DNA of 64,000 bases, from assembly GCF_006345805.1 (NCBI RefSeq), contig NC_043010.1, forward strand, positions 59,086,001 through 59,150,000, read 5' to 3'. Each line of letters begins with the position of its first letter. Within the stretch, counting starts at the first letter, position 1. This stretch comes from Octopus sinensis. Lineage: Eukaryota. A model generated the notes under the pieces. The model searched no databases. It saw nothing but the letters and a program-made list of their open reading frames with translations, and had not been told where the DNA came from. The translations under genes were made by a program, and so were the position numbers. This document shows, one piece after another, positions 1-64,000 of this stretch.

Positions 1-479
1 TTCTGTGAACGCCATGAAGACTGTAAGACATGATGTAGACAGCTGCAATGAAGACTGCATAGCCGTGATCGGTGAGAAGGTGGTGGTCTTTCGGTGTGTC
101 TCCGCTGACAGTGCCGTCCCACATCATTGAACAGAGCCTTAGGCTCTGTGAAGCTGTTGGAGATTGTGGTCAAATCCTGGCTTGAGAGAGTTGTTGTTGG
201 AAGGCCATATGTATGCCAGCAGGAGTCAGAAGTGTGTGGTGAAGAATTTCTATAACTTCACCAGCACCAGTTTCAAGCCTCCTAATCTCCCATCCCTGAT
301 TGTAATCCCGTGGATATTTTTATGTGTAGGGCATGGTTAAGAAACAGATCAGCTCGGCTTACAAAACCAAAGCCATGCTAGTGGCCAAGATCTTTCTAGG
401 GATGCAATGAAGAAAGCATGTGCCAGGTTCTGGAACAATGTTGAAGCCAAGATGGAAGCTGAGAGGCTTCTTTGAGTAA
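1..479 (+). mobile_element. Decayed Tc1/mariner transposase, C-terminal part
   Basis: Broken-frame translation gives VVKSWLERVVVGRPYVCQQES, then PPN.(SP)DCNPVD, then KKACARFWNNVEAKMEA..FFE* (stop 477-479). This matches the QQDxAP / WPPxSPDLNP / terminal GGxFE layout of IS630-Tc1-mariner transposases. Confidence 0.7.
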
Positions 480-654
480 ACTGTAATCTCCCAGACATAA
501 TTTAGGTAATTTTTAAAAATTTACTTTTATTTTTGAATGGTTATTGTGTTCTCTTTTCCTTTTATGCAAACTATCAAATTTTGCTTGAACATTCAGTATA
601 AATGCTGCATGTAATTGTCTCTAGGTAGACTTCTCCATTTTCAGACAGTCACTT

Positions 655-1018
655 TGTTAAAAGCCTCTCTATCCAAGTGACTGACATCAACGATGTACAA
701 CCACAGTTTACCAAAGATACATTCCAATTCCTCACCTATGAAAACAAAGATAAAGACTTCCCTATTGGGTTTGTCAATGCCACTGACCCTGATAACACAG
801 CTGCTGCCACAAAGAATACAGCCTACCAAGGTAGAGCAGAGATGAAACAATTGTTGTACCAGACTAACACTTCTGTTGCTATGTCGAGGAATGCAGAAGA
901 GATGGTGAAGCGGAATATCTATTTTGAGAGATCCAAGAGTGAATGTTATGCAGAAGGTCAGCTACAGAACAAATATGAATCTTCAGTTCAGTCGAGAACT
1001 TTACCAAAACCTACCCCA
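655..1018 (+). pseudogene. P0: 5'-truncated, internally deleted protocadherin large-exon remnant
   Basis: Matches P1-P5 from ...VKSLSIQVTDINDVQPQF. It jumps from ATDPD directly to NTAAATK (693-nt in-frame deletion versus P2, removing most of EC5, EC6 and the TM) and ends at the same CCA|GTAAGT donor. Confidence 0.85.
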
Positions 1019-1189
1019 GTAAGTGGAAACATTACATTTTCTCTCTGTAAAAGTGAACAATGAAATCTCTTTGAATATGTTTTAACTTCAATAATACATT
1101 CCAATATTAAATTGTTCTCTTTCCATGTTGATTGTAACTTCCATTGTTTGGTGTCTTCTCACATTTCTTTATCGTTTGTTTGTCAACAG

Positions 1190-1343
1190 AAATACTGTCA
1201 ACCTGTTGTGGTGACATCAAGTGATGATGCTGTGGAAGATAATGCTACTATGGTTTGTAACTATACATCAGATACAATGTCATCCAAGAGAAGTGGTAGA
1301 CAAGGAGACTTGAAACATTACGAAGAAATACCAGGAATATCAG
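1190..1343 (+). pseudogene. P0 copy of the 154-nt cytoplasmic exon; terminal exon not found downstream
   Basis: caacag|AAATAC...ATATCAG|gtac. Similarity to the P1 intron stops near 1505 and no DQSIYK...PVKHV exon was found before the next promoter. Confidence 0.8.
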
Positions 1344-1516
1344 GTACATTAGTTATATTTTATCTTGAAATCATCTGAAATTTGTTAGTAACTCTGTTAA
1401 CAGATTTATAATTGTTTCTAAGAATAAATTAATTCATTTAAATACCAGATTCCTAGAATATTTATTAGAATTTCAGAGTATTAGAATTTATCTACATTAT
1501 CATTACATGCCTATAT

Positions 1517-1519
<3 letters not shown>

Positions 1520-1573
<54 letters not shown>
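1520..1573. repeat. (TA)n microsatellite
   Basis: Directly visible. Confidence 0.95.
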
Positions 1574-1577
<4 letters not shown>

Positions 1578-1999
1578 ATCAGGGGCATCTCTGGCAGTCA
1601 GGCTGTTTGGGCTTAGCCTAAGTATAAATTTAGTAAAGTGAGCCTGTATTTTCAAGCTGATTTAATTTCTGCCGACACTGACTCCTTTGATTGAGCCTGG
1701 TCACAGTTCATTTATTTTCGGTCAGCCTCTGGTGGTCGTCTAGAGGTGCCCTGTATCAAAAAATATCATTCACAGCAGACGTTCTCTCGACATCATTCAC
1801 ATGTGCCTGACTCAGGCTCAGAAGTTACAGCCCGAGTTGTTATATATAATCGTAAAAATTAAAAGTAATTCAAATTCAATGTTTTCTTGAAACATTAAAT
1901 TTCTATAGAGATTAGGATTTAAATTCCATTTCTGTTCTACAATGTTCTTAAAAGAATGAAAAGTTATCTGGCAACCTGGGCTAAAACGAGCCTGGTAGG

Positions 2000-2057
2000 T
2001 GTGTGTGTGTATGTATATATATATATGTATATATCTATATCTATCTATCTCTCTCTC

Positions 2058-2104
<47 letters not shown>
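2000..2104. repeat. Compound (GT)/(TA)/(TC)/(CA)n microsatellite
   Basis: Directly visible. Confidence 0.95.
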
Positions 2105-2106
<2 letters not shown>

Positions 2107-2157
2107 ACATTTAAGTTTTAGTTAATATGTTTATTTTCTCTGAGGAACTAGTAATAT

Positions 2158-2860
2158 AGAATAATAATAATGAAATTATTGTATACAGTGCTCAGGTGCA
2201 CACAACTTGTCAGAAAGTACATATAAAGTACATGCAGTAATGTAATGTATGAGTCAGATACATGCTTGTGTGTGTATGGAGGGGAGAAAATCAGGTGTAG
2301 TGTTGGCGAATCTCAGAAAGCATGGAAGTTTTGAAGGATGCAGTGCTCCGACAACTAACAACTGATGCCGGCAGTTTGTTCCATGCTTCAGCAACTCTCA
2401 GCGTGAAAAAATGTTTCCTGAAGTCATGGGAGCTGTGCTGTTTTCTGACTTTGTAAATATGTCCACGGGTGTTAGATGGGTGGAGTTTGAAAAGGTGCTC
2501 AGAGTTATTGTTTGTATGATGGTTGTTTCAATGTGTCCATGCCCAGGGAAGTAAGGCGTTCAGGATATGGCAAATGCCCGATGGAGGGTATTCTTTTGGT
2601 CGCACGTCGCTGAACAGCTTCCAGACGATTGATATCCTGGGCAAGATAGGGGTTCCAGACCGGTGATGCAAATTCCAGGTGAGGTCTTACCATAGCTATA
2701 TAAAGCCACAGATAGATAGCCGGAGAGCGGCTCACAAAGGATTTGGTGAGTGATGCCAAGACACCCTCAGCCTTCTTGACAATTTTAGCGATGTGTTTTG
2801 TCCAACGCAAATCACTGTCGACAATAACACCCAGGTCACGTTCACATGAAGACTTTTTGA
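2158..2860 (-). mobile_element. 5'-truncated CR1-like LINE (3' end), related to the element at 19746-21730
   Basis: ORF 2505-2810 carries RPHLEFASPVWNP...LEAVQRRATKRIP. The 3' end (tacagtgctcaggtgcac, aatcaggtgtag) and (ATT)n tail are shared with the 19.8-kb copy. Confidence 0.85.
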
Positions 2861-3171
2861 GACTAGTGAGACTAGCTTCTCTTTATGAGAACAGGGATTA
2901 TTTTAAATGCTACACTTATTTTCTCTTAATGGTACAATATTATCAACAGGAATAAACGATCAGCAGACATATTTTGGGGCTGGTTTACTTCCATTTCTTT
3001 ATGTTGTGTGTTCAACTCTCACTGAGGTAGAACTTTTCCCGTCATCCACTGAGGTTTATAATATAATTACCTGTTAAGTACAGGTGTTGAGGATGTTTGT
3101 CTCTTTTCCAAAATGTGACCTCACAACTATATTAGGAATCTTACTGGCATTACCGTGTAAATGTACTTAAA

Positions 3172-5918
3172 CTTAGATAAACTTAGATATGTTTCGACCA
3201 AAGATTGGTCCAGGCCATGTCTAACTTAATAGCACCACCTGATAGGATTATTTGAATCCTGTTTAAGTCAAGTTTTGTTTATGGTCCATTCAAGTAGTGA
3301 GTTTTTGTTGAGTGAGGTGTATCCAGGTATGGGTGGTTTATCTGGTATTCCTTGGAGGAATCTATCCAGACTCCGTTTAAAGTTGATGGGATCCTTTTCC
3401 TCTTTGATCTCTTTCGGGACAATGTTAAATAGGAAAAGAAATTATGTTGCAGTGTACATGTATGCTGTGATCTTGAATTGGGCAGGGGACGTATGGCCCG
3501 TGGTCCCAGTCTTGGACGAACCTTGAAGCTAATGTTCAGGTCGTTTGGGCAAAGTTGGTGGTATATTCTCCACATTGTACAAATGATGTACCGCTCACGG
3601 CGACGCTGGAGAGAGTAGAGTTTCAAGGCTTTAAGGCGATCCCAATAATCGAGAGCAGCCATGCCTTCAATTCATTTAGTGAGTGCCCTCTGGGGTGATT
3701 CAATCCTCGAGATGTTTTGTTTTGTATGGGGAGACCACAGTGGGCAGCAGTATTCGAGGTGTGGCCGTACAAAGGGGGAGAAAAGTGGTATGATGACACT
3801 TTGTTCTCTGGACCGGAAAGTTCTTAAGATCCAGGAACTCATCCTACGAGCTATATTGACCTTCTTGTTGATGTGTGCACTCCAACTGAGATCGTCATCA
3901 ACAATTACACCCAGGTCTCTGATATTGTTAGAGGCTGTGAGCGGTTTCCCTGAAGGAAGAGAGTATGGCTGTTTTAGTGAGGAATTTCTTCCAAAATGCA
4001 TCAGCTCAAATTTTCCCTCGTTCAGTTGCATTTTGTTTCTGTCTGCCCATTGACTCACAGCATATAGATCAGACTGGAGTTGAGTTCGGTCTGCTTCTTC
4101 ATTGGCGATTTGCTGGAGCTTAGTGTCATCAGCAAATATTTTCACTTTGCAGTAATGTACAACACTGGAAAGGTCGTTTATGTAAATTATGAAGAGTAGC
4201 GGACTCAAGACAGTTCCCTGGGGGACACCGCTGGTGACTTTTGCTCGGCTTGAGTGGACTCCATCAACTACTACATGTTGTGTTCTATTCGCCAGGAAAT
4301 ACTTAATCCAGTGTAGAACTTTTCCATGGATTCCAACATTTGCCAATTTTGAGAGTAGGATATTATGGTCTACCCTGTCGAACGCTTTACTGAAGTCAAG
4401 ATATATGACATCAGAGTTCGAACCTGTTCCCAAGGCTTTGAGTACATCTTCAATGTGGTGTAAGAGCTGTGTTAGACAGTCCCTGCCACAGCGAAAGCCA
4501 TGCTGATTTGCATTTAGGAGTTTCTGGGTCTCCAGGAAGTCAGCCATCCTTGATCTTAACACTCTTTCAAACACTTTGATGATGTGGGAGGTGAGTGAGA
4601 TTGGGCGATAGTTGAGTGCGAGGGATCTGTTTCCCTGTTTGAAAACCTGGATGACTGACTGGGATAGAAACTGTTTCGGTATATAACCTGCATCTAACGA
4701 ATTTCTCCAGAGGTTGGTCAGAGGGACTGCAAGTTGGTGTCTACATTCCTTCAGGAGACTAGCGGGGAATCTATCAGGGCCTACAGCAGAGTAGTATTTG
4801 ACCTCATTTATTGCTGCTATGATGTCAGTGGCAGTGAAGGTTATGTCTGAGATTTTATGTTGGGAGTCAACTTCGTTCGCTTCTCTTACGTCAATATCAG
4901 TGGGAACACTAAAGACAGAGCAGTATTGCTTCTGCAGTACTTCTACCATTTCTTTAGCATCGTGTTGGGGAATGCCGTTATCATCAATCAATGGCCCAAT
5001 GGGTGAGACAGTGGTTCTATGCTTATTTGCATAGGAATAGAACACTTTTGGGTTCTGTTTGATGTTTTTGATTACCCACTGTTCCTCCACAGCTCTTTGA
5101 TTTTCAATGGAGGTTTTCATGTCGGTCTGCAGATGAAGTTTTTCCAACTCTAGCCTTTTCATTGTTGTTGAATGTAGATGTTGTTTGTGGGAATATTTTA
5201 ATTGGTTGATTTTTTTGTTGAGTCTTTTGATGCGCCTGATGAGTGTTTTTTTCTTTTTAGGGAGCCGATTTCTGTTTGTGTTAGTAGATTTCATGGGAGC
5301 GTGTTTAGAGCATGTATAGGTGACAATGTTTTCAAAGTGCTGCCATGCGGTCTCAATATGGGTGGAATTGAGAGTAAAAGACCAGTCGATGAAAGACAGA
5401 TCCTTTCTGATTGCTCCCCAGTCCGCTTTGTGGAAGTTTATGTTGTCAAATGAGTGCCATGGAGTGGGATTGGCTGGTTTGGTTTTTATATGTCGGGAAT
5501 TAAAATTGCAGAGTACCATGTCGTGGTCTGAGAGGAGAGTTTTTTCAACTGAAATACTGTGAACGAAGCTAGAGTGATTGGTCAATACCAGATCCAAGAT
5601 CGTTTCATTCTGTCTTGTTGGTTCGAGCACTAGCTGAGTCAGGAAGTATTCATCCATTAGATTAAAGAGCAGTTCTGCTGCTGCTCTATCTGATGTAGAG
5701 CATTTGCCTAACTTCAGAGTATTTGTGGGCCAGTTCACATGAGGGAGGTTAAAATCACCCATCACTAGTATGTTTCCAGAGTTGTACTTCCGAAGGAAGG
5801 ACTTGACTTTGCTAAGGCACTCTTCAAAACAGTTTAGAGGTGCTTGGGGAGGCCTGTAAAGACCAACAATGATTATGTCCTTGGCCTTGCTGAATCATGA
5901 TACAGATTCACAATAGCC
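3172..5918 (-). mobile_element. CR1-group non-LTR retrotransposon: partial APE endonuclease plus reverse transcriptase, frameshifted near the C-terminus, 5'-truncated
   Basis: ORF 3672-5765 has GDFNLP, LDLVLTN, SDH, YRPISLTS, DFSKAFD, GVPQGTVL and FADD, and continues in 3279-3662 (YWDRLKALKLYSLQRRRERY). Short tandem tail acttagataa at 3171-3189. Flanking ACTTAAA duplication at 3165-3171 and 5919-5925. Confidence 0.92.
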
Positions 5919-6122
5919 ACTTAAATATAACATTATGCATTTTTTACTATTATTAGTAATTATGTTCTCATTTTCTCAGTTAATTGTATCATAAACTACA
6001 TTACAGAGAAATTACTTTCTCAGTTCATTCTGGAAATATAGAATGTCACACAACCTCACTTTCTTCCTTTAAGACAAACATATTTCTCCTGTGGGGGAAT
6101 AAATATTAAACAGAGTATCTTC

Positions 6123-6152
6123 ATTGGTCGTCTGGTAAGTCATTCAACCAAT
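6123..6152 (+). promoter_or_regulatory. Paired inverted CCAAT boxes (ATTGG...CCAATCAG), putative P1 promoter
   Basis: ATTGG 6123-6127 and CCAAT 6148-6152, both fitting the NF-Y consensus. Recurs ~175-215 nt upstream of every leader. Confidence 0.6.
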
Positions 6153-6326
6153 CAGATTCTCACTAAACCATAGAAAGAAATCACTGACAAAGATTAGCAT
6201 TTACATTCCTAACATTATTCAATCAAACAGTTCAATTATAAAATATTATACTTATTGGCATTTATATGTATGTCTGAAAATAGTAAACATCATCTTTGAG
6301 GCTAAATACATACAGGATATTATCAG

Positions 6327-6530
6327 ATGGACGTACACTCAGAAAACGTACAACTTCAGTGACACATGCAACCCTCTCCTAGCAGCAGACTCTCTGCCTG
6401 ACGTGCTACACTACTCCATCACCATAACAGCCATTGTCACACCATTACAGCAGCACTTACAATGGATCTTTCTACAACAATACATCTTTCTCTTTCTCAC
6501 TGAATAACCAATGATATAATTACTAAAAAG
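6327..6530 (+). other. Conserved 204-nt putative non-coding leader exon of P1
   Basis: Near-identical in five copies, ends AAAAAG|GTAAGT, has stops in all frames, and the next ATG exon begins with a splice acceptor at 11834-11835. The true 5' end (TSS) is uncertain. Confidence 0.65.
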
Positions 6531-6642
6531 GTAAGTTTCCATATAATCTTTTATAATCTCATTTTATGTAATAAATCTCATTGGATTTGTTAGATATTGT
6601 TCTCATATCTTCAATATTCTTATCTACTCAAGTCACAAAGAC

Positions 6643-6995
6643 CAAAATTTTTTGGGAAAGGGCCAGTTGATTAGATCAACCCCAGTACATAACTGGTACT
6701 TAAGTTATCAATCCTGAAAGGATGAAATGCAAATTGGATATTGGCGGAATATGAACTCAGAACGTAAAGACAGATGAATACCTATTTCTTTACTACCCAC
6801 AAGGGGCTACACACAGAGGGGACAAACAAGGACAGACAAACAGATTAAGTCGATTACATCAACCCCAGTGCGCAACTGGTACTCAATTTATCGACCCCGA
6901 GAGGGATGAAAGGCAAAGTCGACCTTGGCGGAATTTGAACTCAGAACATAACGGCATTTCGCCCAGTGTCCTAACGTTTCTGTCAGCTTGCCGCC
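6643..6995 (-). mobile_element. tRNA-derived SINE (two nested or partial copies)
   Basis: The minus strand shows a B-box-like ttctgagttcaaattccgcc followed by gtcgactttgcctttcatcc...ggggtcgataaa. The same family recurs at ~32700-32880 and ~63880-64000. Confidence 0.6.
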
Positions 6996-7011
6996 ATCCT
7001 AACATCTTTAA

Positions 7012-7179
7012 TCATTATCATCGTTTAACGTCCGTTCTCCATGCTAGCATGGGTTGGACAGTTCGACCGGGGATCTGGGAAGCCAGAAGGCTGCACCAGG
7101 CTCCAGTCTTATCTGGCAATGTTTCTACAGCTGGATGCCCTTCCTAACGCCAACCACTCCGTGAGTGTAGTGGGTGCTT
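7012..7179 (-). mobile_element. Short 3' end of RTE-type LINE (GAT-tailed family)
   Basis: cgtttaacgtccgttctccatgctagcatgggttgga...cttcctaacgccaaccact, shared with other copies. Confidence 0.75.
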
Positions 7180-7950
7180 AATAATAATTCGTTTAGTTTT
7201 CCCTAATGCTGCCCATAATTGTTTATACCACAAATAAGTAGACGATGTTTAATACTTATTCTGTATTCACTTGCAGCAATAATATCTGTTTCTGTATTAC
7301 ATTTGTTACATATATTGATCAGTCGCTATAGAGAAAAGCCTTTATTACGTGTTTATTGTTTCATGTAAAGAATCTGTAATGATCTGTGTGAATACGAGAA
7401 GGAGCAGGATGGACATGTCAAGATGGCTGCTAAAAAATATGAATGTCTCTTGCTTCAACGTGTTCCAATCCGGTTGAAGTGTGTAAATTGTGAGCAGTGA
7501 TAAAGGGTTAGAGCTTTTGGCATTTTATAATGGAGGAGAAAATAGCATTCACAGCTGAAGGAAACAGAAGCAATAGCATATTGTGAAAGACAATAAAATA
7601 AGAGAAGAAACAGGTTTTTGTTTGTAGAGGAGAGAATACAGTTTATTTTGTGTAGGTTTTTCTTTCTAAAACATATTTATAAGTATGTCATTGGAGATTG
7701 TAATTTCTTCAGTAAAATATTTTCTTTACTCAGGTACTTTTATAATTTATCTAGTTGTATGAATTCAGTTTAAATTTTCTTTTATATTTTACAATATTTT
7801 TCTGAATCTAGCAAAGAATTTTGGTTGTAGTTATAATAACATTAAAGTTAATATTTCAGAGGAAGTGAAGGTGGCTTATATCTTAAATATGAATGAGATT
7901 TACTTTTTTAATTGAGAATAATTTACCATCATCATCAACCCCACCAGCAC

Positions 7951-7989
<39 letters not shown>

Positions 7990-8956
7990 TAACTTTATCA
8001 CATCAGTATAGACAGATATGATTCATAATCCCTGTCCCTATGTGTCTAGTTTAATAGTTAACAGAAAGACCAAACTCTGGGTGGTTTTCTGCTCCTCACT
8101 AAATAATGTCTACACATTTGATTCCCAGTTTGTGCTATTTCTGTGTGAAATGTTATGCCTGTATCACTTATTTGTTAAATAGTATCCATTCAGTGGAGAA
8201 TCTGAGGATAACAGTTAAGAAGGACTCATATGGAATTCTAATTCACACTGAATTCAGATTAGAACTTCAATAATAAAATTATTTTTAAAAATCACTTTTT
8301 GATAAAAACTTTATTAAAATTAGAAATGTTCAGAGATTTCGAGACTGGTTAGACTCTCATAATTGCTTTCTTTTAGTAAACATTACACCAAATTAATTAA
8401 TAAGTAATTTTCTTCATTTTAATGTATGGATGGATGTAGGCATCAAAATTTGTTGCCTGCACTCAATCTCTACCGTTGCATTCCTCACTTCCTTTCTCCC
8501 TAACCTTTAAGGCATCAGATTAACCCAGATCATTTTAGTTATTTTCTTACTCTAACTCTCTTTATTGGCTGACATTAATTGGTTTTCAGAAAAATTAACA
8601 CACTTCCTTATGGCCTAAATTGGCCATTGTCAGCATGTTTTATACAACATAAAAATTAGCTCAGATTGTACAGTCAAGACCTGGATTGCCTTTAAAGATA
8701 TCGGCTTTTATCATAATTTTCAAAATGATTGTGACTTTAGCATAAGTCTTGTGTCAGTCGTTCATGGAATGGCGTTTCTTGAGTTTTATGAACATTGACA
8801 GAATATTGGGATGCTTTCAGAGAATTCTCGACCTTGGGACAATGCTCCTCCTTCTCTCTCCCCTCTCACTTTATCCATGCATGTGTGTGTGATTCTGTCT
8901 CTCTATCTATCTATCTCTTTTTCTATCTATCTCTCTAGCTACCTATCTATCATATA

Positions 8957-9509
8957 TCCGGCAGGACAAGTGAGACCATAACCCGTGGCCTCTACCTGGG
9001 ACGTAGCCAGCCCACTTATGCATACCTTTCCTTCTTTTGACACAAACCCTACTTGTGAAGACCTGTTGAGGCAAGTGAAAATCGAAATCGAAATCTTTTA
9101 ACATCAATGGAAATTGTAGCTGTGATACCAGTACCGGTGGCACGTAAGAGAACCATCCGAACGTGGCCGTTGCCAGTGCCGCCCTAACTGGCCTCCGTGC
9201 CGGTGGCACGTAAAAAGCACCATCCGATTGTGGCTGTTGCCAGCCTCGTCTGGCCCCCGTGCCGGTGGCACGTAAAAAGCACCATCCGATCGTGGCCGTT
9301 TGCCAGCTCTGTCTGGCACTTGTGCGGGTGGCACATAAAAAGCACCCACTACACTCTCGGAGTGGTTGGCGTTAGGAAGGGCATCAAGCTGTAGAAACAC
9401 TGCCAGATCAAACTGGGCCTGGCGCAGCCTTCTGGCTTCCCAGACCCCAGTTGAACTGTCCAACCCATGCTAGCATGGAAAACGGACGTTAAGCGATGAT
9501 GATGATGAT
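8957..9509 (+). mobile_element. RTE-type LINE 3' UTR copy with (GAT)n tail
   Basis: Starts at ccggcaggacaagtga (end of ORF ...RQDK*), ends in gatgatgatgat next to (TA)n. Confidence 0.75.
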
Positions 9510-9644
9510 ATATATATATATATATATATAATGTGTGTCTATACACATATATATAGGCCTGGCTTTGGTGATGGGTGTTGTCGTATACCTTATTACTATG
9601 TATGTTGATCACAAGTTTGCTGATCTAAGAGACATGACTTGTAA

Positions 9645-10307
9645 GTTGTTGTTGTTGGCATCCTTTTTGTCGCGGGAGACAATGGAGTTGCGCATAAAAT
9701 AATCTAGTCTGGCTTTTACATTTCATGTCCTGATACATTTCCTGCTGTGGCTGTGTAGTCCTATCCTGGACAAACTCTCCCTCTGGCTGGTGCTGCAAAT
9801 GTAGCAAAGACTTTGCCTGGCTGGTTGTAATGTCATAGTTTCTTGTTGACGTCTTTTCTTGTCTTTCCATTTCTCCTCTCTCCCTCTCTCACTCCTTTGT
9901 GTTCCCTCTTTTACGGTACGTTGCCAATCTTCAAAGGCATGGGACAACAATAAGCTGACCAAGACCACAAAGATGAAGATTTACCAGGCATATGTACTTA
10001 GCACTCTACTGTATGGAAGTGAGACTTGGATGCCATAAGCACGCCAAGAGCGTCGCCTAAATATCTTTCACCTGCGCTGCCTCCGGAAAATTCTTAGCAT
10101 CAAATGGCAGAATCATGTCCCCCAACAAAGATGTCCTCAAGCAAGCAAGAATACCAAGCATATTTGCACACCTCACACAAAGACGTATGAGATGGCTTGG
10201 ACATGTTAGCTGTATGGAAGATGGCAGAATCCCCAAGGACATACTCTACGGAGAGCTTGCTAGGGGTACTAGGTCTGTGGGAAGACCGTTCTTATGATAC
10301 AAGGATT
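9645..10307. mobile_element. RTE/BovB-like LINE fragment with an internal inversion
   Basis: + strand 9930-10307 encodes KAWDNNKL..YVLSTLLYGSETW..RMRWLGHV..RIPKDILYGEL..GRP. The - strand 9645-9930 encodes the downstream part EDWQRTVK...YICSTSQRESLSRIGLHSH plus a (CAA)n tail. Confidence 0.8.
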
Positions 10308-10480
10308 TGTATGTATTTCAAAGTGTAACTGGAGTTTTATACCTTCAAACAAAACAAATATCTTAATATACAATGAGCAGTTTCCATTTTAATTATTCTT
10401 TTTACTTTTATTATTTTGGTGTTTTAGAATGAAATATATTTGTCTAACTAATGCCAAGCCATAAAAATTAAGATGCAAAG

Positions 10481-10872
10481 TATTCTCTTTTATTCTTTTA
10501 CTTGTTTCAGTCATTTGACTGCAGCCATGCTGGAGCACTGCCTTTAGTCGAGCAAATCGACCCCGGGACTTATTCTTTGTAAGCTCAGTACTTATTCTAT
10601 TGGACTCTTTTGCCGAACCGCTAAGTGACGGGGACGTAAACACACCAGCATCGGTTGTCAAGCAATGCTAGGGGGACAAACACACACACACACATATATA
10701 TATATATACATATATACGACGGGCTTCTTTCAGTTTCCATCTACCAAATCGACTCACAAGGCTTTGGTCGGCCCGAAGCTATAGCAGAAGACACTTGCCC
10801 AAGATGCCACGCAGTGGGACTGAACCCGGAAGCATGTGGTTGGTAAGCAAGCTACTTACCACACAGCCACTC
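10481..10872 (-). mobile_element. tRNA-derived SINE
   Basis: Minus-strand head gtggctgtgtggtaag (A box)...gggttcagtccc (B box). A partial second copy lies at ~48288-48545. Confidence 0.75.
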
Positions 10873-11182
10873 CATAGATTTATCATTAATTAATTATGTT
10901 ATCCCAGTTCTTAAGTGATTAGAATATTGTATTAATCAAATATTGTTAATAACGTGTTATTTAATCAATAGAGAATCGTAAGAAATACAAAGAGAACAAG
11001 ATTGATCTCCTTAAAACCAAACAGACAAGAGTAAAGTCAACTATAAGAATTGGTTGTCTGTTAGCATTCTGTGTTGTTAAGGATAAAGCTGAAGGATCTT
11101 TGGAATGGCTGCTGAGATGTTTATGTGGCACCAGTTCCAGTGTTGTCTATGTGACACCATCACCAGTGCTTTTTATGAATGT

Positions 11183-11566
11183 ACTAGCAGTATCGCCCGG
11201 CGTTGCTCGGGTTTGTAAGGGAAATAACTATAAAGTAATTTTAGAGAGTTATAGCCAAAAAATAGCAAAAAATGGGGAAAAAATGATGGTAAATTTTTTT
11301 GAGAGTTAAAATGGTCGAGTTGCGTCCCCTAGACAGTCTGTGGTTTGTGTTTCTAATTCTCGACCCCATGTCGAATTTATCGATTTTTTTCAGAACTGGG
11401 GGAACTTTTCAAAATTTTCGCTGCGTTAGTTTAGAATTATGACATTGGGCTATGTGTGTGTCAAGTTTCATCAGAATCGGTTGAAAGCTGTGATCAGGGT
11501 GAGGGTACAACCTAACAGACACACAGACACGCAGACAGACAAACTGCCGTTTATATAGAGAGAGAT
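11183..11566 (+). mobile_element. Non-autonomous Helitron-like element
   Basis: 5' actagcagtatcgcccggcgttgct and 3' (caga)n...tttatatagagagagat. The same 5' end appears inverted at 42006-42036. Confidence 0.6.
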
Positions 11567-11891
11567 AATCATTCTATGGTAGGCTGTTCTTTCCATCAGT
11601 TATTCAAAATGACATGAAGCCTGTGCATGTTGGTGCCATTCACCATAGTTTGAAGTCATTTCATTCATGTCCAGCTGGAAGTCTTGCATGGAAGAAATTC
11701 TTTTTCACAAGAATCATTGATTAACATTTACTTTAGATTTATGTGAACAAGGTTGTGAAATGATGTCTCATAAATAATTTTCTGTTACACTACATTGAAC
11801 TCTTGTTAAATGATGGACTTTTGTTTCTGTTTTAGATTTTATGTTCAGTATCCTGAGACATTTTTAACCAGTACCAACACTCAACTACAAC

Positions 11892-14159
11892 ATGTTCCTG
11901 TCATTGTCTATTGTATTGTCGCTGGTCCAGTGTGTCCTGACCATAGACCTTACCTACCATGTGGAAGAAGAGAGAAGTCCAGGAACCTATGTAGCAGACA
12001 TTGCTGCCGATTCTAAACTTTTGGACAATGTTAAACCATCTGACCAACATTTGATAACATTCAGTCAATTCAAACGAAAGGTGGCACAGTTATTTAACAT
12101 CACCAAAACAGGTAAACTGTACACTGCTCAGACACTGGATGCAGAAGATCTCTGCACATTCAACAAAGAATGTTCCAGAACTATGAAAGTTATTATAAAG
12201 AAAGTGGATAGTTTCACAAAAATATTAAAAGTCAAAATAATCATAGAGGACATCAATGACCATCAACCAAAGTTTCCTATAAAGAATATCAACATACAGT
12301 TTTCTGAGAATATAGCTAAAGGTGCAAAACAATCAATACCCAATGCTATGGACAAAGATGTTGGATTTCAAAACTCATTAGCACAATATGAATTAAAATC
12401 AAAGAATGGAGAACCATTCTCTTTGTCAGTGTCTAAAAGAGTTGATGGTATTTCTTCACTTAAAATAGTTTTAAAAGAAACATTGGACAGAGAAATCAAA
12501 GATACATATTTATTACAGGTCATAGCTAAAGATGGAGGTTCACCAGCAAAACAAGGTATTTTAAATATAAATATTTCCATAATAGATGAGAATGACAACC
12601 CACCTGTATTTTCTAAACCTCTGTATAATGTATCCATACAAAGTACACATCATAAAGCCAAACCCATCATTGTTTTATCTGTGAGTGATGCTGATTCTGG
12701 TGAAAATGGTAAAATTACTTTCCATTTCAGTCCAAAAACATCAGATTTTGCAAAAAGCTATTTTGAAGTAAATGAAAACAGTGGAACTATTTTGTTAAGT
12801 AAATATACAAGTTTAGGAAAAAAGAAAACTTATGAACTGTTTATAGAGGCCAGAGATGGAGGCAACCCTCCCCTCAGTTCCATAGCAACAGTTCTTGTGA
12901 ATGTTATCAACCAACACAATAATCCTCCTTCTATTGATATTGATTATATTTCTGCAATCAATGACAACACAGCTACCATTTCTGAAAACATCAAAGTTGG
13001 TAGTTTCATTGCTTATGTGATGGTCACTGACAATGATGTGGGACAAAATGGAGAGGTCAGCTGTGATATCAAACATGATACATTCAAACTACAGTCAACG
13101 GGATCTAAAGAATATCAAATCATTCTAAACAAACCAGTGGACAGAGAAACACAAGGACACTATAACATTCCTGTCTCCTGTCAAGATAAAGGATTACCTC
13201 CTCTCAAAAGTGTTAAAAGCCTCTCTATCCAAGTGACTGACATCAACGATGTACAACCACAGTTTACCAAAGATACATTCCAATTCCTCACCTACGAAAA
13301 CAAAGATAAAGACTTCCCTATTGGTTTTGTCAATGCCACTGACCCTGATCTTGGATCTGCTGGACAACTCACATATTCTCTGCTGCGTAAAGAAAAATCC
13401 AATCTCCCATTTCTCATCACCAGTTATGGCTTCATTTCAGCGACCATGTCATTGGACAGAGAGAAACAAGATGTGTATAAGTTTGAGGTTTTTGTCAAAG
13501 ACAATGGAAGCCCATCTCTGAATGACACAGCGAATGTTGTTGTTGAGATTCTAGATCAAAATGACAATGCTCCGTATTTTACATATCCTAGTAGTGACCC
13601 TTACACGCTAAATGTGCAGTACCATCCGCAGAGTAAGAGTGACATCACAGTTTTGAGAGCGTCTGATGAGGACAGTGGAAACAATGCTTTCCTCAGATAT
13701 GCAATCATACAAGGAAATGATAAACAGTTGTTTAGTATGAACTCACACAGTGGTGCTTTATCCTTCTCCAGACAAGTTCATCTAAATGATGCTGGAAGTT
13801 ATGAGCTGGTGTTTGTTGTGAAGGACAGTGGTAGTCCAGTTCAGTCGTCAACAACTAGTGTCACTTTGGTATTGGCTGTTAGTAACGAGACATCACCAAT
13901 GTCGAAGAGTGGACCTTTACAATCTTCAGGTCAGGTCCATATGACATGGGTTATTATCATTGTATCATCAGCAGTAATAATATCAGTGGCTATTGTTGTT
14001 TCTATAAAACTGTGTATTATGCAATGTATTAAACACAGAGATAACACAGCTGCTGCCACAAAGAATACAGCCTACCAAGGTAGAGCAGAGATGAAACAAT
14101 TGTTGTACCAGACTAACACTTCTGTTGCTATGTCGAGAACTTTACCAAAACCTACCCCA
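11892..14159 (+). CDS. Pcdh: Protocadherin P1, large coding exon (signal peptide, EC1-EC6, TM, proximal tail; 36-aa tail deletion)
   Basis: 770-aa ORF 11892-14204 with cadherin motifs (LDAE/LDRE, DxNDN, DxD, DGG) and the protocadherin EC1 Cys-X5-Cys motif (CTFNKEC). Acceptor ttttag at 11834-35, donor CCA|GTAAGT at 14160. Spliced product 832 aa. Confidence 0.95.
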
Positions 14160-14330
14160 GTAAGTGGAAACATTACATTTTCTCTCTGTAAAAGTGAACA
14201 ATGAAATCTCTTTGAATATGTTTTAACTTCAATAATACATTCCAATATTAAATTGTTCTCTTTCCATGTTGATTGTAACTTCCATTGTTTGGTGTCTTCT
14301 CACATTTCTTTATCGTTTGTTTGTCAACAG

Positions 14331-14484
14331 AAATACTGTCAACCTGTTGTGGTGACATCAAGTGATGATGCTGTGGAAGATAATGCTACTATGGTTTGCA
14401 ACTATACATCAGATACAATGTCATCCAAGAGAAGTGGTAGACAAGGAGACTTGAAACATTACGAAGAAATACCAGGTGTATCAG
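14331..14484 (+). CDS. Pcdh: P1 cytoplasmic exon (KYCQPVVVT...EEIPGVS)
   Basis: caacag acceptor in phase 0 matches the upstream donor. 154 nt, phase-1 GT donor, present in all six copies. Confidence 0.85.
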
Positions 14485-14740
14485 GTACATTAGCAATATC
14501 TTATCTTGAAATCATCTGAAATTTGTTAGTAACTCTGTTAACAGATTTATAATTGTTTCTAAGAATAAATTAATTCATTTAAATACCAGATTCCTAGAAT
14601 ATTTTCTGTTTTTCCATAACAAGTATTAGAATTTATCTACATTATCATTTCATCTTGTTTCTGTTACTCGTTTCCTATTATTGTCTTTTATAAATATCCA
14701 AGAACGTCCGTTTGTAATACATGTTGTATTTCTTTTCCAG

Positions 14741-14817
14741 ATCAAAGTATTTATAAAAACAATGACACTTCTACAAGAAAGGAATCCACGGAAGAAACAC
14801 CAGTGAAGCATGTATAA
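14741..14817 (+). CDS. Pcdh: P1 terminal coding exon (DQSIYKNNDTSTRKESTEETPVKHV*)
   Basis: ttttccag acceptor, phase 1 keeps the frame open. The last codon varies synonymously between paralogs (GTA/GTT/GTC) before an invariant TAA. AATAAA at 14971. Confidence 0.8.
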
Positions 14818-16578
14818 TTATGTTTCTAAGAAGACATAATCGCAGTTCTTCATCTAAATATGAGATGTTGATATCCCAAACAATGTTAACATGTGCATTA
14901 TTATCTCTTATATATATATAATTAGTAAGTTTGAAAACGGAGAGATTCAAGGGATATAAATTAATTTATTAATAAAGTGCCTGCAACTATTTCACTGTAC
15001 ATCCAATTTAAATTACAAAGCATATACAAATATATTAGTTTGCATTTCAAGATATGTTGGGTGGAAAATCTTGAGGGCATTTTCATATCCTGAAGATTTT
15101 CCACCCAAGATATTTATATATATGCTTTGTAATTTAAATTGGATGTGAAACGAAACAATTGTAGGCAAAGATGTAATTAACTGATAAATTAATTTATGTC
15201 CATTGAATCTCTCCATTTTTAAACTTAATAATAATATTTGATATTTTATGATATATTCATTGAAGAAATATCTCTTCAAAATACCCTATATTAAACCAGT
15301 ATATCTTGGATAAAAATATATCTATCAAAGGTCTAAATATCCTCATAGTGAATATATATATGTCCATATGGAGACATATGAAATTTTGAAACATAGGAAT
15401 AATATAAACTTATTGAATAACTGTTTTGATCTAAGATTATCCTGCATACATTGTGCCACCCGTACTTTTAAGTATTTTAAATAATAGCATTCTGACTATT
15501 CCTAAAGTTTCAAATCTTAATGTTTTTTTTAACCAAATAAGGAAATAATATACCATACTAGCTTTTATTTAACCTGCATAGATTAAGAAATTTTATAATA
15601 TAAATAAATTGAATAAAGTGAAATAAAATCTTTTTAAACTTTCCTATATAGGATTGCATAAATTCCATATATCTAGTGAAATTTATTAAGTTCATCTTGA
15701 TTACCTCCCTTCCATTTTATAGGCTCTTGATATATGTGGCAAATGATAATTTTTTTTTTTACAGGTAATAAATAATATGTCTAGCATATTCCTTTAATTT
15801 AACTCATTGATACAAATAAATTACTATTTACTAACTAACTATAAGTCTATATTAATAATCTGATATATATATTTTTATAAATATGAAATCATTCCTATAT
15901 TCTCCATCCCTATATAAGATACTAAAATTTATTAGAATCCTTTGGAAAAAACTATCTTAGGAATATTTATTTAAAATCACAAGCAGGATTATGACTATTA
16001 AATAAGTTAAGGGCATTAGAAATCTCTAGGGCATTAGAAGTCTCTATTCTCTCTACCCCACTAGCTTCAGCCTACTAACTTTAGCAAATGCACCAAAGTT
16101 AAATTCCTCATAAAAGGGTTGGATTTATGGCTCTGCCATTTGAACTGCCCCTTCCTCTATCTATAAATAGAAAAATTCTTGATTGTCTCCACTGAACTTA
16201 ATAAAGAAAAAAAACCCTGCCCATTGGTAAATCTAAATAACAAAGTGAACTCAGTGATAAAAATCTGCCCATGAGGAAAGATCTTCTACTACCATGTTCT
16301 TACTGATGAAATTCACCTCTCGGTCTATATACCTACCCTCTTTGTAATGTTGGCAAATGGAATAAGTATAGAAAATGAACATTGTCAATATAATTAAAAA
16401 AATTCCATATGTGGCTGAAGAGTGCTCTACATTTTTAAAACTGATGTAATACTTACATTGTTTAATTAAATGAAGTAGCATGAAACGATTGTACTACACT
16501 ACCTTTGTATATCCTTGTTGCTTATTTTGATTATATATATATATGTATATATGTAAGTATATATATGTATATATGTAA

Positions 16579-16615
<37 letters not shown>

Positions 16616-16618
<3 letters not shown>

Positions 16619-17300
16619 TCATCATCATCATCATCATCATTTAGCGTCCGTTTTCCATGCTAGCATGGGTTGGACGGTTCTACTGGGGTCTGTGAAGCCA
16701 GAAGGCTTCATCAGGCCCAGTCAAATCTGGCAGTGTTTCTACGGCTGGATGTCCTTCCTAACGCCAACCACTCCGTGAGTGTAGTGGGTGCTTTTTACGT
16801 GCCACCCGCACTGGTGCCAGACAGAGCTGGCAAACGGCCACGAACGGATGGTGCTTTTTATGTGCCACCGGCACGAGGGCCAGGCGAGGCTGGCAACGGA
16901 CACGAAACGGGGCGGTGCTGGCAACGGTCGCGAAACGGAAAGTTCTCTTACATGCCACCGGCACTGGTAACACATCTGCAATTTCCATTGATCGATTTCG
17001 ATTCTGATCCTCACTTGCCTCAATGGGTCTTCACAAGCAGAGTTTCGACATGCCACCGGCACTGGTAACACATCTGCAATTTCCATTGATCGATTTTGAT
17101 TCTGATCCTCACTTGCCTCAACACGTCTTCACAAGTAGAGTTTTGTGTCCCAAGAAGGGAAGGTATGCATACGTAGGCTGGCTCCATCCCATGTAGAAGG
17201 CCACGGGTTGTGGACTCACTTGTCCTGCCGGGTCTTCTCGCGCACAGCACACTTCCAGAGGTCTCGGTCTCTAGTCATTTCCTCAGTGAGACCTAAAGTT
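16616..17300 (-). mobile_element. RTE-type LINE 3' end, tandem copy 1
   Basis: Minus strand begins with the ORF end LGLTEEMTRDRDLWKCAVREKTRQDK*, then a long 3' UTR and (GAT)n tail. Embedded in (TA)n. Confidence 0.8.
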
Positions 17301-17351
17301 ATATATATATATATATATTATATATATATATATATAATATATATATATATA

Positions 17352-18036
17352 TCATCATCATCATCATCATCATCATTTAGCGTCCGTTTTCCATGCTAGC
17401 ATGGGTTGGACGGTTCAACTGGGGTCTGTGAAGCCAGAAGGCTGCACCAGGCCCAGTCTGATCTGGCAATGTTTCTACGGCTGGATGCCCTTCCTAACGC
17501 CAACCACTCCGAGAGTGTAGTGGGTGCTTTTTACGTGCCACCCGCACTGGTGCCAGACAGAGCTGGCAAATGGCCACGAATGGATGGTGCTTTTTATGTG
17601 CCACCGGCACGAGGGCCAGGCGAGGCTGGCAACGGACACGAAACGGGGCGGTGCTGGCAACGGTCGCGAAGCGGAAAGTTCTCTTACATGCCACCGGCAC
17701 TGGTAACACATCTGCAATTTCCATTGATCGATTTCGATTCTGATCCTCACTTGCCTCAATGGGTCTTCACAAGCAGAGTTTCGACATGCCACCGGCACTG
17801 GTAACACATCTGCAATTTCCATTGATCGATTTTGATTCTGATCCTCACTTGCCTCAACACGTCTTCACAAGTAGAGTTTTGTGTCCCAAGAAGGGAAGGT
17901 ATGCATACGTAGGCTGGCTCCATCCCATGTAGAAGGCCACGGGTTGTGGACTCACTTGTCCTGCCGGGTCTTCTCGCGCACAGCACACTTCCAGAGGTCT
18001 CGGTCTCTAGTCATTTCCTCAGTGAGACCTAAAGTT
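17352..18036 (-). mobile_element. RTE-type LINE 3' end, tandem copy 2 (736-bp period)
   Basis: Near-identical to 16616-17300. ORF-track entries repeat at a 736-nt offset. Confidence 0.8.
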
Positions 18037-18471
18037 ATATATATATATATATATATATATATGGTGGATTCTCTCATCGAAGACGATGAATGAGGGTTCA
18101 ACAATTCCTAAGCCTTGTGACACCGCATGTGTACTTATATATATATATATAAAGTTTCTGTTAATATGTTTAGTTTTTCTGAGGGCTAGAAATATACAAC
18201 ATTTGCTCATTGTGTAAAGAGGGCTTATTTTAAATGCTACAATATTATCAACAGGAATAAACGATCAGCAGACATATTTTGGGGCTGGTTTACTTCCATT
18301 TCTTTATGTTGTGTGTTCAACTCTCACTGAGGTAGAACTTTTCCTGTCATCCACTGAGGTTTATAATATAATTACCTGTTAAGTACAGGTGTTGAGGATG
18401 TTTGTCTCTTTTCCAAGATGTGACCTCACAACTGTATTAGAAATCTTTCTGGCATTACCGTGTAAATGTAC

Positions 18472-18700
18472 TTAACCCTTTAGTGTTCGCATTATTCTAC
18501 CAAAATTAATGCTTCTTCATCCACATTGCCTTGAACTAATCAGGCATTATCTTGTAGCTATGAGATTTTGATGAGGTAGCTGTTAATTTTTAAAACGACA
18601 TTGTAGGGTTGGTGTGAGAGACCAGATCTGGCCATTTTGAACATAAAACAGGCAGAATACTTTTGGCCGGATATGGCCAGTTTAAATGCTAAAGGGTTAA
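18472..18700. mobile_element. piggyBac-type MITE
   Basis: TTAA-CCCTTTAG ... CTAAAGGG-TTAA: terminal inverted repeats with a TTAA duplication. Absent from the paralogous position in the P0-P1 spacer. Confidence 0.8.
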
Positions 18701-19020
18701 ATATAACATGCATTTTTTACTATTATTAGTAATTATATTCTCATTTTCTTGTTTAATTTTAACATAAACTAAATTACAGAGAAATTACTTTCTCAGTTCA
18801 TTCTGGTGATACAGAAATATTCTTATTGAAAAATAGATAAATATAAAATGAATTGAGCATTTTATCTCATGAAGTTTAGATGTCATATAATTCAGCATGA
18901 ACATAATTGTTAATGCCAGTAATTATCATGAGAAAGAATGAAAGTCACACAATCTCACTTTCTTCCTTTAAGACAAGCATATTTCTCCTGGGGGAAATAA
19001 ATATCAAACAGAGTATCTTC

Positions 19021-19050
19021 ATTGGTCGTCTGGTAAGTCATTCAACCAAT
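19021..19050 (+). promoter_or_regulatory. Paired inverted CCAAT boxes, putative P2 promoter
   Basis: ATTGG 19021-25 and CCAAT 19046-50, identical to the P1 element. Confidence 0.6.
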
Positions 19051-19224
19051 CAGATTCTCACTAAACCATAGAAAGAAATCACTGACAAAGATCAGCATTT
19101 ACATTCCTAACATTATTCAATCAAACAGTTCAATTATAAAATATTATACTTATTGGCATTTATATGTATGTCTGAAAATAGTAAACATCATCTTTGAGGC
19201 TAAATACATACAGGATATTATCAG

Positions 19225-19428
19225 GTGGATGTACCCTCAGAAAACATACAACTTCAGTGACACATGCAACCCTCTCCTAGCAGCAGACTCTCTGCCTGAC
19301 GTGCTACACTACTCCATCACCATAACAGCCATTGTCACACCATTACAGCAGCACTTACAATGGATCTTTCTACAACAATACATCTTTCTCTTTCTCACTG
19401 AATAACCAATGATATAATTACTAAAAAG
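19225..19428 (+). other. Conserved putative non-coding leader exon of P2
   Basis: 204 nt, GTAAGT donor at 19429. The next acceptor preceding an ATG exon is at 23421-22. Confidence 0.65.
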
Positions 19429-19745
19429 GTAAGTTTCCATTTAATCTTTTATAATCTTATTTTATGTAATAAATCTCATTGGATTTGTTAGATATTATTA
19501 TAACATCTTTAATATTAACAAAAAAGAACAAAGACTTTGAATAATAATTCGTTTAGTTTTCCCTAATGCTGCCCATAATTGTTTATACCACAAATAAGTA
19601 GACGATGTTTAATACTTATTCTGTATTCACTTGCAGCAATAATATCTGTTTCTGTATTACATTTGTTACATATATTGATCAGTTGCTATAGAGAAGAGCC
19701 TTTATTACGTGTTTATTGTTTCATGTAAAGAATCTGTAATGATCT

Positions 19746-21730
19746 ATAATAATAATAATAATAATAATAATTGTGTACAGTGCTCAGGTGCACTACAACT
19801 CATCTAAAGTGTATATATAATCAGGTGTAGTTTCGGCGGATTTCGGAAAGCATGAGGGCCTTAAAAGATGCAGTGTCATGGCAGTCAACAACTGACGCAG
19901 GCAGTTTATTCCATGCTTCAGCAACTCTGAGCGTGAAAAAATGTTTCCGAAAGTCATGGGAGCTGTATTGTTTTCTGACTTTGTAGGCATGTCCACGTGT
20001 GTTAGACACATGGAGATCAAAAAGGTGTTCAGTGTTGTTGTTGGTGAGGTGGTTGATAACTTTGTGGGTGTTTACCAAGTCCGTCGCCAAACGCCGGAGC
20101 TTCAGTGAATCCATGCCCAGGGAAACAAGGCGCTCAGAATATGGTAGGTGTCTGATGGAGGGTATGCGTTTGGTTGCACGTCTCTGGACAGATTCCAGGA
20201 GGTCAATGTTCTGTGCAAGATAGGGGTTCCAAACTGATGATGCGAATTCCAAGTGTGGTCGTACCATAGCTGTATACAGTTTTAAATAGATGGCTGGAGA
20301 GCGGCTAACAAAAGACCTGCTGAGTGATGCCAAGACACCCTCGGCCTTCCTGACAATCTTAGAGATATGCTTTGACCAACGCAAATCACTGCTGACAGTG
20401 ATGCCTAGGTCACGCTCGCAAGAGGATTTCTTGATATCAGTGTTGTGGAGGGAGTAAGTGAACGCAGGGTTTTTTCTCCCAAAATGCATGGTGGTACACT
20501 TGTCCACAGCCAGTTTCAGTTGCCAGTCTGTGATCCATTGCTGCATTGTGTCTAGGTCTGATTGCAGGAAAGAGTTGTAGACATCAGGATCTGTCCTCTT
20601 GATTTCAAGGTACAGCTTGATGTCGTCTGCATATTTCAATACTGTGGCATTCTTTAAATTGGCATCTATGTCGTTAATGTATGCCACAAACAAGAGGGGA
20701 CCAAGGACAGATCCCTGTGGTACACCCGATGACATCTCATATGGTGTAGAGTGCTGTCCTAGAACTGTGACTACCTCCTTTCGGCTGAGGATGAAGGATT
20801 TCAACCAGTTAAAAAGGTCATCCCCCACACCCATTGCAGAGAGTTTCACCATAAGCCTTTTGTGTGGCACAGAGTTGAAAGCCTTAGCAAAGTCAAGGTA
20901 GACAACATCCACCCATGAGCCACTGTCAGTAATCTGAGTAATGTCCTCAAGGAACTCGACAAGCTGGTCACTGCAGCTGGAGTTAGGGACAAATCCATAT
21001 TGTGAGGGTCGGATGAGACTGTGAGAGCTCCAGAAGTTCCAGAGTGTTTCTCTGACAGACGATTCCATCAGTTTTGCAATACAGCTAGTGAGACTGACTG
21101 GGCGATAGTTGACAGGTGATGTGCGGTCGCCCTTTTTGAACAGAGGAATGACACTGGCAGTTTTCCACTGCTCCGGAGTAGCACCATTGTTGAGACAGTA
21201 CTGGAAGAAAATAGAAAGCTGGTGTAAAAGGAAGTGCCTGCCACGTTTGAGAAGCAGGTATGTAACTCCATCGAGACCAGGGGAGGCATAGTTGCGCTTA
21301 TTTTGAAGGTGACGTCGCAGCATTGCAGGTGTAAATTCCATAGTTGTTATGGAGTTTGCTGTTAGTGATGGTGAAGATGGTACATTTTGACTTTCAACAG
21401 TGAATATGTTTGCATAGTACTCGGCAATGAGTTCTGCGCATTCCTTGGGGTCGTCAGTGATCTGGTTTGTGTGAGGGTTGCGAAGAGGGCCCACTGGAGA
21501 GTGAGGTCTCTGCTTTGAGTGCACATATTTCCAGAAAACCTTGCTGTCAGGATTGGCTGCTATGCACTGTTCAAATTCAAGCACTGCTTTTTTTGTCACT
21601 TGCTTGAGATGGTTGGAGGATTTATTCCGCTTCTTCCTGTTGGTGTCTGATTTATGCAACCTGTATTCCCGTTCAGCAGTCCGACGTTCCCTCCTGGCAA
21701 GTCGGACCGCTGAAGTTTCCCAAATTGCCC
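19746..21730 (-). mobile_element. CR1-like LINE, 5'-truncated, reverse transcriptase frame intact
   Basis: ORF 19821-21659 (612 aa) has YRPVSLTS, DFAKAF, GVPQGSVLGP, YADD and RATKRIP, with an (ATT)n tail at 19746-19771. It is inserted where similarity to the P1 leader intron ends. Confidence 0.92.
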
Positions 21731-21735
21731 TTTTG

Positions 21736-21965
21736 GGGCTCCATCAGGCACAGTCAAATCTGGCAGTGTTTCTACGACTGGATGCCCTTCCTAACGCCAA
21801 CCACTCCATGAGTGTAGTGGGTGCTTTTTACGTGCCACCCGCACAGGTGCCAGACAGAGCTGGCAAACGGCAACAAACGGATGGTGTTTTTTATGTGCCA
21901 CCGGCACGGGGGCCAGGCGAGGCTGGCAACGGACACGACAACAGTCGGGGCGGCGCTGGCAGCGG
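21736..21965 (-). mobile_element. Partial RTE-type 3' UTR copy abutting the CR1-like LINE
   Basis: ccatcaggcacagtcaaatctggcagtg...cttcctaacgccaaccact. Confidence 0.7.
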
Positions 21966-22484
21966 TTGCGAAAATATTTCAGGTATCTCATGTGAATGTT
22001 ATAAGGCATTTAAAAACCTTTTGGATGCATGAATCACCATGCTCTTTGGATGCCTCATAATTTAACAGAAAAAAGTATAATGGACCCTATTTCCATCTCT
22101 GATTCTCTGCTCAAATACAACAAAAATGACCCAGTTTGAAAAGAACAACCACAAGTGATGAGAAATGAATTGTTTACAATGATGTAGAGTGAAAATGGTC
22201 TCGGAGAAAGCAAAATGAACTGCCATTAATCACTCTAAAAATCAGTCAGCATCCAAACAAGGTGATGCTCTGTATTGGTTGGGATGGAAGGATATTGTGC
22301 TTTATGAGCTCCTTCTACAAAATCAGACATTGAATTTAGACAAAATTTGCTCAGTGCAAGAGCACCTGGAATGAAATCCTGTTTGATCTTCTTTTAGTGT
22401 TGTGGCAATGGCCTGCCAAGTCCTGCTTAATAACAGAATGTAGAAAACTTTTCCTGTTATGGAGAGCAACAGCGTAAATTTTTT

Positions 22485-22763
22485 GTGGCCGTTGCCAGCG
22501 CCGCCCCGACTGGCCTCTGAGCCAGTGGCACGTAAAAAACACCAACCGATCGTGGCCGTTGCCAACTTTGCCTGGCACGTAAAAAGCACCCACTACACTA
22601 ACGGAGTGGTTGGCGTTAGGAAAGGCATCCAGCTGTAGAAACACTTCCAGATCAGACTGGGCCTGGTGCAGCCTCCTGGCTTCCCAGACCCCAGTCGAAT
22701 CGTCCAACCCATGCTAGCATGGAAAGCAGACGTTAAACGATGATGATGATGATGATGATGATG
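22485..22763 (+). mobile_element. RTE-type 3' end with (GAT)n tail
   Basis: Same family, tail at 22739-22763. Confidence 0.75.
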
Positions 22764-23463
22764 AATTGTTGCAGTTTTTTTGTTGTTGAAACTTCGTAAT
22801 GGCTGCTCTTCTCTAATAGGTTAAGATTTGCTGTATCTGCCAATGGCACTTGAGCAGATTTTTAAGCAGTGCTGCTGCTTCTGCTCAACCATATTTGAAG
22901 GGTTAAACTAAAGTTTGATCCTACGCAGGGGAACAATTACAACAAACAATGAGGAAACAGTTTTCCAGTTTTCTAATCACTTTGTTTCCACCTTAGTGGT
23001 CAGTTCAGTCCTTAGTTGAAGGATTCTGGTGGAGCTTTTGAGTTGTAACTGGACCTGGATGGCTTTATGTCGCTTGAAAGTGTTCCATCTAGAACCAGAT
23101 AGCCCAAGCAATTTCAGTTAGATCCAATTGCAGGGTTTCACATTCAAACTCACCAACTGAATTCCCTTAAGTAAAATTTCTATAATTAAGTTATTTAATC
23201 CCAGTCTTGACTCCAGTACTATTTCTTGGACAACATGGCTATTATTATTGTCTTCAAATGTGTAAAAACATTGAAACTTAAATCATTGGATTGGGCTTTT
23301 ATTCTATAGAAGTACAGTTGCAAAATGATAGTAATGCATTTCTAATACTTTACTAATTATCGTATACTTAAACTGTGACATGTTTTTGATTATAATTAAC
23401 CAAGTAAATATATTTGTTTTAGGGTCAATCTGAAACAAACCTGGACAGCTTCACCTCAACACA

Positions 23464-25839
23464 ATGTTATTGTCATTGTCCATTGTATTATCAATGGTCC
23501 ACTGTGTCCTGACCATAGACCTTACCTACCATGTGGAAGAAGAGAGAAGTCCAGGAACCTATGTAGCAGACATTGCTGCCGATTCTAAACTTTTAGACAA
23601 TGTTAAACCATCTGACCAACATTTGATAACATTCAGTCAATTCAAACGAAAGGTGGCACAGTTATTTAATATCACCAAAACAGGTAAGCTGTACACTGCT
23701 CAGACACTGGATGCAGAAGATCTCTGCACATTCAACAAAGAATGTTCTAGAACTATGAAGGTTGTTGTCAATAAAGGAATCAGTGTTTCAAAAATATTAA
23801 AAATCAAAATTGTTATAGAAGATATCAATGACCATCAACCAGAGTTTCCTATAAAGAATGTGAATATACAGTTTGGAGAAGATGACCGTATCAGTTCAAA
23901 AAGATCAATACCGAATGCCATGGACAAAGATGTTGGATTTCAAAACTCCTTAATTCAATATAAATTAAAATCAAAGAATGGAGAACCATTCTCTCTGTCA
24001 GTGTCTAAAAGAGCTGATGGTATTTCTTCACTTAAAATAGTTTTAAAAGAATCATTAGACAGAGAAATCAAAGATACATATTTATTACAAGTCATAGCTA
24101 AAGATGGAGGTTCACCAGCAAAACAAGGTATTTTGAATATAAATATCTCAATAATAGATTTAAACGACAACCCACCTGTATTTTCTAAACCTTTATATAA
24201 TATATCCATACAAAGTACACATCATAAATCCAAACCCATCATTGTTTTATCTGTAACAGATGCTGATTCTGGTGAAAATGGCAAAATTACTTTCCATTTC
24301 AGTCCAAAGACATCAGATCTAGCAAAAAGCTATTTTCAGTTAAATAAAACCAGTGGAAATATTCTGTTGAGGGAATATTCAAATCTGGGAAAAAAGAAAA
24401 CCTATGAATTATTTGTAGAAGCCAGAGACGGAGGTATTCCACCTCTCAATTCCATAGCAACTGTTCTGGTAAATGTTATCAATCAACACAACAATCCCCC
24501 AAATATTGATATTGATTATGTTTCTGCAATCAATGACAACACAGCTACCATCTCTGAAAACATCAAAGTCGGTAGTTTCATTGCTTATGTGATGGTCACT
24601 GACAATGATGTGGGACAAAATGGAGAGGTCAGCTGTGATATCAAACATGATACATTCAAACTACAGTCAATGGGATCTAAAGAATATAAAATCATTCTAA
24701 ACAAACCAGTGGACAGAGAAACACAAGGACACTATAACATTCCTGTCTCCTGTCAAGATAAAGGATTACCTCCTCTCAAAAGTGTTAAAAGCCTCTCTAT
24801 CCAAGTGACTGACATCAACGATGTACAACCACAGTTTACCAAAGACACATTCCAATTCCTCACCTACGAAAACAAAGATAAAGACTTCCCTATTGGTTTT
24901 GTCAATGCCACTGACCCTGATCTTGGATCTGCTGGACAACTCACGTATTCTCTGCTGCGTAAAGAAAAATCCAATCTCCCATTTCTCATCACCAGTTATG
25001 GCTTCATTTCAGCGACCATGTCATTGGACAGAGAGAAACAAGATGTGTATAAGTTTGAGGTTTTTGTCAAAGACAATGGAAGCCCATCTCTGAATGACAC
25101 AGCGAATGTTGTTGTTGAGATTCTAGATCAAAATGACAATGCTCCGTATTTTACATATCCTAGTAGTGACCCTTACACGCTAAATGTGCAGTACCATCCG
25201 CAGAGTAAGAGTGACATCACAGTTTTGAGAGCTTCTGATGGGGACAGTGGAAACAATGCTTTCCTCAGATATGCAATCATACAAGGAAATGATAAACAGT
25301 TGTTTAGTATGAACTCACACAGTGGTGCTTTATCCTTCTCCAGACAAGTTTATCTAAATGATGCTGGAAGTTATGAGCTGGTGTTTGTTGTGAAGGACAG
25401 TGGTAGTCCAGTTCAGTCGTCAACAACTAGTGTCACTTTGGTATTGGCTGTTAGTAACGAGACATCACCAATGTCGAAGAGTGGACCTTTACAATCTTCA
25501 GGTCGGGTCCATATGACATGGGTTATTATCATTGTATCATCAGCAGTAATAATATCAGTGGCTATTGTTGTTTCTATAACGCTGTGTATTATGAAATGTA
25601 TTAAACACAGAGATAACACAGCTGCTGCCACAAAGAATACAGCCTACCAAGGTAGAGCAGAGATGAAACAATTGTTGTACCAGACTAACACTTCTGTTGC
25701 TATGTCGAGGAATGCAGAAGAGATGGTGAAGCGGAATATCTATTCTGAGAGATCCAAGAGTGAATGTTATGCAGAAGGTCAGCTACAGAACAAATATGAA
25801 TCTTCAGTTCAGTCGAGAACTTTACCAAAACCTACCCCA
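23464..25839 (+). CDS. Pcdh: Protocadherin P2, large coding exon
   Basis: 806-aa ORF 23464-25884 with six cadherin repeats and a TM. Acceptor at 23421-22, donor at 25840. Confidence 0.95.
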
Positions 25840-26010
25840 GTAAGTGGAAACATTACATTTTCTCTCTGTAAAAGTGAACAATGAAATCTCTTTGAATATG
25901 TTTTAACTTCAATAATACATTCCAATATTAAATTGTTCTCTCTCCATGTTGATTGTAACTTCCATTGTTTGGTGTCTTCTCACATTTCTTTATCGTTTGT
26001 TTGTCAACAG

Positions 26011-26164
26011 AAATACTGTCAACCTGTTGTGGTGACATCAAGTGATGATGCTGTGGAAGATAATGCTACTATGGTTTGTAACTATACATCAGATACAATG
26101 TCATCCAAGAGAAGTGGTAGACATGGAGAGTTGAAACATTACGAAGAAATACCAGGAATATCAG
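26011..26164 (+). CDS. Pcdh: P2 cytoplasmic exon
   Basis: AG/GT bounded, 154 nt, frame-compatible. Confidence 0.85.
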
Positions 26165-26711
26165 GTTAGCAACTACATTGACAATATGTCCTTCATGCAT
26201 AGATATTAGCAGTTATTTGTTATAAACTTATAAGTTATAGTAATTAGTAAAGGATAAATTACCCATCATCATCATCATTCGGCATCTGCTTTCCATGCTG
26301 GCATGGGTTAGATGGCTTGATTGGAATTGGTAAGCTGAAGAGCTACGCCAAGCTCCAGTCTTGTTTGGTATGGTTTGTACAGCTGGGTGCCAACCACTCC
26401 AAGAGTGTAATGGCTGCTTTTTACATGCCACTGGCACGGCAGTTGCTTTCATGTGCCACTGGGATGGGTGCCTATCACATGACACTGGCACTAGTAACGT
26501 TTATGATTTCATGTGGCTTGACAAATCTTGTAAAGCATGGCTTATCACAAAAGCCCTTGGCCACTTGTCATTTCCCTAGAAATATTTCTCTGCTTTTGAA
26601 TCCGAAATATGTTTATATCATCATCATATTTTTCTCTTTTATTGTCATATCTTTGATTAAATCATCAACATAAATGCCACATTTATAATGTATTCTGTCT
26701 CTAAATTTCAG

Positions 26712-26788
26712 ATCAAAGTATATATAAAAACAATGATACATCTACATCAAAAGAATCCAGTGAAGAGACACCAGTGAAACATGTTTAA
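26712..26788 (+). CDS. Pcdh: P2 terminal coding exon (DQSIYKNNDTSTSKESSEETPVKHV*)
   Basis: tttcag acceptor, GTT TAA end, AATAAA at 26944. Confidence 0.8.
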
Positions 26789-27451
26789 TTATGTTATTGA
26801 AATAACATAACTATTATAATATATTATAATATATTATAATATATGATAATATATGTAATTTAAGATAGTACTTCTTCAATACATATGCAATATCAACATT
26901 TACCGTCATTACAACAGTGTATATATGTGAAGATAGAAGTGTTAATAAATAACTAATAGTTCTGATAAGAAAAGATGAAGTTTAAAGCTATAGTTTTCTT
27001 TGTTGATCTAATTATGTTAGGTTTATTTTTTGTGTACATTCAAACAGATTATTTCTACACATAGTGCTTGTTTTGAACGCTAAATATCTCTCCTTTTTGT
27101 AGGCCAAATAATACTGAATTCTAAATTTAGCTCAGAGTTGTTACTTCTTGATTTGAGACAAATATTTCACAAATATTTGTAATTAGAGCTCAATTATTTA
27201 ATTTTATTTCTATTTTAGACAATATCAATGAGAAATCACAACATTCTTGTGACAGTCTACAAATATTTTCATTAAAATGTAACTAAATATAAATTTAAAC
27301 AAGCATTTAAATTCATGAATTTTAGGAATAATATACTTCTGAATAAATATAGTCAATGCTAGTAATTCTGAAGAAAAAGAATTTCACTTTCTTCTTTGTA
27401 TAAGTTCAAGCAGTTATGCCTAATCAAATCAATATTAAAGAGAAGATTGCC

Positions 27452-27482
27452 ATTGGTCTTCTGTTAAGGTCATTCAACCAAT
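27452..27482 (+). promoter_or_regulatory. Paired inverted CCAAT boxes, putative P3 promoter
   Basis: ATTGG 27452-56 and CCAAT 27478-82, retained within diverged flanks. Confidence 0.6.
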
Positions 27483-27596
27483 CAAATTGTCACTAAAATA
27501 TAGAAATATATCTCTGAGAAAGCTAAGCATTCACATTACTGATGTTAGTAAATCAAACAATTGTGGTAGGTTAAACTCTAGAATTTCATAGCTATT

Positions 27597-27646
<50 letters not shown>

Positions 27647-27692
27647 TAGTAATTATCATCTTTAAGGGTAAATACATACAGAATATTATTAG

Positions 27693-27894
27693 ATGGACGT
27701 ACTCCCACAAAACATACAACTTCAGTGACACATGCAACCCTCTCCTAGCAGCAGACTCTCTGCCTGACGTGCTACACTACTCCATCACCATAACAGCCAT
27801 TCTCACACCATTACAGCAGCACTTACAATGGATCTTTCTACAACAATACATCTTTCTTTCTCACTGAATAACCAATGATATAATTATTAAAAAG
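27693..27894 (+). other. Conserved putative non-coding leader exon of P3 (202 nt)
   Basis: 2-nt deletion relative to other copies (consistent with non-coding), GTAAGT donor at 27895. Confidence 0.65.
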
Positions 27895-30800
27895 GTAAGT
27901 TTCTATTTAATCTTTTTATAATCTCATTTGATATTATAAATCTCACTAAATCTGAAAAATTTTCTTCTAACATGTTTAATTTTAACAAAGGAACAAAGAG
28001 ATTGAACAATAATTCACCCATATTTTTCAATAATGCTGTTCATATTGTTTTTCATCACAATTTGTGAGATGATGATGCTTGAAATGGTTAATATTTAATC
28101 TTTAATCCATTGAAACAATATAACCTGTCTCCATAATATTTACGGAGAACAGTCTTCATAATATAAAGTTTCTCTTATTATAAATAATATTGTATTATTA
28201 TAAATATATTGTATCAATATATCGTTGATGGTTTATGGAAGATTTGTTTTTTCATCTGTTTTAGCCATCATACATCGGATGCATGATGTTTTGTATAAAA
28301 TATGAAGTAAAATACCAAAATGTATTTAAATCTGCTTACCGTATGTAGATTGTTAGTAGTAGGTGATGAGGTAATTGCACGTTGCAGATCTCAGCTAATG
28401 GTGGACATAGTAGTATTCAGTCAAATGAAAATGATAGAATGTTGGATAGGCCATTCAAATGTGAACAACTAACTCTGTGGAATTGACAGAGTGTATACAA
28501 TATTTATTTGTTATATGATTACTTTTAAAAATATATATAAGTATGATAAAGTGTTTTAAATACATCTTCCTTCTTCATCTATTTTCATATTTTATTTACT
28601 TGTGTAAATTCAGTTCAGATTTTTTATCATAGTTTTTACCCCACATTTTCCAGTATTTACTCAGGGATTTTGATAAAAGAATTTTTGAAGCTAACATTTC
28701 ACAGAAATTAAAGTTGAATTGTTTTTCAATATGAATTAAATATACAAATGTAATTATAAGCAATTCATCCTCACTTGCTATAATCTCAGTATAGTCACAG
28801 AACATTTTATAATGTTTTTGTGGAAATCACCGAAACTGCTATCATTAAAAATCTGTTCTCCTCACAAATTTTTTTCCTGCTCTGAATTTTTTCCACTTCA
28901 ACTTGTATTCTTTATTTATTCTCTTCTCTCAAACCTTTCACTCATTACCTCAACACTCCGATTTCATTTATTCTTTTGTCATTCTTCTCATTCAAGATTT
29001 CTTCATCATTGACTGTCTATTTGTCAGGAACAGTGACTCAAATCATTTTCATATTTTAAACTATTTGAAAGTAAACTAGATTTTATAATTTGTTTTAGAT
29101 TTTCCTTTTCTAAAGACATTCGCTTTTATTGAGATTTTAAAATGACTGTGATTCCAATTTCGATTTTGTCTCAGTATTGTCTCTGTTCTTGTCCCGTCTT
29201 TCCAAGTCTAATCTTTAATCTTAGTATTACAGGGACCTCATTGATCTCTATACACACACTCAACGATTAATGGAAAAATTAACTAAGATTTATATTAAGT
29301 AGAGGATTCTAGAAGTTAGTATAAATTGCTTTTTTTTTTATTATTATTATTGTATTGAACGGCTTTGGAAGAAACAAATACTTACATGAAGGCTGTTTGT
29401 GTAATATATATGAAATGCATAAAAAGGGAAAATTAGGTGAATAGCATTAAAAATACTACTTATAGAATGCAGCAAGAATTCTTTGACATAGGAATGTGAC
29501 CAGGTGAACTGTTAAACCTAACCTTATTCACTCAAATGTCCATAACAAACAATTTGATATGTTGATATGAATAACATAACTCACATCTATAAATAAATAA
29601 ATGTGTGTGTGTGTGTCTATACACAAATATACATCACTTTATATTTTTAACCAACGTAGTCGTCGTTATAAATCATTCAGTTAAGTTTAATTAATCTTTA
29701 ATGTATTCCTTCCACTATTTTCACGATCATCATTTTGTTTGCTTTTCTATACTGACATGAGTTGGAAGAGTCTTTATGGTCGAAAACTGTGTTATTCTTA
29801 TCTCCCTCCTTGATGGGTCGAGGACTGTCACACCACACACAAACACACATATGCACACACACACACATACATACACACACACATACATACACACACAAAC
29901 ACACACACACTCATACACACAAACATGCACACATTCCATTTTATGACATGATTTCGAAACCTGGATTGCCTTTCTGTCATCAACCACTTGAGAATGTTTT
30001 GGCCATTTTATTGTGACAGCAGCATTACAGAGATTTGCTTTCCCCCAGTAGAATCAAAAAGTCCTATCAACCCTACGTTGTCACAGTTTCACTTTGGAAA
30101 TAACATGCATGTTTCTTATTGGGACTCTAACACTAGAGAGGTTTGCTTATGCTCATGAAAATCAAAGCCCTGTCTTTATATTTTCACCAGCCCCAGAGAG
30201 GCTGAGAGAGGCTGTGTCCCCTCTAACCTAAGGATTCCACTCTTCTCTGTGTTGTTCTTATTCATAGAACTGTGTGTAGAAAAAAGCATTTCTATCACAT
30301 CATCAACCCCAGGAGCATGGTAATCCGTGATCTGTCTTAAAGAAGCCCCTCTTCTTTCATCAGCCTTTAATCCTTAATGCTCATAAGTCATCGTGTAAGG
30401 CTTAATGGGGAACTATTTCGAGATCCATAACAGTTGTATAGAGTTCTGGCTTAAAGAGTTGCTTCTATTCTAGTTGATACGGGTTGCTTGCTATATAAGG
30501 AGTTTTATTGAGGGATAACCTAATATCCCTTCCAATGTGGTACCTACATTATTGTACTGATTCTTAGTATAAGCATTGGCCCCATATTAGTTCATAGGAG
30601 AAACTGCTGAGTGTTGGATAGCCCCCTTCTATTGTTGGGTGTTTTAGCTTGGTATCTTCTTTTTACTTACCTAATTTATGAGGAGTGTAATAGCAAGTGG
30701 TTACCCCAAGATTGTCTGCAGACTAAAGGTTTCGTCTGTACACTGCATAGGTTCTTTTGCAGATCTAATGGCAAATGGGCATTAGGTTTTCAGTAGCTGG

Positions 30801-31613
30801 CAGGCCATTGTTGTTTCCATGACACCAAATAGAGTATTTACATAAAGAGAGGGGAAATGGTATATCATGTTGGCATCCACTCTGATATCTGCTGAATCTA
30901 TGTAATCAAAATGTTTAGACCCAAATTTAGACGATCATCTCATCATTTTACAATCACTTCAATGCTTTCATAAGTTGTACATAAGTTCGTTAGTTGACAG
31001 TCTGAGTCAGATCTTATTTAGAGTTACTGTACTTCAAGACATACTGCAGACTATATGTTGCTTGTATATCCCATTTCTGGCATTATTTCTATGTCTGGAA
31101 GCCCTAACACCAAGCCTTTTACACTTTGTACTGGGCTTATTTTATTACAGCTTCAGCACTGAGAGAGTCTTTTCTCCAGCAAAATGAAAGCATTTCTTTT
31201 ATACTATGTCATCTCTGTTTATTTGTCAACCATTTTACAGCTGCATTTTGTCGTGGCACCTACATTAGAGAGGTTACCTTGTCCCCAAAATGAGAAGGGT
31301 GATTAAAGTAGGAAATAAACACAGTCATGAGACCATTGTTTGATTCCTGGACCAGGTGGTTTGTTGTGTTCTTCAGCAGAACACTTCCTCTCTCATAGCT
31401 CTGTGGTCACTTTGACACCTGACATGTGACACCTGTACACCTGTACAGGTAATGTTGAATTGATGAAGGGAGTGAGCTAACATCCAGAACAAACAAATCA
31501 GCTGTGGAAGGTGTTCAGTAAGAAATTGTAGAATCACTTTCTCAGTCTTGAGAGGTTACCATATCTGTCTGTCTGCCTGCCTGCCTGTACTTATTTGTGT
31601 GTGTGTGTGTGTG

Positions 31614-31834
31614 TACGAGGGTTTACTGAAAAGTTCTTGGCTGTAAGGATGTCGTGAAAGGCCTGATTGGAGGCCCAGCCTTCTGAGTTCTTTTACAGGG
31701 CTCAGAAAAACTGAAGGACCACTGTAATAAGTGTGCGAGTCTGAGAGGGGAATATGTTGAATAAAATCAGGATTAACTGATTCTCCTGTATTTTCTTTTA
31801 TCCAAAGCCAGGAACTTTTCAGCACTGCCTCATG
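31614..31834 (+). mobile_element. Mariner-derived MITE (internally deleted)
   Basis: Imperfect ~28-bp inverted ends (tacgagggtttactgaaaagttcttggct / agccaggaacttttcagcactgcctcatg). Inside is a mariner-like C-terminus GSEKLKDHCNKCASLRGEYVE*. Confidence 0.75.
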
Positions 31835-32172
31835 TGCATATGTGTGTATACATATGCACATGTGCACCCTATCCTGCATTATGCAGTATTTCCAGGAAAG
31901 CTATATATGTGATTGTGTTGATGGTGACAAGAGTGGTGATGATGGAGGCTGCAGCAAAAGCTTTGATGTTAGGCAGGGGAGAAGTGATGGTGACGATGGA
32001 TGTAGATGATATGATGGATGTGGGAGATGGAGCAATGTTGATAGAAATAGAAGATGTCAAAGATAATAATGAATGTGAAATATCATTACTGTAGAATCTG
32101 AAATTAAATTACAAAATTTGATTTCAATTATAGAACTTCTGTTATTCATATGTTTTTATTATTCCCTGACAT

Positions 32173-32529
32173 AATTACCTCTGCCTTAGCGAAGGTGGAG
32201 GTATTGTTTTCAGTTGTGTTTGTCCGTGGGCAAGATATCTCAAGAACCACTGAATTTGGATGAAACTTTCAGGGATGTTTGGCCTTGTGACTGGCACAAC
32301 TGATTAGATTTTGGAATCAATCCGTTACTGGACAAGGATTCTGGATTATTTTACCTGTTTTTTTCACTAAATATTTGAGAACAGTTAGGTTCATTTTTAG
32401 TATTCTCGTTCATGAGAGCAGTCAAGTTTATTTGAGACATTCTCATTTTAAAAATTATCTTTGGCTAATCGTTGAGAGGATGTTGGTGTTGCCTTGGTGG
32501 AGGTTTGCGCTCTCTGAGTGTTCTTGTTT
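32173..32529 (+). mobile_element. Helentron-associated (HINE-like) non-autonomous element
   Basis: 5' attacctctgccttag and 3' ccttggtggaggtttgcgctctctgagtg, the sub-terminal inverted repeat layout of HINEs. Confidence 0.6.
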
Positions 32530-32699
32530 AGATTATATTGCTATGTTGTTTTCAGTTTTCTCATCTATATATAAATAATACCAAACAAGAATTAATTAAA
32601 TTGTTGGATATCATTATTGATCATTTAATTATGTTCTTAAGTGATTGCATTTTACTAGAAATATTTTATATTCAGTAAATATAAGTTTGAAATTTTGGC

Positions 32700-32880
32700 A
32701 CAAGGCCAGCAAGTTTGGGAAAGGGGGTAAGTTGGTTACATCGACCCCAGAGTTCAACTGGTGCATATTTTATTGACCCCAAAAGGACAATAGACAAAGT
32801 TAACCTCAGTGGAATTTGAACTCAAAACGTAAAGATGGACAAAATGCTGCTAAGCATTTTATCCAGCTCACCACCTTATA
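32700..32880 (-). mobile_element. tRNA-derived SINE fragment
   Basis: Similar to 6643-6995 (tcgaccccag...tggaatttgaactcaaaacgtaaag). Confidence 0.55.
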
Positions 32881-33392
32881 TTTAATACATATTAATGACA
32901 TTTTAGTTAATCAGTATGAGGTAATAAGCAATGTGAATGAAACTAGGACGGACTGGTTCCAATTGAAGAGACAAAAAGTAGAGATAGCCACAGAAACGAT
33001 TCCTCTCTGAGTAGTCTGTGATTAAATATGACACTGAGATCTTTGCAATGGTTTCTGTAATAATGAAAACATCAAGATTTAGTGCAACATTTCATGTGTT
33101 GAAAAACCTGCCTCTATCTTCAGATCTATCATAACAACATAGCTAGGAAGAAATTCTTTTTTTGTTTCTTTTATGTCCCTTTTGTGCCAAGGTGTCATAG
33201 GTTGAACATCAATGTATTTATGGTAGGATTTTAGTGCTGGATTCTTTTCCTGTCAAATAGAAGAAGTGTTCTGTAAGTCTTGAAAAGCACTGAACAATCA
33301 GTCATAATATCAACATGGAATGTGAAGATCATCCATTGTTTTGCTAAAGCAATTCAACATTCGCATTCATTTACATGTGCTTGTATACACAT

Positions 33393-33428
<36 letters not shown>

Positions 33429-34049
33429 ATTCCCTTCTATATTAGTATTCTAATGTTTATTGTTATTATTGTTATTCTGCTGCTCTTTACCCTTTCTGTC
33501 CTGCCAGTCATTACCTCCACTTCCCTAGAAACTATTCGTTTTGTTGCCCTTGTTTGGTCTTTTTGGCAACTGATTTCTGCACAGTCATCAGAGAGTGTAT
33601 GTTACTTCTAACTGTTAATACAAAGGAAAACACATGTTTTACACACTAATATAGAGTTTCTATTTAGTTCTTTAGAGTTTCTTGTGTAATATTTTGCTGT
33701 TTCTGTGTCCATAGAATATTGATACGTTTTCTTGGTTGTGTAGAGTGTCTTCCAGTGTTGTTAAAAATTAGATTCATGTACACATTTAACAACACTGAAA
33801 AACACACTCTGCATACATCCAGCATATACTCAGAGTTTCTCATTAGAAACAAAGTCCATGATTAGTGAGAGACTGCATGTGGAATATACTACGCTAAAGT
33901 GTAAAAAAGAGCAGAGCTTGGTGTAAATGCCAGAGGATTGTGGGAAGTTAGGAATGAAGTCAAATAGTTTTGTAAATTGGGAAAAGAAAGGGCAGTAAAT
34001 AACAAGCCCACACTGATGTAAAAGAACCATTAGTTCATTATTTATGGGC

Positions 34050-34365
34050 ATATGGTGTAGTGGTTAAGAGCGCAGGCTACTAACCCCAAGTTTCCATGGC
34101 AGTGACCTGAATAATAATAATAATGATGATAATAATAATAATAATAATGGACGCTAAACGATGATGATGATGATGATGATGATGAATAACATCGAAGAAT
34201 ACCTTAGGAATGAGAACCCAGGTTCAAAATTTCCCCAAGACATCTGATGAAGGTTGGAGGGTTTATCAGCTGAAACATTGTGTTAACAACAAACAAGATG
34301 AGGACAAATATCTGTCAAATGTAAATGATATAAATAATTCCTCAATATCTTAAATATAGAACTGT
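34050..34365 (+). mobile_element. Composite repeat: tRNA-like head plus body containing a hammerhead-like core
   Basis: Head ggtgtagtggttaagagcgc. CTGATGA 34244-50, stem, GAAA 34272-75. A short RTE (GAT)n tail is inserted at ~34149-34185. Confidence 0.5.
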
Positions 34366-34602
34366 ACCAGTTGTTGTTGTTCTTTACTTCTATGGATGCA
34401 TTGAGACATAAACACTTTAATCTATCAAATGAATTGCTGTAAAATACTACAGCCATACATTTCTAATGTTTCCATGGTTAATTGTATCGTTTGAATTGTA
34501 ACTTATTTCTTATAACATTTGTTCAAGGAAACATATTTCCATTTCAGGTTCAACCAATGCCACACCTTCAGATACCTAACCATTCCAACACTCAACAGCA
34601 AC

Positions 34603-36978
34603 ATGTTCCTGCCATTGTCTATTGTATTTTCGCTGGTCCAGTGTGTCCTGACCATAGACCTTACCTACCACGTGGAAGAAGAGAGAAGTCCAGGAACATA
34701 TGTAGCAGACATTGCTGCCGATTCTAAACTTTTAGACAATGTTAAACCATCTGACCAACATTTGATAACATTCAGTCAATTCAAACGAAAGGTGGCACAG
34801 TTATTTAACATCACCAAAACAGGTAAACTGTACACTGCTCAGACACTGGATGCAGAAGATCTCTGCACATTCAACAAAGAATGTTCCAGAACTGTGAAAG
34901 TTGTGGTTAATAAAGGAAGAAGTATTACAAAGATATTAAAAATCAAAATTGTAATAGAAGATATCAATGACCATCAACCAAACTTTCCTATGAGAAATGT
35001 CAATATACTGTTTAGTGAAGATGATCGCAAAGGTGCAAAAAGATCAATACCCAATGCCATAGACAAAGATGTTGGATTTCAAAACTCATTAATACAATAT
35101 AAATTAAAATCAAAGAATGGAGAACCATTCTCTCTGTCAGTGTCTAAAAGAGCTGATGGTATTTCTTCTCTTAAAATAGTTTTAAAAGAAACATTGGACA
35201 GAGAAATCAAAGATACATATTTATTACAGGTCATAGCTAAAGATGGAGGGTCACCAGCAAAACAAGGGATTTTGAATATAAATATTTCTGTAATAGATGT
35301 TAATGACAACCCACCAGAGTTTTCTAAACCTTTATATAATATATCCATACAAAGTGCGCATCACAAATCTAAACCCATCATTGTTTTATCTGTGACAGAT
35401 GCTGATTCTGGTGAAAATGGTAAAATTACTTTCCATTTCAGTCCAAAGACATCAGATATAGCAAAAAGTTATTTTCAATTAAATGAAACCAGTGGAAATA
35501 TTCAGTTAAGGGAATATTCAAATTTTGGGAAAAAGAAAACCTATGAACTATTTATAGAAGCCAGAGATGGGGGCAACCCTCCTCTCATTTCTATAGCAAC
35601 AGTTCTGGTAAATGTTATCAACCAACACAACAATCCTCCATCTATTGATATTGATTATGTTTCTTCAATCAATGACAACACAGCTACCCTTTCGGAAGAC
35701 ACCAGAGTTGGTAGTTTCATTGCTTATGTGATGGTCACTGACAATGATGTGGGACAAAATGGAGAGGTCAGCTGTGATATCAAACATGATACATTCAAAC
35801 TACAGTCAATGGGATCCAAGGAATATAAAATCATTCTAAACAAACCAGTGGACAGAGAAACACAAGGACACTATAACATTCCTGTCTCGTGTCAAGATAA
35901 AGGATTACCTCCTCTGAAAAGTGTTAAAAGCCTCTCTATCCAAGTGACTGACATCAACGATGTACAACCACAGTTTACCAAAGATACATTCCAATTCCTC
36001 ACCTACGAAAACAAAGATAAAGACTTCCCTATTGGTTTTGTCAATGCCACTGACCCTGATCTTGGATCTGCTGGACAACTCACATATTCTCTGCTGCGTA
36101 AAGAAAAATCCAATCTCCCATTTCTCATCACCAGTTATGGCTTCATTTCAGCGACCATGTCATTGGACAGAGAGAAACAAGATGTGTATAAGTTTGAGGT
36201 TTTTGTCAAAGACAATGGAAGCCCATCTCTGAATGACACAGCGAATGTTGTTGTTGAGATTCTAGATCAAAATGACAATGCTCCGTATTTTACATATCCT
36301 AGTAGTGACCCTTACACGCTAAATGTGCAGTACCATCCGCAGAGTAAGAGTGACATCACAGTTTTGAGAGCCTCTGATGGGGACAGTGGAAACAATGCTT
36401 TCCTCAGATATGCAATCATACAAGGAAATGATAAACAGTTGTTTAGTATGAACTCACACAGTGGTGCTTTATCCTTCTCCAGACAAGTTTATCTAAATGA
36501 TGCTGGAAGTTATGGGCTGGTGTTTGTTGTGAAGGACAGTGGTAGTCCAGTTCAGTCGTCAACAACTAGTGTCACTTTGGTATTGGCTGTTAGTAACGAG
36601 ACATCACCAATGTCGAAGAGTGGACCTTTACAATCTTCAGGTCGGGTCCATATGACATGGGTTATTATCATTGTATCATCAGCAGTAATAATATCAGTGG
36701 CTATTGTTGTTTCTATAACGCTGTGTATTATGAAATGTATTAAACACAGAGATAACACAGCTGCTGCCACAAAGAATACAGCCTACCAAGGTAGAGCAGA
36801 GATGAAACAATTGTTGTACCAGACTAACACTTCTGTTGCTATGTCGAGGAATGCAGAAGAGATGGTGAAGCGGAATATCTATTCTGAGAGATCCAAGAGT
36901 GAATGTTATGCAGAAGGTCAGCTACAGAACAAATATGAATCTTCAGTTCAGTCGAGAACTTTACCAAAACCTACCCCA
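34603..36978 (+). CDS. Pcdh: Protocadherin P3, large coding exon
   Basis: The ORF track starts at 34519, but the homologous ATG is 34603, after the acceptor at 34546-47. Donor at 36979. Confidence 0.95.
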
Positions 36979-37149
36979 GTAAGTGGAAACATTACATTTT
37001 CTCTCTGTAAAAGTGAACAATGAAATCTCTTTGAATATGTTTTAACTTCAATAATACATTCCAATATTAAATTGTTCTCTTTCCATGTTGATTGTAACTT
37101 CCATTGTTTGGTGTCTTCTCACATTTCTTTATCGTTTGTTTGTCAACAG

Positions 37150-37302
37150 AAATACTGTCAACCTGTTGTGGTGACATCAAGTGATGATGCTGTGGAAGAT
37201 AATGCTACTATGGTTTGTAACTATACATCAGATACAATGTCATCCAAGAGAAGTGGTAGACAAGGAGACTGAAACATTACGAAGAAATACCAGGAGTATC
37301 AG
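37150..37302 (+). CDS. Pcdh: P3 cytoplasmic exon with a 1-nt deletion creating TGA at 37270-37272
   Basis: GGAGACTGAAAC versus GGAGACTTGAAAC in all other copies. Exon is 153 nt. Confidence 0.75.
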
Positions 37303-38594
37303 GTAAATTACTATAACATCAATATTTTTGTTTAAATCACATCATATGTAGACATTTGCAGTTTATCACAAATCTTTCTTTTAGGTGTGATGTCCAGAGT
37401 GTAGGGCATAAGCAATCATATCCTGCCACAATTCTCTGTTTTTTGTGTTTTCGTAACAGTTCCACTTCCTAATGTTTCATGCGTCTTTTTTTTCCCTAAC
37501 CCAGGTGTCGGGGAACTTTCTTAACCAATTACTCCAAAGTATATTTATTTACACTGATATTAAACCCTTCATTCGAAAGGAAGACAATCATATAATCTTT
37601 AAATTCAAAAGGTTTATTGAACCCATTTATAAATATAAAAGATAAAAAACAAACACAATAAAATCAATTAATATCCTCATTAGGAAACGAGAAGCCTTTC
37701 CATTTCAAGTTTTGGATAAATGATGTTGTTTCATATTTGTTACATGCCGGAGCAATTTGGATACAGTCTTCAGAGTCCAATCAATTTTGTTAAAGGGTTC
37801 ATCATCATCATCATCTTGGTTAATGTCTGTCTTGGTTAATGGTAGCACAGGTGGGCTGGTTTCACAAGAGCTGGCCAGGCAGAAGCCTGCACCAGACTTC
37901 TGTAACTGTTTTGGTAGGATTTTTTACAGCTGGATGCCCTTCCTAACACCAACCCCTCAGTAGAGTGGACTTCGTGCTTTTTTACATGGCTGACTAACTA
38001 CTTAAATCTACTTAAACAATTCAAAAACGTGTCAAAAAATAAGGTTAAGGTGGGTAATAGACAGCTGCCAAATAATATGTTTAGTCACTAGACAATGCCT
38101 GAGCAACCAAATTGCCTGTAGTTCAAAATGGCATGACGTCTCCTGAACACGTCCATCACATTGGACAGATGCAGTGTTGCCAGAAGAAAAATTTCTGCCG
38201 TAACAAGGAACGTGTTTTATATATAATTTTAGTTATGTCTAATAAGTCCTTATCACCCACAAGAATTTCATTTTCACCCCACTTGGGGTAATTTACCCTG
38301 GTTTGACAACCCCGTTCTAACCATTTCATCATGCTTGACATCCATATCATCCTTCTCTTTGCTCTGCTTCTTTTCCCTTCATTGCTAAATTCCCCATGGC
38401 CCTCTTTCCTCTACCTAGTTTTTATCACAAATAATGTAATTGAATAAAAATTAAATTACTCCTCTCCTCATCTGTTGCTTTTGTGATAATATACTCCAGA
38501 CTCTTTGTATTTTATCATATTTCTTTATGTAACTAAATATTAATACAGGCAATTCTCTGATTTTGTAAAGTACTATTTTGTTTCTAAATTTCAG

Positions 38595-38671
38595 ATCAAA
38601 ATATATATAAAAACAATGATAATTCTACATCAAAAGATTCCAGTGAAGAAACACCAGTGAAACATGTATAA
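38595..38671 (+). CDS. Pcdh: P3 terminal exon (DQNIYKNNDNSTSKDSSEETPVKHV*), translated only if the upstream deletion is an error
   Basis: tttcag acceptor, frame intact, AATAAA at 38883. Confidence 0.7.
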
Positions 38672-39232
38672 TTATATATTTGAAGTGATGAGCATATTTT
38701 CCTCCAAGTAAACATGATATAAACTATTAAGTACACACAGGAATATGCACATATCCATATACACATTAATTATGTAGCAATATAAATTTATACAAGACAG
38801 TCTTATAATTAAGCAATGCATTCTAAGTAACCCTAGAGATGTTTAAATTAGTTAAGTTTTAAAAATATTTTTTATACATTACAATAAATAAATGCCTACA
38901 AAAATAAATAATTACTCTCCATAATACTTAAAATTTAATATTTGTTGTGGAGTATAATGATTGGGGACATTTTATAAGTTTTACTATGTTTAGTATCACC
39001 TTTGAAAGTTTTGTGTAATCCTACTAAAAATAGGGTAAAAATATTCAATGGAGATTTTTTTTATATCAGTGAAATGAAGCTTCTTTTCATTTCTAGAGTA
39101 ATATTAAAAATAAACTCTGTAACTAATACAGAACATGGCTTTAATAGTTTGGGGAAAGGTATGATTGCTTCATCAGCTTTTTTTTCTCCCTATAAATATA
39201 TGACATTTGCATCACAAATATTTAATGTCCTC

Positions 39233-39253
39233 ATTGGTCTTTCCTCATCCAAT
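39233..39253 (+). promoter_or_regulatory. Paired inverted CCAAT boxes (shorter spacer), putative P4 promoter
   Basis: ATTGG 39233-37 and CCAATCAG from 39249. Confidence 0.6.
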
Positions 39254-39463
39254 CAGATTCTTACTAAAACATAAAACAAAATCACTAACAAAGAGCAGGA
39301 TTCACATTATTGATGTTATTAAGCCAAAACATTATGGTCTGTTTAAACTATAGAATATTGTAGCTATATAAATCTCTCTCTCTGTATATATATATGCAAA
39401 CAATCACTGGAAGTAGTCAACAAACATTATCTTTAAGGATAAATACATACAGAATATTATCAG

Positions 39464-39667
39464 ATGGACGTACTCCCACAAAACATACAACTTCAGTGAC
39501 ACATGCAACCCTCTCCTAGCAGCAGACTCTCTGCCTGACGTGCTACACTACTCCATCACCATAACAGCCATTGTCACACCATTACAGCAGCACTTACAAT
39601 GGATCTTTCTACAACAATACATCTTTCTCTTTCTCACTGAATAACCAATGATATAATTACTAAAAAG
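39464..39667 (+). other. Conserved putative non-coding leader exon of P4
   Basis: 204 nt, GTAAGT donor at 39668. Confidence 0.65.
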
Positions 39668-41639
39668 GTAAGTCTCTATTTCATATTTTATAATCTCATT
39701 TGATATAATAAGTCTCATTGAATTTGTTAGATATTGTTCTCACATATTTAATATTAACAAAAAGAACAAAGAAATTGAACAATAATTCATGCGTGTTCTG
39801 CAGTAATGTTGTGTGTGTTGTTTTATTACACAAATAATTTGGTGATGTTGATTGAGATGTTTAATATTTAAATTTCTTCCAATAAAAATAATATTTTATG
39901 TCTATATAAGGTTTGTGACGCATATTAATCAGTAGCATTAGACAACAGCCAAAATGTTCCGGTGAGGCAGTGTTTGTATGTGTTTGGTGTTAGGAAGATA
40001 AAATGTTATTTCTATACTGTAGATGGTGTTTAACAGATATGTTAAAATATTTTGTGTAAAATATGAAATATACTATAATGTATTGAAATCTGGTCATAGT
40101 GTATAGATTGTTATCAGTAGTGGGAGATTTTAGTTTGAGAGAATGCCCGTCATCTCACGATTCACATCTGTCAGGAAGTGAATATTAATGGTGGAATATT
40201 GAGGAAGACAGTGAGAAAGACCAACTCCTTTTGGAGGTGCCAGAATATAAACAATATCATTTATTTTGTGTATGTATTTGAGTGTAAGCCATTGTAAAAT
40301 GTAATTCAGTACGTTGTTTAACATAATTTCTTTCTATTTTTCAGTATTTTCAATATTTGACAATATTTCTTTTTGTGAATTTTTCTTTGAATTTCACTGC
40401 TTATTTTTTAAACTGAATATTTTGTTTATTTTTGAACTGAATTATCAAATTAGTTTTTAACAAATATAATATATAAAAGCTACATTGAAAACCATAAATC
40501 TATGTCTTTCACTTTGTATATTTATATGTTTTGTAATGTCTTATGCCTCTATGTTATTGCTTCATTTCTTTCATTATTGATCCCTGGGCTTCAAAGTCTG
40601 CCAGCTGCTCTTCACCACCACTTGAACCCAAATGTTACACTTGCTTTTGTTTCTTCCCAACGTTTTCAAACTCCCCCTTTTCCCTTATTCCTTCTCTCCT
40701 TCTAATTTGAGACTTTGCTATATTAAACATACAATGCACTCTTAATCTAAGTCACAGTGGTGCTGCAAAGGTTTCTACAGAGACACTTGAGTTCTGGAAG
40801 TGCTGTGTGTTCCAATCACATGTAACACTAAACAAAATTTTCCACACATCTCACCCCATTAAGCTTAACTGCATCTTCCCTTCTCCTCTTCCTCACATCT
40901 TTTCCCCATGCTCTGTGTTTATCTCTCCCACCTCTCTACCTTGCCCACTGTATCATTGCTTTGTTATCCACCCCCCCCTTCTTTATATCCAGGTTTCACC
41001 AGTCACTGTATTCTCTTCCTTCCATCTTCTTTACATTCATGTGAATTCCTTATTTGTGCATCTTTATCAATGCCCTACCATCCAATCTTTATTCTCATTC
41101 CTGTACCTTGAGAGCATATCCTGGCATATCGCCTCCATCTCTCTCACACTTTAATAGGTTTCCACCTATTAAAAAAACATGCAAAAATCGACCTTGCCAA
41201 TGCTGATGCCATATGGGAAGCTCCCAATCCCATCTGTAAAGTGATTAGCATTAGGAAGGACATCCAACTGTAAAAAACCTGCCAGAACTGACAGTGGAGC
41301 AGTCCTCTGCTTTGCCAGTTCCTGTCCAACCACCCAACCCATGCCAGCATGGAAGATGGACGTTAGATAATAATGATGATGAGAATGTTTATGATGGTGA
41401 TGAGACTCAATAACATTTAAAGAATGCTTAGTGTTTCCTCATATTCAGTAATTTCTTCCTTGAAATAATTCTGGAACTGTTTTTAAGTGAGCAATTGTCA
41501 TTTGAAAATTACTTCTGCATAAATTTATAAAAGCATGTATGAATGGCTGAGTCAATAGGGTATCATTTAATCAACTAAAGATAAATTCTTCATATGATTT
41601 GGAACAACTAGTTTTCCTTTTAATGCACAAACTAAGCTT

Positions 41640-42036
41640 TATCTCTATACATATAAAGCTGAAGTTATCTGTGTATGGCAGGTTTGGTAGCCTTCAACTA
41701 ACACTATCTCCTCCGAAACCCTGTGGCGCAAGTTGACCAAAATTGAGAGTATGATAGAAGAAGGTTTGCTCTTCCTTCTGTAGAAGAAAAAATTCAAATT
41801 GGACCATGTTAACACCAAAAATTATTTACATCAAAAAGGTGCTTTTTTTTCTATGAAAATCCCTATTTTTTTACGATTTTTTGACCGCTGTGTCGCCATT
41901 TTTCCGTGTATTTCAACCAGAAAAATGTTCACCTAATGAGAATAACAAGCTACATAATGCAAAATTTTTACTTTTCAAAAATTCCAATTCTAAAGAGTCG
42001 AAACAAACCCTAGCAACGCCGGGCGATACTGCTAGT
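41640..42036 (-). mobile_element. Non-autonomous Helitron-like element
   Basis: Ends gcaacgccgggcgatactgctagt, the reverse complement of the 11183 terminus. Confidence 0.6.
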
Positions 42037-42345
42037 TTTAAAAAAAAATTTCTTCCAAGTGCTGCTGCTGCTGTATGTCCTTGCAAGGGGCGTAACTCAA
42101 GCAATACAGAAGCTTCGAATTTAGTTTAAAGACTTTTAGATAATTTATGGTGCAAATAAAACCATGTGGAATTCACATGAATATAATGTTTTGGCTTAGA
42201 ATTAAATGTAACATACACCTTGCATGAATTTGAAAGGGAAGTGAAACGTTTGAAATAAGCATCATTATAATTATTCAGACAGAATAAATACGGTGTGCCA
42301 CATTCAAGGTGGAATAGATATTTATTAATGCTAGACGTTAATAGT

Positions 42346-42676
42346 GGGAAGCACTCCGTCGGTTACGACGATGAGGGTTCCGGTTGATCCGATCAACGGA
42401 ACAGCCTGCTCGTGAAATTAACGTGTAAGTGGCTGAGCACTCCACAGACACGTGTACCCTTAACGTAGTTCTCGGGGATATTCAGCGTGACACAGAGAGT
42501 GACAAGGCCGGCCCTTTGAAATACAGGTACAACAGAAACAGGAAGTAAGAGTGAGAGAAAGTTGTGGTGAAAGAGTACAGCAGGGATCACCACCATCCCC
42601 TGCCGGAGCCTCGTGAAGCTTTTAGGTGTTTTCGCTCAATAAACACTCACAACGCCCGGTCTGGGAATCGAAACCG
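42346..42676 (-). mobile_element. 5'-truncated SINE-like insertion with 10-bp target-site duplication
   Basis: CGTTAATAGT at 42336-42345 and 42677-42686 flanks a GC-richer insert whose right end resembles a B box (ggtttcgattccc on the minus strand). Confidence 0.7.
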
Positions 42677-43094
42677 CGTTAATAGTATGTGAATATCTGT
42701 TCAGTTGCGTACTGGTGTCAAGTCTAATCGACTGAACCCCCTCCCCGCAAAATTTTGAGCCTCGTGTCTAGAGTAGGAAAGAGACTAAATTATAAGCAGA
42801 TAATGATTTGAAATTTGATACGATTATTATTATTTTGTCTTCTTGTTGTTCCTTTGAAACAATCAGGAAGTGAAGTAAATCAGCAGAGAGGGCAGGAATG
42901 GCTTCAGACATTGTCATTTTGTTAAAAATCGATGAGGGGAACCTTTGTGGTGGTGGAGATTCAATAGAGCTCAATGTAAATATATAAATACATTTAACGC
43001 ATTAAATATCCGTAGGAATCATTAGATTACAACGTCCTTTCCATTGCCCCCAATATTCTACTGAACTATTTCCTACCTCCACTGGACTCTCTTA

Positions 43095-43300
43095 CCCTCC
43101 CCCTCTATCCCTCTCTCTCTCTCTCCCTCCCACCCTCTCTCCCCTCGCTCCCTCTCTCTCTCCCTCTCTCTCTCTCCCTCTCTCTCTCCCTCCCTCTCTC
43201 TCTCCCCCCTCTCTCTCCCTCCCTCTCTCTCTCCTCCCTCTCTCTCCCTCCCTCTCTCTCTCCCTCCCCCTCTCTCTCTCCCCCCTCTCTCCATCTCTCT
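43095..43300. repeat. Long (CT/CCCT)n polypyrimidine tract
   Basis: Directly visible. Confidence 0.95.
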
Positions 43301-45485
43301 TCTTTTGATCATCGGTCGTGTTATTCTTTGCTCTGCGCTGAAAGATTGTTTTTGTGCTGAAAATTGTGAAAATTTACTGTTTTGGTCGTCGAAACCACTT
43401 CTTTTCTGCTGTTGCAGCAGAGTTTTTCCCGTTCTTTCCCCCTTGAAGCGGCAAAAAAACATGAATTTGCCACCAATTTCTTCCGAGTCGGAGAAAAACT
43501 TTGAAAATTTGTTTGAAGGCGATGAAGGCGAAAATGTGGGAGGAGGAAGGTGAAAGTATAGAGGCGTCTCGCGCGCGCGTTACAAAAGCAGACGACAAGA
43601 TGTCGAGCGAGGCTACGACACAAGAGGAAAAGTCAAAAATACATTTTGTGAGTGCAGCAACTCGCCCCTGCGAAAATATAGTTATTAACAAGGAAGAATT
43701 AAAGAAATACCAAGGTTTACTAAAGAAAGAAGGTGATAATTTGAAGTTGCTCCCTCCCAGTGAATTAATTTACGCGACGGAGAGAAAAACTGTGATATAC
43801 AAAACATATAATGTGAAAAATAGGAAAATTGACTTCGTGCCGAGGGAAGCCATAGGAAAATTCTTGAGGCCGATATGGCAACAAACAAGTTATATAACAA
43901 GGGGTTGTCGCTTCGGCACTGTAGAGGTGCGTTACCCTAGCGAAGAAAAAGCTAGGGAACATCCAACAAGGACATTGAAGTCTGAAGAAGTGGTTCTCCT
44001 GCCGACTTCAAAAATCACAGTCGCGGATATACCACCCGGAATAGATGTGGCCTGGGTGATAGCCGCTATTCTCATAGCAAAGAAGAAGAAATTTCAATTC
44101 TTTAATCTAAGAGATACCACCACATGAACTGGTTTGGACAAGATTTAGAGCTTGTCATCCAAGCAAATCCCTCAGACTTAGAAAAATTGCCCAGTTCCCT
44201 TACATAAGGTCGAGCTGTAAGAAGAAGACAGCCAAAGAAAACGCAGCAGAAGAGGCAAGGACGCCGCCGAAGACAACGACCACACCACTAGAAATAGCAG
44301 CCACGTCGCGCACCCCAATTGCCGAAGTACAGCCGACAGCGGGAGAAAACAACAACAACATCCAGGAGTGGGTCAACGTGGAACCTTCAAAAAGAAGACG
44401 GAAACGGAAAAACCCACCCTCTTCGGATACACAGGACTATGCTCCGAGACAGACAAGCACACCCACACCCACACATACAGTCACAAACACACACGTAGCC
44501 AAAAAAACACACACACTGGAAAAAGCACACACAAACACACACACACACACCTACAAACACCCATGCTTTTACAAGCACACACACACACACCCCTCCACAA
44601 TCGCCTAATATAAAAAAGAGAAACACCTTCACGGCGATAAACAAAATAATAAACTATTAAGAGACAAAATTGTTTCAATGAAATTGGCGAAAAAATATAT
44701 CGCAATAGATGTAAATAATACTATTCTTGAAAATGTCGAATTTTATACCAAAGACAACTATTTTGAACTAAAAAAATCTTTTGTGGAGGATGTCGGCCTG
44801 TTACAGATGAACTTTTCAAGCCATCTGTCCAGGCAATTCGCGAAAAAAATGACTTCGCAAACCACAACACTCACAGACAGAAAAGAGGAGGGTGAAACTA
44901 CACCCTCTCTCCCATTAAAACAGTAAGTTTTAAACATTCGACTTATTTTTCACATTCTCATTTAAACTCGGTTGTTTAAATATTTGCGGCCTGGGGTCGT
45001 ATTGGAAGCAAGGCTACCTCCTTAACAACCTTGGGTCGCATCGTTTGGATGTAGTTGTAATTACCGAATCCAGACTGAGTGGGCTGCAGGCTTTTTCGCC
45101 CCTTCTAAACGGCTACGAGAAATACGTTTCTCCCTGTCGACCAGGAGTGGCAGTGCTGGTCAGAAAAAACCTGGATTTAGAGATTAGAACTGTCTTTATA
45201 GATCCAGAAGGCAGGTTGGTCGTTTTGGATGTGACGCACAGCAGTGGTAAAGTGTTCAGGCTGGTTGCTGTCTGTGCTCCCTGCAAAGGAAAAGATTACT
45301 TCAAACAGTGAAAGGAATTGCAACAGGCGTGTTTATCTCCACTCTCGAGCTAATCGACTTTTTCGTTTTCCACATGAAACGGAAAATAAGGCTGGAGAAG
45401 AAATGCCTGTCGCAAAGTGTGTTTCGTAAAAGATGGAAGTATGTTGCGAGTGAAAAAACCTCTTTAATCGAGAATGTAAAAAAGG
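43292..45485 (+). mobile_element. L1/Tx1-like LINE: decayed ORF1 and start of ORF2 endonuclease, internally deleted
   Basis: From 44961: FKLGCLNICGLG...LDVVVITESRL...GVAVLV...DPEGRLVVLDV...FRLVAVCAP, an L1/Tx1-type APE N-terminus. ORF1-like 43501-44127. No RT domain follows. Boundaries are approximate. Confidence 0.7.
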
Positions 45486-46227
45486 AGAAGCAAAGTCTTC
45501 AGTGTGAGTATGTGGTTTGTGGGGTCAACCGCGTCCTCCGCTTCATTTTTTGTTAATCACTCATTCTCATTTAATTGTTTGTTTATTCATATGTTTCGTC
45601 TCATTCAATACCCTGACCCCAACGTTTGTTTTGTCTGTCCCCGTATTGTCCCCTCTTTTTCTCAACCTTATGGTGAATAAAGAAATTCTCCCCCCCCCTT
45701 CTCTCTTCCCTCCTCCTCTCTCTCTTAAGATTTCTTGCAATCTTTGGAAATGCGCTGCAGTATATCTTATTCTGTAGAAAGGCTACTGCTGACTCTTATC
45801 ATTCCTACTTCCAACATCTCAAAGGTAATGGAGATAGTTCTTCACAGTTTTCATAAAGCTACATTTCCTGGGCACCTACTCTTTGATGTTCAAACTCTAG
45901 TGGACACTAACCTTTGAGAAACTCAGTGAAAAACCTTACTGTTGCACCTGACATTAATATATTTAATTGTGCCTGAAATGCAAATCTCCAATCAAAACAT
46001 CCTGCCAACTGGTTCCATTTATCCATTGGACCGGAGACTTCTTATCAGATTTCACCATTGGTGTGTATTAATGGGACTCTCTCTGACCACCTGTCTATCA
46101 ACACTGGTATGCCTGAAGGTTTGGTTTTGTGTCTCCCTAGACATCAACAGCCTACATGTCATCACCTCCAACTCTTTTGTCCATTCTTTTGCAGCTGATA
46201 CTTCCTTTCATTTTTCTATTACCTTCC

Positions 46228-46650
46228 ACACTGAGGCAATGACTAGTGACCAAGACCTTTGGAAGTATGCTGTGCATGAGAAGACCCGGCAGGACAAGTG
46301 AAACCATAACCCGTGGCCTCTACTTGAGATGTAGCCAGTCCACTTATGCATACCTTTCCCTCTTGGGACACAAAACTCTGCTTGCAAAAACCTGTTGAGG
46401 CAAGTGAAATCAAAATCAAAATCAATAAAAAATCAATGGAAATTGTAGTTGTGATACCAGTGCCGGTGGCATGTAAAAAGCACCCACTACACTCACGGAG
46501 TGGTTGGCATTAGGAAGGGCATCAAGCTGTAGAAACACTGCCAGATCAGACTGGGCCTGGTGCATCCTCCTGGCTTCCCAGACCTCGGTCAAACCGTTCA
46601 ACCCATGCTAGCATGGAAAGTGGACATTAAACGATGATGATGATGATGAT
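46228..46650 (+). mobile_element. RTE-type LINE 3' end with (GAT)n tail
   Basis: TEAMTSDQDLWKYAVHEKTRQDK* followed by the family 3' UTR. Confidence 0.75.
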
Positions 46651-46779
46651 CTCCACATGCAACCCACAAACCTTTTGCCAGCCCTGTATTGGCTCCATGA
46701 AGAGACATTGAAAGCATTCTCCAGTCTTCTCTCCTTTAACTACTCTATAAATATCATTATCTACAGCCACTGGTTGTGA

Positions 46780-47040
46780 CTATGACCGTTCATGGCTTTG
46801 GCCTGACTTGATAAGCTTTTTCCATATTGGTTGGTTTATCGCTTGAGTTTGTCATTTATTATGATGAATTCCTTTCCACTTAATATTCCTTTTTTGCAGT
46901 GTCTTTGAATCTCAGTCGAGGTCTTCCATTCTTTTCCCTTGCATAGTTAGGAGTAAAGGATTTGTATGGGGAGTCTGTTGTTGTCCATCCTGTGTACACG
47001 ACCCAACCAATGTAAATTTCTGTCAGTGAGGAATCAGACC
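46780..47040 (-). mobile_element. Old RTE-like RT C-terminal fragment
   Basis: Minus strand reads LHWLGRVHRMDNNRLPIQILYS*LCKGK. Confidence 0.6.
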
Positions 47041-48287
47041 AGCACATCATAGGATCCCTTCATAATTTGTCATTGCTGTCTCATCATATATGTATGTAAC
47101 TTGTCGACATGAGCTTTATGGACTGTCCAGGGTTCAGCTCCATACTGCAGGGAAGAAAGCAAATAAATATCAAGGAAACAGTATCATATCCCACCTCTTA
47201 AACGTGAACAAGATGCAACTAGAACCCCAACATTCCTTATAAATGCTTCAGTGTATTCACTTGTAATGAGAACCAACAGAGGGCAGTGCAGCTCTCTTTA
47301 TCTCAGGTTGTCAACTTCTAGATGTTCCTCCAGCTAAAGGGTGGAGGTGTCAAGAGGGTGTCTGCTTGTGACTACTTAAATGCCTAAAATGATGGGTGAT
47401 GGCATGGTACATGTTATCCAACCACACTCACTTGCAATTGTGACAGATGGCCATACTTTGTACATCTTCAACATGGCAAAGACTGCCTCGCATAAACTGG
47501 CCGTTTTCTTCAGAAACAGAAAATACTTCAGACCTCTTACAAATTCTAACCCTCTTCAAAGTTGATGTCAGATTTACTGTAGAATCTACTTAGGCTCTGC
47601 TGCTACATGTACAGACATCCTAGCAAGCATCCAAAAAACAAAAACAAAAAAAAACCCCACCTGGCTCATTGGCAAGAAGCCAGTTACTGACCCACCTATA
47701 TACTATTTCTTTACTCAATTTTGTCTTTCATTACAGTGGACCCTCTTTCTTGAGAATAGCTGGTCACATGTCATGTCTTCCACAAACTCCCAACTCACTT
47801 GTCTCTCCTCTTCTAATTATCCACATTGTACCCAGCACTACACAAGCACCGCACTTATCACAATTGCCATTCATTTCTCCTTTGAGTAACAACCTGGAAT
47901 TCTTTTTGTGCCCTTGTATTTCCTACAGCCATCAACTTTAAAATATTGAAGAGAAACATTAACTGCATCCATTCGCCCCAACCCCATTTTGTGTAATTTA
48001 TACAATTAGTGGATCTGTACAATGCAACAGAACATATGGACTAATTCTATAACAACAGCAAAAAAGTCTGATAGAGAATATTAAATATAGAAAGAAATTT
48101 ATTCATTGCTCTTACAGATCAAAAATAATTCTAAATACTTAATTTTCATGGACCAAAACATTATGGTGAAAGATATTTTCCCACCATTACACTACATCAT
48201 CTTGGATCTTGTCCTCATTCATTAAAGGATGTCTTTCACATCAGATACTAATGATGACTCTACATCTGCCAATTTGATAAATCAACT

Positions 48288-48545
48288 ATTCTACTCTTTT
48301 ACTTGTTTCAGTCACTTGACTGCGGCCATGCTGGAGCACCGTCTTTAGTTGAACAAATCTACGCCAGGACATTTTCTTTGTAAGCCTAGTACTTATTCTA
48401 TCGGTCTCTTTCGCCACTAAATTACAGGGGATGTAAACACACCTACATCGGTTGTCAAGCAATGATGGGGGGACACACACACAGTATATATACAACCGGT
48501 TTCTTTTAGTTGCCGTCTACTAAATTCACTCACAACCATGTGGTT
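48288..48545 (-). mobile_element. tRNA-derived SINE, partial
   Basis: Matches 10481-10750. Confidence 0.7.
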
Positions 48546-48801
48546 AGCGCCTCTTTTCTCAATTTCCTCACTTAAACATTTCTATATAGAATACAAAAAG
48601 AAAAAAGGCTTAGTTCCAAGTTCTCTATTATGATAATTGTTCCTATATATTTTCATAAGATAATCTTAATCTTTGGAGACAATATACTTATGTACATTTT
48701 GTGTGTTGAAATCAAACAATAATAACTAATGTATTTTTGTTTTAGGTTAATTCTTCAACAAATCAGAACATTTTTAACCAGTTCCAACACTCAACAGCAA
48801 C

Positions 48802-51177
48802 ATGTTACTGTCGTTGTCTATTGTATTGTCAGTGGTCCACTGTGTCCTGACCATAGACCTTACCTACCATGTGGAAGAAGAGAGAAGTCCAGGAACATAT
48901 GTAGCAGACATTGCTGCCGATTCTAAACTTTTAGACAATGTTAAACCATCTGACCAACATTTGATAACATTCAGTCAATTCAAACGAAAGGTGGCACAGT
49001 TATTTAACATCACCAAAACAGGTAAACTGTACACTGCTCAGACACTGGATGCAGAAGATCTCTGCACATTCAACAAAGAATGTTCTAGAACTATGAAAGT
49101 TGTTGTCAATAAAGGAAGAAGTATTACAAAGATATTAAAAATCAAAATTGTAATAGAAGATATCAATGACCATGAACCTAAGTTTCCAAAAACTATAGTG
49201 TATATAGAATTTGGAGAAAATGATCGTAAAGGTTCTAAAGTATCACTACCGAATGCCATAGACAAAGATGTTGGATTTCAAAATTCATTAATTCAATATA
49301 AATTAAAATCAAAGAATGGAGAACCATTCTCTCTGTCAGTGTCTAAAAGAGCTGATGGAATTTCTTCTCTTAAAATAGTCTTAAAAGAATCATTGGACAG
49401 AGAAATCAAAGATACATATTTATTACAGGTCATAGCTAAAGATGGAGGGTCACCAGCAAAACAAGGTATTTTAAATATAAATATCTCAATAATAGATTTG
49501 AACGACAACCCACCTGTATTTTCTAAACCTTTATATAATATATCCTTACAAAGTACACATCATAAATCCAAACCCATCATTGTTTTATCTGTGACAGATG
49601 CTGATTCTGGGGAAAATGGTAAAATTACTTTCCATTTCAGTCCAAAGACATCAGATATAGCAAAAAGCTATTTTCAATTAAATGAAACCAGTGGAGGCAT
49701 TTTGTTAAGTAAATATTCAAGTTTGGGGAAAAAGAAAACCTACGAATTGTTTATAGAAGCCAGAGATGGGGGCAGCCCTCCCCTCAGTTCTATAGCTACA
49801 GTCCTCGTAAATGTTATCAATCAACACAATAATCCTCCATCTATTGATATTGATTATGTTTCTTCAGTCAATGACAACACAGCTACCATTTCTGAAGATA
49901 CCAGAGTTGGTAGTTTCATTGCTTATGTGATGGTCACTGACAATGATGTGGGACAAAATGGAGAGGTCAGCTGTGATATCAAACATGATACGTTCAAACT
50001 ACAGTCAATGGGATCTAAAGAATATAAAATCATTCTAAACAAACCAGTGGACAGAGAAACACAAGGACACTATAACATTCCTGTCTCCTGTCAAGATAAA
50101 GGATTACCTCCTCTTAAAAGTGTTAAAAGCCTCTCTATCCAAGTGACTGACATCAACGATGTACAACCACAGTTTACCAAAGATACATTCCAATTCCTCA
50201 CCTACGAAAACAAAGATAAAGACTTCCCTATTGGTTTTGTCAATGCCACTGACCCTGATCTTGGATCTGCTGGACAACTCACATATTCTCTGCTGCGTAA
50301 AGAAAAATCCAATCTCCCATTTCTCATCACCAGTTATGGCTTCATTTCAGCGACCATGTCATTGGACAGAGAGAAACAAGATGTGTATAAGTTTGAGGTT
50401 TTTGTCAAAGACAATGGAAGCCCATCTCTGAATGACACAGCGAATGTTGTTGTTGAGATTCTAGATCAAAATGACAATGCTCCGTATTTTACATATCCTA
50501 GTAGTGACCCTTACACGCTAAATGTGCAGTACCATCCGCAGAGTAAGAGTGACATCACAGTTTTGAGAGCGTCTGATGGGGACAGTGGAAACAATGCTTT
50601 CCTCAGATATGCAATCATACAAGGAAATGATAAACAGTTGTTTAGTATGAACTCACACAGTGGTGCTTTATCCTTCTCCAGACAAGTTTATCTAAATGAT
50701 GCTGGAAGTTATGAGCTGGTGTTTGTTGTGAAGGACAGTGGTAGTCCAGTTCAGTCGTCAACAACTAGTGTCACTTTGGTGTTGGCTGTTAGTAACGAGA
50801 CATCACCAATGTCGAAGAGTGGACCTTTACAATCTTCAGGTCGGGTCCATATGACATGGGTTATTATCATTGTATCATCAGCAGTAATAATATCAGTGGC
50901 TATTGTTGTTTCTATAACGCTGTGTATTATGAAATGTATTAAACACAGAGATAACACAGCTGCTGCCACAAAGAATACAGCCTACCAAGGTAGAGCAGAG
51001 ATGAAACAATTGTTGTACCAGACTAACACTTCTGTTGCTATGTCGAGGAATGCAGAAGAGATGGTGAAGCGGAATATCTATTCTGAGAGATCCAAGAGTG
51101 AATGTTATGCAGAAGGTCAGCTACAGAACAAATATGAATCTTCAGTTCAGTCGAGAACTTTACCAAAACCTACCCCA
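48802..51177 (+). CDS. Pcdh: Protocadherin P4, large coding exon
   Basis: 806-aa ORF 48802-51222. Acceptor at 48744-45, donor at 51178. Confidence 0.95.
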
Positions 51178-51348
51178 GTAAGTGGAAACATTACATTTTC
51201 TCTCTGTAAAAGTGAACAATGAAATCTCTTTGAATATGTTTTAACTTCAATAATACATTCCAATATTAAATTGTTCTCTATCCATGTTGATTGTAACTTC
51301 CATTGTTTGGTGTCTTCTCACATTTCTTTATCGTTTGTTTGTCAACAG

Positions 51349-51502
51349 AAATACTGTCAACCTGTTGTGGTGACATCAAGTGATGATGCTGTGGAAGATA
51401 ATGCTACTATGGTTTGTAACTATACATCAGATACAATGTCATCCAAGAGAAGTGGTAGACAAGGAGACTTGAAACATTATGAAGAAATACCAGGAGTATC
51501 AG
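51349..51502 (+). CDS. Pcdh: P4 cytoplasmic exon
   Basis: AG/GT bounded, 154 nt. Confidence 0.85.
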
Positions 51503-51954
51503 GTTAATAACTGCATTAGCAATATGTCTGACATCATTTTGTGTTAACCATTTAGTAACAACCATTTCTATTAAGTATATATTAAAGAAGAAAAAAATGA
51601 ACTTTGCCAAGCCATATCAAGCTGCTGTGGCAGTGCAGGCTCGTCACAGCAGTATGTTCTCAAGCTCAAAGTCACAGCCACAGCCTGCATACCAGACTGG
51701 CTGGTGGAGAGAACATGCTGACGTCCTTGTCCTGCAGTGGACCAACCATGGGAAATCCAGTCCAATATAATATTGCCAGTGTATCAGAATGAACTTCATT
51801 TATCAAAGTCTTAGTGAATATTTTCTGATAACACACTCCTGAATATAGTTATCTTAATAGTTTTCATTCTCATCTTTCCACATTTTTTAATTATTAAATA
51901 TGAAATTGATCAAAGTCATAATTTTGTAAAATGTGTTTCGTATTCAAATTCCAG

Positions 51955-52031
51955 ATCAAAGTTTATATAAAAACAATGATGCATCTACATCGAAAGATTC
52001 CAGTGAAGAAACACCAGTGAAACATGTCTAA
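51955..52031 (+). CDS. Pcdh: P4 terminal coding exon (DQSLYKNNDASTSKDSSEETPVKHV*)
   Basis: ttccag acceptor, GTC TAA end. Confidence 0.8.
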
Positions 52032-52283
52032 ATGCGAATTATCCCCATGTAAATATAAGATATAGAGTGTTCAGTACAAACGTAAGCATAAACATAAGGG
52101 CATGCACATTGTTCAATTAATATAGTGTTTAGCAGTATACATTATCAGAGCTAAGATAGTCTTCTACACAGCAGTCGTTTCACACGGTCCTTTCCCTTTT
52201 TTCTACATGAATATGTGACATGTGCATCACCAGTCGATATTAAAGTTAACATCTTAACATAGTCTTTTGTTTCGGTTCTTCAG

Positions 52284-52291
52284 CCAATCAG
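52284..52291 (+). promoter_or_regulatory. Single CCAATCAG box, putative P5 promoter
   Basis: The upstream ATTGG is replaced by TTCGG. The downstream cagattctcact context is conserved. Confidence 0.55.
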
Positions 52292-52468
52292 ATTCTCACT
52301 TACATGCAGTCAGAAATTGCTACAAAGATAAGCATTTTTCATTATTGATGTTATTAAATGAAACGATTTTGTTACGTTTAACTAAAGACTATTTTAATAT
52401 ATATCTATAAATATGTAAATAATGAACAAACATCTTGGAGGATAAATACATACACAGAATACTATTAG

Positions 52469-52672
52469 GTGGACGTACTCCCACAAAACATACAACTTCA
52501 GTGACACATGCAACCCTCTCCTAGCAGCAGACTCTCTGCCTGACGTGCTACACTACTCCATCACCATAACAGCCATTGTCACACCATTACAGCAGCACTT
52601 ACAATGGATCTTTCTACAACAATACATCTTTCTCTTTCTCACTGAATAACCAATGATATAATTATTAAAAAG
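52469..52672 (+). other. Conserved putative non-coding leader exon of P5
   Basis: 204 nt, GTAAGT donor at 52673. Confidence 0.65.
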
Positions 52673-54312
52673 GTAAGTTTCCATTTAATCTTTTTATAAT
52701 CTCATTTGATATAATAAGTCTTGCTGAGTGTTTTAGATATTGTTTTAACATATTTAATATGAACAGAAGAACAAAGGGCCTGACCACACATTTTACATTG
52801 CCTTGTCCATCTTGGTCCATCTTGGTCCATCTTGTTCTGTGCCACTAATATTTGGAAGGTGCTTATTGGAATGCTTCATATTTAAATTGCTTTTAATTAA
52901 AACAATATTTTATGTCTATTTCGTGTTTGTAGTAATTGTATTGCTTAGTAACATTCAACAGCAATTTGTACGATATGATGTAGCAGTGTATGTTTGTTTT
53001 TGTTTTTAGGAAGATATAATGAGCTTATATTGTAGATGGTGGTATAATGGTTATTCTTAAGTTGTTGTTTTTTTAATAAAATATGAAGAATTCTAGTAGA
53101 GTGTCTTTAAATCTGGTCTTAGTGTATTGGTTATTATCATTTATAATGTAACGAGGAGTTTGAGCTTTTTGGTTAACAATAATGGCAGACATATTAGAAC
53201 TCACCTCCATCGGGAAGTGAACAGTAATGGTAGCATGTTGAAGATAACAATACTGTGAAAAAGGCCAGCTTCACCTAGAATTAATGGACTATAGAGAATA
53301 CCATTTGTATTGTGTATATATTTATTTGGCAGCCATTGTAAATATAATTCAACATGACTTCCTATTTTAGTTTCTTCTAAAATTTTTGACATAATCTGTT
53401 TATTTTTCCACAATGTTTGCTAGTTGTTAGTTGTGAATTTTCTTTGAATTTCACTGTTTATAAACTTCTGTTATCTTTTAATTGAATTATCAAATTAGTT
53501 TTTAACAAATATAATATATAAAAGCTACATTGAAAACCATAAATCTATGTCTTTCACTTTGTATATTTATATGTTATGCCTCTATGTTATTGCTTCATTT
53601 CTTTCATTATTGATCCCTGGGCTTCAAAGTCTGCCAGCTGCTCTTCACCACCACTTGAACCCAAATGTTACACTTGCTTATGTTTCTTCCCAACGTTTTC
53701 AAACTCCCCCTTTTCCCTTATGCCTTCTCTCCTTCTAATATGAGACGCTGGTATATCAAATATACTACAAACCCCTACTAAGTCACAGTGCTATTGCTAA
53801 GCTATATATAACGTTTGCTCATATTCAGTAATTTTCTCTTTGAAGTGTTTCTAGAACTATTTTTGAATGAAAGCTTATCATTTGTATATATGTGACTAAT
53901 TAGTCACATATATTTTATCTCTTATGCCAGCCATTTACTGATTCCATGAACTGAGTTGTTGAAATTAACCCCATTGAAAACATTTTCCTATAGGGTTGTG
54001 CCAATCTTGTCTCCTTCAATGACACAAAGACACAATAACTATACATATATGTCACTAATTATTTTAAATCTCAAAAATACAAGTTTCTAGAGAGGTGAAC
54101 TTCAGTAGATCTTCAGGAACATTGGCCTCATAGGGAGTATGATTGTGAGGAACTACCAACATGTGAATGTCTCTATCACTGGTTACAATTTAATTTGTGG
54201 TTTTACTTAGAAGAATATATAACAGTTCCCCTTGTGCTAAAAACCTGTCTCAAGAACTTTCTTTGGCAAATGTTTTAGGAAATTGTTTTGAAATTTGAGG
54301 AATTAAAATGTG

Positions 54313-55648
54313 TATTACTTTGTTTTTGTATTTAGTTAACAAGGTTCTTGATGTGACTTCATGTGTTATAACAAATCTTGTATCTTGGGAGGGTCATTAT
54401 GCCAACAATGTGGTTGGAGACCACAAACAACAAAGTTCAACTCCTCCATGCCCCTTATATGAAACCCTTTGCTTCCAAACGTGTTATTCATAAGAACTCA
54501 GCTTTTATCACACAGCATAAAGATAAACATATTAATTGCAGATTTAATTAGGATAATGAACAACATACGTTCCGTGTGCAAACCCTGTGAAATAAAAAAG
54601 ACACACATAGGAATTTATGCACCACAAACAGCTCTCTGGCTACAACAAGAGGGAAAAGATCATTGTGTACAGGTGGGGTGGACAGGAAGAAGTTAGGTCA
54701 TATTTTAAGTAAGGATACCAATCAAACCCACCCCAGATACCGGAGTAAACATTGGAACAGCCGACATAGAATGTGTGATACTCTCTCAGCATGCTAATGA
54801 TCAACATGGAGGCATGCTGAATGAAATTAGTATAAAAATCTTGTCTAAACACCAAAGAATTCATCATTATAGAGACAGACATGAGTTAGTTCTCATAAGT
54901 GAAACTTGGCCATTACTTAATAAAAAGACATGTTTAATAGGTAACAGAACAACACTGCCATTGCCCACACAATATGTATACATGTGTGTGAGGGTATGTA
55001 TGTGTTGGTACATGTAGGGTAGGATTAAAATGATAGCAGGGTACAAGGAAGCCTGCACAGAATTATAAACAATTAAAATACACAACCGTACACATCCATG
55101 CGCCTGCACACACACACACACACACACACGCATATGCACACACTTCCCTATTCATAAAGCTGGTGATGTTGCAGGCATATGCATGCATAGATGCACTGGA
55201 CTGCACATGCGTAAGTAAACACTCACACATTCACACACAAACATATACACTCACTCACAGAACTGACTCAAACACACACACACACACACACACATTAGCA
55301 CTCTTCTTTTACTCTCACCCTTTCCTTCCTTTGCAAGCCACCACACATACTTGCATACACACACAAAGGCATAATCCTGTGGCACACTAAAAGCAGACCT
55401 GGAAGAGTGACGACATGTCAGTGATAAGGTCACAAATAGTGATGAAAGGACTTCAACAAGCAACCAATTAATTGCTTAACCAACACAATAAACAAATGAT
55501 TGCTTAATTGGTTTGATGATCAACCAATTAACTAACAATATAGAAGTGATATTGAACTGGTGCATAAGTTTATTATTATTGGCATAATCACTCTCCCAAG
55601 ATACAACATAAAAAAAAAAGGATATTGTTTAGAAACAAACAAGTAATA
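54313..55648. mobile_element. Probable non-autonomous DNA transposon with imperfect long inverted ends
   Basis: ttgtatcttgggagggtcattatgccaa (54378-54405) versus the reverse complement of 55579-55606 (2 mismatches in 28). The outer tattac/gtaata also pair. Confidence 0.55.
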
Positions 55649-58600
55649 AATACTAAAAGTTCACATGTAAAACGTTGTCATTTCTGTCATCATCATCATC
55701 ATCGTTTAACGTCCACTTTCCATCTGTATGAGTAGGATTTTTAGTTTCACTTTTAACAATCGTTTTTTTTTTTAGTGTGTGGGGTGGGGGTGGGGGGAAG
55801 GAACCCCACTTTGTTAACTTTTGAAACTTGGTTGATTTTTATTAATGAAAATTTGGATAAATTTGATAAGATTGATATTGTCTCTGAAGAATTAGAACTT
55901 TGCAAAGATCAGAAGGCTTCAGTTGGGAGTAACTTCTAGAGAATTGTTGTTCTTCAGAAAGAAAGATTCTGCAAATTGTCAATGACTCTCACAAGTTGAC
56001 CCTGCCAAATTTACCTTCAAATTACCTGGCAAAATTACCTTCCAAAGATACAATAACTTGTTTCAGCACATGATTTTGTATCAAGAATCTTGCAAAGCAA
56101 AGACAGAAACGAGATTGTACATAGTTTTGGTGAATATTTTGTCTTCAGTGTTGAGGTGAAATCTTCAAATGTTATCAGTCGGTGTGTAGTCGAAGGGAAG
56201 GTGGTTTCTCTCGTTTTTTAATGTCGTGTAAACTCGGATAATTCAGTGGATAGTTACACTTCCCAACAATAGTAATGGATTAAATGATTAAAGATGGTAT
56301 TATCTCACTGTCACTATCAACCAGTCGTTCTACCAAGTGCAGTATATTTCCCGTGTTATAGGTAAGAGCGTAAAACTATAGTCACCGTCTCTTCAAATTT
56401 CAAACAACAAAAAAAAAAGATGTTGACAATTATAAAAGACATGCAGAAACATAATTTAATTAATACGGCCTGAGAATTATTCACAGAAGGGAACCATTTG
56501 AAAATTACTCCAACGTAAATTTGTCAAACTTTGTGCGGCGAGAGTCAATAAGTTATCATTTAATCAACTGAAAGATAGATATTTTGATGATTTTGCAACA
56601 GGATTAGCCTCCCGTTTTAACTCGTCAACCACGCTTTATTGTTTTCGAATATCTCTTACAAGGAAGGGACTTAGTTTTTGCAAGGGACGTAACTCAGGTA
56701 AAACTTAAAGATGGAACTCCGTTTGTACATCAGGTTCGATGTTGGGAAAAATTTATGGTGCACTCAAAGACGTGTTTTTTAAAAATATTTTTGTGTGTAG
56801 AAATATTAATATTTGGTTTAGAGCTAAACCTAACATACACATTGCTTGAATTTGAAAGACGAATGAAATGTTAGAAACAAGCAATATTATATTTAGATAA
56901 AATAAATATAGGGGCAGACATGGGCCCCTGGGCAAGAGACTTGCTTTGCAATCGTATGGTTTGAGGTTTAGATAGATAAGCAGGTAGTTTGAAATTTAAT
57001 TGTTATTTTTCTTTCTTTCTTAGAAACTATCATGAAAGGGGAAGCAGTAAGATCTTCAGATATTGTAAATTTTATTGTAAAATCAATATGGGAGACTTTT
57101 GCAAGGAAGATTCAATGGAACTGAATATATAAGTGTAACTAGGCATAACAGGCCAGGTCTGGCCTCTCACACCTAGCCTACAATATCATTCTAACGATAA
57201 ATAGACACAAGTTTCAAAGCTTCTAGGTGATGCAAGATTAATACAAAACAACATGTATTTCATGGACAGAGTAATCTGAACACTACATGATTGATATATT
57301 GAATATCCATAGGAAACTTAAGAATGCAGTGTCCCTTCCATTGCCCTCAATGCTCTCATGAGCTAGACCCTACGTTCACTAAACTCAAATCTCTCTCCCC
57401 ACTCTCTCTCTCTCTTGCAATCTTTGGAAACCTGCTATAGTATGTCCTATTTCTTGGAAAGGTGCATCCTGGCTCTTGCCCTTATTGCTCTCACTTCCAG
57501 TATTCCAAATGTGATGGAGACAATTCTTCACAGCTACCTTCTCTTTGAACACCTGGAATTCCCCTCACCCTTTCCTCTTTAATAAGCACAAGTACATTAG
57601 TCGTTACCTCCAACAATGCCCATTCTTATCCATATGATTCTTCCCTTTGTTTTGCACTGGCTTCACTCTACATAAAATTCAGATCTCTTATGCCAGCCAT
57701 GTACTGATTCCATGAACTGAAATGTTGAAATTAACCCCATTGAAAACATTTTCCTATAAGCTTGTGCCAATCTTGTCTCTTTCGATGACACAATAACTAT
57801 ACATATGAAGAAAACAACATTGTACCCAACCTCCTAAACATGAACTAGATGCAATTAGGACCCCAGCATTCCCTTCAAATACTAAGCCTCACAATCATTG
57901 AGGATTTTTCCTGGCAATGCAGGTGGCCTGGTGATTAGGGTATTCAGTTTATAATCATAATGACTTGTGTTCAGTTCCTGGACTGGGCCGTGAATTATGT
58001 CCTTAATTTCATGTTGCTCCAGTCTGCTCAGCTTTAACATGTACCAACAGGGTACTGGTGCAGCCCTCTTTACCTCCAGTTGTCAGGTTCCTAATGTTTA
58101 ACTTGGTAAAGAGTGAAGATTTTAATTTTGTGTCTGTATTTGCTTGTGGCTCTACAGACACCACAAATAATTAGCAACCATGCTCACTCACAAGTGTGAT
58201 GCTGATTGTACTTTGTACATCATCAGCACAGCAAAGATTGCCTCACAAAACCTTCAGACCCTCACAAATTCTAATCCAAATTGAAGCGAAACCCAGAATG
58301 GAATCTATTATGTTTGCTACTTACAGACATCTGAGACAGCTTCTAAAAACTGCCACCTGACTCATTGGCATGAAGTTAATCACCAACACATCAATCTCTT
58401 GCTTACAGATTAACTGTTTTAACATTCAGTCTTTCGTTTCACTTTTGTTTCACTGACCTCTCATCAGGAATGCTTGGTCTCATTCCATCTCTTCTCAGTG
58501 GACTCCCAACTCACTGTCTCTTCTCTTCACATCACCCATATTATGTCCAGCACTACTCAGGCACCACACTCATCACTATTCCTCTTCCTTTGTCCGCAGA

Positions 58601-59267
58601 GTATCAGCCCATGTTTTTCCAGCATCCATCTTACCAGATTTGGAAGATCTGTGGAAGCAATGAATACAACCCCTTCCCCAATTCCATGTTCTGTAGTGCA
58701 ATTAATGGATATGTACGATCTGACAGAACATTTTGGCAGTGATGTTAGTAATGGTTATAAACCTTACATAACATAAGAACATCTGAACTAACTCTATAAC
58801 TTTAATGAAGAAGTCTGGAGAATATTAACTATAAAAACTAAGACTGATTACCGTTACAGAATGGATCAGAAATTATTATAAACACAATGTAGTGTTTATT
58901 TCTGGGCTAAAACTATTCTTTCACAATGGCACTGTATCATCTTGGATCCACATTCTTATATGCTGTAGGATATTTCTGACATTAGACACAATTGATCGTT
59001 CTTCATGTGGCAATTTGGTAATTCAAATTAGTTTTATGGATGTTTCTTATTTTTTCAATAAATTAATTTCTTCATTTGAGCCTCTTAATATGAATCAAGC
59101 AAAAAAGAAGAAAAGAAAAGGAAAGAAAAGAAAGGATAGATTGACTCCGTGTTCTCAATCATGGTAATCGTTTCTATACTTTCATATGATAATATTCATT
59201 ATTGGAGAAATTCTAAATACACGCAAATACAGCCTCACCCCCGCCCATGTATATATATATATATATA

Positions 59268-60207
59268 TCAAGATTAATCAGCCAAAATTGCGAGGATGAT
59301 CCGGTTCTTGACTGAAGATTAGAGGCTTCGAATGACCCGTCTGTTTTTTTGTGTCATGTCTTTGAGTGTTTTGCGTTCTTGTCCCATTTTGTATTTTTAT
59401 ATATATTTTTAATACATATATTATTGCGGCGTAACGTACAACTTGTTCTCTTATGTATGTAAGCATCCCACTACTGTACGACTTCTACACACACTTTCTC
59501 TATACTTCAATAGTCTCTGTCTTTCTCTTTTCTCGCCTCTGATTCTTTGGTCTCCTCTTCCCCCACTCTCTCACATTTCTCTGTCTTTCTCACTTTGCAC
59601 CTCACTGATTCTGTCGTCAAGCCAATCCTTGACACGCTATCTTTCTTCTCCCCTCTTTAATTCCTTCTTTCTCTCTCGTCTCCTCCTCTTTGGTGCCTTT
59701 CTCCCTCTCTCTCTCTCTCTCTTTGATTCCTTTGCCCCCTTTTTTTCTCTCTCTCTTCTCCTCTCACGTGACCGCCGGTCAACTAGTCTTTTGGCTTCTG
59801 AGCACCGCCACGACAACATCGATTTCTCTGTCTGCCGTAAGGCATTATTTTCCAAATACGCCAGCTAAGCTAAGTTGAACTGTCTAAAGTCGTAAGACAC
59901 CTGCTGTTTTTGTCCTGTTATTACTATTATTGTTTTTTGTATTTATATTCGTGTGGCATCGTCCATTTTTCTGTCCTTGTTTCGTATACATTCGATCCTT
60001 TTTCCAAGAAATCTAATGCTCGTAGCTTAGTTTTTCCTTGGGGCTGGCCGGATCGGAGCGATCTCAAGATTAATCAGCCGATATTGCGAGGATGATCCGG
60101 TTCTTGACTGAAGATTAGAAGCTTCGAATAACCCGTCCGTTTTTTGTGTCGTCTATTTGAGTGTTTTGTGTTCTTGTCCCATTTTGTATTTTTATATATA
60201 TTTTTAT
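59268..60207. repeat. ~145-bp direct repeats (59268-59410 and ~60064-60207) enclosing ~650 bp
   Basis: tcaagattaatcagcc...gaggatgatccggttcttgactgaagattag...gtcccattttgtatttttatatatattttta occurs twice. Confidence 0.85.
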
Positions 60208-60240
60208 ACATATATATATATATTTATATATATATATATC

Positions 60241-60273
<33 letters not shown>

Positions 60274-60405
60274 AGACAGATAGATCGATGTTTTAATTAT
60301 ATGTCAATATTAAACAGTATTGTAACTAATGACATGCATTTCTATTTTAGGTTCAGTCTACACATACCTTGATATATTTAACCACTACCAACATACAACA
60401 GCAAT

Positions 60406-62780
60406 ATGTTACTGTCATTGTCCATTGTATTATCAATGGTCCAGTGTGTGCTGACCATAGACCTTACCTACCACGTGGAAGAAGAGAGAAGTCCAGGAAC
60501 ATATGTAGCAGACATTGCTGCCGATTCTAAACTTTTAGACAACGTTAAACCATCTGACCAACATTTGATAACATTCAGTCAATTCAAACGAAAGGTGGCA
60601 CAGTTATTTAACATCACCAAAACAGGTAAACTGTACACTGCTCAGACACTGGATGCAGAAGATCTCTGCACATTCAACAAAGAATGTTCCAGAACTATGA
60701 AAGTTGTTGTCAATAAAGGAACCAGTGTTTCAAAAATATTAAAAATCAAAATAGTAATAGAAGATATCAATGACCATGAACCTAAATTTCCAAAAAATAC
60801 AGTTTATTTAGAATATGGTGAAGATGATCGTAAAGGTGCTAAAAGATCGTTACCAAATGCCATAGACAAAGATGTTGGATTTCAAAATTCATTAATTCAA
60901 TATAAATTAAAATCAAAGAATGGAGAACCATTCTCTCTGTCAGTGTCTAAAAGAGCTGATGGTATTTCTTCACTTAATATAGTTTTGAAAGAATCATTAG
61001 ACAGAGAAATCAAAGATACATATTTATTACAAGTCACAGCTAAAGATGGAGGTTCACCAGCAAAACAAGGAATTTTGAATATAAATATCTCTATAATGGA
61101 TGTAAATGACAACCTACCAGAGTTTTCTAAACCTCTGTACAATATATCCATACAAAGTACGCATCATAAATCCAAACCCATCATTGTTTTATCTGTAACA
61201 GATGCTGATGCTGGTGAAAATGGTAAAATTACTTTCCATTTCAGTCCAAAGACATCAGATATTGTAAAAAGCTATTTTCAGTTGAATGAAACCAGTGGAA
61301 GCATTTTATTAAGAAAATATTCAAGTCTGGGAAAAAAGAAAACCTATGAATTGTTTATAGAAGCCAGAGATGGGGGCAGTCCACCCTTTAGTTCTATAGC
61401 AACTGTTTTAGTAAATGTTGTCAACCAACACAACAATCCCCCAAATATTGATATTGATTATGTTTCTGCAATCAATGACAACACAGCTACCATCTCTGAA
61501 AACATTAAAGTTGGTAGTTTCATTGCTTATGTGATGGTCACTGACAATGATGTGGGACAAAATGGAGAGGTCAGCTGTGATATCAAACATGATACATTCA
61601 AACTACAGTCAATGGGATCTAAAGAATATAAAATCATTCTAAACAAACCAGTGGACAGAGAAACACAAGGACACTATAACATTCCTGTCTCCTGTCAAGA
61701 TAAAGGATTACCTCCTCTGAAAAGTGTTAAAAGCCTCTCTATCCAAGTGACTGACATCAACGATGTACAACCGCAGTTTACCAAAGATACATTCCAATTC
61801 CTCACCTACGAAAACAAAGATAAAGACTTCCCTATTGGTTTTGTCAATGCCACTGACCCTGATCTTGGATCTGCTGGACAACTCACATATTCTCTGCTGC
61901 GTAAAGAAAAATCCAATCTCCCATTTCTCATCACCAGTTATGGCTTCATTTCAGCGACCATGTCATTGGACAGAGAGAAACAAGATGTGTATAAGTTTGA
62001 GGTTTTTGTCAAAGACAATGGAAGCCCATCTCTGAATGACACAGCGAATGTTGTTGTTGAGATTCTAGATCAAAATGACAATGCTCCATATTTTACATAT
62101 CCTAGTAGTGACCCTTACACGCTAAATGTGCAGTACCATCCGCAGAGTAAGAGTGACATCACAGTTTTGAGAGCTTCTGATGGGGACAGTGGAAACAATG
62201 CTTTCCTCAGATATGCAATCATACAAGGAAATGATAAACAGTTGTTAGTATGAACTCACACAGTGGTGCTTTATCCTTCTCCAGACAAGTTTATCTAAAT
62301 GATGCTGGAAGTTATGAGCTGGTGTTTGTTGTGAAGGACAGTGGTAGTCCAGTTCAGTCGTCAACAACTAGTGTCACTTTGGTATTGGCTGTTAGTAACG
62401 AGACATCACCAATGTCGAAGAGTGGACCTTTACAATCTTCAGGTCGGGTCCATATGACATGGGTTATTATCATTGTATCATCAGCAGTAATAATATCAGT
62501 GGCTATTGTTGTTTCTATAACGCTGTGTATTATGAAATGTATTAAACACAGAGATAACACAGCTGCTGCCACAAAGAATACAGCCTACCAAGGTAGAGCA
62601 GAGATGAAACAATTGTTATACCAGACTAACACTTCTGTTGCTATGTCGAGGAATGCAGAAGAGATGGTGAAGCGGAATATCTATTCTGAGAGATCCAAGA
62701 GTGAATGTTATGCAGAAGGTCAGCTACAGAACAAATATGAATCTTCAGTTCAGTCGAGAACTTTACCAAAACCTACCCCA
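60406..62780 (+). CDS. Pcdh: Protocadherin P5, large exon with a 1-nt deletion in EC6 (~62245): pseudogene or sequencing error
   Basis: ORFs 60406-62253 and 62250-62825 join at CAGTTGTTAGT, versus CAGTTGTTTAGT in paralogs. Acceptor at 60349-50, donor at 62781. Confidence 0.9.
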
Positions 62781-62951
62781 GTAAGTGGAAACATTACATT
62801 TTCTCTCTGTAAAAGTGAACAATGAAATCTCTTTGAATATGTTTTAACTTCAATAATACATTCCAATATTAAATTGTTCTCTTTCCATGTTGATTGTAAC
62901 TTCCATTGTTTGGTGTCTTCTCACATTTCTTTATCGTTTGTTTGTCAACAG

Positions 62952-63105
62952 AAATACTGTCAACCTGTTGTAGTGACATCAAGTGATGATGCTGTGGAAG
63001 ATAATGCTACTATGGTTTGTAACTATACATCAGATACAATGTCATCCAAGAGAAGTGGTAGACAAGGAGACTTGAAACATTACGAAGAAATACCAGGAGT
63101 ATCAG
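62952..63105 (+). CDS. Pcdh: P5 cytoplasmic exon
   Basis: AG/GT bounded, 154 nt, intact. Confidence 0.8.
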
Positions 63106-63284
63106 GTTAGTAACTACAATGTCTATATTTTGCTTCATCTAGAATGTAGACATCTCATAATTACTATTTGTAAATAGAATTTCTGTTGCAGCTTAAAATA
63201 TTGTGATGTGATTTTGGCTTTGTGTTTATATATAAATATATTTGCTAATATATTTATAAAATCTATATTTTGTCTAAATTCCAG

Positions 63285-63361
63285 ATCAAAGTATATATAA
63301 AAACAATGATACATCAACATCAAAAGATTTCAGTGAAGAAACACCAGTGAAACATGTCTAA
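63285..63361 (+). CDS. Pcdh: P5 terminal exon (DQSIYKNNDTSTSKDFSEETPVKHV*)
   Basis: ttccag acceptor, GTC TAA end. Confidence 0.8.
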
Positions 63362-63816
63362 TTGTACTACTGAAGTAACACAGCTAATTGTATGAATGTA
63401 TAATATCTGTACATACACAATCTCACATACACATTGTATATTTTCTGTACAATATAGCAGTATAGATGTAAAGACGAGGGTGTTAAGTAATGAACAATGC
63501 TTCAGATAACTAAATATTTGAGTTCTATAAATTAGTAGCTTTCTATCAGTTTCTGTACAATAATCATCGTATCTTTGTTTTTCAAAAAGTTTTACAATAA
63601 GCTCTATAAACTATTGTTTTTTGTTTTTACTAAATTATGCAGTTTATGAATCCAAATATTGAGATATGATTGTAATTCTCTGAAGATAATTATCGTGAAT
63701 CTAATGAACTCGAAACTTTGTTTGCAGACCATAAAAACAGTCACTTTAGTGAGATATTCTAGTTGGAAGCTGCCTAAATACTTCACTGTCCTTCATTACT
63801 ATTGAAGTCAATGAAA

Positions 63817-63850
<34 letters not shown>

Positions 63851-63879
63851 TGTTTCTAAGAAAGCACAAAGCCAAAAGT

Positions 63880-64000
63880 CTGGTAGGGTAAGTTAGGTCA
63901 AATACATCATCTCAAATATTCTGCTGGTATTATATTTTATCAGTCCCAGAAGGATGAAAGGCAGAATTGACCTCTGCAGATTTTGAACTCTGAATGAGCC
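63880..64000 (-). mobile_element. Degenerate tRNA-derived SINE fragment
   Basis: gaaaggatgaaaggcagaattgacctctgcagattttgaactc resembles 6900-6945. Confidence 0.5.

Follow-up and report, generated by a model that had tools for sequence, protein, structure and literature searches.

Sequence comparison makes it probable that each of the 23 protocadherin genes in one Octopus sinensis sub-array has its own CCAAT promoter and its own non-coding leader exon, with gene conversion accounting for the near-identity of the leaders and a uORF giving them a role. The window, a 64,000-nt stretch of O. sinensis chromosome 14 (C14), contains five copies of a ~202–204-nt block, as a preliminary description had claimed. 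BLAST of the O. sinensis genome returned 23 full copies and one 65-nt relic; because E-values for the block copies range from 1e-84 to 1e-103, this recurrence is far beyond chance. The copies are confined to C14, between 59,092,327 and 59,337,862 and on the + strand only, forming a single ~245-kb array, so the block is not a genome-wide repeat unlinked to protocadherin genes, a case that the preliminary description had raised. It had also placed one cassette upstream of each ATG exon in the window and called for a genome search; that search matched cassettes to protocadherin genes 1:1, in strict alternation throughout the O. sinensis array (23 cassettes and 23 exon starts, the latter counted at an identity of at least 89%). 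The features of the window, named according to the gene structure that we propose, are as follows.

655–1345, + strand, left edge of the array: incomplete copy, reduced to the 3′ part of exon 2 followed by intron 2 and exon 3
6122–6155, + strand, proximal promoter of unit 1: inverted CATTGG and AACCAATCAG (NF-Y-type pair)
6327–6530, + strand, non-coding exon 1 (leader) of unit 1, core 6355–6530: stops in all frames, donor kept
6462–6503, + strand, putative uORF of unit 1 in ACAATGG context, MDLSTTIHLSLSH and stop: start kept across species
6531–11835, + strand, intron 1 of gene 1: free of conserved islands past ~90 nt after the donor
11836–14159, + strand, exon 2 of gene 1: acceptor TTTTAG, ATG at 11892
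14331–14484, + strand, exon 3 of gene 1 (KYCQPVV...)
14741–14817, + strand, coding part of exon 4 of gene 1, ending ...PVKHV and stop: unconserved 3′ UTR after it
19020–19053, + strand, CATTGG/CCAATCAG pair of unit 2
19225–19428, + strand, leader exon of unit 2: uORF 19360–19401
23423–25839, + strand, exon 2 of gene 2: ATG at 23464
27451–27485, + strand, CATTGG/CCAATCAA pair of unit 3
27693–27894, + strand, leader exon of unit 3: 2-nt deletion, uORF lengthened to 16 codons (27828–27878)
34548–36978, + strand, exon 2 of gene 3: ATG at 34603
39232–39256, + strand, CATTGG/CCAATCAG pair of unit 4, with a shorter spacer
39464–39667, + strand, leader exon of unit 4: uORF 39599–39640
48746–51177, + strand, exon 2 of gene 4: ATG at 48802
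52284–52291, + strand, CCAATCAG box of unit 5: inverted ATTGG lost
52469–52672, + strand, leader exon of unit 5: uORF 52604–52645
60351–62780, + strand, exon 2 of gene 5: ATG at 60406

Across the 23 copies, the core of the block (6355–6530 in unit 1) varies in only 14 of 176 columns, with a mean pairwise identity of 98.7%. The near-identity reported earlier for the last ~175 nt of the window copies is correct, the differences being one G/C, one C/T and the 2-nt deletion in copy 3. Likewise, all five end in AAAAAG/GTAAGT and all five are preceded by TAAATACA, as described, and the donor AAG/GTAAGT is present in 23/23 O. sinensis copies. Stops in all three frames agree with the view that the block is unlikely to be coding. 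A search of Rfam with the block gave no match and no significant secondary structure was detected in the leader (fold z-scores of 0.18 and 0.98); judged by its sequence, the block is not an RNA gene. The motifs TTCAGT and TGACGTG, singled out earlier as invariant, are indeed so in the O. sinensis copies because the entire core is invariant; as specific motifs they did not stand, TGACGTG not being kept in Argonauta and TTCAGT only loosely so. The 3′ end of the unit 1 leader at 6530 is firm, and candidates for its 5′ end, the transcription start, lie near 6205, 6330 and 6359.

Upstream of the block, CCAATCA(G/A) occurs in 5/5 window copies, 178–215 nt before the block start, and the inverted ATTGG claimed for 4/5 was found, as CATTGG, in four, with copy 5 lacking it. 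Together these boxes are a good match to NF-Y sites, which NF-Y would be predicted to bind. The exact ATTGG/CCAATCA pattern is present in 18/23 O. sinensis copies, and the pair also occurs in Octopus vulgaris, Octopus bimaculoides and most Argonauta copies, with a CCAATCA-to-donor spacing of 355–421 nt across three species. Among the O. sinensis copies the CCAAT region is only 71–79% identical and the region upstream of the core as a whole 53–79%, with indels and microsatellites; identity of the pair region is 0.61 within Argonauta and 0.69 between Octopus and Argonauta, and falls to 0.23–0.31 in the trough that separates pair and core. Two aspects of this layout count against reading the block as promoter plus leader. 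The usual position of a CCAAT box is −60 to −100, and here the boxes stand ~200 nt before the invariant core; moreover, TAAATACA, ~55 nt before the initiator-like TTCAGT, is too distant for a TATA box.

We nevertheless read the block as the promoter and first exon of the downstream gene, because the ATG exons have a strong acceptor and Argonauta keeps the pair, the donor and the uORF. As the preliminary description stated, the ATG exons of all five window genes start at acceptors, TTT(T/C)AG, 41–56 nt upstream of the ATG; in four species, every ATG exon has a Y-tract and AG 40–65 nt before the ATG. The independent O. vulgaris assembly contains 15 cassettes alternating with genes, and Argonauta hians has 12 diverged homologues, 1:1 with genes, that retain the ATTGG/CCAATCA pair, a GT donor and a short uORF and have no acceptor at the 5′ edge. 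The invariant donor, the missing conserved 5′ acceptor, the conserved ATG-exon acceptors and the 1:1 alternation in three species all fit a leader exon. Each sub-array member would then be a complete four-exon gene, in which the cassette supplies the proximal promoter, with its pair about 375–420 nt before the donor, followed by a non-coding first exon that ends in AAG/GTAAGT and would be spliced over a 3–10-kb intron to the acceptor before the ATG. The proposed junctions join 6530 to 11836, 19428 to 23423, 27894 to 34548, 39667 to 48746 and 52672 to 60351. The structural half of the earlier reading, one promoter and leader exon per downstream gene, is thus supported by sequence comparison, with the exon 1–exon 2 junction, the transcription start and uORF translation standing as predictions.

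Exon 2 of gene 1 encodes a signal peptide, cadherin repeats, the TM and most of the tail; compared with its paralogues, it lacks 108 nt, an in-frame deletion. The earlier statement that the CDS of the preceding gene ends in ...PVKHV is right, and this end lies in the small fourth exon. Self-BLAST of the interval between cassette and ATG exon found no further conserved island, and the Logan protein index returned no RNA contigs of this protocadherin subfamily.

An internal or 3′ exon, used in read-through from the upstream gene and then joined to the next ATG exon, is an improbable identity for the block. Its start lies only 0.44–4.4 kb past the previous stop codon, against 4–9 kb from its own ATG exon, and Octopus has YAGs at its 5′ edge. 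Read-through fusions have been reported for octopus protocadherins and are noted in the O. vulgaris PCDH annotation (PMC9712504), which also counts against a separate promoter and leader; in addition, gene models for O. vulgaris link exon 2 from one unit with an exon 4 that lies 4–5 genes further downstream. However, these candidate acceptors lack a Y-tract, and in Argonauta the AG is present at the two sites in 6/12 and 2/12 copies, whereas the GT donor is kept in 15/15 cross-species copies. The upstream gene already has its stop codon in exon 4, where conservation halts exactly (in gene 4 this codon ends at 52031, ~250 nt ahead of the next CCAAT box), no frame of the block is open, and a conserved CCAAT pair at fixed upstream spacing is hard to explain if the exon is internal.

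In eukaryotes generally, uORF-bearing 5′ leaders control translation of the main ORF, and the first exon that we propose has a familiar look: a short uORF in a strong, indeed optimal, start context (ACAATGG) that ends before the main ATG and is conserved in position across genera. Its ATG is retained in 14/15 cross-species copies, its length ranges from 8 to 19 codons with the stop before the donor in every case, and start and stop remain in frame despite indels; about 75–85 nt would be left between its end and the main ATG for re-initiation. The conserved part of the leader likely has a post-transcriptional job, with translation controlled through the putative uORF. Unlike in other uORF leaders, the putative peptide is conserved only over its first ~5 codons, and a DNA motif could occupy these bases: ACAATGG occurs twice, in inverted orientation, and conservation of the upstream ATG could reflect this instead. 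CCTAGCAGCAG, CTGCCTG and GCCATTGT/ACAATGG may additionally serve as downstream promoter elements.

A block that acts purely as DNA, as an insulator, boundary or enhancer, with GTAAGT incidental or a U1 site that modulates 3′-end formation of the upstream gene, would suit the intergenic position, the conserved CCAAT pair, the inverted ACAATGG pair, a third CCAAT 23 nt upstream of the donor and a semi-conserved ATTAAA-like element immediately upstream of the ATTGG box. We consider it very improbable, given that the ATG exons require an upstream donor and that of the block is the only conserved one, that the uORF frame survives indels and that the G-poor, strand-asymmetric composition suits a transcribed leader.

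For the near-identity itself, the best explanation is local gene conversion, which would have been seeded on a selected island. In O. sinensis, nucleotide diversity is at most 0.012 across 1.5 kb that comprise the 3′ part of exon 2, the 171-nt intron 2 and exon 3; elsewhere it is 0.04–0.24 (EC1–3) and 0.25–0.29 (exon 4), and introns and intergenic DNA are 0–21% alignable between units. Conversion would thus also hold this 1.5-kb tract at 99% identity or more, while patches of EC1–3 diverge, as do exon 4, UTRs, introns and the upstream promoter. Rare core variants are common to non-adjacent copies. An assembly or polishing artefact, by contrast, is extremely improbable. With a core of 176 nt, about the length of a short read, polishing with multi-mapped reads could make the copies uniform, and in two window genes a single base is missing from a T run, as is typical of long-read errors (the frame of exon 2 in gene 5 is broken by a 1-nt deletion near 62245); against this, each copy has unique flanks, the rare variants persist and the island recurs, edges included, in the independent O. 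vulgaris assembly. Short-read polishing could still have removed some paralogue-specific differences within the core.

The further proposal, that equalised promoters are in competition for a shared distal enhancer and that each neuron thereby makes a stochastic choice of a few isoforms, convergently with vertebrate protocadherins, joins this anatomy to a choice mechanism; we regard it as unlikely, and promoter choice as speculation. The proposal is favoured by the presence of one cassette for each gene of a tandem array on one strand and by a conserved motif pair in the promoter, and single-cell data, in which a cell expresses about 19 PCDH genes, a mixture of cell-type-specific and broadly expressed ones (PMC9712504), are compatible with choice. 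However, 'equalised promoters' found no support: only the core, presumably transcribed, is uniform, and the upstream promoter is not. Because the identity extends also to 1.5 kb of coding sequence and intron, it speaks for conversion and not for a designed promoter, and because Argonauta keeps the cassette without the identity (~55% between its cassettes, which are not homogenised), function does not need it. Furthermore, the CRE-like TGACGTG is not conserved in Argonauta, the cassette has neither a CTCF-like core nor a CGCT box, its core has a single CpG, and the pair does not occur in other protocadherin arrays, its genome-wide frequency being not above control. Nothing in the sequence indicates a vertebrate-style promoter-choice system.

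In vertebrate clustered protocadherins, a conserved sequence element (CSE) in the promoter is bound by CTCF and promoters are chosen stochastically (reviewed in PMC7811963). The octopus sub-array resembles them as a same-strand tandem array in which each unit has one promoter with a short conserved motif, and also in its variable ectodomains, its constant cytoplasmic part and gene conversion within the array. It differs in that its units are whole genes with their own 3′ exons (PMC9068888), in that the promoter precedes a separate non-coding exon and a 3–10-kb intron rather than abutting the ATG exon, and in that a CCAAT pair of NF-Y type takes the place of a CGCT/CTCF element as the motif and is private to one sub-array, unlike the CSE shared among clusters. 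PMC6339937 cites chelicerate shortened Dscam clusters as expressed through alternative promoters; these too are invertebrate tandem recognition-molecule units with a promoter each, but their 5′ cassettes are spliced to shared constant exons, unlike the whole-gene units of octopus. The same paper cites Noonan et al. (2004) for concerted evolution of vertebrate protocadherin variable exons by gene conversion, and 'homogenization through gene conversion' has been described for cephalopod protocadherins (PMC9068888). As in such families, homogenised tracts accompany diversified ectodomain patches in an old array; unlike them, the octopus array has a ~176-nt, sharp-edged island that corresponds to the proposed non-coding exon and lies kilobases from the coding tract, for which the literature searched held no published description. 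In this octopus sub-array, the constant parts would be maintained by sequence homogenisation and not by splicing.

Besides a truncated gene fragment (655–1345), the window (C14:59,086,001–59,150,000) holds five tandem protocadherin genes, all on the plus strand. When annotated proteins of O. vulgaris and O. sinensis were aligned to it, each unit resolved into a four-exon gene, and self-comparison of the window left only three conserved islands per unit, with no further island in intron 1 between the cassette (a CCAAT pair and a leader block of about 204 nt; 6327–6530 for the block of unit 1) and the ATG exon. Exons 3 and 4 are present separately in each unit, and there is no layout in which variable exons lead to a shared constant exon.

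Features of gene 1 (by protein alignment), conserved islands (by window self-comparison) and retrotransposon insertions
Upstream of the large exon, plus strand: cassette, first of the four exons of gene 1
11836–14159, plus strand: exon 2, the large exon, with its ATG at 11892
14331–14484, plus strand: exon 3, 154 nt
Stop at 14817, plus strand: last exon, ending ...PVKHV*
Each unit, island 1: exon 2, intron 2 and exon 3
Each unit, island 2: coding portion of exon 4, with conservation stopping precisely at the stop codon
Each unit, island 3: cassette
3672–5894, minus strand: LINE-type retrotransposon ORF (endonuclease-RT or RT) in the intergenic DNA before cassette 1
19821–21743, minus strand: LINE-type retrotransposon ORF (endonuclease-RT or RT) in intron 1 of gene 2

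The two inserted LINE ORFs account for part, or even much, of the uneven unit spacing. Every element that the preliminary description had listed for the five cassettes was recovered from the window sequence at its coordinates, and the pairing of cassettes with protocadherin genes extends beyond the window. In the 2.72-Gb genome, we found 23 copies of the cassette and one 65-nt relic, and the copies alternate strictly with 23 ATG-exon starts (identity at least 89%). All 24 of 24 matches fall within one 245-kb array on chromosome 14 (C14), on one strand; the cassette is thus linked to protocadherin genes, as had been proposed, and a dispersed repeat or transposable element was rejected.

At its left edge (655–1345), the array carries a truncated copy limited to exon 3 and the 3′ portion of exon 2, and at its right edge (locus L037, 7799–7862; C14:59,337,799) it carries the 65-nt relic of the cassette core, which has neither promoter nor donor. 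The gene to the right of the relic is more divergent, with 82% at the 5′ end against 98.6% in the homogenised 3′ coding tract, and has no cassette. With a truncated gene fragment at one end and a relic cassette at the other, the array ends are indecisive as to which neighbouring gene owns the cassette.

The donor AAG/GTAAGT of the block is present in all 23 O. sinensis copies and in all O. vulgaris copies; across species, all 15 copies compared retain its GT, 14 with the longer motif GGTAAG. All five ATG exons in the window start at TTT(T/C)AG, with diverged sequence 5′ of the AG, and a pyrimidine tract and AG lie 40–65 nt before the ATG in 5/5 window genes and 10/10 Argonauta hians genes, and likewise in those O. 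vulgaris and O. bimaculoides genes that were examined. Argonauta hians has 12 cassette homologues that alternate one to one with genes and, because core identity between them is only about 55%, they serve as a phylogenetic footprint. At two candidate acceptors at the 5′ edge of the block, which would be needed were the block a terminal or internal exon of the upstream gene, AG is found in 6/12 and 2/12 Argonauta copies and the pyrimidine tract is absent. Moreover, the block is closed in all three frames. Given a conserved donor, an acceptor that is not conserved and an ATG exon in need of a donor, the block is well supported by comparison between species as the first exon of the downstream gene rather than a terminal or internal exon of the upstream one.

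The donors, acceptors and closed frames therefore favour the earlier proposal of a promoter and non-coding leader for each gene, with the exon 1–exon 2 junction and the transcription start site (TSS) inferred. Protein searches with the first 250 and first 100 amino acids found no RNA-derived contigs of this protocadherin subfamily. Two Logan protocadherin transcripts (L042 and L043) belong to other taxa or subfamilies, matching O. sinensis at only 75–76% across some 96 coding nt, and the cassette has no resemblance to their 5′ UTRs.

Conservation upstream of the donor has two peaks. The CATTGG/RCCAATCA(G/A) pair scores 0.61 within Argonauta and 0.69 between Octopus and Argonauta, the core scores 0.55 and 0.68, respectively, and the trough separating them falls to 0.23–0.31. 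RCCAATCA(G/A) and the inverted CATTGG are conserved in position across four species, and CCAATCA precedes the donor by 375–419 nt in O. sinensis, 376–421 nt in O. vulgaris and 355–394 nt in Argonauta. The same pair, at 84.7% identity, lies downstream of the gene on an O. bimaculoides contig (L049), which ends inside the next cassette, so that comparisons of the core exclude this species. The flanks of the CCAAT boxes fit the NF-Y consensus, and the cassette would fit an NF-Y-type CCAAT-box promoter. In NF-Y promoters, CCAAT usually sits some 60–100 nt ahead of the TSS. The box of the cassette precedes the invariant core by about 200 nt and a conserved initiator-like ATTCACATT by 55–60 nt. There are three candidate start sites.

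Candidate transcription start sites
Candidate 1: ATTCACATT, some 55 nt downstream of the CCAAT box
Candidate 2: about 30 nt after TAAATACA
Candidate 3: TTCAGT, at the start of the invariant core

The CRE/ATF-like TGACGTG, previously put forward as a conserved element, did not survive this comparison: its Argonauta counterpart reads TGACATA or TGCCGTA, and a conserved CRE/ATF site was rejected. About 25 nt before the ATTGG box is a semi-conserved AATAAATATTAAA / ATATTAAAG element (6100–6115, 52236–52244 and equivalents), a possible poly(A) signal for the gene upstream. Units 4 and 5 lie close together, the next CCAAT box following the stop codon by only about 250 nt.

The leader core is poor in G (19 in 176 nt). 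A structured non-coding RNA or miRNA precursor was rejected: the leader folds no better than shuffled sequences (z-scores of 0.18 and 0.98) and has no Rfam match at an E of 1 or less. An upstream ATG in the context ACAATGG is present in 14/15 cross-species sequences and in all Octopus copies. It opens a uORF of 8–19 codons, often beginning MDLST..., that always stops before the donor, roughly 75–85 nt from the main ATG. With upstream ATG and in-frame stop both conserved, the leader is putatively uORF-regulated, and the uORF is the leading candidate for the part of the leader RNA under selection. The uORF start falls within the second member of an inverted pair, CCATTGT (6431–6437) and ACAATGG (6459–6465), which are 21 nt apart and in the same places in every copy. 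The inverted heptamer, GCCATTGT, 25 nt upstream of the uORF-start heptamer, is conserved in Argonauta too. A predicted 7-bp RNA stem between the two (CCAUUGU/ACAAUGG) shows no compensatory changes in Argonauta and was rejected; as the inverted heptamer is conserved without such changes, a DNA motif (SOX-like) is a possible reading. A third CCAAT (AACCAATGA) is located 23 nt upstream of the donor.

Mean pairwise identity among the 23 O. sinensis copies, and nucleotide diversity within genes among the five window copies
Core, 6355–6530 in unit 1: 98.7% identity, 14 variable columns of 176
ATTGG/CCAAT segment: 79% identity
The 65 nt after the ATTGG/CCAAT segment: 71% identity
Microsatellite-rich trough: 53% identity
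The 54 nt before the core: 77% identity
Intron beyond +15: 65% identity, falling
EC1–3 (cadherin repeat) patches: diversity 0.04–0.24
Final 1.5 kb of exon 2, together with intron 2 (171 nt) and exon 3: diversity 0.012 or less
Exon 4: diversity 0.25–0.29

An independent O. vulgaris assembly has the same island with the same edges in 15 copies, which argues that the identity is not a quirk of one assembly, a concern raised at the outset. The promoter upstream of the core is not equalised across copies, contrary to what had been supposed: its segments are 53–79% identical, and the core alone approaches identity. Paralogue identity of at least 99% over about 1.5 kb of the exon 2 end, intron 2 and exon 3 was seen at 24623–26164 and in the equivalent tract of each gene (for example, 13400–14484 and 49960–51502).

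Intron 1 pairs are 1–21% alignable, and the 3′ UTR and intergenic segments share nothing except in one pair; the units are therefore old, consistent with a multi-copy array in Argonauta. Homogenisation of intron 2 points to conversion rather than selection alone, as do rare core variants common to non-adjacent copies (copies 3 and 7 have a 2-nt deletion in common, and copies 10 and 21 a G). Taken together, these patterns argue for homogenisation of two tracts by local gene conversion, and the 'constant' transmembrane (TM)/cytoplasmic region appears to amount to a segment kept by conversion rather than by shared exons. Argonauta keeps the cassette motifs without the identity, which indicates that function does not need identity; the identity is most plausibly a side effect of conversion seeded on an island under selection.

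Three of the window genes carry deletions: 1 nt in a TTT run at about 62245, which breaks exon 2 of gene 5; 1 nt at about 37270 in exon 3 of gene 3; and, in gene 1 (14031–14132), an in-frame loss of 36 codons (108 nt) from the cytoplasmic part. Each is either pseudogenisation or a long-read indel error. Two deposited O. vulgaris gene models (L050:10001–59197 and L051:10001–59095; OX597827.1) span 49 kb, and in both, exon 2 of one unit is joined to an exon 4 that matches at 100% only 4–5 genes downstream; the cause is either misannotation, given how nearly identical the exons are, or genuine read-through with long-range splicing.

The preliminary description had also likened the cassettes to the vertebrate system of protocadherin promoter choice, and here the two differ in three respects. 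Whereas vertebrate promoters each carry a CSE (CGCT box) or CTCF site, neither a CGCT box nor even a loose match to a CTCF core (a consensus, rather than a curated matrix) was present on either strand of the five cassettes, and the core holds only one CpG. One element serves all clustered vertebrate genes, but the octopus cassette is private to this 23-gene sub-array; the CCAAT pair has 62 matches genome-wide (18 of them in this array) against 62 for the control and is absent from other protocadherin arrays, so that a general octopus 'CSE' was rejected. Finally, vertebrate variable exons are spliced to shared constant exons, in contrast to the octopus units with their own exons 3 and 4, to which the O. 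vulgaris gene models with a distal exon 4 may be an exception. Promoter choice is thus unsupported beyond the anatomy of any tandem whole-gene array.

A convergent form of isoform choice could nevertheless be imagined without shared exons, although we consider it very improbable. Selection-guided conversion would keep the same 5′ leader, and so the same uORF control, and the same TM/cytoplasmic segment on 23 isoforms, and the CCAAT-pair promoters would compete for a shared regulatory element, such that neurons express subsets only. If true, this would rebuild the vertebrate logic of variable ectodomain plus constant parts.

Octopus protocadherins have been described as products of whole-gene duplication with probable gene conversion and no shared exons (PMC9068888), with about 19 PCDH genes of mixed specificity expressed per cell and read-through fusions (PMC9712504). 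On O. sinensis chromosome 14, 161 such genes were reported, and 'recent bursts' of protocadherins at 8–14 Ma were dated from coding distances (PMC9795677). The literature searched deals with coding regions and whole-gene duplication only and contains no description of promoters or leader exons of these genes. A multi-copy tandem sub-array is present both in Octopus (C14 59.09–59.34 Mb) and in Argonauta (BAAFZT010000037.1, 9.70–9.89 Mb), with introns unalignable between paralogues. An array this old implies that low coding distances between paralogues reflect conversion, and the published burst may be partly an artefact of it. Because conversion makes an old array look young, caution is due in dating bursts from coding-sequence distances. 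For short-read expression studies, the identical leaders and 3′ coding halves will multi-map; the 3′ UTRs and EC1–3 are isoform-specific. Judged from its sequence, the cassette is a gene part of an ordinary kind, distinguished by an unusually sharp putative conversion island and by a conserved uORF. It provides a testable promoter and 5′-leader model for this octopus protocadherin sub-array, one that predicts NF-Y dependence and uORF-mediated translational control across the 23 isoforms.

Follow-up and report, generated by a model that had tools for sequence, protein, structure and literature searches.

The window analysed here, a 64,000-nucleotide (nt) stretch of Octopus sinensis DNA, contains part of a head-to-tail protocadherin array comprising five paralogs on the + strand (P1 to P5, starting at 11892, 23464, 34603, 48802, and 60406, respectively) and one relic (P0). 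Each paralog encodes six cadherin repeats, a transmembrane (TM) helix, and a cytoplasmic tail, and the gene build assigns one large and two small coding exons to each of them. The last exons were located by tblastn with the annotated C-terminus of O. vulgaris, together with splice contexts, while a conserved 3' splice-site motif suggests a putative non-coding exon upstream of the large exon. The features are as follows:

655–1343, + strand: P0, truncated relic copy (blastn to P2, 97.8% over 139 nt and 99.3% over 555 nt; tblastn)
11836–14159, + strand: P1 large exon, putative 3' splice site 11835, ATG 11892, GTAAGT donor after 14159
11943–12182, 12183–12995, and from 12996, + strand: P1 constant EC1 part, variable part, and second constant part
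14331–14817, + strand: P1 3' part, with small exon 14331–14484, a unique intron 2, and last coding exon 14741–14817
23423–25839, + strand: P2 large exon, ATG 23464, signal peptide 23464–23514
23515–23754, 23755–24567, and 24568–25839, + strand: P2 constant EC1 part, variable part, and second constant part
23833–23907, + strand: P2 hot spot, amino acids (aa) 124–148
25840–26164, + strand: P2 intron 1 (171 nt, non-coding) and small exon (coding), together closing the homogenised tract on its 3' side
26712–26788, + strand: P2 last coding exon, not homogenised (85–93% aa identity among copies)
34548–37302, + strand: P3 large exon, intron 1, and small exon, ATG 34603, donor after 36978, variable part 34894–35706
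38595–38671, + strand: P3 last coding exon
48746–51502, + strand: P4 large exon, intron 1, and small exon, ATG 48802, donor after 51177, variable part 49093–49905
51955–52031, + strand: P4 last coding exon
60351–63105, + strand: P5 large exon, intron 1, and small exon, ATG 60406, donor after 62780, variable part 60697–61509
63285–63361, + strand: P5 last coding exon

The relic P0 consists of an EC4/EC5 fragment (655–793) joined to the cytoplasmic end (791–1018) via a 690-nt internal deletion and followed by intron 1 and a small exon. The cytoplasmic part of P1 carries an in-frame 108-nt deletion (36 aa), which is also present in the O. vulgaris ortholog P0129. Single-nucleotide deletions are found in the small exon of P3 (near 37269) and in the large exon of P5 (TTT to TT at exon position 1840, about 62245), and these frameshifts may reflect dying copies or sequencing errors. 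A first-pass annotation of the same DNA had described five proteins with a common layout. The layout and the count of five hold, but the P5 frame spans the deletion, the P3 small exon is interrupted as well, and a sixth, truncated copy is present. In addition, the tail described there is incomplete, as the reading-frame ends represent intron read-through beyond a GTAAGT donor after TLPKPTP, and two more coding exons belong to each gene. The best database matches of the array genes are O. vulgaris and O. sinensis models named 'protocadherin beta-like' (96% identity), and window positions 2095–16616 are colinear with O. vulgaris chromosome OX597827.1 at 97.9%.

P1 to P5 are protocadherins of the cadherin superfamily, as assigned from their repeats, TM helix, and EC1-4 fold. 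Pfam analysis of an array protein identified PF08266 (E = 2e-11) and five copies of PF00028 (E = 2e-72), linker motifs are located at aa 120–128, 232–240, 450–458, and 555–563, and one TM helix is formed by the hydrophobic stretch WVIIIVSSAVIISVAIVVSITLCIM. The AlphaFold model of the octopus protein has a mean pLDDT of 85, and the top 42 Foldseek matches in the PDB were all protocadherin EC1-4, EC1-5, or EC1-6 structures (E from 1e-43 to 1e-38). The best of these are EC1-4 of delta-2 and clustered protocadherins, with 6vg1, 6vfr, and 6vft at E about 1e-43.

In the vertebrate clustered locus, variable exons are chosen stochastically, each from a separate promoter with a conserved sequence element. 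In the octopus array, a small exon of its own follows each of P1 to P5 and the relic P0, and each of P1 to P5 has its own terminal exon. Since each gene thus has its own two downstream exons, a vertebrate-style shared set of constant exons is ruled out for the window. Homology among the copies begins at the putative 3' splice site, 41–56 nt upstream of the ATG, which would place the promoters elsewhere.

Variation among the five paralogs is unevenly distributed along the large exon. In the nucleotide alignment, variable sites amount to 20% in the signal peptide (10 sites in nt 1–51), 2.9% in codons 18–97 (7 sites in nt 52–291, every one synonymous), 22% in codons 98–368 (179 sites in nt 292–1104), and less than 2% from codon 369 on (30 sites in nt 1105–2376, eight of which arise from noisy alignment around the P1 deletion). 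The block edge is sharp, with nine variable sites in nt 1087–1107 and then none until nt 1191. From codon 369, P4, P5, and P2 are identical, P3 differs by E638G, and P1 by exactly seven substitutions and the 36-aa deletion. Synonymous differences between P2 and P4 affect 46/174 sites in the variable block and 7/277 in the constant block (Fisher p = 1.6e-14), a contrast far above chance. The first-pass reading is thereby reproduced at residue level: identity of residues 18–97 in all five proteins, dense variation in residues 98–368, near-identity of P2 to P5 from V369 (nt 24568 in P2) onward, one E-to-G change in P3, and about seven substitutions plus a deletion in P1. Its constant-variable-constant description is correct for the core, although the signal peptide is variable too.

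The synonymous sites follow the same blocks. Among the window paralogs, dS (Nei-Gojobori) is highest in the variable block, at about 0.35 (0.28–0.46), against about 0.07 (0.02–0.125) in EC1 and about 0.026 in the constant block. Near-identity continues into non-coding DNA, as the 171-nt intron, the small exon following it, and the relic P0 are 98–100% identical among copies, and the alignment of six copies of intron 1 contains a single variable site. Most of this intron cannot be aligned between Octopus and Argonauta, so it is not constrained. The relic is 98–99% identical to the live copies, though unable to encode an adhesion protein. Homology among copies ends exactly at the donor of the small exon. 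The DNA between the genes, their second introns, and their last exons have diverged or are unrelated, showing that the duplicates are old. Every window copy also keeps private singleton differences in the constant tract.

Three independent assemblies show this layout, GCA_951406725.2 for O. vulgaris, GCA_006345805.1 for O. sinensis, and GCA_054771915.1 for Argonauta hians; in O. bimaculoides, only a partial member was found, on a 6-kb contig. Constant-block proteins are 99.3% identical within Octopus and 99.2% within Argonauta but 89.6% identical between them, with fixed genus-specific differences common to all paralogs, and constant-block dS is 0.032 within Octopus (10 genes), 0.048 within Argonauta (7 genes), and 0.304 between the genera. 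Between genera, the constant block is patchy, with about 66% identity at aa 496–510 and 601–615. NJ trees differ accordingly: the constant block gives strict genus clades and the variable block three cross-genus clades, while in the EC1 tree, clades A and B share EC1 within a genus and clade C does not. Synonymous sites, intron 1, the P0 relic, and the species-specific constant blocks thus agree in directly supporting homogenisation of the constant regions by interlocus gene conversion, as the first-pass annotation had suspected. The layout is caused mainly by concerted evolution, rather than by differing protein constraint.

Inside the variable block, aa 124–148 stand out. For this hot spot, an Argonauta protein is a better match than any same-species paralog in 5/8 O. 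sinensis and 4/8 O. vulgaris paralogs, compared with 0/8 for aa 149–283, and its retention across genera is also seen at the DNA level. The Octopus flanks of the hot spot are homogenised (aa 149–228 are 94–97% nucleotide-identical). Judged from sequence, the hot-spot variants, common to both genera, evidently predate the split of Octopus and Argonauta; elsewhere in the variable block, conversion has blurred orthology. Short tracts are detectable inside the block by Sawyer-type runs (p = 0.0015–0.03), and the PHI test gave p = 0.003 for the five window genes and p = 0.11, not significant, for seven genes. Furthermore, patch types re-assort among paralogs, and 15/36 differences between P1 orthologs fall inside 146 nt. 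Recurrent interlocus conversion acts on two tracts, keeping each near-identical within a species: the EC1 core (codons 18–97), and the region from codon 369 at the EC4 start through EC5-EC6, TM, and the cytoplasmic part to intron 1 and the small exon. Between them (EC1 beta6-beta7 hairpin, EC2, EC3, and the first EC4 strand), conversion is rarer and confined to short tracts, and the block persists as a mosaic of old patches, the oldest being the EC2 N-terminus (aa 124–148).

Purifying selection acts on the protein throughout P1 to P5. In the variable block, dN/dS is about 0.2 (0.15–0.30), and in the six patches singled out by the first-pass annotation, it is 0.16–0.35 in five and 0.73 in aa 347–368; none of these region- and patch-level estimates exceeds 1. 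Positive selection is therefore not supported at this level, and by the first-pass annotation's own criterion the values are well below 1 for the block and five patches. The constant block has a dN/dS of about 0.17 when measured between genera; that of EC1 is about 0.04. As the variable and constant blocks are so alike in this respect, the confinement of diversity marks the reach of conversion, not faster protein evolution. Peaks of dN and dS coincide along the variable block, and the same picture would be expected from selection-free escape from conversion.

Among the contact elements of vertebrate trans dimers named in PMC5001838 are beta6-beta7 of EC1, the loop/helix with the Phe-X11-Phe motif in EC3, and the loop that follows beta1a in EC4. 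In the AlphaFold model, three variable islands fall on these elements, a mapping based on homology at 26–32% identity and secondary-structure position. The age of the hot-spot variants and the positions of the contact elements are consistent with the variable islands serving as a specificity module, by analogy with vertebrates. Selection would then remove conversions that erase patch differences, and the patches would confer specificity on an antiparallel EC1-4 trans dimer like that of vertebrate delta and clustered protocadherins. The homogenised EC1, EC4-EC6, TM, and tail would provide common affinity, cis-assembly, and signalling parts, and conversion would do what shared constant exons do in vertebrates. 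No binding data for any octopus protocadherin were found in the searched literature. The earlier proposal that this lineage evolved a vertebrate-like layout stands as to the match in layout and its lineage-specific origin, but a recognition code is not what dN/dS well below 1 points to. An independent origin of the layout fits the published view of whole-gene duplication, and the window genes carry their own 3' exons.

Taken together, the array is likely composed of old tandem duplicates with two conversion-homogenised tracts and old patches between them, the patches presumably being kept for trans-dimer specificity. More tentatively, it could be speculated that region-specific conversion in octopods is long-lived and replaces constant exons, with selection guarding interface islands and short tracts reshuffling an adhesion code. 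It is rather unlikely that conversion produced the pattern without selection for diversity, with segments that diverged by chance past an identity threshold escaping, the rest staying locked, and no code arising. Such a process would explain why dS and dN rise and fall in step along the block, why dN/dS of the variable block (about 0.2) does not differ from the between-genus value of the constant block and exceeds 1 in no patch, and why the constant block is also patchy between genera (aa 496–510 and 601–615). Speaking against it are the island at aa 124–148, which stays diverged between flanks homogenised within Octopus, individual hot-spot variants persisting in both Octopus and Argonauta, and islands that match elements in contact in vertebrate trans dimers. 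Moreover, the variable block does receive short conversion tracts, which means that no mechanical barrier keeps conversion out of it.

Old duplicates with homogenised tracts are also to be preferred over young duplicates undergoing rapid positive selection on EC1(end)-EC4(start) while the rest is still identical. This highly improbable alternative, to which recent-looking whole-gene distances, the burst at 8–14 Ma (PMC9795677), and the dense non-synonymous patches could be referred, is already contradicted by paralog dS, conflicting trees, and within- versus between-genus dS. Variable-block dS is more than ten times constant-block dS, with dN/dS at about 0.2. Argonauta has variable-block lineages and hot-spot variants in common with Octopus, and similarity among the copies is lost or reduced in intergenic DNA, intron 2, and the last exon. 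Near-identity might finally be an artefact of assembly or polishing, by collapse or cross-polishing of repeats. The layout nevertheless recurs in three independent assemblies with genus-specific constant sequences, each window copy has its private singletons in the constant tract, and the tract edges fall at splice sites and codon 97/98, unrelated to read-length scales. The single-base deletions of P5 and P3 in short T runs hint at some consensus errors, and O. bimaculoides offers just a partial member on its 6-kb contig, but an artefact as the cause of the layout has next to no probability.

These results provide a residue-level, testable hypothesis on cell-identity coding by cephalopod protocadherins, involving about 270 residues and about 25 in particular, and they show that a 'variable head, constant body' design is maintainable by gene conversion alone, with no shared exons needed. 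Since about 60% of each array gene is homogenised, whole-gene trees and distance dating of cephalopod expansions look too young and too species-specific; the protocadherin burst dated to 8–14 Ma (PMC9795677) is an example of dating exposed to this bias. Furthermore, short-read mapping or probes in the constant tracts cannot distinguish the genes. If true, octopods would have reached protocadherin self-recognition by a second evolutionary route that differs in mechanism, with conversion maintaining a common EC1/EC4-to-tail chassis in dozens of genes, each transcribed separately.

The window array is one of the cephalopod protocadherin expansions described previously (Albertin 2015, 2022; Styfhals 2019), where gene conversion was mentioned as a possible cause of similarity. 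Published work regards such expansions as whole-gene duplications specific to their lineages, with no constant exons in common (PMC9068888). In the searched literature on cephalopod protocadherins, conversion was treated at the whole-gene level only; no domain-resolved account, intron or pseudogene evidence of conversion, or Octopus-Argonauta test was found for these genes. Vertebrate clustered protocadherins, especially the alpha cluster, are likewise tandem paralogs with six cadherin repeats, and the octopus layout matches that of the alpha cluster, where EC1 and EC5-EC6 are near-identical and EC2-EC3 most diverse. Mouse alpha isoforms share 96% identity in EC1, 69% in EC2, 59% in EC3, and 98% in EC5 (PMC4978886), and dS in the vertebrate alpha cluster is lowest membrane-proximally and highest in EC2/EC3, read by Noonan et al. 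2004, as cited in PMC4978886, as conversion sparing EC2-EC3. In the vertebrate proteins, EC1/EC4 provide affinity and EC2/EC3 specificity, and a similar role in octopus may be proposed by analogy. In contrast to the vertebrate cluster, a TM, a cytoplasmic part, and two 3' exons are present in every single octopus gene, so conversion alone produces the constancy of the tail; the conversion tract contains an intron, and the large coding exon is apparently preceded by one. Octopus and vertebrate protocadherins share only 26–32% identity, and their expansions are viewed as having arisen independently (PMC9068888). By both sequence and fold, the nearest solved structures are those of the delta-2 non-clustered protocadherins (Pcdh8, 10, 17, 18, and 19), which also form antiparallel EC1-4 dimers (PMC5001838). 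Vertebrates have these as single-copy genes that neither form an isoform array nor evolve in concert, whereas the octopus genes do both. Finally, insect Dscam1 resembles the octopus array in that its numerous isoforms have a constant scaffold and vary in a few segments of the ectodomain, but its diversity comes from mutually exclusive splicing of exon cassettes within one gene, while the octopus uses whole genes and conversion.

The window consists of AT-rich, animal-type DNA (GC ~36%) and carries five long + strand ORFs (770-806 aa) together with a split one. Pfam identifies a Cadherin_2 repeat and five cadherin repeats in the ORF product, and the top database matches are 'protocadherin beta-like' models of Octopus vulgaris and O. 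sinensis (96% identity), then Argonauta hians (79-87%). In addition, O. vulgaris chromosome OX597827.1 is colinear with window positions 2095-16616 at 97.9%. The ORFs of the five tandem paralogs, P1 to P5, are ~62 aa shorter than the annotated proteins, and the sequences part after TLPKPTP, exactly where a GTAAGT donor is found in all five genes. A small exon of ~154 nt starts 171 nt 3' of the large exon, and the last coding exon of ~77 nt lies 170-1290 nt beyond it, each gene having its own copy of both. Shared constant exons were ruled out: in a tblastn search, the annotated C-terminus hit a separate copy 3' of every gene. The intergenic DNA spans 8-12 kb, where the units are unrelated except for transposon fragments. 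Similarity between the paralog copies starts upstream of each ATG at the following conserved sites, suggesting that at least one exon probably precedes the large coding one.

11835, 23422, 34547, 48745 and 60350, + strand: putative 3' splice sites (polypyrimidine-AG), 41-56 nt 5' of each ATG

The annotated O. vulgaris gene model upstream of the P1 ortholog (positions 1-9976 of the colinear locus, L001) ends 25 nt before the ortholog's ATG, a possible sign of read-through or fused transcripts.

Comparison of the five copies confirmed a constant-variable-constant layout. While 10 of 51 nt vary in the signal peptide, codons 18-97 (the EC1 core) are identical in protein, as the first-pass annotation had read them, with 7 of 240 nt variable, all synonymous. 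Diversity is concentrated in codons 98-368, where 179 of 813 nt vary; between codon 369 and the donor ~22 of 1272 do. Both borders of this variable block are abrupt, spanning no more than a few codons. The counts given earlier for the constant part proved exact: P1 has seven substitutions and a 36-aa deletion, P3 has E638G, and P4 and P5 have none. Using linker motifs and AlphaFold secondary structure to set domain limits, aa 98-368 run from the EC1 beta6-beta7 hairpin through the whole of EC2 and EC3 into EC4, taking in its first strand and loop, in agreement with the proposed span from the end of EC1 to the start of EC4.

The constancy of the flanking parts cannot be explained by protein constraint, because divergence at synonymous sites drops tenfold. 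Among the window paralogs, Nei-Gojobori estimates are dS 0.28-0.46 and dN 0.05-0.10 in the variable block, dS ~0.026 and dN ~0 in the constant block, and dS 0.02-0.125 and dN 0 in the EC1 core. Moreover, intron 1 shows one differing site across six copies, and similarity stops exactly at the small-exon donor; this intron is free to change, since most of it cannot be aligned between Octopus and Argonauta. The sixth copy, P0, is a dead gene in which nothing is recognisable upstream of late EC4 and in which intron 1 and the small exon are present. It is nevertheless 98-99% identical to the live genes, intron 1 and small exon included.

655-1343: P0, dead sixth protocadherin copy; an internal deletion of 690 nt (EC5-TM) fuses a late-EC4/early-EC5 fragment to the cytoplasmic end

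Across genera, constant-block protein identity is 99.3% within Octopus and 99.2% within Argonauta but 89.6% between them, with fixed genus-specific differences common to all paralogs. In DNA comparisons of 10 genes from Octopus and 7 from Argonauta, the constant block has a dS of 0.032 and 0.048 among genes of one genus and 0.304 across genera; for the variable block the values are 0.39 and 0.98 against 0.89. Neighbour-joining trees for different gene segments disagree: the variable block gives three clades with both genera in each, the constant block separates strictly by genus, and in the EC1 tree clades A and B are alike within a genus while clade C has its own EC1. Together, the dS values, intron 1, P0, the genus-specific blocks and the conflicting trees are the defining signatures of interlocus gene conversion. 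Concerted evolution by this process keeps the constant parts alike, as the first-pass annotation had noted for the membrane-proximal repeats of vertebrate clustered protocadherins, and there are two converted tracts, each with its own set of participating genes. Recent duplication would also make copies alike, yet it is ruled out by the dS values, by the trees and by intergenic DNA that is unrelated between units. Likewise, homogenisation by mis-polishing or another assembly artefact is ruled out by three other assemblies and by private singletons in each copy.

The variable block itself is a mosaic. Along it, dS and dN track each other, divergence being high in aa 101-160, 221-260 and 281-340 and low in aa 161-220, 261-280 and 341-380. 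Across ~20 paralogs, the patch types are reshuffled; for example, P1 and the O. sinensis cluster member P0132 are identical at aa 124-148 and different at aa 98-117. Sawyer-type identical runs were found for several pairs (p = 0.0015-0.03), and with five genes 54% of informative site pairs fail the four-gamete test and the PHI test gives p = 0.003, while PHI with seven genes is not significant (p = 0.11). Between the P1 orthologs, 15 of 36 differing sites fall within nt 406-551, a tract of ~150 nt acquired since the two species split. The re-assortment, identical runs, five-gene PHI result and P1 tract show that short conversions do enter the variable block.

Positive selection was set aside, as Nei-Gojobori dN/dS, the check attached to the first-pass annotation, never exceeded 1 by region, 20-codon window or any of its six patches. 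The variable block has a dN/dS of 0.15-0.30; five of the patches lie at 0.16-0.35, aa 347-368 at 0.73, and the remainder of the block at 0.07. Between genera, dN/dS is ~0.17-0.20 in the constant block and ~0.04 in the EC1 core. Comparing variable-block with constant-block values shows that the variable block is not faster in protein change per neutral change and instead retains older divergence. The most variable stretch, aa 125-147, covers the end of the EC1-EC2 linker, EC2 beta1, the loop and beta2, with at most seven residue types per site; dS is saturated in this hot spot (aa 124-148), making dN/dS unreliable there. Here, five of eight O. sinensis and four of eight O. vulgaris paralogs are closest to an Argonauta sequence and not to a paralog from the same genome, compared to none of eight for aa 149-283, and the variants '...LKFSETDGKGTKQ' and '...FGENDRKGSKVS' occur in both genera. 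Hot-spot DNA is 0.79-0.83 identical across genera versus 0.61-0.78 to same-genus paralogs, and within Octopus the adjacent codons 154-228 reach an identity of 0.94-0.97. As the 75-nt island has long stayed diverged between converted flanks, selection against its conversion is suggested, while a neutral identity-threshold model of conversion is a possible alternative account of its retention.

Individual copies show deletions, and further ORFs lie between the protocadherin genes:

14137/14138 (= P2 25710-25817): in-frame 108-nt deletion in the cytoplasmic part of P1, between GTCGAG(R)A direct repeats
~37269: single-base deletion in a short T run, small exon of P3; reading frame broken
~62245: single-base deletion in a short T run, large exon of P5; reading frame broken
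3672-5765, - strand: LINE-type ORF with Pfam RVT_1 and endonuclease domain, between protocadherin genes
19821-21659, - strand: LINE-type ORF with Pfam RVT_1, missing from the colinear O. vulgaris locus
43501-44127, + strand: ORF of 208 aa between P3 and P4, in a GC-richer stretch (42-48 kb)

The P1 deletion is real and predates the species split, since the O. vulgaris ortholog (CAI9733517) carries the same one. In P3 and P5, the lost bases may reflect either true pseudogenisation or errors in the consensus. Being missing in O. vulgaris, the second LINE-type ORF either inserted recently or reflects a lineage-specific difference, and the 208-aa ORF, without a match in a Pfam search, is probably transposon-derived. 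Among the cluster members and loci compared, P1 is the only gene with a clear ortholog: no orthologous partner for P2-P4 was found among the 15 listed cluster members and three Octopus loci, the nearest protein among those listed differing by at least 24 aa, and no colinear match for them was found at the O. sinensis locus L005. The array downstream of P1 also differs from O. vulgaris (window 16555-18062 versus L001 14745-14775), the window having an extra 736-nt tandem duplication and the LINE. In O. vulgaris, the 5' end of the next gene (L001 19410-19700) is 98% identical to that of P1 (window 11676-11966), not that of P2. These structural differences and the P1-like 5' end suggest unequal exchange or conversion downstream of P1 since the species split.

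The AlphaFold model of EC1-4 (pLDDT 85) resembles delta-2 and clustered protocadherin EC1-4 structures. In the model, variable sites 104-108 lie in the EC1 beta6-beta7 hairpin, 138-147 in the EC2 beta1-beta2 loop and beta2, 286-292 in a helical EC3 loop (Phe279-X11-Phe291), and 355-358 in the loop after EC4 beta1a. In vertebrates, the EC1 beta6-beta7 loop is contacted by the EC4 loop after beta1a and EC2 beta2b is packed against by the EC3 Phe-X10-Phe loop, with non-selective affinity coming from EC1/EC4 and specificity from EC2/EC3 (Nicoludis et al., PMC5001838). The variable islands correspond to vertebrate contact elements by position and homology only. At the EC3-EC4 linker (aa 338-346; window 24475-24501 in P2), NQHNNPP replaces the usual DxNDNxP calcium-binding motif, a replacement conserved in the alignment consensus of the wider octopod protocadherin family, and this linker may be calcium-poor.

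As the homogenised share is ~60% of each of the five genes, distances over whole genes make the paralogs look younger than they are. Conversion may account for part of the 'recent 8-14 Ma burst' that Jukes-Cantor distances gave for octopod protocadherins (PMC9795677). Cephalopod papers name gene conversion in general terms only (including PMC9068888), and our search of the literature on cephalopod protocadherins found no domain-level conversion analysis and no binding data. In mouse alpha protocadherins, identity is 96% in EC1, 69% in EC2, 59% in EC3, 85% in EC4 and 98% in EC5 (PMC4978886). The octopus layout is the same, and its pattern matches the published vertebrate picture of conversion sparing EC2-EC3. 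The suggestion that the layout is convergent is supported, and a recognition code in the variable block, as first proposed, is a reasonable hypothesis. The main difference is that vertebrates have shared constant exons, which the octopus array lacks. In octopus, conversion instead keeps the tail, TM and membrane-proximal repeats alike.

What the first reader, a model, noticed from the sequence alone, without database searches (positions are those of the whole stretch)
23755..61512. Mosaic shuffling of variable patches, with EC1 and EC4 patches co-varying across discordant middles
Seen: the EC1 patch KGRSITK (P3, P4) co-occurs with the EC4 patch SS(I/V)ND..SEDTR (P3, P4). KG(I/T)SVSK (P2, P5) co-occurs with the identical NIDIDYVSAINDNTATISENIK (P2, P5). 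The segments in between group differently: the EC2 start HEPKFPK..VY and the EC3 GGSPP unite P4+P5; DLNDNPPV unites P2+P4 versus DVNDNxPE in P3+P5; LREYSN unites P2+P3. Inference: short-tract gene conversion recombines modules combinatorially, and selection keeps partner surfaces (EC1 with EC4, EC2 with EC3) matched so that each isoform can still bind itself. With only five sequences, chance is not excluded.
Basis: partly seen in the sequence, partly recalled or inferred. Interest (0 to 1): 0.75.

Follow-up and report, generated by a model that had tools for sequence, protein, structure and literature searches.

The report
Octopus protocadherin array: shuffled patches, coupled EC1–EC4
Five neighbouring octopus protocadherin genes are kept almost identical by gene conversion except for a block of old, reshuffled patches, and one residue in domain EC1 (106) and one in EC4 (366) change together across 164 octopod paralogs, as expected if they touch when two copies of the protein bind.

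Summary

- **Literal claims:** all five patch statements check out.
- **Mosaic:** the variable block is exon-1 nt 296-1110, from the EC1 G-strand to the EC4 A'-B loop. It is significantly mosaic (PHI p<0.0002; at least 34 recombination events). An independent O. vulgaris assembly reproduces it.
- **Homogenised flanks:** the rest of exon 1, intron 1 and exon 2 are 98-99.6% identical among paralogs. They carry fixed Octopus/Argonauta differences. The variable block holds 213 polymorphic sites shared by both genera. This is region-limited concerted evolution plus cassette shuffling, as in vertebrate clustered protocadherins.
- **EC1-EC4 link:** it is not significant in five sequences, but it sharpens with more data. 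A basic residue at 106 goes with an acidic residue at 366 in 66 of 66 cases among 164 octopod paralogs. 106-366 is the top long-range pair in an unbiased coupling scan. One pair of positional orthologs (W3/V4) switched both patches together.
- **Structure:** both residues map by homology to the edge of the known antiparallel EC1:EC4 interface.
- **Not shown:** selection for self-binding is inferred only.

Verdict: new member of a known kind.

The parts
655..1343 (+). P0: remnant of a sixth protocadherin copy. It holds exon-1 nt ~1318-1460 joined directly to nt ~2148-2376, then intron 1 and exon 2. An internal deletion of about 690 nt removes the rest of EC5, EC6 and the TM segment.
   Evidence: Self-BLAST, tblastn of the C-terminal tail, alignment A3.
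11892..14159 (+). It carries a 108-nt in-frame deletion in the cytoplasmic part. Exon 2 is about 14331-14484 and exon 3 about 14741-14817.
   Evidence: ORF, gap map, tblastn. The same deletion is in the O. vulgaris ortholog V1.
23464..25839 (+). W2 (P2), exon 1: 2376 nt, 792 codons, GTAAGT donor. Exon 2 is 26011-26164 and exon 3 is 26712-26788. The spliced product is 868 aa.
   Evidence: The length equals that of the annotated 868-aa relatives.
34603..36978 (+). W3 (P3), exon 1. Exon 2 is about 37150-37302 and has a 1-nt deletion in a TT run, which shifts the frame. Exon 3 is about 38595-38671.
48802..51177 (+). W4 (P4), exon 1. Exon 2 is 51349-51502 and exon 3 about 51955-52031. Pfam finds Cadherin_2 plus five Cadherin repeats.
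60406..62780 (+). W5 (P5), exon 1. A 1-nt deletion at CDS nt 1840 (a TTT run, window ~62245) gives a premature stop at 62251-62253. Exon 2 is about 62952-63105 and exon 3 about 63285-63361.
23759..24573 (+). Variable block of W2 (exon-1 nt 296-1110, codons 99-370). The same block is 12187-13001 in W1, 34898-35712 in W3, 49097-49911 in W4 and 60701-61515 in W5. Paralogs are 85-91% identical here, against 98-99.6% in the flanking exon, intron 1 and exon 2.
49102..49128 (+). EC1 patch, codons 101-109 of W4 (VVNKGRSIT); codon 106 is 49117-49119 (Arg). The same codons are 34903-34929 in W3 (Arg106), 23764-23790 in W2 (Ile106), 60706-60732 in W5 (Thr106) and 12192-12218 in W1 (Asp106).
   Evidence: By alignment T109 matches Pcdh10 L86 and I111 matches L88 (PMC7082078).
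49888..49905 (+). EC4b patch, codons 363-368 of W4 (ISEDTR); codon 366 is 49897-49899 (Asp). The same codons are 35689-35706 in W3 (LSEDTR), 24550-24567 in W2, 61492-61509 in W5 and 12978-12995 in W1 (all ISENIK).
   Evidence: This is the A'-B loop, just before F372 and Y375, which match Pcdh10 V359 and L362.
48740..48801 (+). Conserved leader of about 62 nt before the ATG. It opens with a polypyrimidine tract and TGTTTTAG|G, a likely 3' splice acceptor. Homology among paralogs and between genera starts here. The same feature precedes every copy.
   Evidence: Alignment A2; identity profile.

Best explanation
The window is part of a tandem array of octopus protocadherin genes. Each gene has its own three coding exons. 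Two processes act on the array.

1. **Homogenisation (shown).** Frequent gene conversion homogenises a unit of about 2.75 kb. The unit runs from the acceptor of the large exon to the donor of the next small exon and includes the 171-nt intron. The stretch from the EC1 G-strand to the EC4 A'-B loop escapes homogenisation. It holds old patch alleles, many shared with Argonauta, which short conversion tracts reshuffle among genes. Each gene is therefore a mosaic of cassettes.

2. **Coupling (statistics shown, mechanism inferred).** Not all combinations survive. EC1 residue 106 and EC4 residue 366 behave as a charge pair. A basic 106 always comes with Asp or Glu at 366. An acidic 106 comes with Gly, Ala, Asn, Lys or Arg. 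The likely reason is that the two residues face each other across an antiparallel EC1-EC4 trans dimer of the kind solved for vertebrate delta and clustered protocadherins. A conversion that changes one side is then tolerated only with a matching change on the other.

The physical contact, homophilic binding and selection are inferred.
For: **Family membership.** Pfam finds Cadherin_2 plus five Cadherin repeats. The closest solved structures are delta-2 and clustered protocadherin EC1-4 fragments (6VG1 at 3.6e-88, 6VG4, 5DZV).

**Gene model.** Each copy has its own exons 2 and 3.

**Homogenisation.**
- Identity is 98.4% for nt 55-295, 99.2% for nt 1111-2376, 99.6% for intron 1 and 98.2% for exon 2. 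The alignment breaks down just outside the unit (~38-47% identity in a forced global alignment).
- pS is ~0.05 in the flanks against 0.28-0.53 in the variable block.
- GC3 is 0.35-0.38 in the flanks against 0.21-0.23 in the variable block.
- The flanks hold 8 and 13 fixed Octopus/Argonauta differences with 2 and 0 shared polymorphisms. The variable block holds 2 fixed differences and 213 shared polymorphic sites.

**Shuffling.**
- PHI p<0.0002 and Rmin 34.
- Differences between orthologs are clustered and reuse states found in other paralogs.
- The same mosaics appear in an independent assembly.

**Coupling.**
- Close family: R/K106 goes with D366 in 11 of 11 cases, and the two are reciprocal best correlates.
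- LD falls with distance, then rises at 201-300 aa. The top long-range pairs in each genus are EC1 patch against EC4b patch.
- In 108 distant paralogs a basic 106 has an acidic 366 in 55 of 55 cases, and the charge correlation is -0.80.
- In all 164 sequences the counts are 66/0/19/79. Of 26 tree-independent pairs, 19 are concordant, 7 show no change at 366 and none is opposite.
- 106-366 is rank 1 of the long-range MI-APC pairs. EC1xEC4 pairs make up 16 of the top 50, against a 13% baseline.
- W3 and V4 switched both patches.

**Structure by homology.** V101, T109, I111, D349/D351/Y352, F372, Y375 and N413 align to interface residues named for Pcdh10 and Pcdh1 (PMC7082078).
Against: - No coordinates or dimer model were available, so the 106-366 distance was not measured.
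- In the best PDB relatives the two columns do not hold a charge pair. In 6VG1 they are K and A. In Pcdh10 the EC1 site falls in a 3-residue gap.
- The paralogs are not independent. Sequences that share both patches are also closer at synonymous sites in between: 0.17 against 0.22 in Octopus, 0.27 against 0.38 in Argonauta.
- The tree used for the independent pairs comes from a region that itself undergoes conversion.
- The W3/V4 double switch also carries intermediate synonymous markers. It could be one long tract with patchy repair.
- pN/pS in the patches is 0.5-0.75, raised but below 1.
- Solo changes occur: W1/V1 changed EC4b alone, and T106 occurs with both N and D.
- For vertebrate clustered protocadherins EC1/EC4 is reported to give mainly affinity, not specificity (PMC5001838).
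Confidence: 0.68

Rival explanations
1. Neutral history only. The EC1 and EC4b patches are two small markers at the edges of the variable block. Short conversion tracts mostly fall between them and scramble the middle without separating them. The co-occurrence then reflects shared ancestry of whole genes, or occasional long tracts with patchy repair. No selection on pairing is needed.
For: - In the window the 2+5 and 3+4 splits recur all along the gene, also at synonymous sites.
- Pairs that share both patches have lower synonymous distance in the middle.
- V4's switch includes markers at nt 594, 627 and 792 and resembles a V6-like donor over several separate segments.
- A71 looks like an RRVT/PEDIK gene whose EC2 block was overwritten from its neighbour A70.
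- With five sequences the coincidence is not significant.
Against: - There are 0 recombinants in 66 across many subfamilies and two genera.
- 106-366 tops an APC-corrected coupling scan.
- D366 is tied more tightly to R106, 260 codons away, than to sites 1-11 codons away.
- The pairing is charge-complementary and asymmetric, which drift does not predict.
- Patch turnover is fast: 1-2 of 5 orthologs changed a patch at about 2% divergence. Recombinant combinations should therefore arise.
Confidence: 0.2
2. The 106-366 coupling is real but does not come from a trans homophilic interface. It might reflect a cis contact, a folding or trafficking constraint, or binding to a third partner.
For: - No structure of a cephalopod protocadherin was found by the PDB sequence search.
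- The EC3-EC4 linker reads NQHNNPP instead of the usual DxNDNxP, so the ectodomain may not be straight.
- The best PDB relatives do not carry a charge pair at these columns.
Against: - Other top EC1xEC4 couplings (101-413, 109-413, 58-377, 60-413, 62-351, 101-352) fall in segments homologous to the EC1 C and G strands and the EC4 A, B and E strands. These form the antiparallel interface in solved delta protocadherins (PMC7082078).
- A single bend at EC3-EC4 would not bring EC4 next to EC1 of the same chain (geometric inference).
Confidence: 0.08
3. Artefact. The mosaics and odd combinations come from mis-assembly of near-identical tandem copies or from chimeric gene models.
For: - Public gene models in this cluster are often chimeric. 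P0132 is T1 joined to T2. P0135 is a 5410-aa fusion. P0130's model spans 49 kb.
- W3 and W5 have 1-nt deletions in T runs, which could be sequencing errors.
Against: - The analysis used genomic exon sequences, not gene models, for 36 copies.
- Window and O. vulgaris orthologs agree patch by patch.
- Chimeric models would break the coupling rather than create it, and the one exception was such a model.
Confidence: 0.02

Closest known systems
Regional gene conversion in vertebrate clustered protocadherins (Noonan et al. 2004, as cited in PMC6339937; fugu, PMC1852091; Xenopus, PMC4978886)
   Same: - Tandem large exons that encode the ectodomain and TM segment.
- A 3' part more than 99% identical among neighbouring paralogs, also at synonymous sites.
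- A sharp boundary in EC4 or EC5.
- Higher GC3 in the converted part.
- N-terminal EC domains that stay diverse.
   Different: - This is an independent cephalopod expansion.
- Each gene has its own 3' exons instead of shared constant exons.
- A 5' block covering most of EC1 is homogenised too.
- The homogenised unit includes an intron.
- The diversity in the variable block is shared between two genera.
Antiparallel EC1-EC4 trans dimer of delta and clustered protocadherins, and its prediction from residue coevolution (PMC5001838; PMC7082078; bioRxiv 10.1101/493106)
   Same: - EC1xEC4 column pairs are enriched among the top couplings.
- The coupled segments align to the EC1 C and G strands and the EC4 A, B and E strands, which form that interface.
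- Variable residues at the rim of the EC1:EC4 contact are proposed there as specificity determinants in delta protocadherins.
   Different: - No cephalopod structure exists.
- The dominant pair here (106-366, a charge switch) is not a charge pair in the aligned vertebrate proteins.
- In clustered protocadherins EC1/EC4 is described as mostly affinity. Here it carries one of the clearest isoform-distinguishing signals.
Octopus protocadherin expansion (Albertin et al. 2015 and Wang & Ragsdale 2017, as cited in PMC6339937 and PMC10084454)
   Same: The same gene family and head-to-tail clusters. [quoted passage not shown]
   Different: The papers I could read give no region-by-region analysis, no trans-genus polymorphism and no EC1-EC4 coupling. 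Albertin 2015 itself was not held.

Membership tests
Protocadherin (six-EC, delta-2/clustered-like) | An N-terminal protocadherin-type EC1 (Cadherin_2) followed by cadherin repeats, six EC in all | tested here: met
   Pfam: PF08266 at aa 20-103 and PF00028 with 5 stretches.
Protocadherin (six-EC, delta-2/clustered-like) | Signal peptide, single TM segment and cytoplasmic tail, with ectodomain and TM in one large exon | tested here: met
   Read directly from the ORFs. Exon structure.
Protocadherin (six-EC, delta-2/clustered-like) | Closest solved relatives are protocadherin EC1-4 fragments | tested here: met
   6VG1 at 3.6e-88, 6VG4, 5DZV, 6E6B and others.
Protocadherin (six-EC, delta-2/clustered-like) | Homophilic antiparallel EC1-4 trans dimer | not testable with these tools
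   Only indirect evidence: EC1xEC4 couplings and homology of the coupled segments to known interface strands.
Vertebrate-type clustered Pcdh locus | Tandem array of large variable exons in one orientation | tested here: met
   Five copies plus a remnant, all on the + strand, 11-14 kb apart.
Vertebrate-type clustered Pcdh locus | Variable exons spliced to shared constant exons | tested here: not met
   Every copy is followed by its own exons 2 and 3 within about 1-1.7 kb.
Vertebrate-type clustered Pcdh locus | An own promoter with a conserved element before each variable exon, and stochastic promoter choice | not tested
   A likely splice acceptor lies 62 nt before each ATG, so the promoter is further upstream and was not located.
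Concerted evolution by gene conversion | Paralogs within a lineage are more alike than orthologous lineages are, with fixed between-lineage differences in the converted part | tested here: met
   Flanks are 98-99% identical within a genus and 93% between genera, with 8 and 13 fixed differences.
Concerted evolution by gene conversion | Homogenisation also of synonymous and intronic sites, and raised GC3 | tested here: met
   pS ~0.05 in the flanks. Intron 1 is 99.6% identical, and GC3 is 0.36 against 0.22.
Concerted evolution by gene conversion | Mosaic structure: clustered incompatible sites | tested here: met
   PHI p<0.0002 and Rmin 34.
Co-evolving interface residue pair | Statistical coupling that exceeds background and phylogenetic structure | tested here: met
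   Rank 1 long-range MI-APC pair. Basic 106 with acidic 366 in 66 of 66 cases, and 19 concordant against 0 opposite pairs. Caveat: the history is reticulate.
Co-evolving interface residue pair | Physical proximity in the complex | not testable with these tools
   No coordinates were available. The placement rests on sequence alignment to 6VG4 and on published residue lists.
Co-evolving interface residue pair | Mismatched variants lose binding and compensated double variants regain it | not testable with these tools
   This needs an experiment.

The most novel reading that the evidence does not exclude
Octopod protocadherins hold a library of patch alleles older than the Octopus-Argonauta split. 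Short-tract gene conversion deals these alleles out among tandem genes. Epistatic selection on an EC1:EC4 charge lock (106-366, with further co-adapted neighbours: I108/T367/R368 in Octopus, R107/P364 in Argonauta) vetoes mismatched combinations. On this reading cephalopods arrived independently at the vertebrate antiparallel recognition architecture, but place part of the isoform code in EC1:EC4.
Probability: 0.5. Interest if true: 0.72.

Novelty: new member of a known kind. Interest (0 to 1): 0.6.

Why it matters
Cephalopods expanded protocadherins independently of vertebrates, and how their isoforms recognise each other is unknown. The sequences suggest three things.

- The same evolutionary regime operates as in vertebrates: homogenised scaffolds and protected, reshuffled recognition patches.
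- The same antiparallel EC1-EC4 binding mode probably applies.
- There is one concrete, cheap test: swap residues 106 and 366.

The array is also a clean natural case for studying how gene conversion and epistatic selection interact. Positional orthologs about 2% apart already show patch replacement.

Tried and rejected
- **Patch-haplotype AMI.** It showed EC1xEC4b as the strongest long-range pair. It is biased, because the middle patches have nearly one allele per gene. I replaced it with site-level r2 and MI-APC.
- **Backbone phylogeny as the full explanation.** I first took the 2+5 and 3+4 splits for a simple backbone tree. Only about 10 of 30 informative synonymous sites in the middle support it. 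In Argonauta, A71 and the A59/A63 versus A60/A61 groups contradict it.
- **Polarising the W3/V4 switch with an O. sinensis positional ortholog.** This failed, because loci L001 and L005 do not overlap the window. Only allele sharing with T2 (P0134) suggests that W3 is ancestral.
GGSPP is one of the commonest alleles. EC2b x EC3c AMI is 0.17-0.19. The K/N191-L/F328 pair seen in both genera of the close family is not general, ranking 2291.
- **The search of protein representatives.** It returned mostly giant multi-repeat cadherins, which are useless for the 106-366 test.
- **Albertin 2015.** The paper was not held.
- **Loci fetched in parallel (L004, L007-L009).** They did not reach the Python sandbox, so I used DNA alignment instead.
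- **Gross pN/pS.** It gave no value above 1, so I make no claim of positive selection.
- **Structure prediction.** I did not run it, because the tool returns no coordinates and cannot model a dimer.

Full report
**What is in the window.** Seven long ORFs are present.
- Five lie on the + strand and are near-identical protocadherins: W1 at 11892, W2 at 23464, W3 at 34603, W4 at 48802 and W5 at 60406.
- Two lie on the - strand and are reverse-transcriptase ORFs of retroelements (3672-5765 and 19821-21659).
- Pfam finds Cadherin_2 plus five cadherin repeats.
- The best solved relatives are delta-2 and clustered protocadherin EC1-4 fragments.
- Public relatives are annotated protocadherins of Octopus vulgaris, O. 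sinensis, O. bimaculoides and Argonauta hians.
- The window is colinear with O. vulgaris OX597827.1 at 97-98% identity, intergenic DNA included. It therefore comes from a very close relative. I could not name the species.

**Gene model.**
- The annotated relatives are 868 aa, against the 806-aa ORF.
- The ORF is left at a GTAAGT donor after codon 792.
- Each copy has its own 154-nt exon 2 about 170 nt downstream, and a 77-nt exon 3 0.3-1.3 kb further on.
- There are no shared constant exons in the window.
- A conserved polypyrimidine tract plus TGTTTTAG|G lies 62 nt before every ATG, in Argonauta too. It looks like a splice acceptor.

**Checking the observation.**
- All five patch statements are literally true.
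- The coordinates run from W2 codon 98 to W5 codon 369. Patch coordinates were verified by translation.
- Among the five CDS there are 218 variable sites. Almost all lie in nt 1-54 (signal peptide) and nt 296-1110.
- Of the 81 informative sites, every one of the ten possible two-sequence groupings is supported. 52% of site pairs are incompatible. PHI is significant (p<0.0002 at k=3 and 5), and at least 34 recombination events are needed.
- The mosaics are reproduced in the independent O. vulgaris assembly. The positional orthologs are W1-V1, W2-V3, W3-V4, W4-V5 and W5-V6. W2/V3 differ at 11 of 2240 nt and W4/V5 at 20. Mis-assembly is therefore excluded.

**Concerted evolution with a protected block.**
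- Mean identity among the five copies is 98.4% for nt 55-295, 88.6% for nt 296-1110, 99.2% for nt 1111-2376, 99.6% for intron 1 and 98.2% for exon 2. It drops to ~38-47% in the forced global alignment right after the exon-2 donor, and to 38-62% upstream of the leader.
- Even S5 of O. sinensis keeps a 99.4% identical 3' part, although its variable block is only ~73-76% identical to the others.
- pS is about 0.05 in the flanks and 0.28-0.53 in the variable block.
- GC3 is 0.35-0.38 in the flanks against 0.21-0.23 in the block. The fugu study used the same sign as evidence of conversion (PMC1852091).
- I aligned 36 genomic copies from the window, O. vulgaris, O. sinensis and Argonauta.
  - The flanks hold 8 and 13 fixed Octopus/Argonauta differences and 2 and 0 shared polymorphisms.
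  - The variable block holds 2 fixed differences and 213 sites polymorphic in both genera.
- The flanks are therefore homogenised within each lineage, while the patch alleles are older than the split of the two genera.
- Whole patch alleles recur across genera. Examples are 'ARISSKRS', 'DEDIGKGAKRS' and 'ENDRKGSKVS'.

**Ongoing shuffling.**
- Differences between positional orthologs are clustered. Nearly all involve states present in other paralogs.
  - W4/V5 differ in the EC3 patch (nt 888-910).
  - W1/V1 differ in nt 406-551 and in the EC4 patch.
  - W3/V4 differ at 58 sites.
- O. vulgaris also has one extra gene unit (V2) between the orthologs of W1 and W2.

**The EC1-EC4 link.**
- *Within the window.* The coincidence cannot be told from chance or ancestry. 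The 2+5 and 3+4 groupings are simply the commonest all along the gene, also at synonymous sites.
- *With 57 non-redundant close relatives.*
  - R or K at 106 always goes with D366 (11 of 11).
  - Among about 400 allele states, R106 is the best correlate of D366 (r2 0.60), and D366 is the best correlate of R/K106 (0.67). Both exceed their own neighbours.
  - LD falls with distance and then rises at 201-300 residues.
  - The top long-range pairs in each genus separately are EC1-patch against EC4b-patch residues: R106/I108 with T367/R368 in Octopus, and R106/R107 with P364 in Argonauta.
- *The apparent exception.* P0132 (KGTSVSK with EDTR) is a chimeric gene model that joins two neighbouring genes.
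- *Orthologs.* W3 and V4 differ in both patches: KGRSITK/L.EDTR against KGTSVSK/I.ENIK. They keep the same EC2 patch, EC2-EC3 linker patch and EC3 patches. O. sinensis T2 shares W3's alleles down to silent sites, so V4 is probably the derived copy.
- *With 108 more distant octopod paralogs (<75% identity).* A basic 106 goes with an acidic 366 in 55 of 55 cases. The charge correlation is -0.80, far above that of neighbouring columns.
- *In all 164 sequences.*
  - The table is 66 / 0 / 19 / 79: basic 106 with acidic 366, basic 106 with non-acidic 366, non-basic 106 with acidic 366, and neither.
  - An acidic 106 has an acidic 366 in only 3 of 50 cases.
  - Of 26 non-overlapping sister pairs that differ at 106, 19 change 366 in the predicted direction, 7 do not change, and none goes the other way.
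- *Unbiased scan.* An MI-APC scan (Neff 116; 50,403 column pairs) ranks 106-366 first among pairs at least 60 residues apart. EC1xEC4 pairs are enriched, with 16 of the top 50 against a 13% baseline.

**Where the residues sit (inference by homology).**
- The HMMER alignment to Pcdh10 (6VG4) reproduces the residue numbers used in the delta-protocadherin paper: F81, L86, L88, P318, S342/S344/T345, V359 and L362 (PMC7082078).
- It maps octopus V101, T109 and I111 onto the EC1 G-strand contacts.
- It maps D349/D351/Y352 and F372/Y375 onto the EC4 A- and B-strand contacts.
- It maps N413 onto the position of pcdh1 K398.
- Residue 106 lies three residues before T109, in an F-G loop insertion. Residue 366 lies in the A'-B loop, six residues before F372. 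In an antiparallel arrangement the top of EC1 meets the bottom of EC4, so a 106-366' contact is plausible.
- Other top couplings fall in the homologous interface strands: 58-377, 60-413, 62-351, 101-352, 101-413 and 109-413.
- I had no coordinates, so no distance was measured.

**What weakens the selection reading.**
- Paralogs are not independent.
- Conversion tracts that fall between two edge markers cannot separate them.
- Sequences that share both patches are somewhat closer at synonymous sites in between.
- The V4 switch may be one long patchy tract.
- pN/pS in the patches is 0.5-0.75, not above 1.
- Solo changes occur.
- In vertebrate clustered protocadherins EC1/EC4 is held to give mainly affinity (PMC5001838).

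Against these points stand the total absence of basic-106/non-acidic-366 genes, the asymmetry and charge logic of the pairing, and its rank in the coupling scan.

**The EC2-EC3 claim.** GGSPP is one of the commonest alleles, and the association is weak. A K/N191-L/F328 pair is seen in both genera of the close family but is not general.

**Comparison with what is known.**
- Region-limited gene conversion with a sharp boundary in EC4/EC5 and diverse N-terminal domains is established for vertebrate clustered protocadherins (PMC1852091, PMC4978886; Noonan 2004 as cited in PMC6339937).
- Gene conversion was suggested for octopus (PMC6339937, citing Albertin 2015).
- My searches found no paper giving the region map, the trans-genus polymorphism or the 106-366 coupling for cephalopods.
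- I therefore file this as a new, convergent member of a known kind. Its differences are separate 3' exons for each gene, a homogenised 5' block, and a strong isoform-distinguishing signal in EC1:EC4.

**Verdict.**
- Observation: confirmed.
- Interpretation: partly supported.
- Confidence: about 0.9 that conversion-driven concerted evolution plus cassette shuffling is at work, and about 0.65-0.7 that the EC1-EC4 coupling reflects selection for a matched interface.

Noticed in passing
window 655-1343: Remnant of a sixth protocadherin copy (P0). Exon-1 nt ~1318-1460 is fused to nt ~2148-2376, then intron 1 and exon 2 follow. About 690 nt covering EC5-EC6-TM are deleted, and unrelated DNA lies upstream.
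   Followed up: partly
window 14132 (W1, CDS nt 2241-2348 missing): A 108-nt in-frame deletion removes 36 residues of the cytoplasmic tail. It is flanked by the repeated 'SR' codons. The O. vulgaris ortholog V1 has the same deletion, so it predates the split of the two genomes.
   Followed up: partly
window ~62245 (W5) and ~37270 (W3 exon 2); L003:44401+1401 (V5); L003:56136 onward (V6): W5 and W3 have single-base deletions in T runs that break the frame. The O. vulgaris orthologs have different lesions: V5 has a 2-nt insertion and V6 has several indels. These are either independent decay of some array members or sequencing errors.
   Followed up: partly
L003:6877-17245 against window ~19745-21924: O. 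vulgaris has an extra gene unit (V2) between the orthologs of W1 and W2. This is copy-number change by unequal exchange, or loss in the window's lineage.
   Followed up: partly
window 48740-48801 and the same place before each copy: Homology among paralogs, and with Argonauta, begins at a polypyrimidine tract plus TGTTTTAG|G 62 nt before the ATG. This is a likely splice acceptor. An untranslated 5' exon must lie upstream, either one per gene or shared; which is unknown.
   Followed up: partly
window 6033-6618, 18932-19516, 27427-27983, 39245-40770, 52279-53801: A repeated element, 76-84% identical among most copies (96% between the first two listed), lies roughly 1-5 kb downstream of each gene. 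It is either a remnant of the original duplication unit or a transposon family.
   Followed up: no
window 3672-5765 (-), 19821-21659 (-); 16558-17327 and 17300-18062: Two reverse-transcriptase ORFs of LINE-like elements lie between the genes. There is also a local 0.75-kb tandem duplication, and several short dispersed repeats.
   Followed up: no
codons 340-346 of every copy (e.g. window 49819-49839 in W4): The EC3-EC4 linker reads NQHNNPP instead of the usual calcium-binding DxNDNxP. In the alignment of 36 octopod copies the nucleotide differences seen here are silent, except A62 (NQQNNPP). This linker may bind less calcium and be flexible.
   Followed up: no
public proteins P0132, P0135, P0130, P0147, P0151 (loci L001, L003, L005): Gene models in these clusters are often chimeric or fused. 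P0132 joins two neighbouring genes. P0135 is 5410 aa across six or more genes. P0130's model spans 49 kb.
   Followed up: yes
codons 191 and 328; codons 62 and 351: K/N191 co-varies with L/F328 in both genera of the close family but not family-wide. Pair 62-351 is the second-best long-range coupling in the 164-sequence scan.
   Followed up: partly
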